The notes beneath the pieces were generated by a model. The model was not told where the DNA came from. It searched no databases and saw only the letters and a list, made by a program, of their open reading frames with translations. From positions 1 to 47,294 of IMG/VR virus record IMGVR_UViG_3300048599_000894: 47,294 nt of DNA; one strand, given 5' to 3'. Positions 1 through 47,294 of this stretch are shown in pieces. Positions within the stretch are counted from its first letter, which is position 1; each line of letters starts with the position of its first letter. A program made the translations under genes and the position numbers. This DNA is from a virus (lineage: Duplodnaviria; Caudoviricetes).

Positions 1-348
1 ATGATAACGACAATTTCTCTTTTATTTTTCGCAATTGCTGTTTTCACGGCAATTATTGCCGGTGGTTTTGGTGGGGCATATTTGCAAAAGCAAGCGGATT
101 ACGTCAAATCACTTGAATTAAAAATCAATGAGCTTGAAACGCTTGTGCAAAAGACTCCTATCCGAAACCCGATGAAAACCAATGACGGCCTTGAAGACGC
201 AATGGCTATCACAATTGACCAACTATTCAAGGCAAAACAAACGCTTGAATACATTGAAGGTCGTAACGGAGATGTATTGAGCATATTGCAAACCATTCGG
301 AGCACACCCCAAAAGTATGACTCCGACCAACCTAATCGAAAAATTTAG
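1..348 (+). CDS. Hypothetical protein, N-terminal TM helix plus coiled coil
   Basis: ORF track; hydrophobic N-terminus; tight spacing to next gene. Confidence 0.65.
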   Translation: MITTISLLFFAIAVFTAIIAGGFGGAYLQKQADYVKSLELKINELETLVQKTPIRNPMKTNDGLEDAMAITIDQLFKAKQTLEYIEGRNGDVLSILQTIRSTPQKYDSDQPNRKI

Positions 349-358
349 GAGCTAACAA

Positions 359-1087
359 ATGGACCAATCAATTGACATGAACGTGCAAGTATCCCAGGAT
401 GATCCCTGGAAGCTGGCAGACGAGGCCAAACCACGCGATTTTGAATACTTCGGTCAGATGATGGCTGATGTCTGGTTTGGATTTTTCCCGGGCGGCGGAC
501 AGAAACCGATTGCTTTTGACCCGGCGCAGCACCCGATTGATAAGCGCACAGTGATGATCGATATTCAGATTATCCCAATTGCTGCCCAAAATGTTGATTT
601 TGACATCCGCAAAAACTACACCGATTTTTCGACGGACTGGACCAAGATTACCCTGCCATCAATCAAGGCCCTGGGTGTTGACGGACTGCGGGCGCTCAAC
701 GGCAAATTTGTCCGCGTCGCCCAAGTTCCGGGGAAACGCGAAAAGAAAGACGAAAACGGCAATAAAACCGGTGAGTTTTACACTACCTTCAAATTCCTGG
801 AAATTTATGCCGATGAAGCGGCTTGCGTTACCGCCTACGAAGGCAATAGCTCCCATACTGAGCAAAACGATCCGCAACCGGTAACAACCGGAATCAGCGC
901 CGATCAACAAACCGCGCTGAAATTTTCCCGGGCTGTCATTGAAAATACCGTCAAGGGAGAAACTGACCTGGATGTCATTATCAACAAACTCACTGCAACG
1001 CTTGCAGCCATGCCGATGATCAACAAACATTACTCCGCGCAAAGCCCGGAAATTATGCAAATGGTAATGGAGGCAATGCAGAAATGA
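359..1087 (+). CDS. Phage hypothetical protein (possibly SSB-like)
   Basis: AGGAG RBS; lies ahead of the recombination genes; function inferred from position only. Confidence 0.6.
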   Translation: MDQSIDMNVQVSQDDPWKLADEAKPRDFEYFGQMMADVWFGFFPGGGQKPIAFDPAQHPIDKRTVMIDIQIIPIAAQNVDFDIRKNYTDFSTDWTKITLPSIKALGVDGLRALNGKFVRVAQVPGKREKKDENGNKTGEFYTTFKFLEIYADEAACVTAYEGNSSHTEQNDPQPVTTGISADQQTALKFSRAVIENTVKGETDLDVIINKLTATLAAMPMINKHYSAQSPEIMQMVMEAMQK

Positions 1088-1266
1088 ATGCTCCCATGAT
1101 TGATTATGACGCTGAAGCCGTGAAAGTTTTTGTGCCTGAATCTGAAATCCTTTCGTGGGACGAATCTCTGAAATTGGCAACAGAACGATCAAAAATTGCT
1201 GCCGATGAATTGCGGTACTCGGCATTGAATCTGGAAAAAGCTGCGAAAGTGGCGACCACGAATTAG
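1084..1266 (+). CDS. Hypothetical protein
   Basis: ATGA overlap with the upstream gene; GGAGG RBS. Confidence 0.6.
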   Translation: MNAPMIDYDAEAVKVFVPESEILSWDESLKLATERSKIAADELRYSALNLEKAAKVATTN

Positions 1267-1271
1267 ATAAT

Positions 1272-1349
1272 TTGGCGGCGGCGTGGTGGGACACGCAAAG
1301 GTATCGGTTTATCAAGGTGAACAACCAGGTTCGAATCCTGGCCGCCAAA
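1272..1349 (+). ncRNA. tRNA-like RNA / pseudo-tRNA without a canonical anticodon arm
   Basis: Acceptor TTGGCGG/CCGCCAA, D arm GCGT-GGTGGGAC-ACGC, T arm CCAGG-TTCGAAT-CCTGG; no 5-bp/7-nt anticodon arm. Confidence 0.7.
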
Positions 1350-1350
1350 C

Positions 1351-1477
1351 ATGCCCAATGATGAGGATAGAGATTGGCATTACCGTGAGGCTTAGAGCAA
1401 AGCTCTTTTAATCAACCCAGCCATCCGCTGAAACTGCGGCGGACGCGTGGAAACGGTAAGCCGGATAGTGTAACCGG
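1351..1477 (+). ncRNA. Candidate structured RNA
   Basis: Helices ATGCCCAAT/ATTGGCAT, TTACCGT/ACGGTAA enclosing AGAGC/GCTCT and TCCGCTG/CGGCGGA, then CCGG/CCGG hairpin. Confidence 0.4.
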
Positions 1478-1508
1478 AAAACAAAAAAGGGAAAGGAGTT
1501 AAAAAACA

Positions 1509-2246
1509 ATGTCAATTATTGCCGCAATGATTGATTCTCGTGAACCTGATTGGGTTAAAAAACTTACCTTTGGGAATGTTCCTGTAACTGTGGATGTGCT
1601 TGATGCTGGTGATATTTGGGCAGTTACAGACGATTCAAAAATCCTTGTTATTGAACGCAAAACGCCAAATGATTTCCTCAACACGCTCAAAGAGGACCGG
1701 TTATTTGTGCAGGCGGCTGGATTGCAGGAATTACGCAAAGAAGGTTATTGGCCTTACCTCATGATTACTGGTGAACTGCAACGCGGTCAAAATGGGCACG
1801 TTTTCACAGATCGGGAAACTGGTTGGAGTTGGACGGCAATTGAAGGGGCATTACTCACTATCCAGGAAATGGGAATTTTCATCACGCATTGCGCGAATGA
1901 TTTTGATCTTGAGCCGGCGATTATCCGATTAACTGAACGCAGCCGGGATGAAAAAATGATTTTACCTCCGGCGCGAATTGGTAAAGTTTTGGGAATACAG
2001 GCCGGTTTCCTTTGCGGTCTTCCCGGAATTGGTCCAGAAAAGGTTAGCGATATATTAGCCTATTGCGGTACACCGGCCTGGGCATTAGCTGGATTGACGG
2101 ACAGCACATCACAGATCCCTGGAATTGGCCCAGGAATTAAAAATAATGTCCGGTACACACTTGGCCTGAAAGACAATGAAGAAATTGGTATTTACGTCAA
2201 AGAAGGATTTGACGTTATTAAACCATCAATTGAGATTGGAGCTTAG
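1509..2246 (+). CDS. ERCC4 (XPF/Mus81-like) nuclease with HhH motifs
   Basis: IDSREP, GD(x)nIERKTxxDF, RLFxQ; two PGIGP HhH motifs. Confidence 0.85.
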   Translation: MSIIAAMIDSREPDWVKKLTFGNVPVTVDVLDAGDIWAVTDDSKILVIERKTPNDFLNTLKEDRLFVQAAGLQELRKEGYWPYLMITGELQRGQNGHVFTDRETGWSWTAIEGALLTIQEMGIFITHCANDFDLEPAIIRLTERSRDEKMILPPARIGKVLGIQAGFLCGLPGIGPEKVSDILAYCGTPAWALAGLTDSTSQIPGIGPGIKNNVRYTLGLKDNEEIGIYVKEGFDVIKPSIEIGA

Positions 2247-2249
2247 AAA

Positions 2250-2993
2250 ATGGAAGAAACTGCATTAGCAACACTTGAACTTAAGCGAGAAATATCTCCC
2301 TCTGTTTGGGGCATGATTCGCGAAATGGCCCCGGTGATGCACGAGAGCCGGCTGTTCGGTGTTGCCTCCGTTGCCCAGGCAACCGCAATCCTGATTAAAG
2401 GCTATGAGTGCGGATTTGGATTTGCCAGTTCATTTGACATGATCCAGGTAATTCAGGGAAAACCAAGTGTTTCCCCCCGCGGTGCACTGGCTTTGATCAT
2501 GCAGTCGCCGGAAATCACCAATATGGAAATCAAACGCCTGGTTGATGACAAAGGCAATTACGTTGGGCATAGCTGCACGATGGAACGCAAAAGCAAGCGG
2601 ATCAAGTACACCGCGCAATTCACCCTGGAAGATGCTGGCCGGGCCGGATTGATCAAAGATGATTCGGGCTGGAAAAAATACCCTGAAAATATGTGCCTTT
2701 GGCGTGCGGTTGGTTTTTGCGCCGATGTGGTTGCACCGGATATTTCCAGTGGCATGACCAGCTTAATGAAAATGCCGGAAGCCTATGGCGTGGCGCTTAC
2801 CCCTGAAGGCGACATCATTGATTTGAAATCATCAGAAGCGATAAAACCTGCCCAAGTTGCGGCACCAGCGCTTACTTTAAATGATCTGGTCGAAAAATTT
2901 GGCCCTGAACAGATTATGGCTGCAAATAGCGGGACGATCCCAGGCACGCAAGCGGAAATCAATGCCGTGGCCGTCAAATTAGGCGGTGTGTGA
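2250..2993 (+). CDS. RecT/Redbeta-like single-strand annealing protein
   Basis: IQVIQGKP, DAxRAGL, WKKYPENMxxWRA motifs; paired with an exonuclease. Confidence 0.75.
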   Translation: MEETALATLELKREISPSVWGMIREMAPVMHESRLFGVASVAQATAILIKGYECGFGFASSFDMIQVIQGKPSVSPRGALALIMQSPEITNMEIKRLVDDKGNYVGHSCTMERKSKRIKYTAQFTLEDAGRAGLIKDDSGWKKYPENMCLWRAVGFCADVVAPDISSGMTSLMKMPEAYGVALTPEGDIIDLKSSEAIKPAQVAAPALTLNDLVEKFGPEQIMAANSGTIPGTQAEINAVAVKLGGV

Positions 2994-3751
2994 TGGAGCT
3001 TGATCACCTGTCATATTCCTCAATTTCCGCTTATCTGGATTGCCCTGAAAACTGGCGGCGCAAGTATATTGCCAAAGAGCCAACGCAATCAAGCCCGGCA
3101 CTGGCTTTTGGTAGTGCTTTTCACGGGACTATCGAAAAATTTGTCACTGCTCCTGAAGCCGACATTATTGAAACCTGGAATCAGCAATGGTCAAAAGCAA
3201 TTGAAGGCCAGCCGATTTTTTGGGGACTTGATACGCCAGAAGCCATTTACAACGATGGCGTGCGCATGTTCAGCAACGCCACTTTGCTGAGCGAACTCAA
3301 AAAAATTGCACCTGGAATTGATGATCAAGGCCACAAAATTGAACGGCGAGTTGAATTGCGTGTGCCTGGTGTTCCTATTCCAATTATTGGCTACATTGAC
3401 ATCATTCTAGCTGATGGTACACCGGCTGATTTCAAGACATCCGCAAAAAGCTGGACAGACGACAAGGCTCAGGAATCGTTGCAAAGCCTTTTTTATTTGG
3501 CAGCCATGAACCAAATGGGTATTCCAGTTAACTGGAAATTCAAACACATTGTATTTGTCAAAACCAAAGAACCGAAAGTGCAAATGCTTGAGCATAGTCA
3601 TAAACCCGGTGAGCTTTTCTTTTTGTTCGACCTGATTTCTCGCGTTTGGCGCGGAATTGAGCACGAAGTTTACCCGATGAACCCAGGCACCTGGAAATGT
3701 TCCGAAAAATACTGCGACTTTTGGAGTGGCTGCCGTGGCAAGTACCAATGA
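2990..3751 (+). CDS. PD-(D/E)XK Cas4/AddB-like exonuclease
   Basis: LSYSSI..CP, GSAFH, GYIDI..DFKT, QxxxY, C-terminal CxxxxCDFxxxC cluster. Confidence 0.85.
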   Translation: MMELDHLSYSSISAYLDCPENWRRKYIAKEPTQSSPALAFGSAFHGTIEKFVTAPEADIIETWNQQWSKAIEGQPIFWGLDTPEAIYNDGVRMFSNATLLSELKKIAPGIDDQGHKIERRVELRVPGVPIPIIGYIDIILADGTPADFKTSAKSWTDDKAQESLQSLFYLAAMNQMGIPVNWKFKHIVFVKTKEPKVQMLEHSHKPGELFFLFDLISRVWRGIEHEVYPMNPGTWKCSEKYCDFWSGCRGKYQ

Positions 3752-3926
3752 ACTCAGAACTGAAAATCACCGCCTGCGCGAAGAAGCTTTATCCTGGCGA
3801 GCAAGAGCAACAAACCTCGAAAAACAGCTTTCCAGAAAAGATGAAACAATTTTGGCGCTTGCCAAAAAAATCGAGAAGCTTACCAAACAGAACGAATTGT
3901 TAGAAAAGCAAACCATCAAAGAGTAA
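3726..3926 (+). CDS. Coiled-coil hypothetical protein (start possibly GTG 3735)
   Basis: Heptad pattern; fills the gap in the operon. Confidence 0.5.
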   Translation: MAAVASTNELRTENHRLREEALSWRARATNLEKQLSRKDETILALAKKIEKLTKQNELLEKQTIKE

Positions 3927-3929
3927 AAA

Positions 3930-4766
3930 ATGGCCCAATTGTACAACCATACCACCCTAAAAGAAGAAAACGGCATGTTGGTACTGGCGTCACCGTATAA
4001 CAAAAATATGGTCGAGGCAGTAAAAACGCTCCCTTATACTGAGCGGCGGTATGAGCCAAATCGAAAAATTTGGCTGATTGACCCTAAACATGGTCAACAA
4101 GTTGTGCAATGGGTGCGTGATTACATAGGGGAGGCAATAAACCTCCCCGTAGTCGCTCAGTATAAGGGGGGGCAGGTGATGCGCCTGGTTGAGGTGCGTT
4201 ATTTGGGCGCGTGCAAATTGCGTGACAATGATATTTCCGCTGCTTTTGGGCTGGTCGGAAATGATTGGTCGATTGTGTTCCCGGAATCAGTTTTGCGGTC
4301 TTGGTTTGACGCCGGGGATGTTCAGCCCGCACCGAATGCGCAGCAAACGCTTTACCAGGTGTTGGGCATCAAAAAAACAGCTTCGGAAGATGAAATAAAA
4401 ACTGCTTTCCGGCGGATGACCAAACAATGGCACCCGGATGTTTGCAAGGAACCGAATGCTACTGAAATTTTTATACATATCCGGGACGCCTACGCCTTAT
4501 TGAGTGATATCGGGAAACGGGCGCGGTATGACGCTGGTTTGGCGCTGGAAGCAACATTAAATCAAAAGCAAAAAACAATTGAGGATTTGTTATCTGTTTA
4601 TCGGGCGCCTTTGCGCTGCGGAAATATTTTGGTTGAGGGTGTTTATAAGGTTGGGCGCCTGGAAGTGTCGAAAATTTTGGCCTGGGAAGATATTGTCAAA
4701 AACGGAAAAACTTTGATTACTTCTTGGCCTATGGGATCTGATAAGCCGGTCGAGGTGTGGGCATGA
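3930..4766 (+). CDS. J-domain (DnaJ-like) protein with HARP-like N-terminus
   Basis: LYQVLG..ASEDEIKTAFRR..QWHPD..F..IRDAYALLSD..RARYD. Confidence 0.85.
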   Translation: MAQLYNHTTLKEENGMLVLASPYNKNMVEAVKTLPYTERRYEPNRKIWLIDPKHGQQVVQWVRDYIGEAINLPVVAQYKGGQVMRLVEVRYLGACKLRDNDISAAFGLVGNDWSIVFPESVLRSWFDAGDVQPAPNAQQTLYQVLGIKKTASEDEIKTAFRRMTKQWHPDVCKEPNATEIFIHIRDAYALLSDIGKRARYDAGLALEATLNQKQKTIEDLLSVYRAPLRCGNILVEGVYKVGRLEVSKILAWEDIVKNGKTLITSWPMGSDKPVEVWA

Positions 4767-4878
4767 AAAATAATCGCATCACTTTAGGTGACCTGTTCTT
4801 TTTGTGTGTTTTTTTTTGGAATAGCAACTGTTTCAATTTATTGTTTTCTCGCATCTGGCGGGTTTTGAAAGGGAGAAA

Positions 4879-5262
4879 ATGAACAAATTTTACAACAACA
4901 CTGTTTTGCAAATAATCATGATCGTGATTCTGGTGTGTGCGGAAACTATGCTGGTTGTAGCTGAAACCAATTTTGAAAATCAGTCTCCGGCCATTGTTGA
5001 AGTTTTACCGGCGCAAGGTGCAGCTAAATCAGCATATACCCGCATGGCAAGAGTCACAATTTTGGCCGAACAGATAAACGTTTATACCTATCGATTAACT
5101 GAAGAAGGTGAAGTAGTTTGGACGGCGGCCGGTCAAGTTGAAATTGGTAAGCTGGTTAAAACTGGTTCTTGCCAATTGGATGGGTATGCACAAATTGAAT
5201 ATCGTGACCCGGAGCGGCCGGGATGGTGGAAGGTGGCTTACCAAAGGTGCAACGATGATTAA
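4879..5262 (+). CDS. Secreted or membrane-anchored hypothetical protein
   Basis: GGGAG RBS; hydrophobic N-terminal segment. Confidence 0.6.
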   Translation: MNKFYNNTVLQIIMIVILVCAETMLVVAETNFENQSPAIVEVLPAQGAAKSAYTRMARVTILAEQINVYTYRLTEEGEVVWTAAGQVEIGKLVKTGSCQLDGYAQIEYRDPERPGWWKVAYQRCNDD

Positions 5263-5289
5263 ACAATTTGAATCGTGTGAGGTACGAGA

Positions 5290-5745
5290 ATGCCAATCCT
5301 GAATTACACCACGTCAATTTCCGTTATCAAAACAGCCTCTGAAATCCAGGAGATCCTTGCTCGCGCAGGCGCGTGCACCGTGATGATCGAATACGGTCAG
5401 GATCGGGTTCCTTCCGCTGTCTATTTCGAGATCGAAATTAACGGCCGGCCTGTATCCTTTCGCCTGCCGTCTCAATGGCAAGGTGTGTACAAGACGCTCC
5501 AGCGCTCGACCGCGGAACGCCGCTACAAAACAGAAGATCAGGCGCGCCGAGTGGCCTGGCGCATCATCAAAGACTGGACAGAGGCGCAGGTTGCCATTAT
5601 CGAAGCAGGCGCAGCGGACATTGCTGAAGTCTTCATGCCGTACATGATCAATCCAGCATCGAACCTAACGCTATTTGAAGAATTTAAATCTAGCAATTTT
5701 CTTCTCGGGTCCGGGGATGTTGTTGATGGGGAGGTGCAAGCATGA
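5290..5745 (+). CDS. Conserved phage hypothetical protein
   Basis: GAGG RBS; QARRVAWRIIKDWxEAQ..EVFMPY pattern typical of a common phage family. Confidence 0.75.
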   Translation: MPILNYTTSISVIKTASEIQEILARAGACTVMIEYGQDRVPSAVYFEIEINGRPVSFRLPSQWQGVYKTLQRSTAERRYKTEDQARRVAWRIIKDWTEAQVAIIEAGAADIAEVFMPYMINPASNLTLFEEFKSSNFLLGSGDVVDGEVQA

Positions 5746-5999
5746 GCGATGAGCTAAAACGATGCCCAGACAAAACGACCTGTCAGAATGAATATCTGAT
5801 TGAGGAAATGCGCGCAGAGATTGAACGGTTGCGAGATGATCTCGAAACAGCCAGGAAGGTAGCAATCGAGGAAATCGCACACTCCAACCATTTGGCAGCT
5901 GAGCTTGAAAAGGTCTATGCAAACAATCAAGTTTGCTGGGAAGAACCTGAGGAATCATCGCCGGCGTTGATTGCTCATAATAAAAGGATTGGAAAATGA
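5742..5999 (+). CDS. Hypothetical protein
   Basis: GGAGG RBS; ATGA overlap. Confidence 0.6.
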   Translation: MSDELKRCPDKTTCQNEYLIEEMRAEIERLRDDLETARKVAIEEIAHSNHLAAELEKVYANNQVCWEEPEESSPALIAHNKRIGK

Positions 6000-6208
6000 C
6001 CAATAACTACGCACTTACTGTAAAAACATTGTCTTTCGCGCTGGAAAATCTCGGCCAGAAAGACAAAGATAATGTCATCAAGCAGGCAAACAGGCTGCGC
6101 GATCACTGCAAGGCTAGAGGCGTTCCGCTCAGTATGATCGGGGCGCTCGAAGTGATCCACTCAGTCGGAAATTTTTTGAACGCGAATGAGGTGAATCATG
6201 GACTATGA
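5996..6208 (+). CDS. Hypothetical protein
   Basis: ATGA overlap; in operon. Confidence 0.6.
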   Translation: MTNNYALTVKTLSFALENLGQKDKDNVIKQANRLRDHCKARGVPLSMIGALEVIHSVGNFLNANEVNHGL

Positions 6209-6380
6209 CAGCGTAATTACCCCAGGTGCTAAGTGTATCAACTGCGATCATCATAAGCAGGTAATCAATACATCCATTGGGCCATTGGTTCTGTGCGGAT
6301 TGTACGGTCAGGTCAATGAAAATGTTCAGGCCGAACACTGCATCAATTATTACGAGGTGAAGAATGAAAAAACTGATTGA
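6198..6380 (+). CDS. Small Cys-rich protein
   Basis: GAGG RBS; CxxC..C..C. Confidence 0.55.
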   Translation: MDYDSVITPGAKCINCDHHKQVINTSIGPLVLCGLYGQVNENVQAEHCINYYEVKNEKTD

Positions 6381-6675
6381 AACCGCTATCGCAATCATCA
6401 TTGCCGCCTCTGTTTTAGCTGGAGCAATTGAGGCCAACAAAAAGCCGGTAACATCCAGCACGCAGGAAGCACCGCAAGTTGGAGGCTACCCAGCGCCAGA
6501 GTATGGTTATCCGGTAATGCCAACACAATCAAATGACATCACGCTGCCAGGCTATCCAGTCATGCCAACGCCGTACAAGATACCCACTGGACAGCCTACC
6601 CCGCTAGATTACACGCCGGACCCGAAGATGACGCCGACCGTTGAACCGACGCCGATCAAAGATCCTAATATTTAG
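6364..6675 (+). CDS. Secreted Pro/Thr-rich protein with GYP repeats
   Basis: Signal-like N-terminus; GYPAP, GYPVMPT x2, PTP repeats. Confidence 0.65.
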   Translation: MKKLIETAIAIIIAASVLAGAIEANKKPVTSSTQEAPQVGGYPAPEYGYPVMPTQSNDITLPGYPVMPTPYKIPTGQPTPLDYTPDPKMTPTVEPTPIKDPNI

Positions 6676-6683
6676 AGGTGTTT

Positions 6684-7475
6684 ATGAGTAACATCGAGCT
6701 ACACAACATGGACTGCCTTGAGTTTATGCGCACCATGCCGGATAAAAGCATCGATATGATTTTGTGCGACTTACCCTACGGCACGACAGTAATCGAATGG
6801 GACAAACCCCTCCCGTTTGAGCCAATGTGGAAGCAATATGAGCGCATCATCAAGGAAAATGGCGCAATCGTTCTGTTTTCCGCCCAACCGTTTACCACCG
6901 ACCTGATAGCCAGCAATCGGAAGTTGTTCCGGTATGAAATCATCTGGAGAAAAACACAGCCGAATGGCTTCCTAAATGCAAACAAAGCCCCGCTCCGAAC
7001 CCACGAAAACATTGTGGTTTTTTACAAAAAACTTCCGACATACAATCCGATAAAGTCCAGAGTGGAGCGGAATGACTTAGGACGGGTTCGCAAACAGAGA
7101 CAGGATAGAGCCGAACAATACGGCAAGATGCGTACAGGTACATACACAGAAACCGGCGAACGGTATCCAACCGATGTGATTGATTTCTCGAACTGGAATG
7201 GGGCATTGTTCGGGAAGACCGAAAAAGCCACCAAGCACCCGACCCAAAAGCCAATCGACTTATGTAGGTATCTGGTCATGACCTATACCAATCCCGGCGA
7301 TGTGGTTTTGGATAACTGTATGGGGTCGGGTACGACAGGTGTTGCTTGCGTTATGCTGAACAGAAATTTCATCGGCTGCGAAATATCAAAAGAATACTTT
7401 GACATAGCCAAGCGCCGTATTCACGACGCGCAACAGCAACCATCGTTATTAAATCTTGTGGAGGTTACAGAATGA
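6684..7475 (+). CDS. N6-adenine/N4-cytosine DNA methyltransferase (beta class)
   Basis: DLPY catalytic motif precedes HPTQKP and LDNCMGSGTT SAM-binding motif. Confidence 0.92.
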   Translation: MSNIELHNMDCLEFMRTMPDKSIDMILCDLPYGTTVIEWDKPLPFEPMWKQYERIIKENGAIVLFSAQPFTTDLIASNRKLFRYEIIWRKTQPNGFLNANKAPLRTHENIVVFYKKLPTYNPIKSRVERNDLGRVRKQRQDRAEQYGKMRTGTYTETGERYPTDVIDFSNWNGALFGKTEKATKHPTQKPIDLCRYLVMTYTNPGDVVLDNCMGSGTTGVACVMLNRNFIGCEISKEYFDIAKRRIHDAQQQPSLLNLVEVTE

Positions 7476-8035
7476 CAGAAATCAAAGGCGACTACTACCC
7501 GCGCATGAACGCACTATTGCAAGAGGACGAAATCAGTAAACTGCAAGTGCAGGTCAACTTGTTGCTGACGGAAAACGCTGCGCTGAAAGAAAAGATTGCG
7601 CAATATAAAAAAAGCGTCACTGAACCAGTAGAAAACATATTGTCACGCGCGACTGACGCAACAAAATTAGTAGAACCACTTGCCAGCTGTATATCGTGGT
7701 ACATTGATGAAAACGGAGGTATAAACATAATCTATCAGATTGATCCTATTTCAGAAGAGGAACGTTTAGCAGTCATTGCCCATGTTCTTGCCAACGATGT
7801 AATTTATTTGCTTCATCACGTTGATATCTTGAAGGCGCAACTTGCGCAGTATGAAGAAGGCAGGCCAATGTCAGAAGCGCCGCGCGATGGAACATCAATA
7901 TTACTAAGACATGTTGACGGATATTACGTTCCAGCAACGCGCGAATCAGACCATGAACTTTGGTGCAGTTATGACGGTTATTATGGCGACGATGAATTCG
8001 AATGCTGGTTTCCGTTACCAGGCGGTGCGAAATGA
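7472..8035 (+). CDS. Hypothetical protein, DUF551-like C-terminus
   Basis: PMSEAPRDGT...CWFPLP. Confidence 0.6.
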   Translation: MTEIKGDYYPRMNALLQEDEISKLQVQVNLLLTENAALKEKIAQYKKSVTEPVENILSRATDATKLVEPLASCISWYIDENGGINIIYQIDPISEEERLAVIAHVLANDVIYLLHHVDILKAQLAQYEEGRPMSEAPRDGTSILLRHVDGYYVPATRESDHELWCSYDGYYGDDEFECWFPLPGGAK

Positions 8036-8235
8036 CCAACACTGCATCCCGTGAACTGAAAATTGCTCTGTCAACGTTACGAAAATTCAAGCGGATGAGC
8101 CAAACCGCTCTTGTCTCAAAACAGTCTTTATATCAAGCAAATAACTTCATCGAAACTGTGTACACCGACAGTGTACATGCCCTGAATGAGATTGAAGAAC
8201 TGATGGACAAAAATAAAGGGATTGGAGAATCATGA
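8032..8235 (+). CDS. Hypothetical protein
   Basis: ATGA overlaps at both ends. Confidence 0.55.
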   Translation: MTNTASRELKIALSTLRKFKRMSQTALVSKQSLYQANNFIETVYTDSVHALNEIEELMDKNKGIGES

Positions 8236-8792
8236 ACACTCAAATTGTAACTGGATCAATTGGCGCTCTTGCCCAGCAAGGAAACAAATCAATCGCTGAG
8301 ACGTTTATTAATGCCGATGTGATTGTCATTGTGGATACATCTGGATCAATGGCGAGCCGCGATTCGCGCGGTGGAAAAAGCCGGTATGACGTTGCTTGCG
8401 AAGAACTTGCAGAGCTGCAAAAACTCATGCCTGGGAAAATCGCTGTAATTGGGTTCTCCTCCCATACTGAGTTTTACCCTGGCGGCATTCCAGTTTATCA
8501 AGGTAATTCAACAGCAATGGATGACGCGCTTAAATTCATCAAGGTCGCTGATGCTATTCCTGGAATGAAATTTATCTTGATTTCTGATGGGGAACCGGAC
8601 GAGCCGCAACGAACTTTATCTATTGCAAAAACTTTCCAGAACAAAATTGATGTTATTTTCGTCGGTCCTGAAAATCTTCCTGCAGGACGTGACTTTCTTC
8701 AGCGCCTGGCAGCAGCGACCGGTGGAAAATCAATTACCGCAGACCGGGCGAAAGAATTAGCTGCATCTGTCAAACAATTATTATTGAGTTAA
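8232..8792 (+). CDS. vWA-domain protein
   Basis: MIDAS motif VIVDTSGSM, ST, LISDGEPD; LQRLAAATGG. Confidence 0.88.
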   Translation: MNTQIVTGSIGALAQQGNKSIAETFINADVIVIVDTSGSMASRDSRGGKSRYDVACEELAELQKLMPGKIAVIGFSSHTEFYPGGIPVYQGNSTAMDDALKFIKVADAIPGMKFILISDGEPDEPQRTLSIAKTFQNKIDVIFVGPENLPAGRDFLQRLAAATGGKSITADRAKELAASVKQLLLS

Positions 8793-8795
8793 CCC

Positions 8796-9944
8796 ATGGC
8801 AAATACAACTGTGCAATCTCAGATCGGTCAAAAAACCGGCAGTATTGGTGACTATGTTGCTATGATGCATTCCCTCAATTACGAATTTCGATTTAACGAA
8901 ATTACTGATCAAATCGAAGTCAACGGGAAACCGCTCAGTGACGAAATGTTTTCGAAGATCCAATATCAATTGATCAATCGCGGGCTTTCGAACGAACGGT
9001 TCACCCGGGTAGCACTTGAAGCGACTGCTTACGATAATCGTTATCACCCAATAATTGATTATCTGAGCAAGCTCCCATATGACGGAGGCCATTATTTTGA
9101 TGATCTGGTGGCATGTTTTGATAACCCAGACCGGTTAATTTCAGTCTATTTGCGAAAATGGCTGCTGGGAACCATTTCAAAAACGGTGAGCGGAACACAA
9201 AACCGGATGTTGATTTTAGACGGTCCGCAAGGAATCGGTAAATCACTCTTCGTCAAATGGCTTTGTTCCAGCATGCCAGATTATTACGCAGAGGGATCAA
9301 TTGACACAGACAGCAAAGATACCCAAATTCGCATGACCACAAAATGGATTTGGGAAGTCGGTGAACTTGGCTCAACGTTTCGAAAATCTGACCGAGAAGC
9401 ACTGAAAAACTTGATCACTATGCAGATGATGACTTTCCGCCGGCCGTACGGACGGTACGACAAAACAAAACCAGTCCTCGCTAATTTGATTGGAACGATC
9501 AACAATGAAGGTGGTTTTCTGGATGACCCAACCGGAAGCCGGCGATTCATGATTTGCGAAATCAAGAAAATCGACTGGAAAACGTACACGAAAATTGATG
9601 TGGATAAACTTTGGGGAGAAATTTACGCGGCCTATCTAATTGGTGAAGATGCTGATTTTACTGACGGTCAGAAAAAACAAACCGAAACGAATAATAAAAA
9701 TTACGAAGTTGAAGACCCGGTTGAACTTGTCTTCCTGGATCAATTTCGCATTCAGCCAGGTAACACAAGCTTTTTCACAACGACCGCGGAAATCACCTAC
9801 ACGGTTCAGGAAAAGATCGGGAAATTTTCATCTCCAAAAGCCATGCAAATGGCAATTGCATCCACATGCCGCAAGCTTGAATTGGAACGCGGCCGGCAAA
9901 ACGGGCAGCGCGGGTACTATGGAATCACCAAAAAACTGCCTTAA
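8796..9944 (+). CDS. VapE-family (SF3-like) helicase/ATPase
   Basis: Walker A GPQGIGKS; EVGEL; RRPYGR; GTIN..FLDDPTGSRRF. Confidence 0.9.
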   Translation: MANTTVQSQIGQKTGSIGDYVAMMHSLNYEFRFNEITDQIEVNGKPLSDEMFSKIQYQLINRGLSNERFTRVALEATAYDNRYHPIIDYLSKLPYDGGHYFDDLVACFDNPDRLISVYLRKWLLGTISKTVSGTQNRMLILDGPQGIGKSLFVKWLCSSMPDYYAEGSIDTDSKDTQIRMTTKWIWEVGELGSTFRKSDREALKNLITMQMMTFRRPYGRYDKTKPVLANLIGTINNEGGFLDDPTGSRRFMICEIKKIDWKTYTKIDVDKLWGEIYAAYLIGEDADFTDGQKKQTETNNKNYEVEDPVELVFLDQFRIQPGNTSFFTTTAEITYTVQEKIGKFSSPKAMQMAIASTCRKLELERGRQNGQRGYYGITKKLP

Positions 9945-9949
9945 TCAGC

Positions 9950-10251
9950 TTGCCAACCTCACTCAAAAGGTTGGCAAATTTTTGAAAAAGGTTGGCAAAT
10001 CTAATGCCAACCTTGTTGAAATAAAAACGCGAAAAATCAATAAAGTTTCGCGTAGATATAAAAAACTGTCAACCTTGCCAACCTTGCCAACCTTTTTTGA
10101 TAACTTTCAAGCGATTTTTTGCCAACCTTGCCAACCTTGCCAACCTTTTCTTAAACTGATTTTTTTTAAGTAATATAGTATACAGCAGTAGAAAAAGTTG
10201 GCATGAAAAAAGTTAATGCAAAGTAGGTTGACAAGGTTGGCAGGTTGGCAA
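9950..10251. repeat. Putative replication origin, about 14 iterons (TTGCCAACC)
   Basis: Tandem 9-bp repeats at 10067-10147, inverted copies at 9969, 9990 and 10196-10251, AT-rich centre; lies between helicase and prim-pol. Confidence 0.8.
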
Positions 10252-10264
10252 CAAGAGGAAAATA

Positions 10265-11095
10265 ATGAAATTAATTGATGTTGCGCAAACCTGGGTAAAT
10301 AATGGATATACGGTAATTCCGTTGGTTTACCGATCCAAAAAACCGCTCATTTTTTGGGAGCCGTACCAAGACCGCACCCCCTCCCATACTGAGTTGCTGC
10401 AATGGTTTCCGTCCGAGATGCGCAATATTGGGCTTGTGATCAAAGATAATTTAGTTGTTATTGATTTTGATGTTCAGGAAGTATTTGACTATTGGTATAG
10501 TCTTTATCCAATTGACACGTATATGATCAAAACGCGTCGGGGTGTGCATGTTTATATTAAAACGAGTCAACCAACAAAAAATTATCATAGCGAATTATTA
10601 GACATAAAATCTGAGCGTGGATATGTTTTGATCCCACCGTCAATTCATCCGAGTGGATATCAATACCAGGTACTTTGTGAAAGCAGTATTACTCAGTATG
10701 GGCGGCTTGAAGATGTTTTACCGGCCAGTTTTATGCCGGCGCCGGAATTAGCATGGCGCGAAATAGTTTCTCAGGTTTCGGCCAACGTAGATCCTTGGGA
10801 CCTGGCTGATTCCGCCACGGAAATTACCAGCAATTTGATTAATCAAATTCACCAGTCTGTTTCAATTTTGCAATTACTTCCTCGCGCTGAACAATCTTCC
10901 CGAGATGGACGCTGGTATGTTGCGCTTTGTCCGTTTCATGATGATCACACCCCATCATTTTGGATTGATACTCGCCGAGGTCTTTGCGGCTGCCGGAAAT
11001 GTAACATCAAAGAGATGGATGTTATTAATCTATATGCACGGTTGAATAATATCTCCAACGTCCAGGCCCTGCGCAAGCTGGCGAAGATAACTTGA
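10265..11095 (+). CDS. Bifunctional primase-polymerase with C-terminal CHC2 zinc finger
   Basis: NIGL..VVIDFD, TRRGVHVY, YVLIPPSIHPSG; CPFHDDHTPSF..CxxC. Confidence 0.9.
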   Translation: MKLIDVAQTWVNNGYTVIPLVYRSKKPLIFWEPYQDRTPSHTELLQWFPSEMRNIGLVIKDNLVVIDFDVQEVFDYWYSLYPIDTYMIKTRRGVHVYIKTSQPTKNYHSELLDIKSERGYVLIPPSIHPSGYQYQVLCESSITQYGRLEDVLPASFMPAPELAWREIVSQVSANVDPWDLADSATEITSNLINQIHQSVSILQLLPRAEQSSRDGRWYVALCPFHDDHTPSFWIDTRRGLCGCRKCNIKEMDVINLYARLNNISNVQALRKLAKIT

Positions 11096-11142
11096 TTTAT
11101 AAAAGTTAGCTTGGGTATTTTCGTATAGTTTTAAGTTAGCTA

Positions 11143-11171
11143 TTGCCATCTGGTAACAATGTTGCTATACT
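11143..11171 (+). promoter_or_regulatory. Sigma70-type promoter for the packaging/structural operon
   Basis: TTGCCA-17 bp-TATACT with extended TG; ATG 6 nt after the -10. Confidence 0.65.
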
Positions 11172-11177
11172 GGTAAT

Positions 11178-11825
11178 ATGCCTGCTAGAAATGGGAAACT
11201 CACCAAAAAGGAAGCTGCGTTTGTAGCCGAGTATGTGAAAACCTGGAATGCTACCAAAGCTGCCCGGGAAAGTGGTTACAAATATCCTCATGTATCTGGT
11301 TATAAATTGTTGCAGGTACAAGAGGTAAAAGAGGCAATTGACGACGTGATTAAAAAAACTCGTATGACTGCCGACCAAGCTGTTACCCGTTTGACCCAGC
11401 AGGCCGAATTTGATTTCAGCCAATTTTTTATTTTTGAGTATGTTCCGGTTATCGAGAATGGGCAGCCGAAACTTGACAGCGCCGGCAATCCGGTAATGCG
11501 TTACGAACAGACTGGCGTGAATTGGAAAGCTGTTGAGAAGTACGGCTATTTGGTTAAGAAGATTTCATACACCCGCCAAGGAAAGCCCGTCATTGAGTTC
11601 GTTGATTCCCAGAAGGCGCTTGAGTTGATCGGCCGGGCGCACGGGTTGTTTACCGATAACGTCAACGTGAGCGCCCAGGCAAGCGTCAAAGCTTATGTAG
11701 GGTTGTCGCCGGACGATTGGGACGATAGCCAGCCCCCTGATACTGAGCAAGATGCAAACAACGATGATATTTCTTTAGAGCGCCCAACTCCGCGAACTCA
11801 CCGCGATGACACCCCAGAACTTTAA
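11178..11825 (+). CDS. terS: Terminase small subunit
   Basis: LTKKEAAFVAEY..NATKAARESGY; KALELIGRAHGLF. Confidence 0.9.
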   Translation: MPARNGKLTKKEAAFVAEYVKTWNATKAARESGYKYPHVSGYKLLQVQEVKEAIDDVIKKTRMTADQAVTRLTQQAEFDFSQFFIFEYVPVIENGQPKLDSAGNPVMRYEQTGVNWKAVEKYGYLVKKISYTRQGKPVIEFVDSQKALELIGRAHGLFTDNVNVSAQASVKAYVGLSPDDWDDSQPPDTEQDANNDDISLERPTPRTHRDDTPEL

Positions 11826-13110
11826 AAACTACACATATCTAGCACCGTACAAACCATTACCGTGGCAAATTGATCCATGGCGTGACAAGAACCAGGTGAT
11901 GCTTTTGGCAGGTTCTGCAGGAACGGGAAAATCAAGGCTGGCCGCTGAAAAAGTTCATGGCTTTTTACTGCATTATCCGAATTCTACTGGTTTAGTGCTG
12001 CGCAAAACGCGCCAATCTATGATCAATTCAACACTGCTCTTTCTTCAGCGGTCGGTGATTGGCAATGATCCGCGCGTCAGGCATATCAAAAATGAGAACC
12101 GATATGAATATTGGAATGGCTCAATTTTGGCTTATGGCGGCATGGTTGACGAAGAACAGCGAGAACAAATTCGGTCTATCGGTGCTGCCGGTGGGGTTGA
12201 CATTGCCTGGCTGGAAGAAGCCACCCGGTTTACAGAGAATGACTACAACGAAGTCCTGGCCCGCATGCGCGGAACGGCAGCTAGTTGGATGCAAGTAATG
12301 TTGAGTACCAACCCGGGACCACCCAGCCACTGGATTAATCAGCTTTTGATTTTAGGTGGTGGGGCCAGTGTGTACGACAAAGCGCGGCCAGAGGATAACC
12401 CGTACAACCCTAAGCAATACATTGAGATGCTCAACCGGTTGACTGGTATTTTGGGCCAGCGCCTGCGTGATGGTTTGTGGGTCCAGGCAGAGGGCTTAGT
12501 TTACGATCAATTTGACACCGGAAATATTTATGCAGATGATTATCAGTTTGATCCAGAGTTGCCTTTCGAATTAGGCATTGATGACGGCTACATTGATCCC
12601 CGCGCAATTTTGTTTGTTCAGCGCCAGGGTTCTGTCATTTTAGTTTTTGACGAAATTTACGGCAGTCGGAAATTGGCCGAACAGCATGTCAAAGATGTAT
12701 TGACTAAGTGCATTGAGCTTTACGGAAAAACAGAGCCGGAAGATTGGCGGTCAAAGAGTTTGGAAGAATCAGCAATCTGGTGCCGGCAGAATGAAGTGCG
12801 ATTGCCTGAAATTGCCATAACAAGCCCGGAAGCAAAGGAACTGCAACAGCGTTTGAGAATGGCAGACATACCTGCCAGAAAAGCAATTAATGACATCCTC
12901 CCTGGGATTGAAACAGTACGTGAGCTGATATGTGATGCAAACGGATTCAGAACTTTATTAGTGAGTCAGAAGGCAAAGAATTTAATCAGGGAATTGACAG
13001 AAGGGTACGTGTACCCGGAAGGGAAGCACCGCGATAATGAAAAACCTCAAGACGGAAATGACCATGCTCCTGAAGCGCTTCGGTACTGGGCGCATCTTCG
13101 CGCTCGCTAA
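11806..13110 (+). CDS. terL: Terminase large subunit
   Basis: GSAGTGKS, AWLEEA, STNP, GIDDGYIDP, NDHAPEALRY. Confidence 0.92.
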   Translation: MTPQNFKNYTYLAPYKPLPWQIDPWRDKNQVMLLAGSAGTGKSRLAAEKVHGFLLHYPNSTGLVLRKTRQSMINSTLLFLQRSVIGNDPRVRHIKNENRYEYWNGSILAYGGMVDEEQREQIRSIGAAGGVDIAWLEEATRFTENDYNEVLARMRGTAASWMQVMLSTNPGPPSHWINQLLILGGGASVYDKARPEDNPYNPKQYIEMLNRLTGILGQRLRDGLWVQAEGLVYDQFDTGNIYADDYQFDPELPFELGIDDGYIDPRAILFVQRQGSVILVFDEIYGSRKLAEQHVKDVLTKCIELYGKTEPEDWRSKSLEESAIWCRQNEVRLPEIAITSPEAKELQQRLRMADIPARKAINDILPGIETVRELICDANGFRTLLVSQKAKNLIRELTEGYVYPEGKHRDNEKPQDGNDHAPEALRYWAHLRAR

Positions 13111-13237
13111 GGTTGTTTTTGTGTTCATTATCGTTTTTATCCCTCTGGTTATTGGTATGCTGGCCGGGCTGATTTACAAGTTAGTTATTTCCTGGTATGC
13201 AGCCGTGATTGAAGGTTTCGAGGCAACGTCTAAATGA
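13037..13237 (+). CDS. Small membrane protein (start uncertain)
   Basis: Hydrophobic ORF filling the terL-portal gap. Confidence 0.4.
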   Translation: MKNLKTEMTMLLKRFGTGRIFALAKVVFVFIIVFIPLVIGMLAGLIYKLVISWYAAVIEGFEATSK

Positions 13238-15327
13238 ATGTGATTGATCGCATTATGGCACGCGCGCAAGGAAAATCAGCGCTGTATGATCGTCATCCAG
13301 AACTGGAAGACCGCATTCACATTATGAGCATGAGCAGCGAAGAACAGACTGCGCTTTATGGGTCTGATTTTCGCGTCAACGCTGAGAATTATATCCGGCA
13401 CATGTGGCTGCAAAAAGCAATCCGGGTGCTGCGCGATAATATTTCTGTATTGCCTCTGCGCGTAGCCAAAGGATCACGCGCGAATACTGAATATCTGGAC
13501 AATCACAGAGCCTATCAGTTATTTGACAACCCGAATCCGCAAATGTCACCAGAAGATTTTTGGGGCCAGTGGATTACAGACATGATGATTGGCGGGGAAT
13601 GGGGTGTAGAAGTTTCCAATAGCAAGGCCGGTAGCGTTGCAGAATTGTGGCCGCGGCAACCGGATATATTCAACGTGCAGGTTGAATCAAAACGGTACCA
13701 GAAAATTGGGGGCTATAAAATTGATGACCATACCGGGAAGCCCTACACCCTCCCCCCTACTGAGTTTATCCATTTCAAATTTTATAATCCGCTCGAACCT
13801 TTCCGCGGTTTATCGCCGGCAACTGCTGTACGGTTGAGTATTGATATTGACCAGTTAAGTCAGGCATGGTCGAAGTTATTTTTCAAGAATAGCGCCCGTC
13901 CGGATTTTGCGATTATAGCCCCCCAGGGAATAACACAATCCGAAAAAGCCGAGATGATGAAGAAGTTAAATGCCGATCATGGTCAAACACATGCTCATGA
14001 GCCGATTATTTTAGAAAGCGGCGTAACGGATATTAAGACTTTTTCGTTTCCGGCAAAAGATATCGAGTGGATGACCCAGCGCGAAATGAGCCGCGATGAA
14101 GTTGCTGCAATTGTAGGTGTGCCTGATGAACTTATGGGATATGGCAAAGACACCTACGAGAATTTTGGAACGGCAATGGAAGTTCTCTGGAAAGTTACCA
14201 TTGTCCCGTTGACCGAGTTCCGCGATGGCGTTTTAACTCGTTTTTGCCGGCTGATAAAAATCATTGCCCCAAACGAACGGATTGCAACCGATTTGCGGGA
14301 TGTATCCGAGTTACAAGATGATAAAACGGCAAAGATTACTCAGGCACAGATTTTATTCAACATGGGTGTTAGCCTCAATGATGCGTCAGAGTTCTTAAAT
14401 TTGGGATTGAAGAAAGTACCTGGCGGAGATGTTGGTTACTTGAATTCCTCATATGTTCCAGTTGATCAGTTGCCTGTTATTGGCGGCGGGATGTTACTCA
14501 GTATGCGTGGGGGGGTGCAAAAAGAAACCAGCGATTACGGCAGTGAAACCCATGCCGCGATTTACAAACGGCTGCAAAGCCGGATTGATGTGCATGTGAG
14601 TGATCTTCAGCGGATTGCAAAGCGCGAATTTCAGCGCCAGCAGAATGAAATCTTGCAGCGCTTGCGCGACGGTAAAAATTGGGGCCGGGGAAAGTACAAG
14701 GCCGATGAAGATGTTCCGCAGCCAAACGATTTATTTTACTTGGAAGCTGAAATCAAATCATGGTCAGAAGCAATGAAAAAGAAAATCACGCAGGCGATTC
14801 AGGCGATTGGTCAAAGTGAATTGGCTGGATTAGGTTTATCAACTATTTTTGATATTTCCCGCCCGGATGTTGTACGGCGGATTAGCTATATCCTTGAAAC
14901 GGTTGCCAGAAAAACAAATGAAACAACCTGGAATGATCTGATCCAGATTATGCGCGAAGCGGAACAGGCCGGCGAAGGAATTGTAGCGATACAAGAGCGA
15001 CTAAATCAATATTTCGGCGAACGCAAAAGCGATTACCAAACCGAGCGGATTGCTCGTACAACGATGACCGGAGCCAGTAACAGCGGACAGCAACAGGCCT
15101 GGAATCAGGCCGAACAGGATGGCGTGACCCTCAATAAACGTTGGATCAGTGCTTTGCAGCCAGACCGTACCCGTCCAGAACACGCTGAAGCACATAATCA
15201 GGTAGTTGGGCTGCATGATCTGTTTTTAGTCGGCGGTGAAAATCTTGAATACCCCGGGGATCCAACCGGATCGCCTGGAAATATTATCAACTGTCTTTGC
15301 GGAATGATCGCGGAAGTGGTGGAGTGA
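13234..15327 (+). CDS. HK97-type portal fused to a MuF-like minor head domain
   Basis: PNPQMS..F, IHFK..GLSP, FFKNSARP; C-terminal ERIARTT..KRW..RPEH..INCLC. Confidence 0.88.
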   Translation: MNVIDRIMARAQGKSALYDRHPELEDRIHIMSMSSEEQTALYGSDFRVNAENYIRHMWLQKAIRVLRDNISVLPLRVAKGSRANTEYLDNHRAYQLFDNPNPQMSPEDFWGQWITDMMIGGEWGVEVSNSKAGSVAELWPRQPDIFNVQVESKRYQKIGGYKIDDHTGKPYTLPPTEFIHFKFYNPLEPFRGLSPATAVRLSIDIDQLSQAWSKLFFKNSARPDFAIIAPQGITQSEKAEMMKKLNADHGQTHAHEPIILESGVTDIKTFSFPAKDIEWMTQREMSRDEVAAIVGVPDELMGYGKDTYENFGTAMEVLWKVTIVPLTEFRDGVLTRFCRLIKIIAPNERIATDLRDVSELQDDKTAKITQAQILFNMGVSLNDASEFLNLGLKKVPGGDVGYLNSSYVPVDQLPVIGGGMLLSMRGGVQKETSDYGSETHAAIYKRLQSRIDVHVSDLQRIAKREFQRQQNEILQRLRDGKNWGRGKYKADEDVPQPNDLFYLEAEIKSWSEAMKKKITQAIQAIGQSELAGLGLSTIFDISRPDVVRRISYILETVARKTNETTWNDLIQIMREAEQAGEGIVAIQERLNQYFGERKSDYQTERIARTTMTGASNSGQQQAWNQAEQDGVTLNKRWISALQPDRTRPEHAEAHNQVVGLHDLFLVGGENLEYPGDPTGSPGNIINCLCGMIAEVVE

Positions 15328-15328
15328 C

Positions 15329-16045
15329 ATGGGATTAATTTACAAAACTTATCAGACTGTAACAAAAGTGGTCGATGCTGAGGCAGGGATTTATGAGGTC
15401 ATGATCTCGACCGAAAGCGTTGATCGGTCGAATGATATTGTCCGGGCGGCCGGCGGGAGATTTGAAAATTACCTGCGCAACCCGGTGGTGTTGCTGGGGC
15501 ATGATTACCATGATCTGCCAGTTGCAAAAACTTTGCAGATTGAGGTTGTGCCTGGCGGTGTGAAAGCCACTTTCCAATTTCCGCCTGCCGGAACTTATGA
15601 CAAGGCGGATACCACGCGCAAACTTTGGGACGCCGGCTTTCTCAATGCGGCTTCTATTGGATTTGATCCGATTCTCTCGATCAACCTGGACGCTTCGCGC
15701 CCGTGGGGACCGCAAGATTATATCGAGTGGGAGCTGTTAGAGTGGAGCATTGTGACAGTGCCGGCCAATCAAGACGCCCTGCGCCTGGCGCTGGAAAATA
15801 TTGATCGGACACTGGTCAAGCAAGGCCGCACATTATCGGCGGCCAACGAAAAGCGGCTGAGAAACGCCGCAGATGAGATTAACCAGGTCCTGGCGCAAAT
15901 CGAAAGCGCGTCAGATGAATCTGATAAATCTAAGCCTGACGCATCGACAACCAAAAATGATCCATTGCACGACGTGATTGATGCAAACACGGCAAGCAAC
16001 TTAACGAAATTGGTTAACTTATTGAATAAGGAACTGCAAAAATGA
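15329..16045 (+). CDS. HK97-family prohead protease
   Basis: STESVDR, NPVVLLGHD, SIGF, ELLEWSIVTVPAN. Confidence 0.9.
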   Translation: MGLIYKTYQTVTKVVDAEAGIYEVMISTESVDRSNDIVRAAGGRFENYLRNPVVLLGHDYHDLPVAKTLQIEVVPGGVKATFQFPPAGTYDKADTTRKLWDAGFLNAASIGFDPILSINLDASRPWGPQDYIEWELLEWSIVTVPANQDALRLALENIDRTLVKQGRTLSAANEKRLRNAADEINQVLAQIESASDESDKSKPDASTTKNDPLHDVIDANTASNLTKLVNLLNKELQK

Positions 16046-17406
16046 GCGATGAACTGAAAGAACTCAACGAGAACATTGCGAAACTGACTGCCATCGTTAC
16101 CGAAAAAGGTCTTGGCGGCTTGAACCGCGATGAAATCGTAAAAGCCTTTACTGATGCTTTGGCCGCCCGTGACCAGGCAGCCGCTGAAGATGAAATTATC
16201 CGGCGCGGCGAAGAACCCCCCCATACTGAGGAACTACGCTTCGCCAATGTCAAAGGCCGCTACGAACGCGTTGCCAAAGAATTCGCTGAAGGCGGCTTTG
16301 CGCGCGTCAACGGCACCAAAGTGCTGCCGATTGATTTGCTGATGGCCGAACGTCTGATGACCAAAGCCAAAGCGTCCGATCAGAAAGACGCCAAAGCGCC
16401 CTCTGAGGATCTGACCGCAATTGTCAAAGCGATGTCCTCAACCGGCGTCGGCACCGGCGCGGAATTGGTTCCTGAAAATCTGGCAGCTACGATCTGGGAA
16501 GATATGTTTGTGGCTTCGAAGGTTTTTGCCGATCTCCCTGAGCAGCCGATGACTTCCGACCCGATGGACGTCGGCACGATGGGAACGATGACCTTTGCTA
16601 AAGCCACCCAAAACATTGCCGGCACCGCCCAGGATTTGACGACCACGCAGCCAAAATTGACCACCACAGAATTACTGGCGGAAGTCGATTACTCCTACAA
16701 TCTGGATGAAGATGCCGTAGTGGCAATGATGCCCAGCATCCGAATGGAAGCCGAACGCGCCGGCGCTGAATACATGGATGCCTTTGCGCTCAATGCTGAT
16801 GCGACCAATGCGGCGACCGGAAATATCAATTCAGACGACGGAGACCCGGATGATACCAGTTACTACCTCAGCAATGGGCAAGATGGTATCCGTCATCTGT
16901 TTTTAGTGGATGCTACCGGTCAGGGTTCCAGTGTTGCGGCCGCTTTGGATGATTCCAAGATGGCGACTATCCTGAGCAAGTTGGGTAAGTATGGTTTGGA
17001 CCTCCCCAACTTGCGCATTGTCCCGGACGTGCAGACTTACCTGAGCATGTTATCCCTGGCGAGTGTCAAGACCGTGGATGTTTATGGCGCGGCTGCTACT
17101 GTGGCGACTGGTGAACTGGCAAAGTATCGTGGTATCACCGTTATCCCCAGCGGCGTTATGCCGACCACCGAAGCGGATGGCAAAGTTTCTACCACTGGAT
17201 CAAACAACACCAAAGGCCAGCTTGCGGTTTACAACCGTATGATGTGGCGCCGGGGTTCCCGCCGTGGTTTGACCATTGAAATTGACCGCTCTATCCAAAA
17301 ACGGCAAATGATTCTGGTTGTGAGCTTCCGCATTGCCGTTGGCTGCCGTGAAGCAACCCGCAGCACCGCGAAGCATACCGCTGGCGGTTACAACATCACC
17401 ATCTAA
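16042..17406 (+). CDS. Major capsid protein (HK97 fold)
   Basis: Follows the protease; GAELVPE motif; size and highly expressed-type codon bias. Confidence 0.85.
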   Translation: MSDELKELNENIAKLTAIVTEKGLGGLNRDEIVKAFTDALAARDQAAAEDEIIRRGEEPPHTEELRFANVKGRYERVAKEFAEGGFARVNGTKVLPIDLLMAERLMTKAKASDQKDAKAPSEDLTAIVKAMSSTGVGTGAELVPENLAATIWEDMFVASKVFADLPEQPMTSDPMDVGTMGTMTFAKATQNIAGTAQDLTTTQPKLTTTELLAEVDYSYNLDEDAVVAMMPSIRMEAERAGAEYMDAFALNADATNAATGNINSDDGDPDDTSYYLSNGQDGIRHLFLVDATGQGSSVAAALDDSKMATILSKLGKYGLDLPNLRIVPDVQTYLSMLSLASVKTVDVYGAAATVATGELAKYRGITVIPSGVMPTTEADGKVSTTGSNNTKGQLAVYNRMMWRRGSRRGLTIEIDRSIQKRQMILVVSFRIAVGCREATRSTAKHTAGGYNITI

Positions 17407-17420
17407 GTTGATTTTGCATT

Positions 17421-17467
17421 TGGCCGGATGAGTGGGTGGTACGGAACTGCTACCCACTCACTGGCCA
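17421..17467 (+). other. Long hairpin after the capsid gene
   Basis: TGGCCGG-A-TGAGTGGGTGGTA / TGCTACCCACTCA-CTGGCCA; no U-tract. Confidence 0.6.
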
Positions 17468-17476
17468 GAAAAGAGC

Positions 17477-17893
17477 ATGACAATGGCAAACGAATTGGAT
17501 ACTAAATTTGGTGTTGCGATTACGTTGATGTTTGGCAAAGCCAATATCCTTAAAAACGCAACAACCGACCTTACTTTTGCGCAAGGTGGAGCAGGCTTCA
17601 AGGTGCCTGCCGGTTACGCGTTTCATCCGGTTTTGCTGCACGCAGAAACCAATGCCGATATTACTGCCGGGACTGAGACCTTTAAAGTCATCGCTGACGG
17701 CACCGAATTAACACATGGCCCGGAAGTTGGTTTAGCGGATACCGTGCAAGCCGGTGTTGATTTGCAGACATTCGGCGCTGAACCGATTGCGGCCGGCAGC
17801 ATTGTGGGTGTGTCGGTAACAACTTCTGCTGATCTGGCCCCGGAAACTGGTGATGTTGATGCCGTTTTAGTTGGGTATTTGGTGCCGGCATGA
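17477..17893 (+). CDS. Putative head decoration/structural protein
   Basis: Position after MCP; beta-rich; start moved downstream of the hairpin. Confidence 0.6.
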   Translation: MTMANELDTKFGVAITLMFGKANILKNATTDLTFAQGGAGFKVPAGYAFHPVLLHAETNADITAGTETFKVIADGTELTHGPEVGLADTVQAGVDLQTFGAEPIAAGSIVGVSVTTSADLAPETGDVDAVLVGYLVPA

Positions 17894-18123
17894 GAAAGAA
17901 ATTAGACCTTCCAAAAGGCGAATCTGTCAAACTGGCCGTTGTATCCCGCTATCGCTGCCGCTCAGTAGAGTACCCGGCCGGCGTCGAAATCGAAGTATCA
18001 GAGGCAGAAGCCCTCTCCCTATTGAATGACGCCCCTGAATGTTTTAAACCGATCAAACAAAAAGGTCTTGATAAGCCTCCGGTTGATCGGCAAATCGATG
18101 AAGCGGACACTGTGACGAAATGA
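17890..18123 (+). CDS. Small head-region protein
   Basis: ATGA overlaps; position. Confidence 0.6.
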   Translation: MRKKLDLPKGESVKLAVVSRYRCRSVEYPAGVEIEVSEAEALSLLNDAPECFKPIKQKGLDKPPVDRQIDEADTVTK

Positions 18124-19106
18124 ACGAAAAACAAATCTACTGCACCGTTGAAGACTTGGTAAAAGATCTGAATTTAAGCGGCGATGATGACAAAATGAAC
18201 GCGCTGCGGTATATCCGCTCGGCTTCTGCCATGATTGCGCGAAAAATTGGAAATTTTATCCCAAAAGTTGAAACGCGCCGTTTTCAGTCACCAAAACGGG
18301 GCAGAGATTTGTATGTTTCGTCGTTGTTATCCGTTACAACCATCCTCAATGATGGCGTTGCGGTCACAGATTACGATCTGCACCCCTATAACCGTTATTG
18401 GCCGGATGGGCCCTATACCCGCATCTATACTGAGCAAGTCAATTGGGATGATCGAGACATCCTCATTACTGGTAAATTTGGACTGTTTGACTACAAAGAG
18501 GCCCTTGGATTATCGGTAACGCAAACAGATTCGGCCTCCACGATTGCGGTAACAAATGGTAGCTTGCTCAGTATAGGGGGGGTGTTGGCAGTTGAGGATG
18601 AACAAGAATTTGTCGGCGGTTATGGATCAACGACCGCTCTTACCAGCAAATTGGCAGGAGCTATTGACGCCGCTCAGGCAACAATCATTATCGACAATGG
18701 CGCGGAAGTTAACCGGGGGGAGGTGATCCAGCTCTCGACAGAACGTATGCGGATTTTGGCGATTAGCGGAAATAATCTTGTGGTTGCGCGTGGCTATGAA
18801 GGCACGCTGAAGCAATCTCATTTGGATGATGCTGATATCAGTGTCCAGCGCACTTACTCAGTAGAGCGGGGGGTAAATGGGACAACGGCAGCCGCTCATG
18901 ACAACAAAACCGTTTACCAGTACCTCGCCCCTTATGATGTCAACTGGCTTTGCCGAGAAATTGCCGGTTTGATGTACAACAAGGCAAAAACTGGCTTTAG
19001 TGGCCGGTCTGGAAATGCTGAAACCGGGGAAACGTTTTATTACAACGAATTCCCGAATGACCCAATCAAAAAGGTTGGAGAAAATTACCGGATCGTGGAA
19101 TTATGA
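18120..19106 (+). CDS. Head-tail adaptor with inserted beta domains
   Basis: YCTVEDLV..IRSASAMI N-terminus and PYDVNWLCREIA C-terminus are adaptor-like; internal RGxxGT..H repeats. Confidence 0.7.
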   Translation: MNEKQIYCTVEDLVKDLNLSGDDDKMNALRYIRSASAMIARKIGNFIPKVETRRFQSPKRGRDLYVSSLLSVTTILNDGVAVTDYDLHPYNRYWPDGPYTRIYTEQVNWDDRDILITGKFGLFDYKEALGLSVTQTDSASTIAVTNGSLLSIGGVLAVEDEQEFVGGYGSTTALTSKLAGAIDAAQATIIIDNGAEVNRGEVIQLSTERMRILAISGNNLVVARGYEGTLKQSHLDDADISVQRTYSVERGVNGTTAAAHDNKTVYQYLAPYDVNWLCREIAGLMYNKAKTGFSGRSGNAETGETFYYNEFPNDPIKKVGENYRIVEL

Positions 19107-19612
19107 GTTTTGAATTTGACGTGCGCGGATTGGAAGAACAGCTCGGCAGGCTGAAAAATTACGATGAAATTGCAAATCGTAATTTTCGGAAAGCGATGCA
19201 GAGCAGTTTAATTACGATCCAGGGCAATGTCATGCCGCTTGTGCCTGTTTTTCAGGGACGGCTAAAAAACTCGTTAGGTTCTAACATTGTTGAAATTACA
19301 CCAACTGAGTTAACTGGGACATTTGGGACATCGCTTAAGTCAGAAACTTACCCTATTGTGATGGAGTTTGGTCAAGAACCTGGCATCATGCCAAACCCGG
19401 AAAGTCTATTGCGTTGGGTGCATCTGAAAATCAGACCTGGGGCAAAAAACGAAATGAGCGTTGCCTGGGCAGTTGCAACAAAAATATACAAAGGCGGTAT
19501 CAGAGGGCGTAAATATATGTCAACCGGTTTCCAAAAATCGCGCGAATCGATTGAGCGGTATTTTAAGCAGGCCGCCGACCAGACTGCTGAGGATTTAACC
19601 AATGGGCGCTGA
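19103..19612 (+). CDS. HK97 gp10-like neck protein
   Basis: VPVFQGRLKNS, YPIVMEFG, GRKYM. Confidence 0.75.
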   Translation: MSFEFDVRGLEEQLGRLKNYDEIANRNFRKAMQSSLITIQGNVMPLVPVFQGRLKNSLGSNIVEITPTELTGTFGTSLKSETYPIVMEFGQEPGIMPNPESLLRWVHLKIRPGAKNEMSVAWAVATKIYKGGIRGRKYMSTGFQKSRESIERYFKQAADQTAEDLTNGR

Positions 19613-20060
19613 GACCTGGATTGACGATATTACATATTTATGGGCAGCGATTTCCGATTTTCGCGGCAGTAATGTGCATTCTTATAAGGTTTTCAAAAAA
19701 GAGGAATTCCCGGAATCGATTACCGAAGTCCCAGCCGCAATCACCTATATTACCTCTTTGCCGGTTATACAGTATTCTGCTGGCGGCCCGTCAATTTTAA
19801 TTTATTCCGGCGTGACGGAATTCCACTTAACTCAAAGTGTGGCAAAAAATCAATACCCCTACGTGATGCGATTTTATGACCCGATTATTCAGGCAGCGGC
19901 CGCGCACGTCACGCTTTTCGGCAAAGTCAGTCATTTTGTTTTGACCGGTGAGCCGCCAATTCGGCCCGGAATTTTACAGTATGGTTCGGAAAGTCCGCAT
20001 CTTGGCATAGTGGTAAATTGGCAGGTCAAGGAAACGCCGGCCATTACCGTGGAGGCTTAA
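19602..20060 (+). CDS. Putative tail terminator
   Basis: Position before the major tail gene; size. Confidence 0.6.
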   Translation: MGAETWIDDITYLWAAISDFRGSNVHSYKVFKKEEFPESITEVPAAITYITSLPVIQYSAGGPSILIYSGVTEFHLTQSVAKNQYPYVMRFYDPIIQAAAAHVTLFGKVSHFVLTGEPPIRPGILQYGSESPHLGIVVNWQVKETPAITVEA

Positions 20061-20062
20061 TC

Positions 20063-21073
20063 ATGGGTACATCAACTCTAAGAAAAATGCAGTACGGCAA
20101 GGAAACTACGCATGGTACAGCGGTTGCCGCAAATACGTTGCTGCCGATTGCCGTACAGCAAATAAAAGACGACCGCAAGCCGACTTACCCGCGCGAAAAC
20201 GTTGGCGTTTTGGCAAACGCTTCGCGCAGCTATATTTCGGGTCGGATCGTCAAAGACACACTCAAGTGGGATAGCGCTTTTTACCAGCTTCTCCCCCTCA
20301 TACTGAGCTGCGGTGTCAAAGGCGGTTTAACTCCGTCAGAAGTCAATGTCGGTCAGGGAGATTACTCCTGGGCGTTTTCGCCGGCATGGGACGGGACCAG
20401 CAATGCGCAAAACAGTATCACCCTAGAACGAGGCGACAATGATTTTATGGTCGAGACAGAATATGTTATGTTTGACTCGATCAAAATCAGCGGCGAAATG
20501 AACCAGGACGGCGGCGATTCTACTGAAAGCATTGAAGTTAGTTATTTCGGCCGGCAGAACACGGTTACTTCTTTCACGGGCGGTTTGAGCATTCCAGTTT
20601 TGACGCCGATTAACGCAAAGTTGACCAAACTGTACATTGATTCGGCTTGGGCGGATGTAGGCGACACCGAAAAAACGCTCACTTTGCGGTCATATGACGT
20701 TGAAATTCAGACTGGCCTACATCCGAAGTTTCACGGCAGCGGTCAAGAAACTTTCGACAATCACGGCGAAGGCCCCATGTCAATCATGGCTTCTTTTGTT
20801 TTTGAGGGTAACGCCAACGCAGAAGCTATTTACACTGCCAGAGATGCGCAAGCCTTGCAGGTGATTCGTCTGGCGACGACTGGCCCACAAATTGGATCAG
20901 GCGCAAACCACAGCCGTACTCTTGATTTTTCCGGCACGTGGAGCAGCGTGATCCCGCTTTCATCCGAATCCAATGGCAATAATCTTTGGGCGGCAGTCCT
21001 GCAAGGGTTTTACGATCCGACTGGTGCAAAAATGTTTGATATTTCCGTAGTCACGAACAAGAGCGCAATCTAA
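20063..21073 (+). CDS. Major tail tube protein
   Basis: GGAGG RBS at this ATG; QYGKETTHGTAV start; position. Confidence 0.8.
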   Translation: MGTSTLRKMQYGKETTHGTAVAANTLLPIAVQQIKDDRKPTYPRENVGVLANASRSYISGRIVKDTLKWDSAFYQLLPLILSCGVKGGLTPSEVNVGQGDYSWAFSPAWDGTSNAQNSITLERGDNDFMVETEYVMFDSIKISGEMNQDGGDSTESIEVSYFGRQNTVTSFTGGLSIPVLTPINAKLTKLYIDSAWADVGDTEKTLTLRSYDVEIQTGLHPKFHGSGQETFDNHGEGPMSIMASFVFEGNANAEAIYTARDAQALQVIRLATTGPQIGSGANHSRTLDFSGTWSSVIPLSSESNGNNLWAAVLQGFYDPTGAKMFDISVVTNKSAI

Positions 21074-21641
21074 TGAACTTTGATGTCCCCAAAATTACCC
21101 GCCCGTTGCTACTGAGAAATTACGCGCCAGAATTTCCTGCGGATGCGCTTTTGCAAGTTTGGGTGAACCCGCCGCGGAGAATCTTGGAAGTAATCAACGA
21201 AATTGGATCATCCGAACAGCCAGACGCAGAAAAATCGGTGATCCTTTACGCCGAGCTTTGGGGAATCAGCCGGGAAGAACTGCTTAAATTCGTGAATACT
21301 TTCGCGGAAACTGATCCGAGTTTGGTTCCGTGGTGCATGGCTCAAACGGTGTTCATGATTTCCGAACATCGCAACCGGCTAAAAAAAAATTGGATGACGC
21401 CGCTTTTTCCGTGGCGAAGCGAGGAAAAACAGAACTATCCGAACTGAACGACATATTTTTGGCGCATGAACTGAACAGTATTTTGGGAGGGCCATTTTTG
21501 ACCCCGTGGGATGTGCGCAACTTGCCAGAAAGTGAGCTCCTCCCCATACTGAGTATGCGCAAAGTCGCAGAAATCAAAGATAACTTGCAAAAGGTTGACG
21601 CTGAATTTGCAGCGTGGAGAAACAACAATGCCAGAAAGTAA
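21073..21641 (+). CDS. Tail assembly chaperone pair (21073-21447 plus -1 frameshift extension to 21641)
   Basis: A9 run at 21381-21389; overlapping -1 frame ORF ends at the TMP start. Confidence 0.75.
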
Positions 21642-22947
21642 CATCGATATCATTATCAAGTCAAAACAGGAAGGTAACGGCGCTGAAACTACGATTGAAG
21701 ACCTGCAAAACATGAGTCAGGGTTTGACAAATGTTGAAAAGGCCATGGCCGGAACGCGCAGCACCATTGCTGGGCTTGATAGTGATATCAAAGTTTTTGG
21801 CACAAATTTAGGGTCAACCGCCGATCTTTTGGGGGGAATGGGTATCAGCATTCCGGTTACTCCCATGCAGTTATTTGGTCAGGCGCTTGCTACCGCGAAA
21901 AATTTTATTGATGGATCAATTGAATCATATTCTCAGTATGTGGACGAGATGGATAAACTTGCCCAATTTACGGGGATGACAATTGAAGAAAGCAGCCGGT
22001 TATATCAGGTATCAGACGATTTGCGCATCAATACCAACTCATTGGAGCTGGCTCTGCGAACCATGGCTCAAAATGGATTAATTCCAAGCATCGAAGGTCT
22101 GGCACAATTATCTGACCAGTACACCGCGATTCAAGATCCTGTTACCCAGGCGCAATTTTTGATTGATCAATTTGGAAGCCGGGCTGGCGCAGAAATGGCC
22201 CGCATGATGGGTATTGGTGGAGATGCAATTCGCACTGCTGCGGCCGGCATTGATGATTACATGGTTGTCACAGGAAAATCAAGAGATGAAGTAGATCAAT
22301 ACCTGCAAACACAGGACAAATGGGAAGAAACGCTCGGGCAAATAAATTACATGCTGGCAACAGCGTTTTTACCGGTGTTGACCGATCTTTTGAATTTGAT
22401 CATGGACACCGACGAAGAAAATCAGAATGGTGTTGCGCAATGGATGCGTTATATTCCGGTGCTTTCCCAAGTGCGCGAGGCTTTTATTTTTGTCCGGCAA
22501 GTTATGGGGCTGGGAACCGATGACATTGATACTCAAGCCAACGCAATCAACAGCACTGCTAACGCATGGGACAATGCCACAAACGCGGCAAAAACCTATA
22601 ACGGTTATGTTTCCGGTACTCGCGGGAATCTATCTGACCGGCCAGGATATGGCAGTATCTACGATGAGGGATACGTACACCCAACTTATTCCGCACCAAC
22701 TGGCAGCGGTCGCGCCCAAGGCGGGGAAGTATTTCCGGGCGTGAGTTATCCGGTAGGTGAGCGGCAGGTAGAAATGTTTACCCCCTCAGTGCCTGGATAT
22801 ATTTCACCCAGCGCGCAACCACAGCAAAACATTATTTTTAACTATCAGCCGGCCGTCAGTTTAGCCGATGAAGCCGAAGCGCAACGTGTTTTGACTCCGT
22901 ACATCATGGAGGCTTTGCGCAGCAAGGGGCTGAGTTATGGCTACTGA
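21628..22947 (+). CDS. Tape measure protein (short)
   Basis: GGAG RBS; helical; C-terminal RAQGG..YPVGE..EMFTP motif. Confidence 0.82.
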   Translation: MPESNIDIIIKSKQEGNGAETTIEDLQNMSQGLTNVEKAMAGTRSTIAGLDSDIKVFGTNLGSTADLLGGMGISIPVTPMQLFGQALATAKNFIDGSIESYSQYVDEMDKLAQFTGMTIEESSRLYQVSDDLRINTNSLELALRTMAQNGLIPSIEGLAQLSDQYTAIQDPVTQAQFLIDQFGSRAGAEMARMMGIGGDAIRTAAAGIDDYMVVTGKSRDEVDQYLQTQDKWEETLGQINYMLATAFLPVLTDLLNLIMDTDEENQNGVAQWMRYIPVLSQVREAFIFVRQVMGLGTDDIDTQANAINSTANAWDNATNAAKTYNGYVSGTRGNLSDRPGYGSIYDEGYVHPTYSAPTGSGRAQGGEVFPGVSYPVGERQVEMFTPSVPGYISPSAQPQQNIIFNYQPAVSLADEAEAQRVLTPYIMEALRSKGLSYGY

Positions 22948-24442
22948 TCTGTACGGTACGCAACTATACGGTCAAGGCATTTACGGCCAACCGGTTACAA
23001 CTTCTCAGCTCTGGGCGCTAGAAATTGATTGGGACGGTGATAATCGACTTACTGGAACCAATGAAGCTGCTTTGATGATTGATGCAACTGTAAGCCGCGG
23101 CAGAAAATATCTGCTTAACTCATCGTCAAACGGATTCGAACCGGTCGAAATGGGTTATTTGACAGTGACTTTAGACAATGACGACGACCGATATACTCCG
23201 CTTAATGTACTGAGCGAATTATACCCAAACGTCCGGCCAGGCGTAAAAGTTGCGCTGCAAACCCGCGCGGGCGCGTCTGGTACAAAATACCCAGTATTCA
23301 CCGGGCGGATTGACGATATTCAACCATCTTCAAACACTCAGCCTAAAAATGTGCGTATATCCATAGTTGACGGTCATAAGTGGTTAAAAGACCAAGATAT
23401 TACCATAGATATACAAGAAAATATCAGTATCGATGACGCTATCTCCCTCATACTGAGCAACGCCGAATACCCATATCCAACATCAATCGAGGCATCCAGT
23501 GATAATTTGCGCTATTGGTGGGTAGATGAAAAAAACGCACGTAACGCGATTCAAGAATTAATCGATGTCAATCTTGGAACGTTTTTTGTTGCCGCAGATG
23601 GAACCGGTAAATTCTATGCGCGTAGTCACTATGCCGCTGATGTTTTGACATTTACGCAAGGCGATTTAAATAAAGATATATCCACGCGTCAACCGTGGGA
23701 AGTCATCAAAAATGTAATTAAGATTACAGGTTATCCGCGCACGCAAACAGCAACAGCAGATTTGTGGCAATTATCTGATACGCCATATGTTGGAGCCGGG
23801 GAAGATCTTGAAATTTGGGCCAGTTACAACAATCCGGCAATCAATATCATTACGCCAGTAGCGACCACAGATTTTACAGTCAACACGCTTTCGACGGGCA
23901 GCGGAACAGATTTAACTGCGAGCTGCACGGTCAGCATTGAAACCTATGCAAAATCGGCAAAAATAACCTTGCATAATGGCGCTGCTCAGCCTGGGTATGT
24001 AACGCTTCTAAAAATTCGGGGAGATGCAATTGTTTCACCTTCGCCAGTACAGGCCCAGGCAACAGACGATACCAGCAAGGCACTTTATGGCCCGAAGAAA
24101 TTTAGCATTGATTCTGACTGGCTGCAAGATACCAATTTCATTGTTGATATGGCGAATTCGCTAATTCAAAATTTGGTTAATTCACAAATTTACCCAACGA
24201 TTACTTTGCAGCATCGTTCAGATGTTCAGTTTTCTCTGGATTTATTTGACATCATTACCTTGATTGTCAATAAATATTCGATCAATGGGAGTTACCAGGT
24301 TAGTTACATTGAACATAAATGGTTAACCGATAATGGGCAAGATGTTAAAACCGTGCTGCGGCTTGAGCCGGTGAGCTTGCTCTCTACTGAGCGCTGGCAA
24401 TTTACGACTGAGATTGGATTAACCAGCCGGTTTAGCTTCTAA
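22937..24442 (+). CDS. Tail tip/hub protein
   Basis: Follows TMP; VFTGRIDD, GTFFVAADG. Confidence 0.75.
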   Translation: MATDLYGTQLYGQGIYGQPVTTSQLWALEIDWDGDNRLTGTNEAALMIDATVSRGRKYLLNSSSNGFEPVEMGYLTVTLDNDDDRYTPLNVLSELYPNVRPGVKVALQTRAGASGTKYPVFTGRIDDIQPSSNTQPKNVRISIVDGHKWLKDQDITIDIQENISIDDAISLILSNAEYPYPTSIEASSDNLRYWWVDEKNARNAIQELIDVNLGTFFVAADGTGKFYARSHYAADVLTFTQGDLNKDISTRQPWEVIKNVIKITGYPRTQTATADLWQLSDTPYVGAGEDLEIWASYNNPAINIITPVATTDFTVNTLSTGSGTDLTASCTVSIETYAKSAKITLHNGAAQPGYVTLLKIRGDAIVSPSPVQAQATDDTSKALYGPKKFSIDSDWLQDTNFIVDMANSLIQNLVNSQIYPTITLQHRSDVQFSLDLFDIITLIVNKYSINGSYQVSYIEHKWLTDNGQDVKTVLRLEPVSLLSTERWQFTTEIGLTSRFSF

Positions 24443-24451
24443 GGTGAAAAA

Positions 24452-24808
24452 ATGGCAGAGATTATTACGGCACTAACTATTGCAAAACGGGACGGATGTT
24501 TGACATCTCGTGAATGGATTGAAAAAGCCGCAAAACGGTTTAACAAAAAAGTTGACTTGAAAAAAATTTCCGGCGAACTTATTGCAGCGCGGATCGATTT
24601 CGGTCGCTGGGTTTGTGATTGCGAATGCGGCGGCGCTGAATACGTTGACCCGGCTGACCCGGTATTTTACTGCATGAGCTGCGGAAATACTCAGTATGGG
24701 GGGGTATTGCGGCCGGTCGTGTTTCCCGAAAACCGTGAAGAAATTGAAGCGCCGATTGTGGCCGGAAAATATCATAGCTGGAAACCAGAGGTGACCAATG
24801 GCCTATAA
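24452..24808 (+). CDS. Zn-binding protein in the tail module
   Basis: CDCECGG..CMSCG. Confidence 0.6.
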   Translation: MAEIITALTIAKRDGCLTSREWIEKAAKRFNKKVDLKKISGELIAARIDFGRWVCDCECGGAEYVDPADPVFYCMSCGNTQYGGVLRPVVFPENREEIEAPIVAGKYHSWKPEVTNGL

Positions 24809-25433
24809 CCCTGTTCCGACCGTTGCGACCGGTGATTTATGGACGGCCAGCAACCATAATACCTATATCCGCGACAACTTTGCGGCCGGCGTACCGGATA
24901 TTTTTACCGCGGCCGGCGATTTAGCAATTGCTTCGGGCGCAAATGCGGCGACAAATTTACCAATTGGTTCCAGCGGTCAGGTTTTGCAGGTTATTGCTGG
25001 TTTACCTGCATGGAATGGTGCTGATGGTTGTTTAGTAAGAAAATCAACTGCTCAGTCTATTTCAAATAATGTTTTACCAACAGCAATTTCGTCTTTTGAC
25101 ATTGAGTCATGGGATTATAACAGCTATCACTCTGGATCAGATGGTTATATAACAGTACCCGAAACTGGAATTTATACGGTTCAAGTTGGTGCTTTTTTTA
25201 CTGGACATGCAACCGTTGGAACAAAACGAGCAATATATGTTGGGACACCAACTTTAAGTTATTACTCAGTAAATAGTTATTCTCAGCCAGATGGTAGTTA
25301 TCAGGTTGACATGATTGCTTCATTTACGGGTCTATTTAATGCTGGTCAACAACTTACATGTCTTGTCGCTCAATTAAGTGGATCAGCAATTAATATTAAT
25401 GCCCCATATTTGACAATTGCAAGAATCAAATAA
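24798..25433 (+). CDS. Tail fibre with C1q/TNF-like C-terminal domain
   Basis: LPIGSSGQVL fibre motif; FDxExWD..YITVPETGIY. Confidence 0.7.
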   Translation: MAYNPVPTVATGDLWTASNHNTYIRDNFAAGVPDIFTAAGDLAIASGANAATNLPIGSSGQVLQVIAGLPAWNGADGCLVRKSTAQSISNNVLPTAISSFDIESWDYNSYHSGSDGYITVPETGIYTVQVGAFFTGHATVGTKRAIYVGTPTLSYYSVNSYSQPDGSYQVDMIASFTGLFNAGQQLTCLVAQLSGSAININAPYLTIARIK

Positions 25434-25447
25434 TTTTAAGGTGAATT

Positions 25448-26290
25448 ATGGCTTACCCAACATCACTTGACAGTTTTACCCACAAAGTTAATGACTTTGA
25501 TACTTTCATGGCTGAGGATGTGAATGAATTGCAGGATGCCATTGAAGCTATTGAAGCCGAATTGGGAACAACGCCGAAAGGAAGCAGCGCGGATGTGGCT
25601 GCCCGATTTGCAGCGCTTGATACCTTGCTTGGGTCAAACCCGCAAAGTATTTACGCTGATTTAGCTGCCAGGCTAACCGGGTATGATAGCGGGTGGATCA
25701 ATTTGCCTACCTGTACTTATGTCTCAGCGACTAGCTTTACTTTAACGGGTGATTGGACGACAAAGCTTAAATTAGGCGTGTATTGGGGTGGATATAACGG
25801 CAGCCAAAAATACGGTTACGTTTTGTCCAGCACGTACTCGGCGGGCACTGGTTTGACTACGGTCAACCTGGTGGCTAATACCAGTTATAGTCTGGCAAAT
25901 GCAGCAATCACGGGATCAAAATTCGCGTACAGTCCGCCGCCGGATTTTAAAAATTGGATGTCATACGCGGCCGTTCTTTATGTTGATTCAGGTACTTTTA
26001 CCAGTGCATCGGCAACCGGAAAATTTAAAGTGCATGGTAAAACATGTGAGGTTGCCCTGTCTGCGTCAGTCGTAACAAACGGAACAGCGGTTGGGCTAAA
26101 AATATCTGTTCCTTTTACAAGTGCCGGAGTGTTTATTTTTAACGGTCGCGAGAACCAGATAACCGGAGTTACTCTGCAAGGAATTTTATCCAACGGGTCA
26201 GATAGGATATCGATTTACAATTATGCTGGTAGCAACATAAATGCGAATGGTGTGACAGTCTACATGAATGGGTTTTTTGAAATAGCGTAA
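25448..26290 (+). CDS. Tail fibre / receptor-binding protein
   Basis: AEDVNELQDAIEAIE anchor; beta-rich C-terminus homologous to 42218-42955. Confidence 0.75.
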   Translation: MAYPTSLDSFTHKVNDFDTFMAEDVNELQDAIEAIEAELGTTPKGSSADVAARFAALDTLLGSNPQSIYADLAARLTGYDSGWINLPTCTYVSATSFTLTGDWTTKLKLGVYWGGYNGSQKYGYVLSSTYSAGTGLTTVNLVANTSYSLANAAITGSKFAYSPPPDFKNWMSYAAVLYVDSGTFTSASATGKFKVHGKTCEVALSASVVTNGTAVGLKISVPFTSAGVFIFNGRENQITGVTLQGILSNGSDRISIYNYAGSNINANGVTVYMNGFFEIA

Positions 26291-26371
26291 GAAAATCTTG
26301 GCAAGAGGATCGTACGCAATTTAACCCGATTTTCGCCGTTGGATATCAGCAGGAAAAATTACAGGTGACTT

Positions 26372-27319
26372 ATGAAATTAATTGTCGATGCAGCTTACCA
26401 CCAGGACAAAATTGATTTTGGTCTTTTGAGACCATTTGTTGACGGTTTTATTTTCCGCGCAAACTACGGGACGTTCGCAGACCCTAAATTTGTAGAACAT
26501 GTCAACCGTGCTGTTGACGCTGGATTTAAGCACATTGGCCTATATAGCTTCCTGCGGCCAGACCAGGATATCAAAGCTCAGATTGACGTGATGCGCGGAC
26601 AGTATAACAAGGTCCCGTTCATTCGTTTCACGTCCAGCGACCAGGAACAGCACGGTCATACCTATCTGAACTTACCGCCGTACTACTCGCCAGATAAATT
26701 ATCCAGCCTGGGGCACCAGCACATTGAGGCGCTGGCTACACTGGGCCTGCGTCAGTCAATCTATACCCGCACAACCTGGGTGGATAGCTACGCAAAGCCG
26801 GCTTACAAGTGGATGCAGGATTATACCGTCTGGCTGGCAAGCTGGCCCTACAAGACCGGTGTTGTCTATACTGACTGGCAAACGCTGATAGATGTATATG
26901 CGCCGAAAGCGTTTGCGCCTTACCGCACGGCTGAATCAAAAAAATACGCGCTGAACGTTGGCTTGTGGCAGTGGTCGGGTGATAAATTTACGCTTCCGGG
27001 AATCTACGGGGCGGGCGGCAAGCTATCGGCGGTTGATCTCAATTTTGTAAGTGATGATATTTTTTCGCTCATGGAAACCGGAACGTACTCCCCCCCTCCT
27101 ACTGAGGAAGCGCATGAAATTTGGAAAAATAATTTGGCTGTTCTCAGTATGGTGGTGAGAGACGCACCTACTACAAAAGGCACCGATACCAAAGAGCGGA
27201 TAAAACTCGGCCAAACTTTTCCGGTCTATGAAAAGAAAACAGCGGATGGTTACACTTGGGGCAGGATCGACCCCACCGTCAGCAAGTGGGTTGCGCTCAA
27301 GTGGTCTGCAAAGGTATAG
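26372..27319 (+). CDS. Endolysin, GH25 muramidase plus SH3-like domain
   Basis: D..HQ..IDF, DQE, IYT, VWLASW, LWQWS, VDLN; VRDAP..GYTWG..WV. Confidence 0.85.
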   Translation: MKLIVDAAYHQDKIDFGLLRPFVDGFIFRANYGTFADPKFVEHVNRAVDAGFKHIGLYSFLRPDQDIKAQIDVMRGQYNKVPFIRFTSSDQEQHGHTYLNLPPYYSPDKLSSLGHQHIEALATLGLRQSIYTRTTWVDSYAKPAYKWMQDYTVWLASWPYKTGVVYTDWQTLIDVYAPKAFAPYRTAESKKYALNVGLWQWSGDKFTLPGIYGAGGKLSAVDLNFVSDDIFSLMETGTYSPPPTEEAHEIWKNNLAVLSMVVRDAPTTKGTDTKERIKLGQTFPVYEKKTADGYTWGRIDPTVSKWVALKWSAKV

Positions 27320-27327
27320 GGGGGAAC

Positions 27328-27645
27328 ATGGCTCAAATAACCAACGCACAAATTTACGACGAACTGGCGAAGCTAACGCAGACAATTGGCGCGTTTGATG
27401 CGTTGGCTCAACGTGTTGAAGAACACGAACATTTCATCAATGGAAATGGTAAGCCCGGCCAGAAAGTGCTGAACAACCAGTTCGATGAACGGTTAAAAAC
27501 AATGGCAAATAACATTGAGCGCCTTGAAAAGACAGTTGAAGGCATGCAGGAAATGATCAAGAAATTTACGATTGGCGTTGCAACTGCCGGGCTGGTGTGG
27601 ATTTTATTTACCGTATTGCCGGATTTGATCAAATTGATTCCATAA
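27328..27645 (+). CDS. Coiled-coil plus C-terminal TM protein (lysis accessory)
   Basis: G-rich RBS; lies between lysin and holin. Confidence 0.65.
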   Translation: MAQITNAQIYDELAKLTQTIGAFDALAQRVEEHEHFINGNGKPGQKVLNNQFDERLKTMANNIERLEKTVEGMQEMIKKFTIGVATAGLVWILFTVLPDLIKLIP

Positions 27646-27653
27646 GGAGAAAC

Positions 27654-28010
27654 ATGATGAATATTGAATTGTTTTTAGATGCCGCTGTTAGCGGTGTGCC
27701 CCTGCTGTTTGTGGTATGGGGCGTTGTGCAGATTTTCAAGCTGTTCAAACGGCCGGATGGAAAGCCGCTTTTCAGCGGCAATCTGCTGTTAATTCTGTCA
27801 TTCGCCTGGGGCCTGCTGATTGGCAGCGGATATATGATCTTCATGACGCGCCCGCCGATTTCTGCCGATTGGTGGCCGGTGTATGGATACTGGTTTGGTG
27901 TATTGATCTACGGGATTTCCCTAGGCATACTGGCTGCGGTGTTCTGGGAGGCGCTCAAAGCGATTGTTGATAAGGCGGTGGCGAAGCTGATCGAGAAAGC
28001 GCAAGTGTAA
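27654..28010 (+). CDS. Putative holin (3 TM)
   Basis: AAGGAG RBS; three hydrophobic helices; charged C-terminus. Confidence 0.7.
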   Translation: MMNIELFLDAAVSGVPLLFVVWGVVQIFKLFKRPDGKPLFSGNLLLILSFAWGLLIGSGYMIFMTRPPISADWWPVYGYWFGVLIYGISLGILAAVFWEALKAIVDKAVAKLIEKAQV

Positions 28011-28012
28011 TG

Positions 28013-28041
28013 AAAAAAAGCCCCAGTAATTGGGGCTTTTT
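28013..28041. terminator. Bidirectional intrinsic terminator
   Basis: A7-GCCCCA-GTAAT-TGGGGC-T5 between convergent genes. Confidence 0.9.
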
Positions 28042-28045
28042 AGAT

Positions 28046-28519
28046 TTATTGTTTCCGCGGCCGTCCGCCCAGCTTTCCGTTTTCGCGCACCGCCGCCGCC
28101 TTGCGCGCGCTGGTTGCCTTACCGCCCTTGCGGCCCATCATTCGCGCCGCCGCCCGTCTGGCCTCTGCCTCCTCGCGGATTTCCGCAAGCTCCATTTTTG
28201 CGGCGCGGCGTTCGTCTTCCATGTCCATTCCGCAAATCGCGGTAACAATGCGATCCTGCACCTCGTCCTTGTCCAGGTCGTACTCCTCGACTAGTTCCGC
28301 GACCTCGTCCTCGGTCGCCTGCATCCCCTTGATGTACTCGACCCACCAGTCGTATGAGGCCTGGTCCGCCGCGTACAGGTCCTCGTCTCCGACCTGCACA
28401 AACTGTCCGTTGGTCAGCTCGCCGACGTTTCCCATCAGGTCGTGGATCCAGTTGATGCCGTTCTTATCGATGACGTTGAGTTCTTTAATCTCGCCGGTTT
28501 CGTTGATTTTTACCTTCAT
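28046..28519 (-). CDS. Acidic protein with basic KGG/AT-hook-like C-terminal tail
   Basis: AAGGAG RBS; D/E-rich body; GRKGGKATS..ENGKLGGRPRK. Confidence 0.8.
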   Translation of the reverse strand: MKVKINETGEIKELNVIDKNGINWIHDLMGNVGELTNGQFVQVGDEDLYAADQASYDWWVEYIKGMQATEDEVAELVEEYDLDKDEVQDRIVTAICGMDMEDERRAAKMELAEIREEAEARRAAARMMGRKGGKATSARKAAAVRENGKLGGRPRKQ

Positions 28520-28535
28520 GGTTTTCTCCTTTTTT

Positions 28536-28588
28536 CGCTCATTCAGGCCGGGCCGATTTCCCGACGACGCCCTTGCGGGCGTTTCGCG
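28536..28588 (-). ncRNA. Hammerhead ribozyme, type II, core-insertion variant (copy A)
   Basis: CGC-GAAAC-GCCC-GCAA-GGGC-GUC / GUCGGG-AAAUCGG-CCCGGC-CUGAAUGA-GCG. Confidence 0.85.
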
Positions 28589-28594
28589 TACTGG

Positions 28595-28789
28595 TTATTG
28601 ATTGGCTTCGTTAGCTGATTCAACTATATTTTCGTATTCAAGCTGGATTTTTTTAATCCATTCTGAAACTTCCTCGATGGTGTCCAGGTCATTTTCTTTC
28701 TGGCTAATAGAAAATCCGTAATGACTCATCCACGAAAAAAGGATATGGTATCCGCCAGCTGTTTTTTGAATATCAATTTCTGTGTTCAT
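28595..28789 (-). CDS. Small acidic protein
   Basis: AAGGA RBS; bounded by the two ribozymes. Confidence 0.7.
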   Translation of the reverse strand: MNTEIDIQKTAGGYHILFSWMSHYGFSISQKENDLDTIEEVSEWIKKIQLEYENIVESANEANQ

Positions 28790-28805
28790 TTCATTTTTTC
28801 CTTTC

Positions 28806-28855
28806 GTTCGCTCGTTCAGGCCGGGCCGTCTTCCCGGCGACCGGGTTTCGCGTAC
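28806..28855 (-). ncRNA. Hammerhead ribozyme, type II, core-insertion variant with minimal stem III (copy B)
   Basis: GUACGC-GAAAC-CCG-GUC / GCCGGG-AAGACGG-CCCGGC-CUGAACGA-GCGAAC. Confidence 0.8.
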
Positions 28856-28897
28856 TAGTTTGTCTTCCGGTCTTTTTCCCGTTCGGCAGGGGGTTGA

Positions 28898-29284
28898 TTA
28901 CAGGATCGCGATTGCTTTCGCGTTGCTAATAACGATTTCGCCGTAGTCCTCGCCGCCCTCAGAGTTTTCCCCGATCACCAGAGCAATATGATTGCCGTAT
29001 ATCTCGGCGTTTTTCGCGTGATTCTTGATGTTTTCGATCACAACTTCGGCGTCTTCCCATGCCCAGTTTCCAGCGATCAGCAGTGCGCAGGTTCCGTTAA
29101 GTTTTTCGTCAGTATATTCCCCGTCGTTCCATACCGAGCTGTTTTCAAGATTGCCGATTTCGATCTCTTCCCAGGAGGAGCGCACACCAACCGGACCGCT
29201 GAAATCAGCGCCGATCACGCTGTTTATCAGTTCAATAAATTTTTTCGGGTCGTTGATCAAGTTTTTGAAGTTGATGTTTTCCAT
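28898..29284 (-). CDS. Acidic hypothetical protein
   Basis: AGGAG RBS; first gene after the consensus promoter. Confidence 0.8.
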   Translation of the reverse strand: MENINFKNLINDPKKFIELINSVIGADFSGPVGVRSSWEEIEIGNLENSSVWNDGEYTDEKLNGTCALLIAGNWAWEDAEVVIENIKNHAKNAEIYGNHIALVIGENSEGGEDYGEIVISNAKAIAIL

Positions 29285-29323
29285 CTCGTATCTCCTGTTT
29301 GCATCTTTCTGATTGATATAGAT

Positions 29324-29352
29324 AGTATAACCTAAGCGTTTAGGTTTGTCAA
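29324..29352 (-). promoter_or_regulatory. Near-consensus sigma70 promoter with palindromic operator
   Basis: TTGACA-17 bp-TATACT; AACCTAA-N4-TTAGGTT covers the spacer. Confidence 0.88.
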
Positions 29353-29397
29353 TAGGTCTTATCTTCTCTAATGTAACTTTAATCTAATTTTAATCTT

Positions 29398-30282
29398 CTA
29401 AATTCGCCAGTTATCCACTGGGCTTGATTTTCGATGCGCTTCAGCAATATCGGCCTGTGAAATCTTTAGATAATGCCGGACCATAACTAAAGATGAATGA
29501 CCCAAAAGTTCTTGAAGCGTGAAAATATTTCCCCCATTGCGCAAAAATTCAATCGCAAATGTGTGGCGGAACCGATGAGGATGAACGTTGGGAATTTCAG
29601 CCCGGGCAGCAATACGGCGTAAAATATTCCGTGCCTGGTAACGATCCAGGAAACGACCTTCATTTGTAGCCAGCAATGGCGCCGATTTATTGATTAAATC
29701 ATTCCGAGAAGATATATATTCCCATAAAGCATTTTTTGTTATTCTTCCAAAACGGACTTCCCGCGGGCGGCTTTTCGTCGAATTGTGAAACGGCCTAACA
29801 ATCGCTTTGCCTTCATTTATATCCACGTCGCCGACTGTCATCCGAGTGGCCTCACCAATCCGCAAACCGGTGTCCAGCAAAAATAAAATTATGGCTTTAT
29901 CTCGTTTTGTTTTGCAGGATTTAATTAGTCTGGATGTTTCATCTTTAGTAAACGGAATTATTGCCCTGGTTTCGGCTCGCGGCATGGGGATATCATCTAC
30001 CCCCCCTATACTGAGTACATCCGAAGCCCAATTGTAAAATGTCCTGATTGTGCGCCAATAGGCTTGTATAGTGGATTCTGACCGGCCAGTGTCACGTAGC
30101 TCCTGGAAAAAATCAGTTATATTTTCTCGAGAAATTGAATCAACTTGCGGATTATTGATTGCTTTGCAAAAAATTTGCATGAACCGCTTGTAATTTGATG
30201 CAGTTATTGGTGAATAATTATTAGAAGATAAATAAATATAGAATCCTTCAATAGCTGTTTGCAAATCCATTTTTTTCCTCAC
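29398..30282 (-). CDS. int: Tyrosine integrase (start probably ATG 30270)
   Basis: TGLRIGE, HPHRFRH, LLGH, Y catalytic residues; N-terminal SAM-like domain. Confidence 0.93.
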   Translation of the reverse strand: MRKKMDLQTAIEGFYIYLSSNNYSPITASNYKRFMQIFCKAINNPQVDSISRENITDFFQELRDTGRSESTIQAYWRTIRTFYNWASDVLSIGGVDDIPMPRAETRAIIPFTKDETSRLIKSCKTKRDKAIILFLLDTGLRIGEATRMTVGDVDINEGKAIVRPFHNSTKSRPREVRFGRITKNALWEYISSRNDLINKSAPLLATNEGRFLDRYQARNILRRIAARAEIPNVHPHRFRHTFAIEFLRNGGNIFTLQELLGHSSLVMVRHYLKISQADIAEAHRKSSPVDNWRI

Positions 30283-30348
30283 AGATGTGATTGTTTTTTA
30301 GACAAGTATCACTTCTGTGATTGAAATTGAAACGGATGTTATTACTTG

Positions 30349-30422
30349 TGGGCGGGACAGGACTCGAACCTGCGACCCCATCTGTGTAAGAGATGTGCTC
30401 TAACCAACTGAGCTACCCGCCC
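30349..30422 (-). tRNA. tRNA-Val(TAC); probable att site of prophage 1
   Basis: GGGCGGG acceptor, GCTC/GAGC D stem, CATCT-CTTACAC-AGATG, GCAGG-TTCGAGT-CCTGT; followed by CAA, not CCA. Confidence 0.96.
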
Positions 30423-30443
30423 AAAACCGCGCTTTACGGTGCA

Positions 30444-30452
30444 AATTTTACC
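30444..30452 (-). promoter_or_regulatory. Extended -10 element for the tRNA
   Basis: TGGTAAAAT on the minus strand about 20 nt upstream of the tRNA. Confidence 0.5.
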
Positions 30453-30473
30453 ACAAAAATACAGTAAGATGTG

Positions 30474-30522
30474 CTCTTACACAGCTAGTATCACAGGTTC
30501 GAGTCCTGTCCCGCTCCCACAA
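30474..30522 (+). repeat. Inverted, diverged copy of the tRNA-Val 3' half (att-like)
   Basis: CTCTTACACAG..CAGGTTCGAGTCCTGTCCCGC.CCCACAA matches the tRNA from anticodon loop to 3' end, opposite strand. Confidence 0.85.
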
Positions 30523-30525
30523 AAG

Positions 30526-30637
30526 TATATATCAAGCATTTTTTTTCCAGATATGGTATAATTAAGTAAGAATAGAGATATAAATTATCTCGATTTTTTA
30601 TATATCACGCATTTTTTTTGCCAGTATGGTATAATTA
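30526..30637 (+). promoter_or_regulatory. Tandem 39-bp repeats, each ending in an extended -10 (TGGTATAAT)
   Basis: TATATATCA(A/C)GCATTTTTTTT..CCAG.TATGGTATAATTA at 30526-30564 and 30599-30637. Confidence 0.75.
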
Positions 30638-30747
30638 TATTAGATAGTAAGAGAGCCGCTTTGCAGCGGTTTTGTCGTTTAAGCCAACAAACACACATAG
30701 CGGAGGTGTAAAGGTTTAGTGTAAGTAGGTTTTTCGCAAGAGTCATA

Positions 30748-31161
30748 GTGCAATCAGAGTTTAATAGTACGAGTAGAGCAAAACAATTACTGGACTTTAA
30801 TAATCTCATAGATGGTAACTTAGGCGCGAGTGATATTGATGCTATTGTCGATTATCACAACTCGTTGTGGATAATTACAGAGGTTAAGCTGCTAGGTAAG
30901 GATGTACCGTTCGGTCAAAATTTGATGTTAAATCGGCTAGCCGCTGACCTGGAGAAAACAGGTAAACCAGTATTGTTGATAGTCGCAGAACATAACATAT
31001 TAGACGCTAATGAAAATATAGTATTGAAAGATTGTATAGTTAGAAACTATAAAATAAAAGGGGAGAGACATACTCCTAAGCGAACTGTCACAGTAGGAGA
31101 GTTTGTTAATGCTTCCATAAAAATTTTGGAAGCTAAAAAATTAGCACGGGAGCCTAAATAA
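30748..31161 (+). CDS. PD-(D/E)XK-fold nuclease (VRR-NUC/resolvase-like)
   Basis: SDIDA..ITEVK..GQ pattern. Confidence 0.65.
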   Translation: MQSEFNSTSRAKQLLDFNNLIDGNLGASDIDAIVDYHNSLWIITEVKLLGKDVPFGQNLMLNRLAADLEKTGKPVLLIVAEHNILDANENIVLKDCIVRNYKIKGERHTPKRTVTVGEFVNASIKILEAKKLAREPK

Positions 31162-31162
31162 A

Positions 31163-31339
31163 ATGAATATAAATTTAACTGAAAATGAAAAAAAAGAAGT
31201 TGAGATTATTACCCTGGGGGTTAAATGCAAGAAGTGTGGTCATACCTGGGGTGTTCGATTAGACAAGCAAAAGAGTTTGGATAACTTATCTCCGTTACTT
31301 TTTGTTTGTGAAACTTGCTTAAAGAATAACAATAATTAG
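31163..31339 (+). CDS. Zinc-ribbon protein, 58 aa (not in ORF track)
   Basis: Manual translation MNINLTE..CKKCGHTW..CETC. Confidence 0.65.
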   Translation: MNINLTENEKKEVEIITLGVKCKKCGHTWGVRLDKQKSLDNLSPLLFVCETCLKNNNN

Positions 31340-31362
31340 TTTTTACTGAATAGGAGTTTGGT

Positions 31363-32136
31363 ATGAATACAAGTTTTGAAAGTACAATTAAATCGGTTAC
31401 GACTGAGAATGTTATACCAGTTCGCAAAGAAGTAGTACAAATTTGTGCTGGTGGTGCTAAAGAGGCTCTGTTACTAACACAGTTAATCTACTGGACGGAT
31501 AGAGCAGCACCAAAAAATTGTGGTTGGGTATTTGAGTCACTTCCAGAGTTAAGCTCTCAACTAGGTTTATCTATACAATCAATTCGCAGCGCTGCAAAAA
31601 ACTTACTAGCACTCGATTACATTGAGACTAAGACCTACATAGCTAAGGGACATAATACCACCTGGTATAGAGTCAAGCAGGCTAACATACTAGAGGCTAT
31701 TAAGCAGCTTGAGCAACCAGTTACAACTGGAATTCACCTGTTAGAATCAACAGATGAAATCATCGAAAATAGTGAGCACCTGTTAGAATCAACAGATGCA
31801 CCTGTTAGAACTAACATGAGCACCTGTTGGAATCAACAGACTCTAAACATAGCCTTTACAGAGCCTACACATAGCTTTAATAATAAAGACTACGAAAACT
31901 CAAAAAACGAGTTTTCTCCGTCTGGGGGTCTCGCTACCGCTCAACCCCCTGTAATATCTCAACCAGATATTATTGAAATAGAAGAAGAACAACCAGTTGA
32001 TTTTACTTCTATGTTTGTTAATTCTAATGAGGGTGATAACCCTTTTCTAGATGATGCTCCTACGGAGCAAACTTATCAAGATTTAACTTCTCTCGCAGAG
32101 AGACTATTAAAACAGAGGGAGCAACTTTCTGTCTAA
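31363..32136 (+). CDS. Replication initiator (wHTH, lambda O-like architecture)
   Basis: ALLLTQLIYW..GWVFES..EL..LGLS..IR..L; internal iterons. Confidence 0.8.
   Translation: MNTSFESTIKSVTTENVIPVRKEVVQICAGGAKEALLLTQLIYWTDRAAPKNCGWVFESLPELSSQLGLSIQSIRSAAKNLLALDYIETKTYIAKGHNTTWYRVKQANILEAIKQLEQPVTTGIHLLESTDEIIENSEHLLESTDAPVRTNMSTCWNQQTLNIAFTEPTHSFNNKDYENSKNEFSPSGGLATAQPPVISQPDIIEIEEEQPVDFTSMFVNSNEGDNPFLDDAPTEQTYQDLTSLAERLLKQREQLSV
31735..31842 (+). repeat. Four 22-bp iterons inside the initiator gene (origin)
   Basis: CACCTGTTAGAATCAACAGATG-like units at 31735, 31777, 31799, 31821; internal CTGTT/AACAG symmetry. Confidence 0.85.
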
Positions 32137-32185
32137 AAATTAACATAGTTGGGGCGGCCAACTACAAGTATTAGATACAATATAC

Positions 32186-32572
32186 CCTTTTAAGCGGTTT
32201 ATAGGTAACAGTGGGAATCTTATACCTATTTTATTATTATTCTCATTACAACCCCGCTAGAGGTTAATCTAGCAGGATTTAACATAATGAATAACGAACA
32301 AACAACTCAAGAATTAGTTTATGACCTTGTTAAGCAGTATGTAGCGGAGCAAAAAGGCAAAATAGCCTTCAAATGGTTAGTAGCATTGTGTGTAAATAAT
32401 ATATTGTGGTTAGTTTTCTATCTACTCAGATAGATTGCACCACAAGTAATAGAAGCAACATGGCCTTTTAAGGCGTTTATTTTATAATAGTAGTACAAAT
32501 ATACAAATTAAATAGTAATGCCCCTTAAAACCCGTCTATGAGGCTCTACAGGGCATTACAGGAGTTAACATG
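32186..32572 (+). repeat. Degenerate ~100-bp leader duplication ahead of two small ORFs
   Basis: CCTTTTAAG..GTTTAT / TATAC / AACCC..CTA.GAGG / CAGGA.TTAACAT blocks in the same order at ~32186-32289 and ~32464-32572. Confidence 0.55.
32287..32433 (+). CDS. Small membrane protein, 48 aa (not in ORF track)
   Basis: AGGA RBS; MNNEQTTQE..ILWLVFYLLR. Confidence 0.5.
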   Translation: MNNEQTTQELVYDLVKQYVAEQKGKIAFKWLVALCVNNILWLVFYLLR

Positions 32573-32800
32573 ACTGAGATAGTGTTCAAGAATTATATTG
32601 TTGATACTAAAGCTAAGACTTGTGCAGTTTGTGGGAAGTATATTACCCCAACTTTTGATTTATGTAAGGAGTGTGAAGCATATAAAAATGAGGATTGGTG
32701 CAAAGAGTTAGTTAAGATTGAAAAGCGAAATTATTACCTGAGAAATCGTTATGACCCTATCCCATTTGACTTTAACTTTCTTGATAAAGAGGATATATAA
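32570..32800 (+). CDS. Zn-finger protein
   Basis: AGGAG RBS; CAVCG..LCKEC. Confidence 0.7.
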   Translation: MTEIVFKNYIVDTKAKTCAVCGKYITPTFDLCKECEAYKNEDWCKELVKIEKRNYYLRNRYDPIPFDFNFLDKEDI

Positions 32801-32880
32801 CGCATTTTATCTCGTAGATTAGCTGTAGTAAGTGACGATGTGTAACAGAAATATTGGTACAAAATAGCGGAGGGGCTATC

Positions 32881-33648
32881 ATGAATAAAATAACATGGAG
32901 CGAGCAAGAAGATTCGCTTCTTTTAAATTTAAGAAACAAAGGTATTCCTTATACAGAATTACTAGAAGTATTTCCTTCTAAATCACAAGATGCACTTAGA
33001 AATAGATTTTATATTTTGAATAAGAAAAGCAGATTGAATTTTGAGAGAGATGCTAGAGTTCTGGTATTAGATATAGAAACTAGTCTAATGGTTTTTACAG
33101 CTTTTTCCACTGGACATAATTATTTAACAGATAGAAACATAGTTTCAGACTTTTTTGTAATGAGTTGGGCTGCAAAGTGGTTGAATGAAGCTGATTATTT
33201 CTCAGCGGTACTAACACCAAAAGAAGCTAAGTCAAAAAATGACAAAAGAATTTTGAAGGAATTATTACCATTATTAAATGAAGCTGACTTAGTTGTCTAT
33301 CACAACGGTGATAAGTTTGATGCCAAAAAATTGAATACTAGATTTATTTTTCACGGGTTAGATATTCCAGAATATAAAGGAATTGACACACTAAAACTAG
33401 CGAGAAAACATTTTAGTTTTTCATCTAATAAGTTGGACTATATTTGTAAGTTTTTAGGTTTACCGGCAAAAAGTGAACACTCAGGCTATGAAACCTGGTT
33501 GAAATGTTTAGCTGGTGATGCAGAAGAGTTAAATACATTAGTCAAATATAACGAGAATGATATTTTTATTCTAGAAACTTTGTATAACCGTATAAAACAG
33601 GTTGTAAAAATTAGAAAACCTAGAACTGGTTGGAAAAATGATGATTAA
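32881..33648 (+). CDS. Myb/SANT-like HTH fused to DEDD (RNase H-like) 3'-5' exonuclease
   Basis: GGAGG RBS; WSEQEDSLL..KSQDALRNRF; LDIETS, HNGDKFD, YNENDI. Confidence 0.82.
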   Translation: MNKITWSEQEDSLLLNLRNKGIPYTELLEVFPSKSQDALRNRFYILNKKSRLNFERDARVLVLDIETSLMVFTAFSTGHNYLTDRNIVSDFFVMSWAAKWLNEADYFSAVLTPKEAKSKNDKRILKELLPLLNEADLVVYHNGDKFDAKKLNTRFIFHGLDIPEYKGIDTLKLARKHFSFSSNKLDYICKFLGLPAKSEHSGYETWLKCLAGDAEELNTLVKYNENDIFILETLYNRIKQVVKIRKPRTGWKNDD

Positions 33649-34318
33649 AGGATGTGATATTTCATTCTGGCAGGGGGAAATTAATTTTAGGAATTTAGAA
33701 AAAGAAAATAAGTTTGTTGGTATAAGGGTAGGTCAAGGTGCGTGGATAGATTCACAAGTAAGAAAATATGCTGCTAAAGTCTCAATACCACATTTGTATT
33801 ATTGGTTTTACGAGTATAGAAGTGGCTACCAAAATAACCCCGATGTGCAGTTCAAGCTGATGAATGACTTATTAGGCGAGATTGGGGAAGAAACTGCTAT
33901 TGTGTGCCTAGATTATGAGAGACCAAACACGAATTGGGAACCATTACCTAGCCGAGAGAATAGCTTAAATATAATTGAAAAGTTTGGGAATAAGTTTTAC
34001 AAGAATAAGAAACTAATATATGGAAATTTAGACTTATTGAAAAATACATTGAGAAATGACATACCCGATTGGGTGAAACAAAATTTTGATTTTTGGTTAG
34101 CTTATTATCCGAGTACATCTACAAATTATGAACCGAAACTCACAGACCTACCCTTAACTGTCTGGAAACCTACAATCTGGCAATACGGTTATAAAACCGC
34201 AAAAGATATAGCCAGTGGTTCTAGTGTATTAGATGCAGACGTATTCCCAGGTGACTTTGATACATTTTTCTCTATAAAGAAATGGTATCAACTCTACCTG
34301 CCATTTATAAAACGCTGA
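33638..34318 (+). CDS. GH25 muramidase endolysin
   Basis: DISFWQG, CLDYE, FWLAYY, IWQY, LDADVF. Confidence 0.88.
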   Translation: MMIKGCDISFWQGEINFRNLEKENKFVGIRVGQGAWIDSQVRKYAAKVSIPHLYYWFYEYRSGYQNNPDVQFKLMNDLLGEIGEETAIVCLDYERPNTNWEPLPSRENSLNIIEKFGNKFYKNKKLIYGNLDLLKNTLRNDIPDWVKQNFDFWLAYYPSTSTNYEPKLTDLPLTVWKPTIWQYGYKTAKDIASGSSVLDADVFPGDFDTFFSIKKWYQLYLPFIKR

Positions 34319-34352
34319 ACTTGAAGCGTAAAAACAAGGGAGAAAATAAAAT

Positions 34353-34757
34353 ATGAGTGACAATCCTGAAACAGATTCAACGGTAGAAAGTCCGGTAAAA
34401 AATGACACTGAAAAATTGTTTTCACAGGAAGATTTAAATAAGTTAGTCTCAGAGCGGGTTAAGCGAGAACAGGCCAACTCTCGCAAGGACAAAGAGGATT
34501 TTGATAATAAGTTGAAATCTCTCTCAGAAACCCTCAGCGGCTATGAGGAAGCTCTGAACAAACTACTTGAGGAAGTTGAGAATGAACTTGACCCCTCAGT
34601 TAAAAAATTACTGGACAAACTCTCACCATTAGAAAGATTGGAATGGTTAGGTGAACGTAAGGGGGATAAAGGTGGAAAGAAACCAATTCCTCAAACTGAG
34701 AAACCAAACACTGGTGAGGGTACACCGGATACTAAAAAGTATCCACGAGTATTATGA
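34353..34757 (+). CDS. Capsid scaffold protein
   Basis: FSQEDLNKLVSERVKRE motif; coiled coil. Confidence 0.78.
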   Translation: MSDNPETDSTVESPVKNDTEKLFSQEDLNKLVSERVKREQANSRKDKEDFDNKLKSLSETLSGYEEALNKLLEEVENELDPSVKKLLDKLSPLERLEWLGERKGDKGGKKPIPQTEKPNTGEGTPDTKKYPRVL

Positions 34758-34765
34758 GGTTATAA

Positions 34766-35167
34766 ATGACTGCTTATACAATTAATGACAATGCTTCCTT
34801 GGAGGTCAACTCTAGCATGGTGGCGGTAAGAGTTAATGGTTTGTTTGCTGGTGAGGCCATTGACGCGTTTGCTCCCTGCTATATTGATTCCGACGGAACT
34901 GTAAAAATGGCTGTGTCAACGCAGCTAATTGTTGTGTCTGGTGATAAGACTGATTTTATCGGTTTTGCACCGAGAGAGTATGCTAATGGCGAAGCGATTA
35001 CCTTGTTCGGCAAGGGTGCAAGATTCTGCTATTCCACGTCTATGACCCCTGGAAGCTATCTCTACATTGGCTCAGAGGCCGGTACTCTCGTAGATGCTGC
35101 TGTGGTTGAGGGTGATGACCCTGTAGCCGTTGCACTCACTTCTACTGATGTTTTGGTTACTCGCTAG
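34766..35167 (+). CDS. Head decoration/cement protein
   Basis: AGEAI..CYIDSDG; lies between scaffold and MCP. Confidence 0.68.
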   Translation: MTAYTINDNASLEVNSSMVAVRVNGLFAGEAIDAFAPCYIDSDGTVKMAVSTQLIVVSGDKTDFIGFAPREYANGEAITLFGKGARFCYSTSMTPGSYLYIGSEAGTLVDAAVVEGDDPVAVALTSTDVLVTR

Positions 35168-35178
35168 GAGGTGATAAG

Positions 35179-36234
35179 ATGACTACGGGTATTTATTCAC
35201 TTGAAGATTTACGTGCTGTAAAATATGCTTCCGCGGCTGAATTTGGTTTAGATACGATTAACAAGACCTTGCAGGCTGAGTTAGCTAACTACAATGCTCA
35301 GATGCGTGAACAAATGATGCTGCTGGCCGAACCGCTGACTGAACAGTCCAGAATTTATGGGACGTCTGGTATCGCGCTAATGGCTGAGGTCGATGAATTT
35401 GGCAAGGGCGTTTCTCAGAAAGATAGTGTGGGTGTTACCGTTAGCTTCCCGCTGAAAGTGTTTGCTGCTGCGTTAGGCTGGACGGAAAAACATTTACAGA
35501 TGGCTACACCTGCTGAAATGGCCGAGAAAATGATTAAGGTCCAGAAGGGTTATGCTGCTGCGGTTACTAAAGCGGTTAAACAGGCTATCTTTAATAACAC
35601 TAACTATAACTTTACCGACCATTTGGTCAATGGGGTTACTTTAGGTGTGAAACGCTTGATTAACGCGGATGGTTCGGTTATCCCCAATTCTCCCTCTGGT
35701 GCTACCTTTGATGGTTCCACACATACGCATTACTTAGCTAGAGCGGCTGCCTTAGCTAACAGTGACATTGATGGTGCTATCTCTACGGTTACAGAGCACG
35801 GTAATACACATGGTTTAAAGATGTTCGTCAACTTGAGCAACAAAGCGGCTGTGACTGCTTTATCTAAGTTCAAAGCGCTTGACTCTGCTTTACTGGCTTA
35901 CAGTGGTGTTACTTCTACAATTACCAAACTCAATACCAATGATTTTGAAAATCAGATGATTGGCTATTGGGATGGTTATGTGGAAGTGTGGGTTAAACCC
36001 TGGGTTCCGGCTAACTATATCCTTGTGGCAGCTACTGAGGAACCAGAAAAGTTATTGGGTTATAGAGAGTTACCTCAACCGTCTATGCAGGGCTTGAGAA
36101 TTGATGCTCCGTTCGGTATCGCTCCGTTAGTTGCTCAGAATGCTGAGGCTATCTTTGGCTTTGGTGTCTGGAATAGATTAGCTGGTAGTGTGCTGTACAT
36201 TGGTGGCACAACCTGGACTAATCCAACTATTTAA
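35179..36234 (+). CDS. Major capsid protein
   Basis: AGGAGG RBS; size and position; followed by a terminator. Confidence 0.8.
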   Translation: MTTGIYSLEDLRAVKYASAAEFGLDTINKTLQAELANYNAQMREQMMLLAEPLTEQSRIYGTSGIALMAEVDEFGKGVSQKDSVGVTVSFPLKVFAAALGWTEKHLQMATPAEMAEKMIKVQKGYAAAVTKAVKQAIFNNTNYNFTDHLVNGVTLGVKRLINADGSVIPNSPSGATFDGSTHTHYLARAAALANSDIDGAISTVTEHGNTHGLKMFVNLSNKAAVTALSKFKALDSALLAYSGVTSTITKLNTNDFENQMIGYWDGYVEVWVKPWVPANYILVAATEEPEKLLGYRELPQPSMQGLRIDAPFGIAPLVAQNAEAIFGFGVWNRLAGSVLYIGGTTWTNPTI

Positions 36235-36239
36235 CAAAG

Positions 36240-36267
36240 TAAGGGAGGCTAACAACCTCCCTTTTTT
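36240..36267 (+). terminator. Intrinsic terminator
   Basis: AAGGGAGG-CTAACAA-CCTCCC-T6. Confidence 0.85.
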
Positions 36268-36282
36268 ACTAACGGAGGTAAC

Positions 36283-36639
36283 ATGACACTTACAGAGTAT
36301 ATCCCCGCTTACATGGGTGAGTTATATACTTACTTCAATTGGGGAGAGACACAAATTAATTTTATTATCTCCGAAACTCTGCTTAACTATGGTGTAGATA
36401 CAGAAGCTAAAGCTACTGATAAGACTAAGCTGTATAAACTGTGTAAAATAGAAATTTGGAGAAAAGCGGTAAATGACTGTGTTCAAAAGTTTAACTTCTC
36501 TGCTGATGGGGCTAATTATTCAGAATCTCAAGTTTACGAGCACTGCAAAGAACAGTATTTTCAGGCAATAGGTGATGTTGAGCTAACAGTAACAGAGATA
36601 ACTTACAATAACCCTTACGCGTGGAATAGATGGGGGTGA
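36283..36639 (+). CDS. Putative head-tail adaptor
   Basis: GGAGG RBS; position; FSADGANYS. Confidence 0.6.
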   Translation: MTLTEYIPAYMGELYTYFNWGETQINFIISETLLNYGVDTEAKATDKTKLYKLCKIEIWRKAVNDCVQKFNFSADGANYSESQVYEHCKEQYFQAIGDVELTVTEITYNNPYAWNRWG

Positions 36640-36998
36640 GTATGAACTATAACTCCCTGGCAGATACCGCTGAAAGAACATTTTTTGATAAATGTAAAAT
36701 TGGTACAGTAACCCGCACTCAAAATAGTTATGGTGAGGAAGTAGAGAGCATATCCTGGGGGAGTGAAATAAGTTGTGGCTTTAACTGGAATGCTGGCAGA
36801 ATAACTTATAAAGATAGTTTAGTTATACTCCCCATAGAAGGAATAGTAAGATTACCTAGAGATACAGTAATTACCATTGCTAATAAGCTACAGATAACCT
36901 CTAGATTGGGTGAGATTAAGAGTTTAGTTTTTGAAGTAGTTGCTGAACCTAGATTGGGGCCAACCGCTATAGTAGTTGATGTGAAATTATGGAGGTAG
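36630..36998 (+). CDS. Putative head closure protein (start possibly 36642)
   Basis: QNSYGEE..W motif; position. Confidence 0.6.
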   Translation: MGVSMNYNSLADTAERTFFDKCKIGTVTRTQNSYGEEVESISWGSEISCGFNWNAGRITYKDSLVILPIEGIVRLPRDTVITIANKLQITSRLGEIKSLVFEVVAEPRLGPTAIVVDVKLWR

Positions 36999-37002
36999 CC
37001 TC

Positions 37003-37332
37003 ATGCAGATAAAAGGATTAGATAAACTTAATCAGCAACTAAAAGAGTTAGAAAAGTTGGGGGAGAATAAACAAGCTCTATTAGCAGGGGGATATATATT
37101 ACAAAAACTATCGCAAGAGAATGCTCCTGTAGATACCGGTTATCTAAGAAACTCAGCCTATACAGAGGAAACACAATCAGGGGTAGAGGTAGGGTTTACC
37201 GCTGAATATGCAGCTTATCAAGAGTTTGGCACTGAAACAATTCCTGCTAAAGGTTTTATGAGAAAAGCAGTTGATGAAGGTGCTACTGAAATCATTGAGA
37301 AAGTAAAAGAAGTTCTCAAGGGGGAATTATGA
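37003..37332 (+). CDS. HK97 gp10-like neck protein
   Basis: APVDTGYLRNS, YAAYQEFGT, FMRKA. Confidence 0.85.
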   Translation: MQIKGLDKLNQQLKELEKLGENKQALLAGGYILQKLSQENAPVDTGYLRNSAYTEETQSGVEVGFTAEYAAYQEFGTETIPAKGFMRKAVDEGATEIIEKVKEVLKGEL

Positions 37333-37658
37333 TAGAGGAAACATTAATAACTAAATTATCCCCTTTAAAGGTATATCCAGATAAGCGGCCTATCAATCAA
37401 ACCTTACCAGTAGTGTTATATAAAAGAGTATCTACTAACTATATAGGTAGAAGTTATGATGGTTGTAATCTGGTAAGAGCTAGATTCCAATTAACCATTT
37501 GGGCAGATACACTCTCAGAAGCTAATAGTATAGCTAATGAAGTTATCGAGAAACTAGATAGCGTTAATGGGATAGTAATCAATAGACTACAGAATATAGA
37601 TTCTGAATCAGATAAAAATAGTATTATTCTAGAATTTTTTTTGCTAGGAGAAATGTAA
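37329..37658 (+). CDS. Tail terminator (DUF3168-like)
   Basis: VYP..LPVVLYKRVS..RFQLTIWA. Confidence 0.75.
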   Translation: MIEETLITKLSPLKVYPDKRPINQTLPVVLYKRVSTNYIGRSYDGCNLVRARFQLTIWADTLSEANSIANEVIEKLDSVNGIVINRLQNIDSESDKNSIILEFFLLGEM

Positions 37659-37659
37659 A

Positions 37660-38061
37660 ATGAGCTTTACAAATTATGGGATTTCTATAAAAAAGGGTGC
37701 TGTTGCGATTGCTGATGTAGTTACAGTGGCATTTCCTGAATTATCAATGGAGGAAATTGATGTTACTTCACATTCCAGTGGTGGATATAAAGAATATATT
37801 CCCAATGGAGTGATTGACCCTGGTGAAGTTGCTGTAACCTGTAACTACAGCTATACAGCTTTTGCTTCTTTTGTAACCGATATGGAAGCTGGAACTACTT
37901 CAACCTATACACTTGTATTTAGTGGGGATAACAACGGTGAGTTTACTTTTGATGCGTGGGTTAAGGGTTTAAGCATGGAAGATATGGATGCTACAGACCC
38001 CGCTGCTGCTCAATTCACGGTTACTTTGAGACCTACAGGTGAAGTTTCTAGCATTGCTTGA
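37660..38061 (+). CDS. Major tail tube protein
   Basis: EEIDVTSHSS..YKEYIP..DPGEV; TLRPTG. Confidence 0.85.
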   Translation: MSFTNYGISIKKGAVAIADVVTVAFPELSMEEIDVTSHSSGGYKEYIPNGVIDPGEVAVTCNYSYTAFASFVTDMEAGTTSTYTLVFSGDNNGEFTFDAWVKGLSMEDMDATDPAAAQFTVTLRPTGEVSSIA

Positions 38062-38082
38062 TAGCATTGCTTAATAAGAAAT

Positions 38083-38107
38083 AAGGGGGTTTAATCACCC
38101 CCTTTTT
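38083..38107 (+). terminator. Intrinsic terminator
   Basis: AAGGGGG-TTTAATCA-CCCCC-T5. Confidence 0.82.
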
Positions 38108-38156
38108 CAATTACTTCCGATTATACCCATAAATCAGAAGTAAAAATGGAGGGAGA

Positions 38157-38791
38157 ATGACCACTAAACGACTAACTAAAGCTGAGTTAAGGGATAAATT
38201 ATTCAGACCGTTGAGAGAAAAAGAAGTCATATTAGAGGGGATAGGTACAGTTACAGTTAGAGAATTATCTGCTGCCTCAGCTATTAAAATCTCAGAGGCT
38301 AAATCTGATACTGAGAGAGCATTGATTGGAGTAGTGGAGAGTATCTATATTGATGGTGATAAGTTATTTAACTCAGTTGAGGAACTCTCACAGTTACCAA
38401 TTGAGACTTTAACTGTACTTAGTGAAGCAATTAAAGAACTAGAGGAAGTCAATAAAAAAAACTGATTAAATCCCCAATGCTTAAGTTTGCATACAGGTTA
38501 GCCTTAGCTTTGGGGATACCCTCAGTGGATTACTTATTAGATAACTTATCTAGTACAGAGCTAGAGGGATGGCTAGATTATTGGAATGAAGAACCCTTTG
38601 GCTATGAGATAGAGAATTATCGCTCTGGCTTGATAGCTGCTTTACTTTACAACGTTAATAAAGATAGAAAAGCTAAAAGTAAATCTCCGTTCGACTTTTA
38701 CAAGAACTTAACTCAGAGACCCTCTCCTGACTCAACAACCAAACTTGAGCAGGCTAAGGCTTATTTCAACTTAATTAAAAATAGAGGGTGA
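38157..38791 (+). CDS. Tail assembly chaperone pair (38157-38465 plus -1 frameshift into 38477-38791)
   Basis: A AAA AAC just before the stop; -1 frame is open into the next ORF. Confidence 0.8.
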
Positions 38792-38795
38792 TTAC

Positions 38796-40589
38796 ATGGA
38801 ATTAGAAAAATTATTTATAGTTCTAGGTTTAGATAACTCAGAACTAGTTGACAAGTTAAAAGAATCCTCAAACAAACTGTCTTCTCTAACCAGTGGTTTA
38901 GCTGGTATAGGAGGTGGCATAGTAGCGGGTGGTGTAGCTGCTGCTGGTGCTGGCATTGCTAGTTTAACTGGATTGCTCTACTCTAGCGCTGAGGCTGCTG
39001 CTGACAGTGAAGATAAACTAGCTCAACTCAATTCAGTATTAACCTCTACTGGTGGGGTTAGTGGTATGACAGTTGATAGCGTTAGCTCTCTAGCTGATAG
39101 TTTATCCAGCGTCACTAAATTTGAGGATGAAGCCATTATTTCTGCTGAGAGTATGCTACTTACTTTCACAAATATAGGTAAAGATGTATTCCCTAACGCT
39201 ACTGAAACTGTTCTTGATATGTCACAAGCTCTAGGGCAGGATTTAAAATCTTCCAGCGTACAGTTAGGTAAAGCCTTAAATGACCCTATCAATGGTATTA
39301 CTGCTCTAAGTAGAGTTGGTGTTACCTTTACTGATGAACAGAAGGATTTAATTAAAACACTGGTAGAGACCGGTGATACTGTTGGTGCTCAAAAGGTAAT
39401 CCTTGAGGAACTCAATAAAGAGTTTGGAGGTTCAGCTAAAGCTGCTGGTTCTACTTTTACTGGTGTAATGGAGAGAATTAAAAATACTCTAGGCAACTTG
39501 AAAGAGGTTATCGGTGGTGCAGTTTTACCTGTACTTACACAACTAGGTGAAACTTTAATTACAAAGTTAAATCAGCCTGAAACCATTGCTTTTATTACAA
39601 ATTTAGCTACTACAGTCTCTAACTTTGCTCTACAGGTAATTACCTGGATACCACAGGTTATTACTACGTTTCAAAATGTATTTAACTATCTTATTGAGCA
39701 CAAAGAGATTATTGTAGGGGTTTTGGCTGCAATGGGTGTAGCGGTTGGTGTGTTTGTGTGGACTACAGTTATTCCTGCTATTACGGCTACTGTTACTGCA
39801 ATGGCTCCAGTACTGGCTGTATTAGCCGCAGTTGCGTTAGCTGCTGGACTGCTTTATCTAGCCTGGGATAACAATTTTTTGGGCATTAGAGATACCTTAA
39901 CTTCTGTATGGAATAGTGTACAACCTGTTTTAGCTACTTTTGTTAACTGGTTACAGGTTAATATACCGCTTGCTATGCAGATGCTCTCCGACTTCTGGAA
40001 TACTAAGCTACTGCCTGTATTTACGGCTATCAGAACCTGGGTAGAGGCTCACTTAGTACCGTTATTCTCTGCAATGGGAGAGGTTATTAGTGCTGTGGTT
40101 AGTGTAGCGTTTACTGCTCTCTCAGGAATTATACAGAATGTAGTGGTACCTGCTGTAAAAAATATATTTGGTTGGTTTAATGATAAAGTATTACCTATTT
40201 TAAAAGAGGTTGGCGGTTGGATTAATTCCAAACTAACTCCTGCCTTTGAGTGGCTAGGTAAAGCGATTGATAAGGTGAGTGGTTTTCTCTCCAACCTGGC
40301 TAATAAGATTAAATCTATTAAGTTGCCTAACTGGATGAAACCTGGTTCACCAATGCCGCTTGATTGGTCATTTAGATGGTTAGGGGATTCTATTTCTGAT
40401 GTAGCTAACAAGGATTTACCCACATTAAATAGAAACCTGAATGTAACTGGTGATATTTTTGGTGGTGGTTTAGCTAGTTCACAAAGTAACTTAGCTGAAA
40501 AGATGCTAGAGCAACTCGAAGCCTTAAATAGAAAATCCTTTACTAAAGAGGAACTAGTTTCAGGGTTACAGTATGCTAACGCATTATAG
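38796..40589 (+). CDS. Tape measure protein
   Basis: QLGKALNDP..GITALSRVGV; periodic W/F repeats; PGSP. Confidence 0.9.
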   Translation: MELEKLFIVLGLDNSELVDKLKESSNKLSSLTSGLAGIGGGIVAGGVAAAGAGIASLTGLLYSSAEAAADSEDKLAQLNSVLTSTGGVSGMTVDSVSSLADSLSSVTKFEDEAIISAESMLLTFTNIGKDVFPNATETVLDMSQALGQDLKSSSVQLGKALNDPINGITALSRVGVTFTDEQKDLIKTLVETGDTVGAQKVILEELNKEFGGSAKAAGSTFTGVMERIKNTLGNLKEVIGGAVLPVLTQLGETLITKLNQPETIAFITNLATTVSNFALQVITWIPQVITTFQNVFNYLIEHKEIIVGVLAAMGVAVGVFVWTTVIPAITATVTAMAPVLAVLAAVALAAGLLYLAWDNNFLGIRDTLTSVWNSVQPVLATFVNWLQVNIPLAMQMLSDFWNTKLLPVFTAIRTWVEAHLVPLFSAMGEVISAVVSVAFTALSGIIQNVVVPAVKNIFGWFNDKVLPILKEVGGWINSKLTPAFEWLGKAIDKVSGFLSNLANKIKSIKLPNWMKPGSPMPLDWSFRWLGDSISDVANKDLPTLNRNLNVTGDIFGGGLASSQSNLAEKMLEQLEALNRKSFTKEELVSGLQYANAL

Positions 40590-40591
40590 GG

Positions 40592-42208
40592 GTGACTATG
40601 TTTAATTTCTACTCTGTAAATGTAAGTATTCAAGTTGATACAGTGTACACAAATATTACCCCTGATGTAATCGGAGACATTCAGATTAAGAGGGGGTTCA
40701 CCGATAGTGCCCCCTCAACTAGAGTTGCTGCGCCTGGTAGCTGTGTATTCATGCTGAGAAATGGTTCAAATGCTATTAATGGTGAAGGAACCTACTCTAA
40801 GGATTCTGTTAATCATCTTGCTGAGTTTAAAAGGGGTGCTCATATAGTTGTTGATATACCCATTACACAAACAGACTACTCAACAGGTAGAAAGTTTGAA
40901 GGGTGGGTTGAAAGTATTGAGGTTGACAATAAGTACAAACGGGTTACTGTAAATTGTTATGATTGGCTCTATTATGGTGGTTTAAAGCGCTTACCTTATG
41001 TCACTACCGCTCTAAATAAGGATGCTTATTACGCAGTTGATTACATTAAGGATAATTTAATTCCAGATGGTGGTACAGTACATCCCTATGGTAATTTCAC
41101 CACGTTTCAAACTATTTTTGATATTGCTGATGACACTAAAACCGCTATTAAAGAGATTAATCAACTAGTCAGTTCTGAGTTAGGTTACTTTTATATTGGG
41201 AGAGAGAAGGAAAATAACACAAACCATTGGTACTATGCTCAAGATGCTAATGCACTCATACTTGAGGCAAAAGATTATAGAGCTACTGATTATACAACTA
41301 CTGAGATAGTGATTCCTGCTGAGTTTTCTGATTTATTTACCACTGAGGATGATGAGGACTCATTAATAACTGAGGATGACTACAATCTAGTTGTATTGGA
41401 TTATGAGGAAGCAGCATTAGAGGATAGCTTTACGGATGTTAAAGCTAAAGAGGGAGAGTTAATATACAACAAAGTCAATGGTTCAATTATTGGTAGAAGA
41501 TATGTAGATATTTACACTCCAATTTGGAAACTGGACGTAACTAACCAGACCTACAGATTAAACCCATATGAACAGATTGCTATTACTGCCAGTTATTACA
41601 ATACAGATTTTGACGCTGGTGATTCTCCTGAGAGAGTTTATTCAGCGGATGTACTAACTCCTGTAGCTACTACAGACTACACAGCTAACACTGCTGCGGA
41701 TGGTTCTGGTAGTGATATGACTGCTGAATTAGATGTTTCCATAGCAAAGGCATTAACTTATTCTAAGCTCTATCTCCATAACTCTAGTGGTATTTACCCG
41801 ATATACATTACCTTCTTTCGGATTAGAGGCAAACCAATTTATATTTCTGCTGGTTCTGGTGTAATTGCTGAGGATACAGACTCTCAAGATGAGTTTGGTT
41901 TAAAAGAGATTAATTTAGATTTACCCTATATGGGGGATGTTATTCAAGCCTATGATTATCTCACTCAGTTTATTACTTTCTATAAAGAGAATAGGTTTGT
42001 ACCTACAGAAGTAACCTTCTATCCAAACAAAAATCAGCACTTAGCCTTATTGTTTTGGGGGTTAGATGTAGGTTCTCAAATTCGAGTTATTGACTCTATT
42101 AATGGGATAGACAATATCTTGATAATTGATTTTGTTGATATGACTATCTCTCCTGGCAATGTAATTAAAGTTACTTGGCGGCTAAGAGAGAAACAATATT
42201 TTATCTAA
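40592..42208 (+). CDS. Tail tip/hub protein
   Basis: Follows TMP; shares the TPVATTD..NT..GSG.D.TA block with 22937-24442. Confidence 0.78.
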   Translation: MTMFNFYSVNVSIQVDTVYTNITPDVIGDIQIKRGFTDSAPSTRVAAPGSCVFMLRNGSNAINGEGTYSKDSVNHLAEFKRGAHIVVDIPITQTDYSTGRKFEGWVESIEVDNKYKRVTVNCYDWLYYGGLKRLPYVTTALNKDAYYAVDYIKDNLIPDGGTVHPYGNFTTFQTIFDIADDTKTAIKEINQLVSSELGYFYIGREKENNTNHWYYAQDANALILEAKDYRATDYTTTEIVIPAEFSDLFTTEDDEDSLITEDDYNLVVLDYEEAALEDSFTDVKAKEGELIYNKVNGSIIGRRYVDIYTPIWKLDVTNQTYRLNPYEQIAITASYYNTDFDAGDSPERVYSADVLTPVATTDYTANTAADGSGSDMTAELDVSIAKALTYSKLYLHNSSGIYPIYITFFRIRGKPIYISAGSGVIAEDTDSQDEFGLKEINLDLPYMGDVIQAYDYLTQFITFYKENRFVPTEVTFYPNKNQHLALLFWGLDVGSQIRVIDSINGIDNILIIDFVDMTISPGNVIKVTWRLREKQYFI

Positions 42209-42217
42209 AGGTGATAC

Positions 42218-42955
42218 ATGGCAAATAAAAAAATAACTCAGCTAACTGAGGCTACTACAATATTACCTACTGATATACTACCAGTGGTAATTAATCCTGC
42301 GTCAAGTCCAGCTAGTCGTAAAATTACCGCTCAAAACTTGCAATCCGCATTGAATACAGGCTGGTTATACGTAGCTGCAAGCGGAACTTATCTATCAGCT
42401 TCAACTTTTCGGTTGACGGGCGATTTTACAGCTTATTTTAAAATTGGCGCGAAGATTAAACTTAATAACACAACTACAAAATATTTCTATGTAGCGTCTA
42501 GTTCTTATTCAGCACCTAATACTACAGTAACGATTATTGTTAATACAACTTATACGCTTGCAAACACAACTTTGAGCAATGTTTATATTAGTTATGCTGA
42601 ACCACCAGATTTTCCAGGTTGGCTTAGTTATACTTCTACGCTATCAGCCGTAAGTGGTTCTTTTACCAGTGCATCTATAACTGGAAAGTTTTCGATGACA
42701 GGCAAAACTATGAAAGTTGTTGTTGTGGTAACTATTACAACAAACGGAACCGCTAGTGGTATCGGTGTAACCGTACCTCTCAACTGTGTGGGTGGTTGTG
42801 TTTTAACAGGCCGTGAAAATCAAACTACTGGTGATATGCTGCAATGCTACGTAGCCAACGGCTCAAGCGTAGGATATGTTTTTAACTATACAGGTGATTA
42901 TATCAATGCAAACTCGCTTACCATCTATATTAATGGTTCTTATCCAGTTGCATAA
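42218..42955 (+). CDS. Tail fibre / receptor-binding protein
   Basis: MANKKITQLT anchor; remainder homologous to 25448-26290. Confidence 0.78.
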   Translation: MANKKITQLTEATTILPTDILPVVINPASSPASRKITAQNLQSALNTGWLYVAASGTYLSASTFRLTGDFTAYFKIGAKIKLNNTTTKYFYVASSSYSAPNTTVTIIVNTTYTLANTTLSNVYISYAEPPDFPGWLSYTSTLSAVSGSFTSASITGKFSMTGKTMKVVVVVTITTNGTASGIGVTVPLNCVGGCVLTGRENQTTGDMLQCYVANGSSVGYVFNYTGDYINANSLTIYINGSYPVA

Positions 42956-43029
42956 AAGGGGTAAGTATTAGTAATGATGAGAGTTTTACAAATTTAACTC
43001 TAGATACTTAGTTATCTAGTGGGGGTTAT

Positions 43030-43281
43030 ATGACCGATGAAAATTACTCAATTAAGGAAATGCTCAACAGAATCGAACAGGGTGTTTCCTCTTTAAATGT
43101 AAAAGTAGATGGCTTAAGTACAGAGCTAGGTAAGGCTACAACTAGAGTTGCAGTTCTGGAAGAGAGGGCTGATACCAATGAGGATGAAATAGCTAAACTT
43201 AGAGAAACTTCTAAAACCTGGAACCTGCTTAACTCAGTTGGGGCAGCACTGGCTGGTATTATAGCTACTATGTTTAGGTAG
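43030..43281 (+). CDS. Coiled-coil plus TM protein (holin/XhlA-like)
   Basis: Heptads and a C-terminal hydrophobic helix. Confidence 0.6.
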   Translation: MTDENYSIKEMLNRIEQGVSSLNVKVDGLSTELGKATTRVAVLEERADTNEDEIAKLRETSKTWNLLNSVGAALAGIIATMFR

Positions 43282-43743
43282 GTGAATATGACGGATAAGT
43301 TAATAATTAATGGCATTGAAGTAACTGACCCTGATACCTGTAAGACTCGCTCTAGACACACTAAAAAACAAGTTGCACAAGCGTTAGTAGATAACTATGG
43401 AGTTATCTCTAATACTGCGAAACAATTAGGAATTTCTAGACAGGTTTTAGAGTCAAGAATCAAACTAAACCCTGATTTAAGAGCTATTCGAGATAGCGCT
43501 AGACAGTCTTTACTGGATGTAGCTGAGTCTCAATTATTTAAAAAAGTTGAATCTGGGGAAGATAGGTCTATCTTTTTTGTACTAACTAGACTAGGTAAAG
43601 AGCGCGGTTATGGTGATGAGGTTGTTATTAAAGCGGATGTTAATACTACAGACTTAACCAACTTAACCGTAGAGGAACTAGAGAAATTAAATGAACTTGT
43701 CAAAAAGACTACCAACGTTACAGGAGATACAACGGGAGCTTAG
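43282..43743 (+). CDS. terS: Terminase small subunit (HTH type)
   Basis: TAKQLGISRQ, LDVAESQL, GKERGY; overlaps terL. Confidence 0.8.
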   Translation: MNMTDKLIINGIEVTDPDTCKTRSRHTKKQVAQALVDNYGVISNTAKQLGISRQVLESRIKLNPDLRAIRDSARQSLLDVAESQLFKKVESGEDRSIFFVLTRLGKERGYGDEVVIKADVNTTDLTNLTVEELEKLNELVKKTTNVTGDTTGA

Positions 43744-45106
43744 TAAGCGTTCTCTATATGAGTTTGTTAAATTAGCGTGGCCTTATGTAGAACCTGAGAC
43801 TGACTTTATTGACAATTGGCACATTAAATTAATCTGCGAAGCTCTAGAGAAGTGTACTAGGGGGGAGATACTTAAATTAGCTATTAATATCCCCCCTAGA
43901 CACATGAAATCCTTACTTGTCAATGTGTTCTTTCCAGCGTGGGTATGGATTGATAATCCTGGAAAGAAATTCCTGTATGCCTCTAACAGTGAGGACTTAG
44001 CTGTAAGAGACTCAGTAGTTTGCAGGAAACTGATTGAATCCCCCTGGTATCAAAGTTTATTTGATGTAAAGCTCTCTAGAGACCAAAACCAGAAGTCTAG
44101 ATTTTCCAATACAAAAGGTGGAGTTAGATTAGCCTTTGGTGTAGGTGGTGCTATTACTGGTGAGGGTGCTAACTTTGTGATTGGTGATGATGTGCTCAAG
44201 GCTCAAGAGGCTAACTCAGATGCTTCACGAGAAAAAGTTAATCTCTGGTGGGATACCACTATGAGCACCCGTTTAAATAACTATAAAACTGATGTACGTA
44301 TATTGATTGGGCAGAGACTTCACGAAAATGATATTTTCGGTTATCTGGAAGATAAAGGGGAACACTACGAGCAGATTATATTACCGGCTGAGTATGAGGG
44401 TGTAAGGTATCAATCTACAGTTGGTCTAGATGACCCTAGAACCGTTGAAAATGAACTGTTATGGCCTGGAAGGTTTGGAGCTAAAGAGTTAGCTGACCTA
44501 AAAGTCTCACTAGGTGAACTAGGTGTAGCTGGACAATTACAACAGAGACCCTCTATCCAACAAGGTAATATTTTTAAAAAGGATTGGTTTACTCACAGGG
44601 AGAATAGCGATACTCTCTTTAGATTATTGTCATTTGATACTGCTGCTTCGACTAGTAAAACTGCTGCTTATACTGCCTGTACAGTTGGTGAAGTCACTAC
44701 AGACTACAAGTTATTTATTCGTGAAGTTTGGAGAGATAGAGTTGACTTTCCAGACCTACAGAAACAAATTGAACGTTTAGCCCAAAAGTATAGAGACAAA
44801 CTCCACTACATTTTAATCGAGAATAAATCCTCTGGTATCTCTGTTATACAAAGTATTCAGAAAAGCTCTCCTGATTGGATAGCTAGAATGATTGTGCCTA
44901 TCTCAGTTAAAGCCGATAAAGATACTAGAGCTAATTCAGCGGCTATATGGGCTAGTCAGGGGTGTATATCACTCTCAAATGATTTAGAAGTTTTCGAGCA
45001 AGAGTTATTTACTTTTCCCAATTCTAAATATAAAGACCAGACAGACAGTTTTACTCAGCTAGTTGATTATGTTAGTAATTATTTGGAGGCAGGTTTAAGA
45101 GCATGA
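43691..45106 (+). CDS. terL: Terminase large subunit
   Basis: INIPPRHMKS, GDD, QRLHEND, QQRP, IENKSSG, DQTDS. Confidence 0.93.
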   Translation: MNLSKRLPTLQEIQRELSKRSLYEFVKLAWPYVEPETDFIDNWHIKLICEALEKCTRGEILKLAINIPPRHMKSLLVNVFFPAWVWIDNPGKKFLYASNSEDLAVRDSVVCRKLIESPWYQSLFDVKLSRDQNQKSRFSNTKGGVRLAFGVGGAITGEGANFVIGDDVLKAQEANSDASREKVNLWWDTTMSTRLNNYKTDVRILIGQRLHENDIFGYLEDKGEHYEQIILPAEYEGVRYQSTVGLDDPRTVENELLWPGRFGAKELADLKVSLGELGVAGQLQQRPSIQQGNIFKKDWFTHRENSDTLFRLLSFDTAASTSKTAAYTACTVGEVTTDYKLFIREVWRDRVDFPDLQKQIERLAQKYRDKLHYILIENKSSGISVIQSIQKSSPDWIARMIVPISVKADKDTRANSAAIWASQGCISLSNDLEVFEQELFTFPNSKYKDQTDSFTQLVDYVSNYLEAGLRA

Positions 45107-46497
45107 ATTTACTATCTTATTTCACAAAAAAGAATACCCCATTCTCATATAGTCAGGAGAAAGAGGATTTATTTTCTCGCTTAGAGAAATACTACGATTC
45201 CAATGACTTGTATGAGAATTTAAACGGGTATAAATTAGCTTACCCTGAAACATTTGTAGAGGAAATGAAACCTCTCCGTAACCCTGTTAATCGTACAGTG
45301 GAGTTTTATGTTTCTAAACTGCTTCCTGGTAATATACAATTAACTGCCTCAGATAATATCAAGCAGTATATTGAGGACTTCTATAAATGGAGTAACTTTA
45401 CTGTCCAGAAGCAGGCTAGTATTCGAGAATTTGCACTATTCGGGAATTTATTCTGGAAGGTTGTTTCTGATGGTAATAAAGTTTGGTTAGAGGATATTTC
45501 CCCTAAGTATGTTACTTCATTTAAAACAGACCCTAGAGGCTATCTAACTGAAATCAGAATAGATATTCCTAGAGTTGATGATAATAACAAGCATTACACC
45601 TACATCGAATATTGGAACAAAGATTACTTTGCTACCTGGAAGGATTATACCGGTAGTAAGAGTTTAGATAACCTGGGAGACCCTCAAGAGTATGCTACTT
45701 TAGCAGAGATTGGTATAGATTTTATTCCCATTGTATTTATCAAGTTTAAGGATACTGGTAAAAAATGGGGGGATGGTTGTGTTAATCACGCTCTGCTAAA
45801 GATTGATGAAGTTAACCGACAAGCTACCCGTTTACATTCCATGTTATTTAGATATAACAAAGCCTTATTGGTATTAAGTGCTGGTGGCACTGACAAGGAC
45901 GGGAGACCTTTACCCCCTCCACCTGTAACTAAAAACACTGAATTAAAAGATAACTCAATACTCTCTCTCCCTGGTAGTGCTACTCTTAGCTCATTAGTAC
46001 CTGATATTAATTACTCCGATGCTTTAGCGGTTGTTAATGCTCAAATGGCTGAGATTGAGAAAGACTTACCTGAGTTGAAATATAGCTCATTGGATACTAA
46101 CTCTCTCTCCGGTAAGGCAATTAGATTACTGTTAGGCCCCGCTATTGAGAGAGCTAAAGAAGCTCAAGCTAACTTGATTGCTGGCTTAATTAGAGTAAAT
46201 GAAATCGCTTTAACTATCGGTAAAAATTATGGTATTTTCCCTGATACTATCGGTAATTATGAAGCAGGTGATTTTGAACACTCAATTATAGCTCCTGAGA
46301 TTATTCAACTTGAGCAAGATGAGGAAGCTACTACCCTTAAGACATTGATTGAAGCTGGATTACCGCTCAAGTCTGCTTTGAAGTTAATGGGTTACTCAGC
46401 TACTCAAATTGATGAAATCATGGCTGATAAGTTGGAAGAAAACTCACTTTCTAGTCAGGCTTTAGCTAATTCACTGGCTACCTTTAATGGTGCATAA
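45103..46497 (+). CDS. Portal protein (SPP1-like)
   Basis: Follows terL; LEKYY, FIPIV, LSGKAIR. Confidence 0.82.
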   Translation: MNLLSYFTKKNTPFSYSQEKEDLFSRLEKYYDSNDLYENLNGYKLAYPETFVEEMKPLRNPVNRTVEFYVSKLLPGNIQLTASDNIKQYIEDFYKWSNFTVQKQASIREFALFGNLFWKVVSDGNKVWLEDISPKYVTSFKTDPRGYLTEIRIDIPRVDDNNKHYTYIEYWNKDYFATWKDYTGSKSLDNLGDPQEYATLAEIGIDFIPIVFIKFKDTGKKWGDGCVNHALLKIDEVNRQATRLHSMLFRYNKALLVLSAGGTDKDGRPLPPPPVTKNTELKDNSILSLPGSATLSSLVPDINYSDALAVVNAQMAEIEKDLPELKYSSLDTNSLSGKAIRLLLGPAIERAKEAQANLIAGLIRVNEIALTIGKNYGIFPDTIGNYEAGDFEHSIIAPEIIQLEQDEEATTLKTLIEAGLPLKSALKLMGYSATQIDEIMADKLEENSLSSQALANSLATFNGA

Positions 46498-47294
46498 TGT
46501 ATAGAAGTGACGTTCTCAAGTTACTAACAAAGTATCAAGGTGAGCTAGCTAATGTAGAGAAAGAAACATTTCTCAGTTTAGCTCAAGGTTGGGGGACTAT
46601 CGAGAAAGCCTTAGCAGGTTATTTAACTGAGTTATCTAAACTAGAAGTTAAAACCTCTAATCAGCTTTACAAGGATTCTATCTATAAAGCCTTTTTAAGT
46701 GCTTCTAAACAGAATATAGCTATCTATAGTCAAGTTGCTGCTGGAAGTGTCTCAAATGCCCAATTAAAGGCATTCCAGTTAAGTCAAGCGTTTAGTTCTG
46801 ACTTTCTACAGGCTAGTTTTGTTAAATTACCTGTTAATAAAATTAATAATTTTATTGGCCTAAGTAGAGAGGGTACACCACTATATAACTTATTAATGCA
46901 GAGTTATCCAGAGACTACGGTTAGATTAACAGATACTTTATTAAAAGGTATAGCACTGGGTAAAAATCCTAGAATTATCGCTAAGGAACTGAAGTTAGAT
47001 ATGAATGGTAATCTGGATAGAGCTTTGCGGATTGCCAGAACTGAAATGAATAATGTATTCAGAGATACTAACCTGCTTGAATTTCAGAAAAGTGGAGTTG
47101 TAAAAGAATGGGAATGGATAGCTGAGGATAATGCTTGTGATATTTGTGCGGAAAATAACGGTAAACATTTTAGCTTAGATACCTCTTTCGACACTCACCC
47201 CAATTGCCGATGTGCTCCACTTGAGCTTCCCCCGGAAAAGTGGACACAAAAACAAGGAGAATGGGATACAGTGAAGGGGAACGGAGGAAGCTGA
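46497..47294 (+). CDS. MuF/SPP1 gp7-like minor head protein (native C-terminus probably replaced by IS sequence)
   Basis: RALRIARTE, WIA..CDIC, HPNCRC. Confidence 0.85.
   Translation: MYRSDVLKLLTKYQGELANVEKETFLSLAQGWGTIEKALAGYLTELSKLEVKTSNQLYKDSIYKAFLSASKQNIAIYSQVAAGSVSNAQLKAFQLSQAFSSDFLQASFVKLPVNKINNFIGLSREGTPLYNLLMQSYPETTVRLTDTLLKGIALGKNPRIIAKELKLDMNGNLDRALRIARTEMNNVFRDTNLLEFQKSGVVKEWEWIAEDNACDICAENNGKHFSLDTSFDTHPNCRCAPLELPPEKWTQKQGEWDTVKGNGGS
47222..47294 (+). mobile_element. Probable IS3-family left end (truncated by the window)
   Basis: TGAGCTTCCCCCGGAAAAGTGGACA resembles IS3-family terminal IRs; AAGGAG RBS and ATG at 47261 in another frame. Confidence 0.55.

Follow-up and report, generated by a model that had tools for sequence, protein, structure and literature searches.

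A dispersed TACTGAG word that tracks a Prim-Pol/zinc-domain primase in mobile elements and may be its template recognition site

The word TACTGAG, with a C-rich 5' flank, is scattered through the genes of a phage (phage 1) that forms the left part of the window (the whole stretch of DNA analyzed, 47,294 nucleotides; IMG/VR record IMGVR_UViG_3300048599_000894, Caudoviricetes). We propose that the primase encoded by phage 1 recognizes this word on its template, a reading to which we give a probability of about three in four. A strand bias that shifts at the putative origin, regular spacing of the copies on each strand and a presence that tracks the primase gene together favor a single-stranded primase site. 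The initial annotation had suggested binding sites for a host or phage protein; the attribution to a phage protein appears correct, with a single-stranded site of the phage's primase taking the place of a double-stranded array.

The 27 copies reported earlier (16 on the plus and 11 on the minus strand) are recovered by exact matching in 856-30015 at the same coordinates (Table 1). Their claimed excess over random expectation also holds, with 31 copies in the whole window as against 3.8 (maximum 11) in dinucleotide shuffles. The codon-aware null that had been suggested leaves the excess intact: the 44 listed genes of 1-30270 hold 26 copies, compared to 2.6 (s.d. 1.6, maximum 8) in 1000 synonymous codon shuffles and 1.8 upon shuffling of codon order. 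The copies had been placed entirely within coding sequences; 26 of the 27 are in annotated genes and the one at 21547 falls within a frame that overlaps them (21330-21641), so that all of them sit in reading frames. They use five of the six frame and strand combinations and encode different peptides, in agreement with the earlier view of a signal at the DNA level. Among the earlier gene labels, "capsid" (16042-17406) is purely positional, with no PHROG or Pfam match.

Table 1. Coordinates of the principal features of the window (copies of the core are given by their plus-strand starts)
Feature	Position	Strand	Remarks
VapE-like helicase	8796..9944	+	
Non-coding, AT-rich repeat array (9-bp units, direct and inverted; GCCAACCTT type)	9946..10254	.	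between helicase and primase
276-aa primase	10265..11095	+	Pfam PF09250 and PF01807
Tyrosine integrase of phage 1	29398..30270	-	
tRNA-Val(TAC)	30348..30422	-	adjoins integrase (seen directly)
Second phage-like element	30530..47294	+	37% GC; DnaD-like initiator; without a relative of the phage 1 primase
Core TACTGAG, copies 1-8 of 16	856, 4037, 8465, 10387, 11741, 13758, 16224, 18428	+	
Core TACTGAG, copies 9-16 of 16	20301, 21110, 21547, 23208, 23451, 24385, 27100, 30009	+	
Core TACTGAG, 11 copies	4156, 6128, 10692, 14497, 17961, 18567, 18857, 21932, 24690, 25265, 27143	-	

A C-rich 5' flank of 9-10 nt precedes most of the 16 plus-strand copies, and the earlier estimate of roughly 20 such flanks is a fair one, as at least five of eight positions are C in 18 of the 27 sites and at least four in 22. 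C makes up 63% of positions -9 to -2 as against a background of 23% (binomial p 1e-35), with A at -1 in 19 of the 27 sites and a pyrimidine at +7 in 22. The core itself is strict: none of the 20 one-mismatch variants seen in the window has any copy bearing a C-rich flank. The second element of the window serves as an internal negative control; the four bare cores noted there (36033, 38309, 41299 and 44011) are present, at chance level (5.0 expected). A literature search, mostly outside subscription journals, returned nothing relevant for the word or its pattern.

The layout of a core plus flank, intragenic, on both strands and about once per kb, is familiar from the Neisseria DUS and the Pasteurellaceae USS, which also shape protein sequence, and a DNA uptake sequence or a Chi-like host signal had been considered earlier. 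The resemblance to an uptake sequence accumulated in resident prophages extends to the strict core with a weaker flank and to fast turnover: sites turn over quickly in position, their place being kept in only seven of 70 comparisons with orthologous genes. DUS and USS differ in being chromosome-wide and not origin-polar. A 6-kb integrated integrase/helicase/primase element (L011) carries eight copies (0.6 expected), and there are none in its 14-kb host flank (0.7 expected), which is the host DNA counted directly and belongs to a host other than that of the window. Likewise, a scan of 185,579 species genomes for the full motif found no enriched host and no Anaerolineae match, with the qualification that it used an 18-base form matched by only two of the 27 window sites and may leave out genomes very near the window's own. 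It returned four unrelated matches as against about 70 predicted by a uniform model, long C runs being probably rarer than uniform. As far as host DNA was examined, TACTGAG is thus confined to mobile elements, which leaves both the uptake sequence and the Chi-like host signal unsupported. Given also the second element at chance and an origin polarity unexpected of uptake sequences, we regard the uptake explanation as extremely improbable.

Within mobile elements, the presence of the motif tracks the primase. It is enriched (p<0.002) in 48 of 54 clusters of the main primase clades (clusters set at <90% identity, on a quick search version of the primase tree). Loci with a match to the zinc finger alone have 0-3 copies (62 of 62), and none of five loci with the Prim-Pol half alone is enriched. 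Conversely, seven of eight motif-rich viral records of at least 14 kb that were found via the motif alone encode the primase, and the eighth stops just past the helicase; in two fragment records (G069 and G112), the available part is motif-rich and encodes no primase. Among 50 records with a related integrase, the two that have the primase hold 34 and 20 copies, and 47 of the 48 without it hold 0-5, including all 12 phages that are at least 90% complete, in which the motif is at chance. The motif occurs alongside primases with intact catalytic and recognition domains, the exceptions being 11 divergent primases and the records G067 and G025. Among the genes of the window, the primase alone has a match in every one of the eight motif-bearing elements tested. 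Primase clade and host lineage are partly confounded. Other candidate readers fared poorly: the phage methyltransferase (6678-7475) is matched in one of the eight elements, unrelated terminase types occur among them, and three helicase families accompany the same word, with AAA_25 helicases in L011 and L039 and a D5 type in G006.

The same comparisons bear on two further explanations. A host replication or repair protein (a helicase loader, restart factor or host nuclease) might read the single-stranded site, with the replication module depending on it. The origin polarity and per-strand spacing described below would suit any fork-linked reader, and the motif is missing with 11 primases that share the architecture; these are mostly GC-rich and hence may have other hosts. 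Such a reader should have left host DNA enriched, yet the 14-kb flank has no copies and the scan no Anaerolineae match; moreover, related-integrase phages with another replication module are without the motif and the word differs between primase lineages, making this explanation unlikely. The other is a recombination signal that resembles Chi and is read by phage-encoded proteins (PD-(D/E)XK exonuclease, RecT-like protein and ERCC4 nuclease), which the window and most relatives encode. Chi is a strand-specific, non-palindromic signal of host chromosomes that favors the same strand relative to the fork, and this preference matches what is seen here. Against it, four motif-rich elements (G001, G016, G022 and that of L011) have no exonuclease match, and the exonuclease is kept in G068, G037, G042 and G033, all without the motif; in G068, a complete genome, the ERCC4 nuclease and the integrase are retained along with the exonuclease, the primase is of another type and TACTGAG occurs once. 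Neither host enrichment nor a link to the nucleases was found, though 14 kb of host alone is compatible with a sparse Chi. We consider this explanation very unlikely.

The primase combines a Prim-Pol (AEP) catalytic domain, a flexible linker and a C-terminal CHC2 zinc-binding domain of the DnaG type. A PF09250 match, catalytic motifs with acidic and histidine residues and a fold like that of ORF904 place it among the Prim-Pols; the closest structures to the predicted model (pLDDT 92) are pRN1 ORF904 and the Geobacillus DnaG zinc domain, and the residues D67, D69, H95, C222, H225, C243 and C246 are invariant in 68 relatives. The repeat array upstream of it is probably the replication origin, as suggested by the repeats and the skew. 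Of 17 records that include the flank upstream of the primase, 11 have a repeat array immediately ahead of it, as does G033, in which CCTACAC, considered as a dispersed word, proved to be the origin repeat. The VapE-like helicase is a candidate partner of the primase. At the other end of the phage, the named proteins related to the integrase (39-54% identity) come from Bellilinea, Pelolinea and Anaerolineae, among others, which suggests an Anaerolineae-type host, and the adjoining tRNA-Val is likely to mark the integration (att) site and the right end of phage 1.

Orientation of the sites shifts at the primase/origin. In 21 records the strand ratio is 44:63 upstream and 122:44 downstream (p=1e-7), and 35:41 and 95:37 when only co-oriented genes are counted. 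The shift recurs in 28 other clusters (85:132 upstream and 206:89 downstream, p=5e-12), being seen at 20 of 22 testable loci; the window alone gives 3:2 and 12:8, which is not significant. Synonymous shuffling yields no sense bias (17.6 vs 16.3). GC skew at fourfold sites is 0.00-0.04 upstream and 0.13-0.22 in the 5 kb downstream; it rises in 11 of 17 records having both sides, and the shift is not uniform. If the G-rich strand leads, the favored strand is the lagging-strand template. A preference for that template on each side of the putative origin is thus found in the pooled relatives and is partial, 30-40% of their sites being on the unfavored strand.

The sites are also regularly spaced at about Okazaki-fragment intervals on each strand. 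The mean gap in the window is 1.9 kb on the plus strand (coefficient of variation [CV] 0.56 vs 0.91 random, p=0.014) and 2.3 kb on the minus strand (0.61 vs 0.88, p=0.10). The per-strand CV falls below random in all 16 strands of eight records, nine of them at p<0.05, and over 21 records its mean is 0.70, as against 0.79 with shuffled strand labels and 0.88 at random (both p<0.0005). These patterns weigh on a stoperator-like array, in which a repressor, a partition protein or a packaging protein of the phage would bind the sites as double-stranded DNA. Mycobacteriophage stoperators, like Chi and TACTGAG, are non-palindromic, oriented and present in many copies; they are oriented with transcription and found chiefly in intergenic DNA. 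Such an array would fit a temperate phage with about 27 sites per genome, an overall sense excess of 173:107 in genes and a repressor region outside the window. It is at odds with a bias that shifts at the origin while genes stay co-directional, with a regularity greater per strand than with shuffled labels, with the intragenic location of 295 of 357 sites, and with the fact that terminases, portals and the methyltransferase are not common to motif-rich elements. We judge it improbable, marginally less so than the phage-encoded Chi.

Under the primase-site reading, the helicase would open the DNA outward from the origin, and the primase would bind single-stranded 5'-(C-rich 8-9 nt)-(A)TACTGAG-3', probably via its zinc domain. 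The C-tract, which immediately precedes the core on its 5' side, would then template a short G-rich primer, comparable to the action of pRN1 ORF904 5' of GTG. Since chance supplies a 7-base site only once in 10-15 kb, a spacing of about 2 kb on each strand, equal to an Okazaki fragment in length, would be maintained by selection, even within genes. The quick turnover of the sites in position also counts in favor of this reading. Sites on the opposite strand might serve forks from the other direction, or repriming.

The nearest solved relative of the catalytic domain, by both profile (E 2e-16) and fold, is pRN1 ORF904. That enzyme has a strict 5'-GTG-3' site and begins an 8-nt primer immediately 5' of it (PMC2034472); the strict cryptic site and the primer length match the strict core and the 8-10 nt flank here. 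It differs in belonging to an archaeal plasmid, in having a three-base site that needs no genomic enrichment, and in the helix-bundle domain reported for primer synthesis, where the window primase has a DnaG-type zinc domain. The phage NrS-1 primase-polymerase is likewise a phage AEP primase with a long site, 5'-TTTGGTTA-3', and begins at the base that adjoins this site on the 5' side; its authors assign the long site to origin initiation and GTG to restart (PMC8718748). It differs in its helix bundle and fused helicase, matches the window primase weakly in fold (E 2e-3), and the accessible text describes no genome-wide even patterning (PMC8718748). The flank bias at TACTGAG lies 5' of the core, as do the primer starts described for ORF904 and NrS-1 (PMC2034472, PMC8718748). 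Known primase sites are given as 3-5 nt, with 8 for NrS-1, which also uses GTG (PMC8718748); the 7-nt core exceeds the usual range, which counts against a primase site. DnaG has a zinc domain homologous to that of the window primase (1d0q, E 6e-8), and in DnaG and T7 primases zinc-domain residues set site specificity; the approximately 26 active sites and 1-2 kb Okazaki fragments of T7 match the number and spacing seen here (PMC2978363, PMC12839067). Both differ in having a TOPRIM catalytic domain, an N-terminal zinc domain and 3-5 nt sites.

Variant words go with other primases. TACCGAG occurs 22 times in L224 (1.5 expected) and nine times in L184 (1.2 expected), and TACTAGG 18 times in G035 (1.8 expected), with a flank layout as for TACTGAG; the G035 copies (4 plus, 14 minus) show no strand switch at the primase. 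The strong C-tract is a feature of the window phage, the flank being near background in several relatives. A clade of nine divergent primases and the pair L228 and L229 keep both domains, and no comparable word was found with them; G067, with a primase of the main clade, has four copies in 25 kb, and G025 has four in 24 kb. TC(A/G)AGGC, considered as the substitute in the divergent clade, is up 2-3 fold in G041, G042 and G044; it was picked post hoc, is mostly on the sense strand and shows no switch, and we do not accept it as the substitute. N106, W233, C241 and N255 of the primase are 89-98% kept in primases that occur with the motif and 0-18% in the 11 without, a comparison of two clades only, and no residue was found tied to TACCGAG.

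These variants could belong to a private replication code of phages and satellites, a wider reading that is tentative and somewhat short of an even chance. In it, a 7-8 base word too rare by chance would restrict a primase of archaeal type, onto which a DnaG zinc domain has been grafted, to word-bearing DNA, and the genome would be continually re-seeded at Okazaki spacing on each strand. The C-tract would, in the window phage, spell a stable G-rich primer, and word and enzyme would co-evolve into the dialects TACTGAG, TACCGAG and TACTAGG.

If the primase-site reading is true, the specificity of a primase is directly legible in the genome that the enzyme replicates, providing testable substrates for an uncharacterized Prim-Pol/zinc-domain family and a natural enzyme-word series for asking how zinc domains pick start sites. 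Replication needs would then shape coding sequence as uptake sequences do, set here by a phage enzyme, and site-directed priming could make use of a primase whose site is long and strict. The word is also a marker for the replication module of this primase in metagenomes. Sequence from near relatives, in contigs of four digester/wastewater runs, spans most of 13000-29658 in the window, with 2277 differences.

Two phage-like elements flank a tRNA-Val gene in this 47-kb virus record. Exact recounting of phage 1 (1-30270, GC 47%) agrees with the 27 copies of TACTGAG, 16 on the plus and 11 on the minus strand, given in the initial annotation, and the word is the most over-represented 7-mer of this element (27 versus 2.5 expected). 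The proposal that the signal lies at the DNA level is borne out by a codon-aware null, as the 44 listed genes hold 26 copies versus 2.6 with synonymous shuffling (at most 8 in 1000 shuffles). The core is strict: one-mismatch variants have low counts, and none in phage 1 was found beside a C-rich flank. This flank spans positions -10 to -2 relative to the core, with A mostly at -1 and a pyrimidine at +7. The four cores previously reported in the second element were counted again, versus 5.0 expected.

The phage 1 integrase is also found on a 490-kb contig. Proteins of Bellilinea, Pelolinea and Anaerolineae are among its named relatives, from which we infer that the host is an Anaerolineae bacterium. 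Were the motif chromosome-wide, hundreds of matches per genome would be expected; a scan of 185,579 species genomes with an 18-base form, which 2 of the 27 window sites match, gave 4 matches, all in unrelated genomes. The same form matched 3 viral and 21 metagenome contigs, and a looser pattern 17 viral contigs. The metagenome locus L011 is part of a bacterial chromosome into which a small element has integrated. Its 8 cores are all inside the element (6 kb), and the 14 kb of host genes have none. Apart from an integrase gene and a helicase gene, this element holds little more than the gene for a Prim-Pol primase with a CHC2 zinc finger, which is the same primase as that of the window (10265-11095).

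Two scans for this primase family yielded 98 loci, falling into 71 clusters (<90% identity), 67 of them with more than 220 residues. Four exclusions were made: the nine members of a divergent clade, the pair L228/L229, L065 for its variant word, and L232, whose match covers the Prim-Pol half alone. Of the 54 clusters left, 48 are enriched for TACTGAG or TACCGAG (p<0.002). The six unenriched ones comprise three loci shorter than 7 kb, L011 with its dilution by host DNA, the borderline L199 and the weak L054. As controls, loci matching the zinc finger only had 0-3 copies in 62 of 62 cases, and none of the 5 matching only the Prim-Pol half was enriched. Conversely, a search by motif alone gave 8 motif-rich viral records of at least 14 kb, seven of which encode the primase; the eighth stops 143 bases past its helicase. 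The primase is also the sole window gene with a match in every one of the 8 motif-bearing elements tested (5 of them came from the motif search alone); helicase, nucleases, terminase and methyltransferase vary among these elements. For a comparison at roughly constant host and phage group, we took 50 of the 80 records that encode a related integrase, choosing larger ones, most of them new to the analysis; the two with the primase carry 34 and 20 copies versus 0-5 in 47 of the 48 without it, the exception being a 28% fragment. Among 25 of 33 records with an ERCC4 nuclease (8 previously analysed ones being left out), the full primase is present in 22, and 19 of those carry 11-70 copies, with low counts in G038 (0), G043 (3) and G067 (4). 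In the three lacking it, the count is 1 for G068, which is complete, and 16 and 4 for two fragments.

The word itself varies among relatives. TACCGAG is the word of L224 and L184, and several others have a two-sided TACT(G/C)AGTA. In the viral record G035 the word is TACTAGG, with a flank rich in pyrimidines on its 5' side, and its sites show no strand switch at the G035 primase. G035 (L147-L149) is also rich in GGCGATCG (56 versus 12), a word similar to cyanobacterial HIP1. No substitute word was accepted for the divergent clade, and two in-clade primases, of G067 and G025, lack motif enrichment; all of these could have shorter or looser putative sites.

We conclude that TACTGAG is a real, phage-private signal and most likely, with a probability of roughly three in four, the recognition site of the phage primase. 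The model of this enzyme shows two confidently predicted domains with a flexible linker between them; the first matches pRN1 ORF904 and the second the DnaG zinc-binding domain. According to passages of the respective papers, ORF904 requires GTG and its 8-nt primer begins immediately 5' of it (PMC2034472), the NrS-1 primase likewise starts 5' of its site, TTTGGTTA (PMC8718748), and in DnaG the site is determined by residues of the zinc domain close to its third zinc ligand (PMC2978363). As ORF904 and NrS-1 start 5' of their sites, the C-tract occupies the would-be primer template position: the start point would lie 5' of the core and the C-tract would template a G-rich primer, with the zinc domain probably having a role in site recognition. 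W233, C241 and N255 of the zinc domain and N106 of the catalytic domain split motif-bearing primases from the 11 without (the divergent clade and L228/L229), a split that amounts to only two independent contrasts. Passages of a review name AEPs with other zinc domains, CHC2 being absent from those passages (PMC4538821). Primase recognition sites as such are already known; what is new is a candidate site of 7-8 bases that is distributed within coding sequence at per-strand intervals and differs with the enzyme. A literature search, with most subscription journals outside its coverage, returned nothing relevant on the word or its genome pattern.

The repeat array between the helicase and primase genes was taken as the replication origin; of 17 records, 11 have a similar array directly before the primase. 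Pooling 21 records, the ratio of sites on the primase strand to those on the other is 44:63 upstream versus 122:44 downstream (p=1e-7), and 35:41 versus 95:37 in co-oriented genes only; codon use contributes no strand bias. In 28 further clusters outside this pool it is 85:132 versus 206:89, where kinship among some clusters makes the p value (5e-12) overstate independence, and the direction agrees in 20 of 22 testable loci. The window alone gives 3:2 upstream and 12:8 downstream. Fourfold-site GC skew rises at the primase/origin, both in the pooled data and in 11 individual records out of 17. Since it climbs at the same point as the switch, the usual GC-skew rule would make the favoured strand the lagging-strand template. 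Per-strand gaps in the 21 records are more even (CV 0.70) than with shuffled strand labels (0.79) or at random (0.88), a pattern consistent with a protein that reads single strands; Okazaki fragments measure 1-2 kb (PMC2978363). Site position was kept in 7 of 70 comparisons with orthologues, and the sites that the orthologues have for themselves are about as numerous (60). The plus-strand site at 10387, near the primase gene start and just past the origin, is among the few that keep their position in relatives (L128 and L132) and could prime the leftward leading strand.

Coordinates of features in the window and in related loci
Feature	Coordinates	Remarks
tRNA-like gene	1272-1350	called tRNA-Asp, anticodon ATC; early region of phage 1
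DnaJ-domain protein	3930-4766	early region; common to many relatives
Repeat array	9946-10254	between helicase and primase genes
Two overlapping frames	21073-21641	upstream of tape-measure gene; A-run at overlap
Three small leftward genes	28046-29284	47-nt and 16-nt direct repeats between (28522/28795, 28581/28845)
Inverted 46-nt copy (85%) of tRNA-Val 3' part	30347-30392 / 30474-30519	81 nt from tRNA gene
Second element	31363-47294	unusual gene order: initiator, exonuclease, endolysin, scaffold, capsid, tail, holin-like, terminase, portal, head morphogenesis; no integrase seen within these coordinates
Satellite-like 6-kb element	L011:5500-11500	integrase, AAA_25 helicase, Prim-Pol/CHC2 primase, small genes; 8 motif copies
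Portal gene split by intein	L039:12873-16034	intein with LAGLIDADG domain
Primase match with one internal TAA stop	G033:C1:28010-28813	phage complete, motif-free

The frame pair before the tape-measure gene resembles a tail-chaperone frameshift pair, and its second frame holds one motif copy. Contigs of other runs miss portions of the region with the three small leftward genes, which suggests that it is a variable cassette. The inverted tRNA-Val copy between the elements may be left over from an attachment site of the second one.

Follow-up and report, generated by a model that had tools for sequence, protein, structure and literature searches.

Two type II hammerhead motifs with an inserted core adenosine at the gene junctions of a three-gene prophage unit

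We report that the window, i.e. the whole 47,294-nt stretch of viral DNA that was analysed, from a record classed as a provirus, carries on its minus strand a compact unit of approximately 1.3 kb, which runs from a promoter-like site through ORFs of 128, 64 and 157 aa to a hairpin terminator and holds a type II hammerhead motif in each of its two intergenic gaps. A tyrosine integrase lies on one side of the unit and convergent late genes on the other. The features are, in the direction of the minus strand:

29398..30282, minus strand: tyrosine integrase, directly upstream of the unit (PF00589, E 2.4e-32)
29324..29352, minus strand: promoter-like site of the sigma-70 type, TTGACA-17-TATACT (11/12 consensus matches), predicted start of the unit
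28898..29284, minus strand: ORF1, 128 aa, unknown function (phrog_18666, unknown function, E 5.5e-9)
28867..28872, minus strand: GACCGG, complement of CCGGUC (28844-28839), predicted to pair over the copy 1 cut site
28809..28852, minus strand: hammerhead copy 1, type II, core CUGAACGA (A6a), stem III only ACCCGGU, predicted cut 28839/28838
28799..28804, minus strand: AAAGGA, SD-like, for ORF2 (from the sequence)
28595..28789, minus strand: ORF2, 64 aa, orphan, 35% GC, on the predicted 273-nt middle fragment 28838-28566
28536..28588, minus strand: hammerhead copy 2, type II, core CUGAAUGA (A6a), 6-bp stem III with GCAA loop, predicted cut 28566/28565
28526..28530, minus strand: AGGAG, SD for ORF3 (from the sequence)
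28046..28519, minus strand: ORF3, 157 aa, acidic body of unknown function and basic C-terminal tail (about residues 123-156)
28015..28041, listed on the plus strand with a minus-strand T run: hairpin with A/T runs on both sides, likely a bidirectional terminator

The promoter scan is weak by itself (4 sites found vs 4.0 expected), and the terminator scan gave 3 sites vs 3.6 expected. The promoter is 89% identical over 82 nt in contig L012, where the next gene is unrelated, and a promoter pattern search matched this contig only. The search for relatives of ORF1 returned only ORF1 itself among 8 candidates, and that for ORF2 only itself (1 candidate), with nothing below E 0.02 in Pfam and PHROG; the protein atlas gave no usable family for ORF1 or ORF3. 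Relatives of the integrase show 25-30% identity. Nine loci on viral contigs have ORF3 relatives that match in the tail only, none of them with a ribozyme of the subfamily described below, and the 13 weak matches in the annotated phage collection (E 0.03 or worse) were uninformative. The basic tail is common to unrelated proteins: a C-terminal stretch of approximately 34 aa (window 28046-28150; L012 1955-2060; P0005, P0006, P0009 and P0010) ends many unrelated phage proteins as well as DUF2442 proteins, and it may represent a portable DNA-binding tail.

Both gaps contain the elements in the order GAA, stem III, GUC, stem I and CUGA..GA, closed by CGC/GCG. Copy 1 (minus strand, 28852-28809) reads CGC / GAA / ACCCGGU / C17 at 28839 / GCCGGG-AAGACGG-CCCGGC / CUGAACGA / GCG and copy 2 (minus strand, 28588-28536) CGC / GAA / ACGCCC-GCAA-GGGCGU / C17 at 28566 / GUCGGG-AAAUCGG-CCCGGC / CUGAAUGA / GCG. 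Loops close stems I and III while stem II is open, i.e. the topology is type II, and G12 A13 A14, the A15.1-U16.1 pair and an NUH cut site (GUC) are present in both copies. A structural descriptor matched twice in the window compared with a mean of 0.095 in 200 dinucleotide shuffles, none of which gave two matches; a chance origin was therefore rejected, and both hammerhead motifs are real. The initial annotation had placed a type II hammerhead in each gap, and sequence, descriptor and stem covariation (see below) all support the order of elements that it gave. Recomputing the coordinates returned the same predicted cuts, the same 273-nt middle piece and the same distances from the cuts to the next ATG (49 and 46 nt), while the difference in stem I that it had described, G-C vs G-U, is found at the second pair.

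The motif had been written as CUGA..GA, which gives the order correctly and passes over the length of the core: in both copies the core has 8 nt, with one extra A relative to the 7-nt CUGANGA consensus, and neither copy thus has the seven-nucleotide core C3 U4 G5 A6 N7 G8 A9. The insertion (CUGA-A-N-GA) matches a published variant with an insertion after A6, named A6a, which was reported to be of low activity in another ribozyme (PMC3088659). With the Rfam model RF02276 (Hammerhead_II) copy 2 scored 28.2 bits (E 0.0033), below the gathering value of 37, and copy 1 was not listed. The folding z-scores of the motifs are insignificant (-0.66 to -0.98). Our own model R1 found two copies and no third in the window; a likeness at 27060-27092 was rejected as a further copy, being located inside the endolysin gene and lacking stems. 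The purine-rich 3' tails contain no complement of the loop I sequences AAGACGG or AAAUCGG that could form a loop I-to-3' tail pseudoknot, which is a majority feature of type II and not a universal one.

Copy 2, with stems of 6, 3 and 6 bp, folds as drawn, and forcing the hammerhead fold costs 0.2-1.2 kcal/mol. For copy 1 the cost is 6.0-9.7 kcal/mol: stems I and II are intact, stem III has just 2 bp and a 3-nt loop with a predicted pairing probability of 0.0, and in the minimum-energy folds (60 and 100 nt flank) the upstream GACCGG pairs across the cut site. The ACCCGGU of copy 1 can self-pair in register around a central C-C mismatch (predicted dimer, -5.4 kcal/mol); stem III of copy 2 is not palindromic, so copies 1 and 2 would be unable to form a tandem dimer. 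Among the contigs discussed below, run X2 covers the short stem III of copy 1 without an insertion and a contig of run X1 has a longer stem III, and hence copy 1 looks derived and shortened rather than the result of an assembly error.

A scan that left the core open returned 39 loci; 11 contigs carry the 15 distinct copies that proved real, of which 14 are canonical and one is A6a. These 15 were aligned together with the two copies of the window, L033 and two copies from the flanks of L182. In the resulting 20 copies, which were chosen by patterns and a pairing filter that favours high pairing, 99.7% of 297 cells are paired and 11/15 pairs show double changes, compared with 0/500 shuffles as high and 25-39% paired in slid controls. 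Judged from the alignment, the structure of this subfamily is under selection and its stems covary. Loop I is a conserved 7-mer of the AANNNGG type; no tertiary partner for it was identified in the subfamily, and a 3'-tail pseudoknot was not evident across the 20 aligned copies, the near-identical copy in L012 (L299) having 3 bp at most. The layout is fixed (stop, ribozyme, SD, start) and the downstream genes differ: the distance from cut to start codon is 42-55 nt in 16/19 copies (3/19 have no SD-bearing ORF by the rule used) and that from the upstream stop to the cut 27-39 nt in 17/19. Only 2/17 genes of the subfamily arrays have Pfam matches, one being ArdC-N. In L045 (1495-7774) six and in L182 (480-2568) three canonical hammerheads of the subfamily form arrays in which every copy precedes a different small gene, and the L182 array includes the ArdC-N gene.

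To what extent A6a recurs was addressed by scans with and without the insertion. With a relaxed stem II there are, among the matches listed (54/64 parts), at least 16 distinct well-formed A6a hammerheads in 18/119 loci; with C, G or U inserted at the same position there is one irregular, doubtful case among the 120 loci listed (21/64 parts), against about 19 predicted if each letter were equally frequent, and a doubling of U7 was not seen among the matches listed in this control. With stem II restricted to CGC/GCG, 3/26 loci in the viral scan are real A6a hammerheads and the matching canonical scan gave 59 distinct canonical hammerheads in 118 loci and their flanks; the C/G/U control for this class had 0 clear cases of 27, with L204 and L216 borderline. 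L004 matched the descriptor elsewhere in its sequence and was discounted as a chance match. None of 5 loci in the genome contigs was a structured hammerhead, and in the metagenome scan 1 of 4 loci (L033) was real. In L033 (minus strand, about 1740-1720) a sequence CTGACGA...GCCGAAAC located upstream in the operon resembles a second hammerhead, of type I or III.

Many of the A6a copies, among the matches listed, retain the loop I-to-3' tail pseudoknot, copies with different stems I and III retain pairing and every other core base, and in records G006 and G008 A6a copies occur alongside canonical-core matches. Given that the copies with A are well formed and those with C, G or U near absent, that pseudoknots are retained and that records are shared with canonical copies, the comparative data identify A6a as a specific, recurrent and tolerated variant and not as a decay accident. 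Slippage that doubles A6 could contribute to it. Most subfamily members from the core-unbiased scan are canonical (14 vs 1), and A6a could for this reason be a tolerated defect that is not tuned.

The initial annotation had the two ribozymes split the operon into single-gene mRNAs. The motifs do lie between single genes; clean cutting is doubtful, given the low activity of A6a, the fold cost of copy 1 and RNA-library contigs that bridge cut 2. Part of the unit was found in 14 runs and half of it in none; six runs were compared, all as contigs, and X4-X7 and X9-X12, with small shares, were left out. Contigs of relatives from two studies (X8 record 24 and X13 record 4) span cut 2 unbroken, with 31 or more letters on either side. 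The relatives to which they belong carry a different upstream gene, and the contigs can be explained by incomplete cleavage or by DNA. Run X14 gave an empty result, which, like the missing cover of ORF2, carries no weight. The extra A of copy 2 is uniform among the relatives aligned to it, with no deletion or gap in 6/8 contigs covering the core, 5 of them clearly readable.

Full activity of both ribozymes, with the message divided into three single-gene mRNAs, is consistent with the low fold cost of copy 2 and with the A6a copies that retain full stems and pseudoknots across many phages. Moreover, three tandem arrays were cleaved efficiently in vitro and one in E. coli (PMC3088659); an in-register stem III dimer is predicted for copy 1, and hammerheads with a short stem III are known to cut as dimers (PMC6155905). 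Against this stand the low activity reported for A6a (PMC3088659), the predicted lack of pairing in stem III of copy 1 with its high fold cost and the contigs that bridge cut 2, and we regard full activity of both copies as unlikely.

It had also been suggested that the 64-aa ORF is released on an RNA that RtcB could circularise, a suggestion for which we found no support. The corresponding explanation, that the purpose of the ribozymes is to excise the 273-nt ORF2 piece for circularisation by host RtcB or by ribozyme ligation, fits in so far as the excised RNA would have 5'-OH and cyclic-phosphate ends and includes an SD and the whole ORF. However, it depends on cleavage at both sites, of which that in copy 1 is the weaker, RtcB was not found in the 47-kb record, and contig L012, with only one ribozyme in this framework, would be unable to excise a circle. 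No back-joint, i.e. circular junction, is present among the contigs listed, none of which covers ORF2. In other tandem arrays no circular or spliced products were detected (PMC3088659). Excision of a circle appears highly improbable.

Could cleavage serve as a switch and open the ribosome-binding site downstream? In both copies the SD follows the 3-bp stem II at 4 to 5 nt, a spacing that is fixed in the subfamily. Over 12 settings, however, the cost of opening the site changes upon cutting by only -1.0 to +0.2 kcal/mol in copy 2 and by -0.1 to +1.9 kcal/mol, i.e. towards less open, in copy 1. Cleavage-gated translation was therefore rejected as unsupported by the computed opening costs, and there is very little to recommend such a switch.

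The small effect of cutting on access to the ribosome-binding site would also be expected if the motifs were catalytically dead descendants of hammerheads, retained only as a ribosome-binding-site module and recombination repeat, and the non-canonical core of both copies with scores below the Rfam cut-off, the degraded state of copy 1 and the uncut contigs point the same way. A dead module should, on the other hand, accept any insertion, yet A is found (at least 16 distinct) and not C, G or U (0-1) among the matches listed; A6a copies that differ in stems I and III maintain pairing and the remainder of the core, and low-level activity has been reported for A6a (PMC3088659). Loss of catalysis in both copies is accordingly quite improbable in our view.

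The repeats had been proposed to allow cassette swapping, and a comparison of cassette content in relatives agrees with this proposal: promoter, ribozyme and tail are kept and the genes differ. Besides the promoter, L012 has a single ribozyme, also A6a and near-identical (91% over 78 nt), its first gene is unrelated and its last gene shares only the basic tail, and compared with window 10000-28000 (18 kb) the L012 record has just one 342-nt match. ORF1 is replaced by other sequence both in L012 and in the contig of run X1, where 267 other letters take the place of 377 between the promoter and copy 1, and other contigs diverge from the ribozyme into different genes on either side. In the sequences compared, the fixed parts are thus promoter, ribozyme and C-terminal tail, from which we infer probable recombination at these three places.

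Several other features of the record were recorded. The repeat ATACTGAG with a C-rich 5' side occurs in 20 copies, on both strands and mostly inside genes, vs 1.0 expected; the copies span window 855-38315, with 19/20 within 855-30015. Record G002 (41 kb, holding L189) has 25 copies and four other records 0-3, and the repeat looks like a genome-wide protein-binding or recombination site. The GC content is 0.44-0.52 in window 1-30400 and 0.36-0.39 in 30500-47294, and there are two sets of terminase, portal and endolysin genes; at the border between these two parts lie a tRNA-Val (30348-30422, minus strand) and, inverted and degenerate, a copy of the 3' part of this tRNA (30474-30522). These features suggest that two proviruses are joined in the record. 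Just past the tRNA fragment, two 46-nt direct repeats (30526-30644) are 83% alike, each with a TATAAT-like element, and three to four iteron-like direct repeats of 21-24 nt (31731-31840) are located inside a replication-initiator-like gene. A tRNA-Asp with anticodon ATC predicted by ARAGORN at 1272-1350 does not reach the Rfam cut-off and is possibly a pseudo-tRNA.

Taken together, we consider it on balance probable that the A6a type II motifs cut the three-gene prophage message slowly and partly, likely to a greater extent at copy 2 than at copy 1, and serve as conserved gene-exchange junctions, catalysis being predicted from sequence. Cleavage after GUC would leave a 2',3'-cyclic phosphate on the upstream piece and a 5'-OH on the downstream piece; the latter would begin directly with the 6-bp stem I hairpin and might be shielded from 5'-end-dependent decay. 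RNase E and RppH need single-stranded 5' ends and 5' hairpins stabilise RNA, while RNase J1 can degrade the 5'-OH glmS product (PMC3997798), and cutting could consequently destabilise rather than protect. The initial annotation had further proposed that ribozyme punctuation tunes stability or stoichiometry, which it conceivably may. With a slowed core, a mix of full-length and cut messages would be expected and not clean single-gene mRNAs, and copy 1, as the derived copy with a shortened stem III and a predicted misfold, may cut little or only conditionally. Tertiary contacts could restore the cutting speed, and slow phage variants are possibly activated conditionally (both suggested in PMC3088659).

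More tentatively, and with considerable doubt, A6a hammerheads might form an overlooked and widespread group of phage ribozymes whose cutting is deliberately slowed or switched on conditionally and which, mixed with canonical copies in arrays of accessory genes, set the fraction cut at each junction; the part comprising ribozyme and ribosome-binding site would then be the recombination hub of a natural plug-and-play expression cassette, and copy 1 would be a further damped form that the upstream anti-helix switches. Should the cutting rate of A6a copies be tuned, searches that rely on the 7-nt core and the Rfam cut-off would overlook some phage hammerheads (for one stem II class about 5%, 3 vs 59 distinct), and "defects" of the core would be regulatory settings. 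With one promoter, three genes, two ribozymes, one terminator and natural swap variants, the unit is a convenient test case; reviews call the role of hammerheads in bacteria and phages an open question (PMC6765202, PMC6155905).

The idea of ribozyme punctuation, the arrangement and its proposed purpose are not new and have been known since 2011: Perreault et al. described tandem hammerheads that flank single genes in prophages, proposed processing into single-gene mRNAs and showed cleavage for three arrays (PMC3088659), and punctuation of phage polycistronic RNA is a published model (PMC3088659, PMC6765202). Our analysis adds three points: in type II hammerheads of phages A6a recurs and is specific for the inserted letter; one subfamily lacks the pseudoknot and has a conserved loop; and relatives give direct comparative evidence that genes are exchanged around the ribozyme. 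In the open-access literature we found no paper treating A6a beyond Perreault et al. 2011 (PMC3088659), and nothing on a pseudoknot-free subfamily or on gene exchange around the ribozyme; the available parts of PMC11300833 and PMC7151607 do not mention A6a. On a tentative reading of its layout, supplement 6 of PMC3088659 (active variants) shows, in a model from a marine metagenome, a string which read in reverse fits CUGAAUGA; five strings had no match in 11 supplements.

As in clustered prophage hammerheads, the copies described here flank single small genes with an integrase nearby. They resemble the arrays in Clostridium scindens, Azorhizobium caulinodans and Agrobacterium tumefaciens in being type II, in tandem around small non-conserved genes and beside an integrase, and the ArdC-N gene of subfamily array L182 has a counterpart in the ardA of those arrays (PMC3088659). 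They differ from these in having A6a in both copies, a 2-bp stem III in copy 1 and a conserved 7-nt loop with no loop I-to-3' tail pseudoknot, and in that relatives document gene exchange across the ribozyme. The one extra A after A6 is shared with the published variant (PMC3088659, Fig. 5 text; active-variant Fig. S6), which there is among the rare low-activity variants, whereas here one scan gave it in at least 16 distinct type II phage hammerheads. Rfam RF02276 has the same order of elements and a likeness in the sequences of stems I and III, unlike which copy 2 scores below gathering and copy 1 is undetected. The engineered RiboJ insulator self-cleaves upstream of a ribosome-binding site and leaves a 5'-OH mRNA end. 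The glmS ribozyme is alike in both respects, the motifs in the window are predicted to be so, and compared with RiboJ and glmS the new 5' end here would start directly with a hairpin. Unlike the present motifs, glmS is ligand-gated and sends its mRNA to RNase J1 (PMC3997798).
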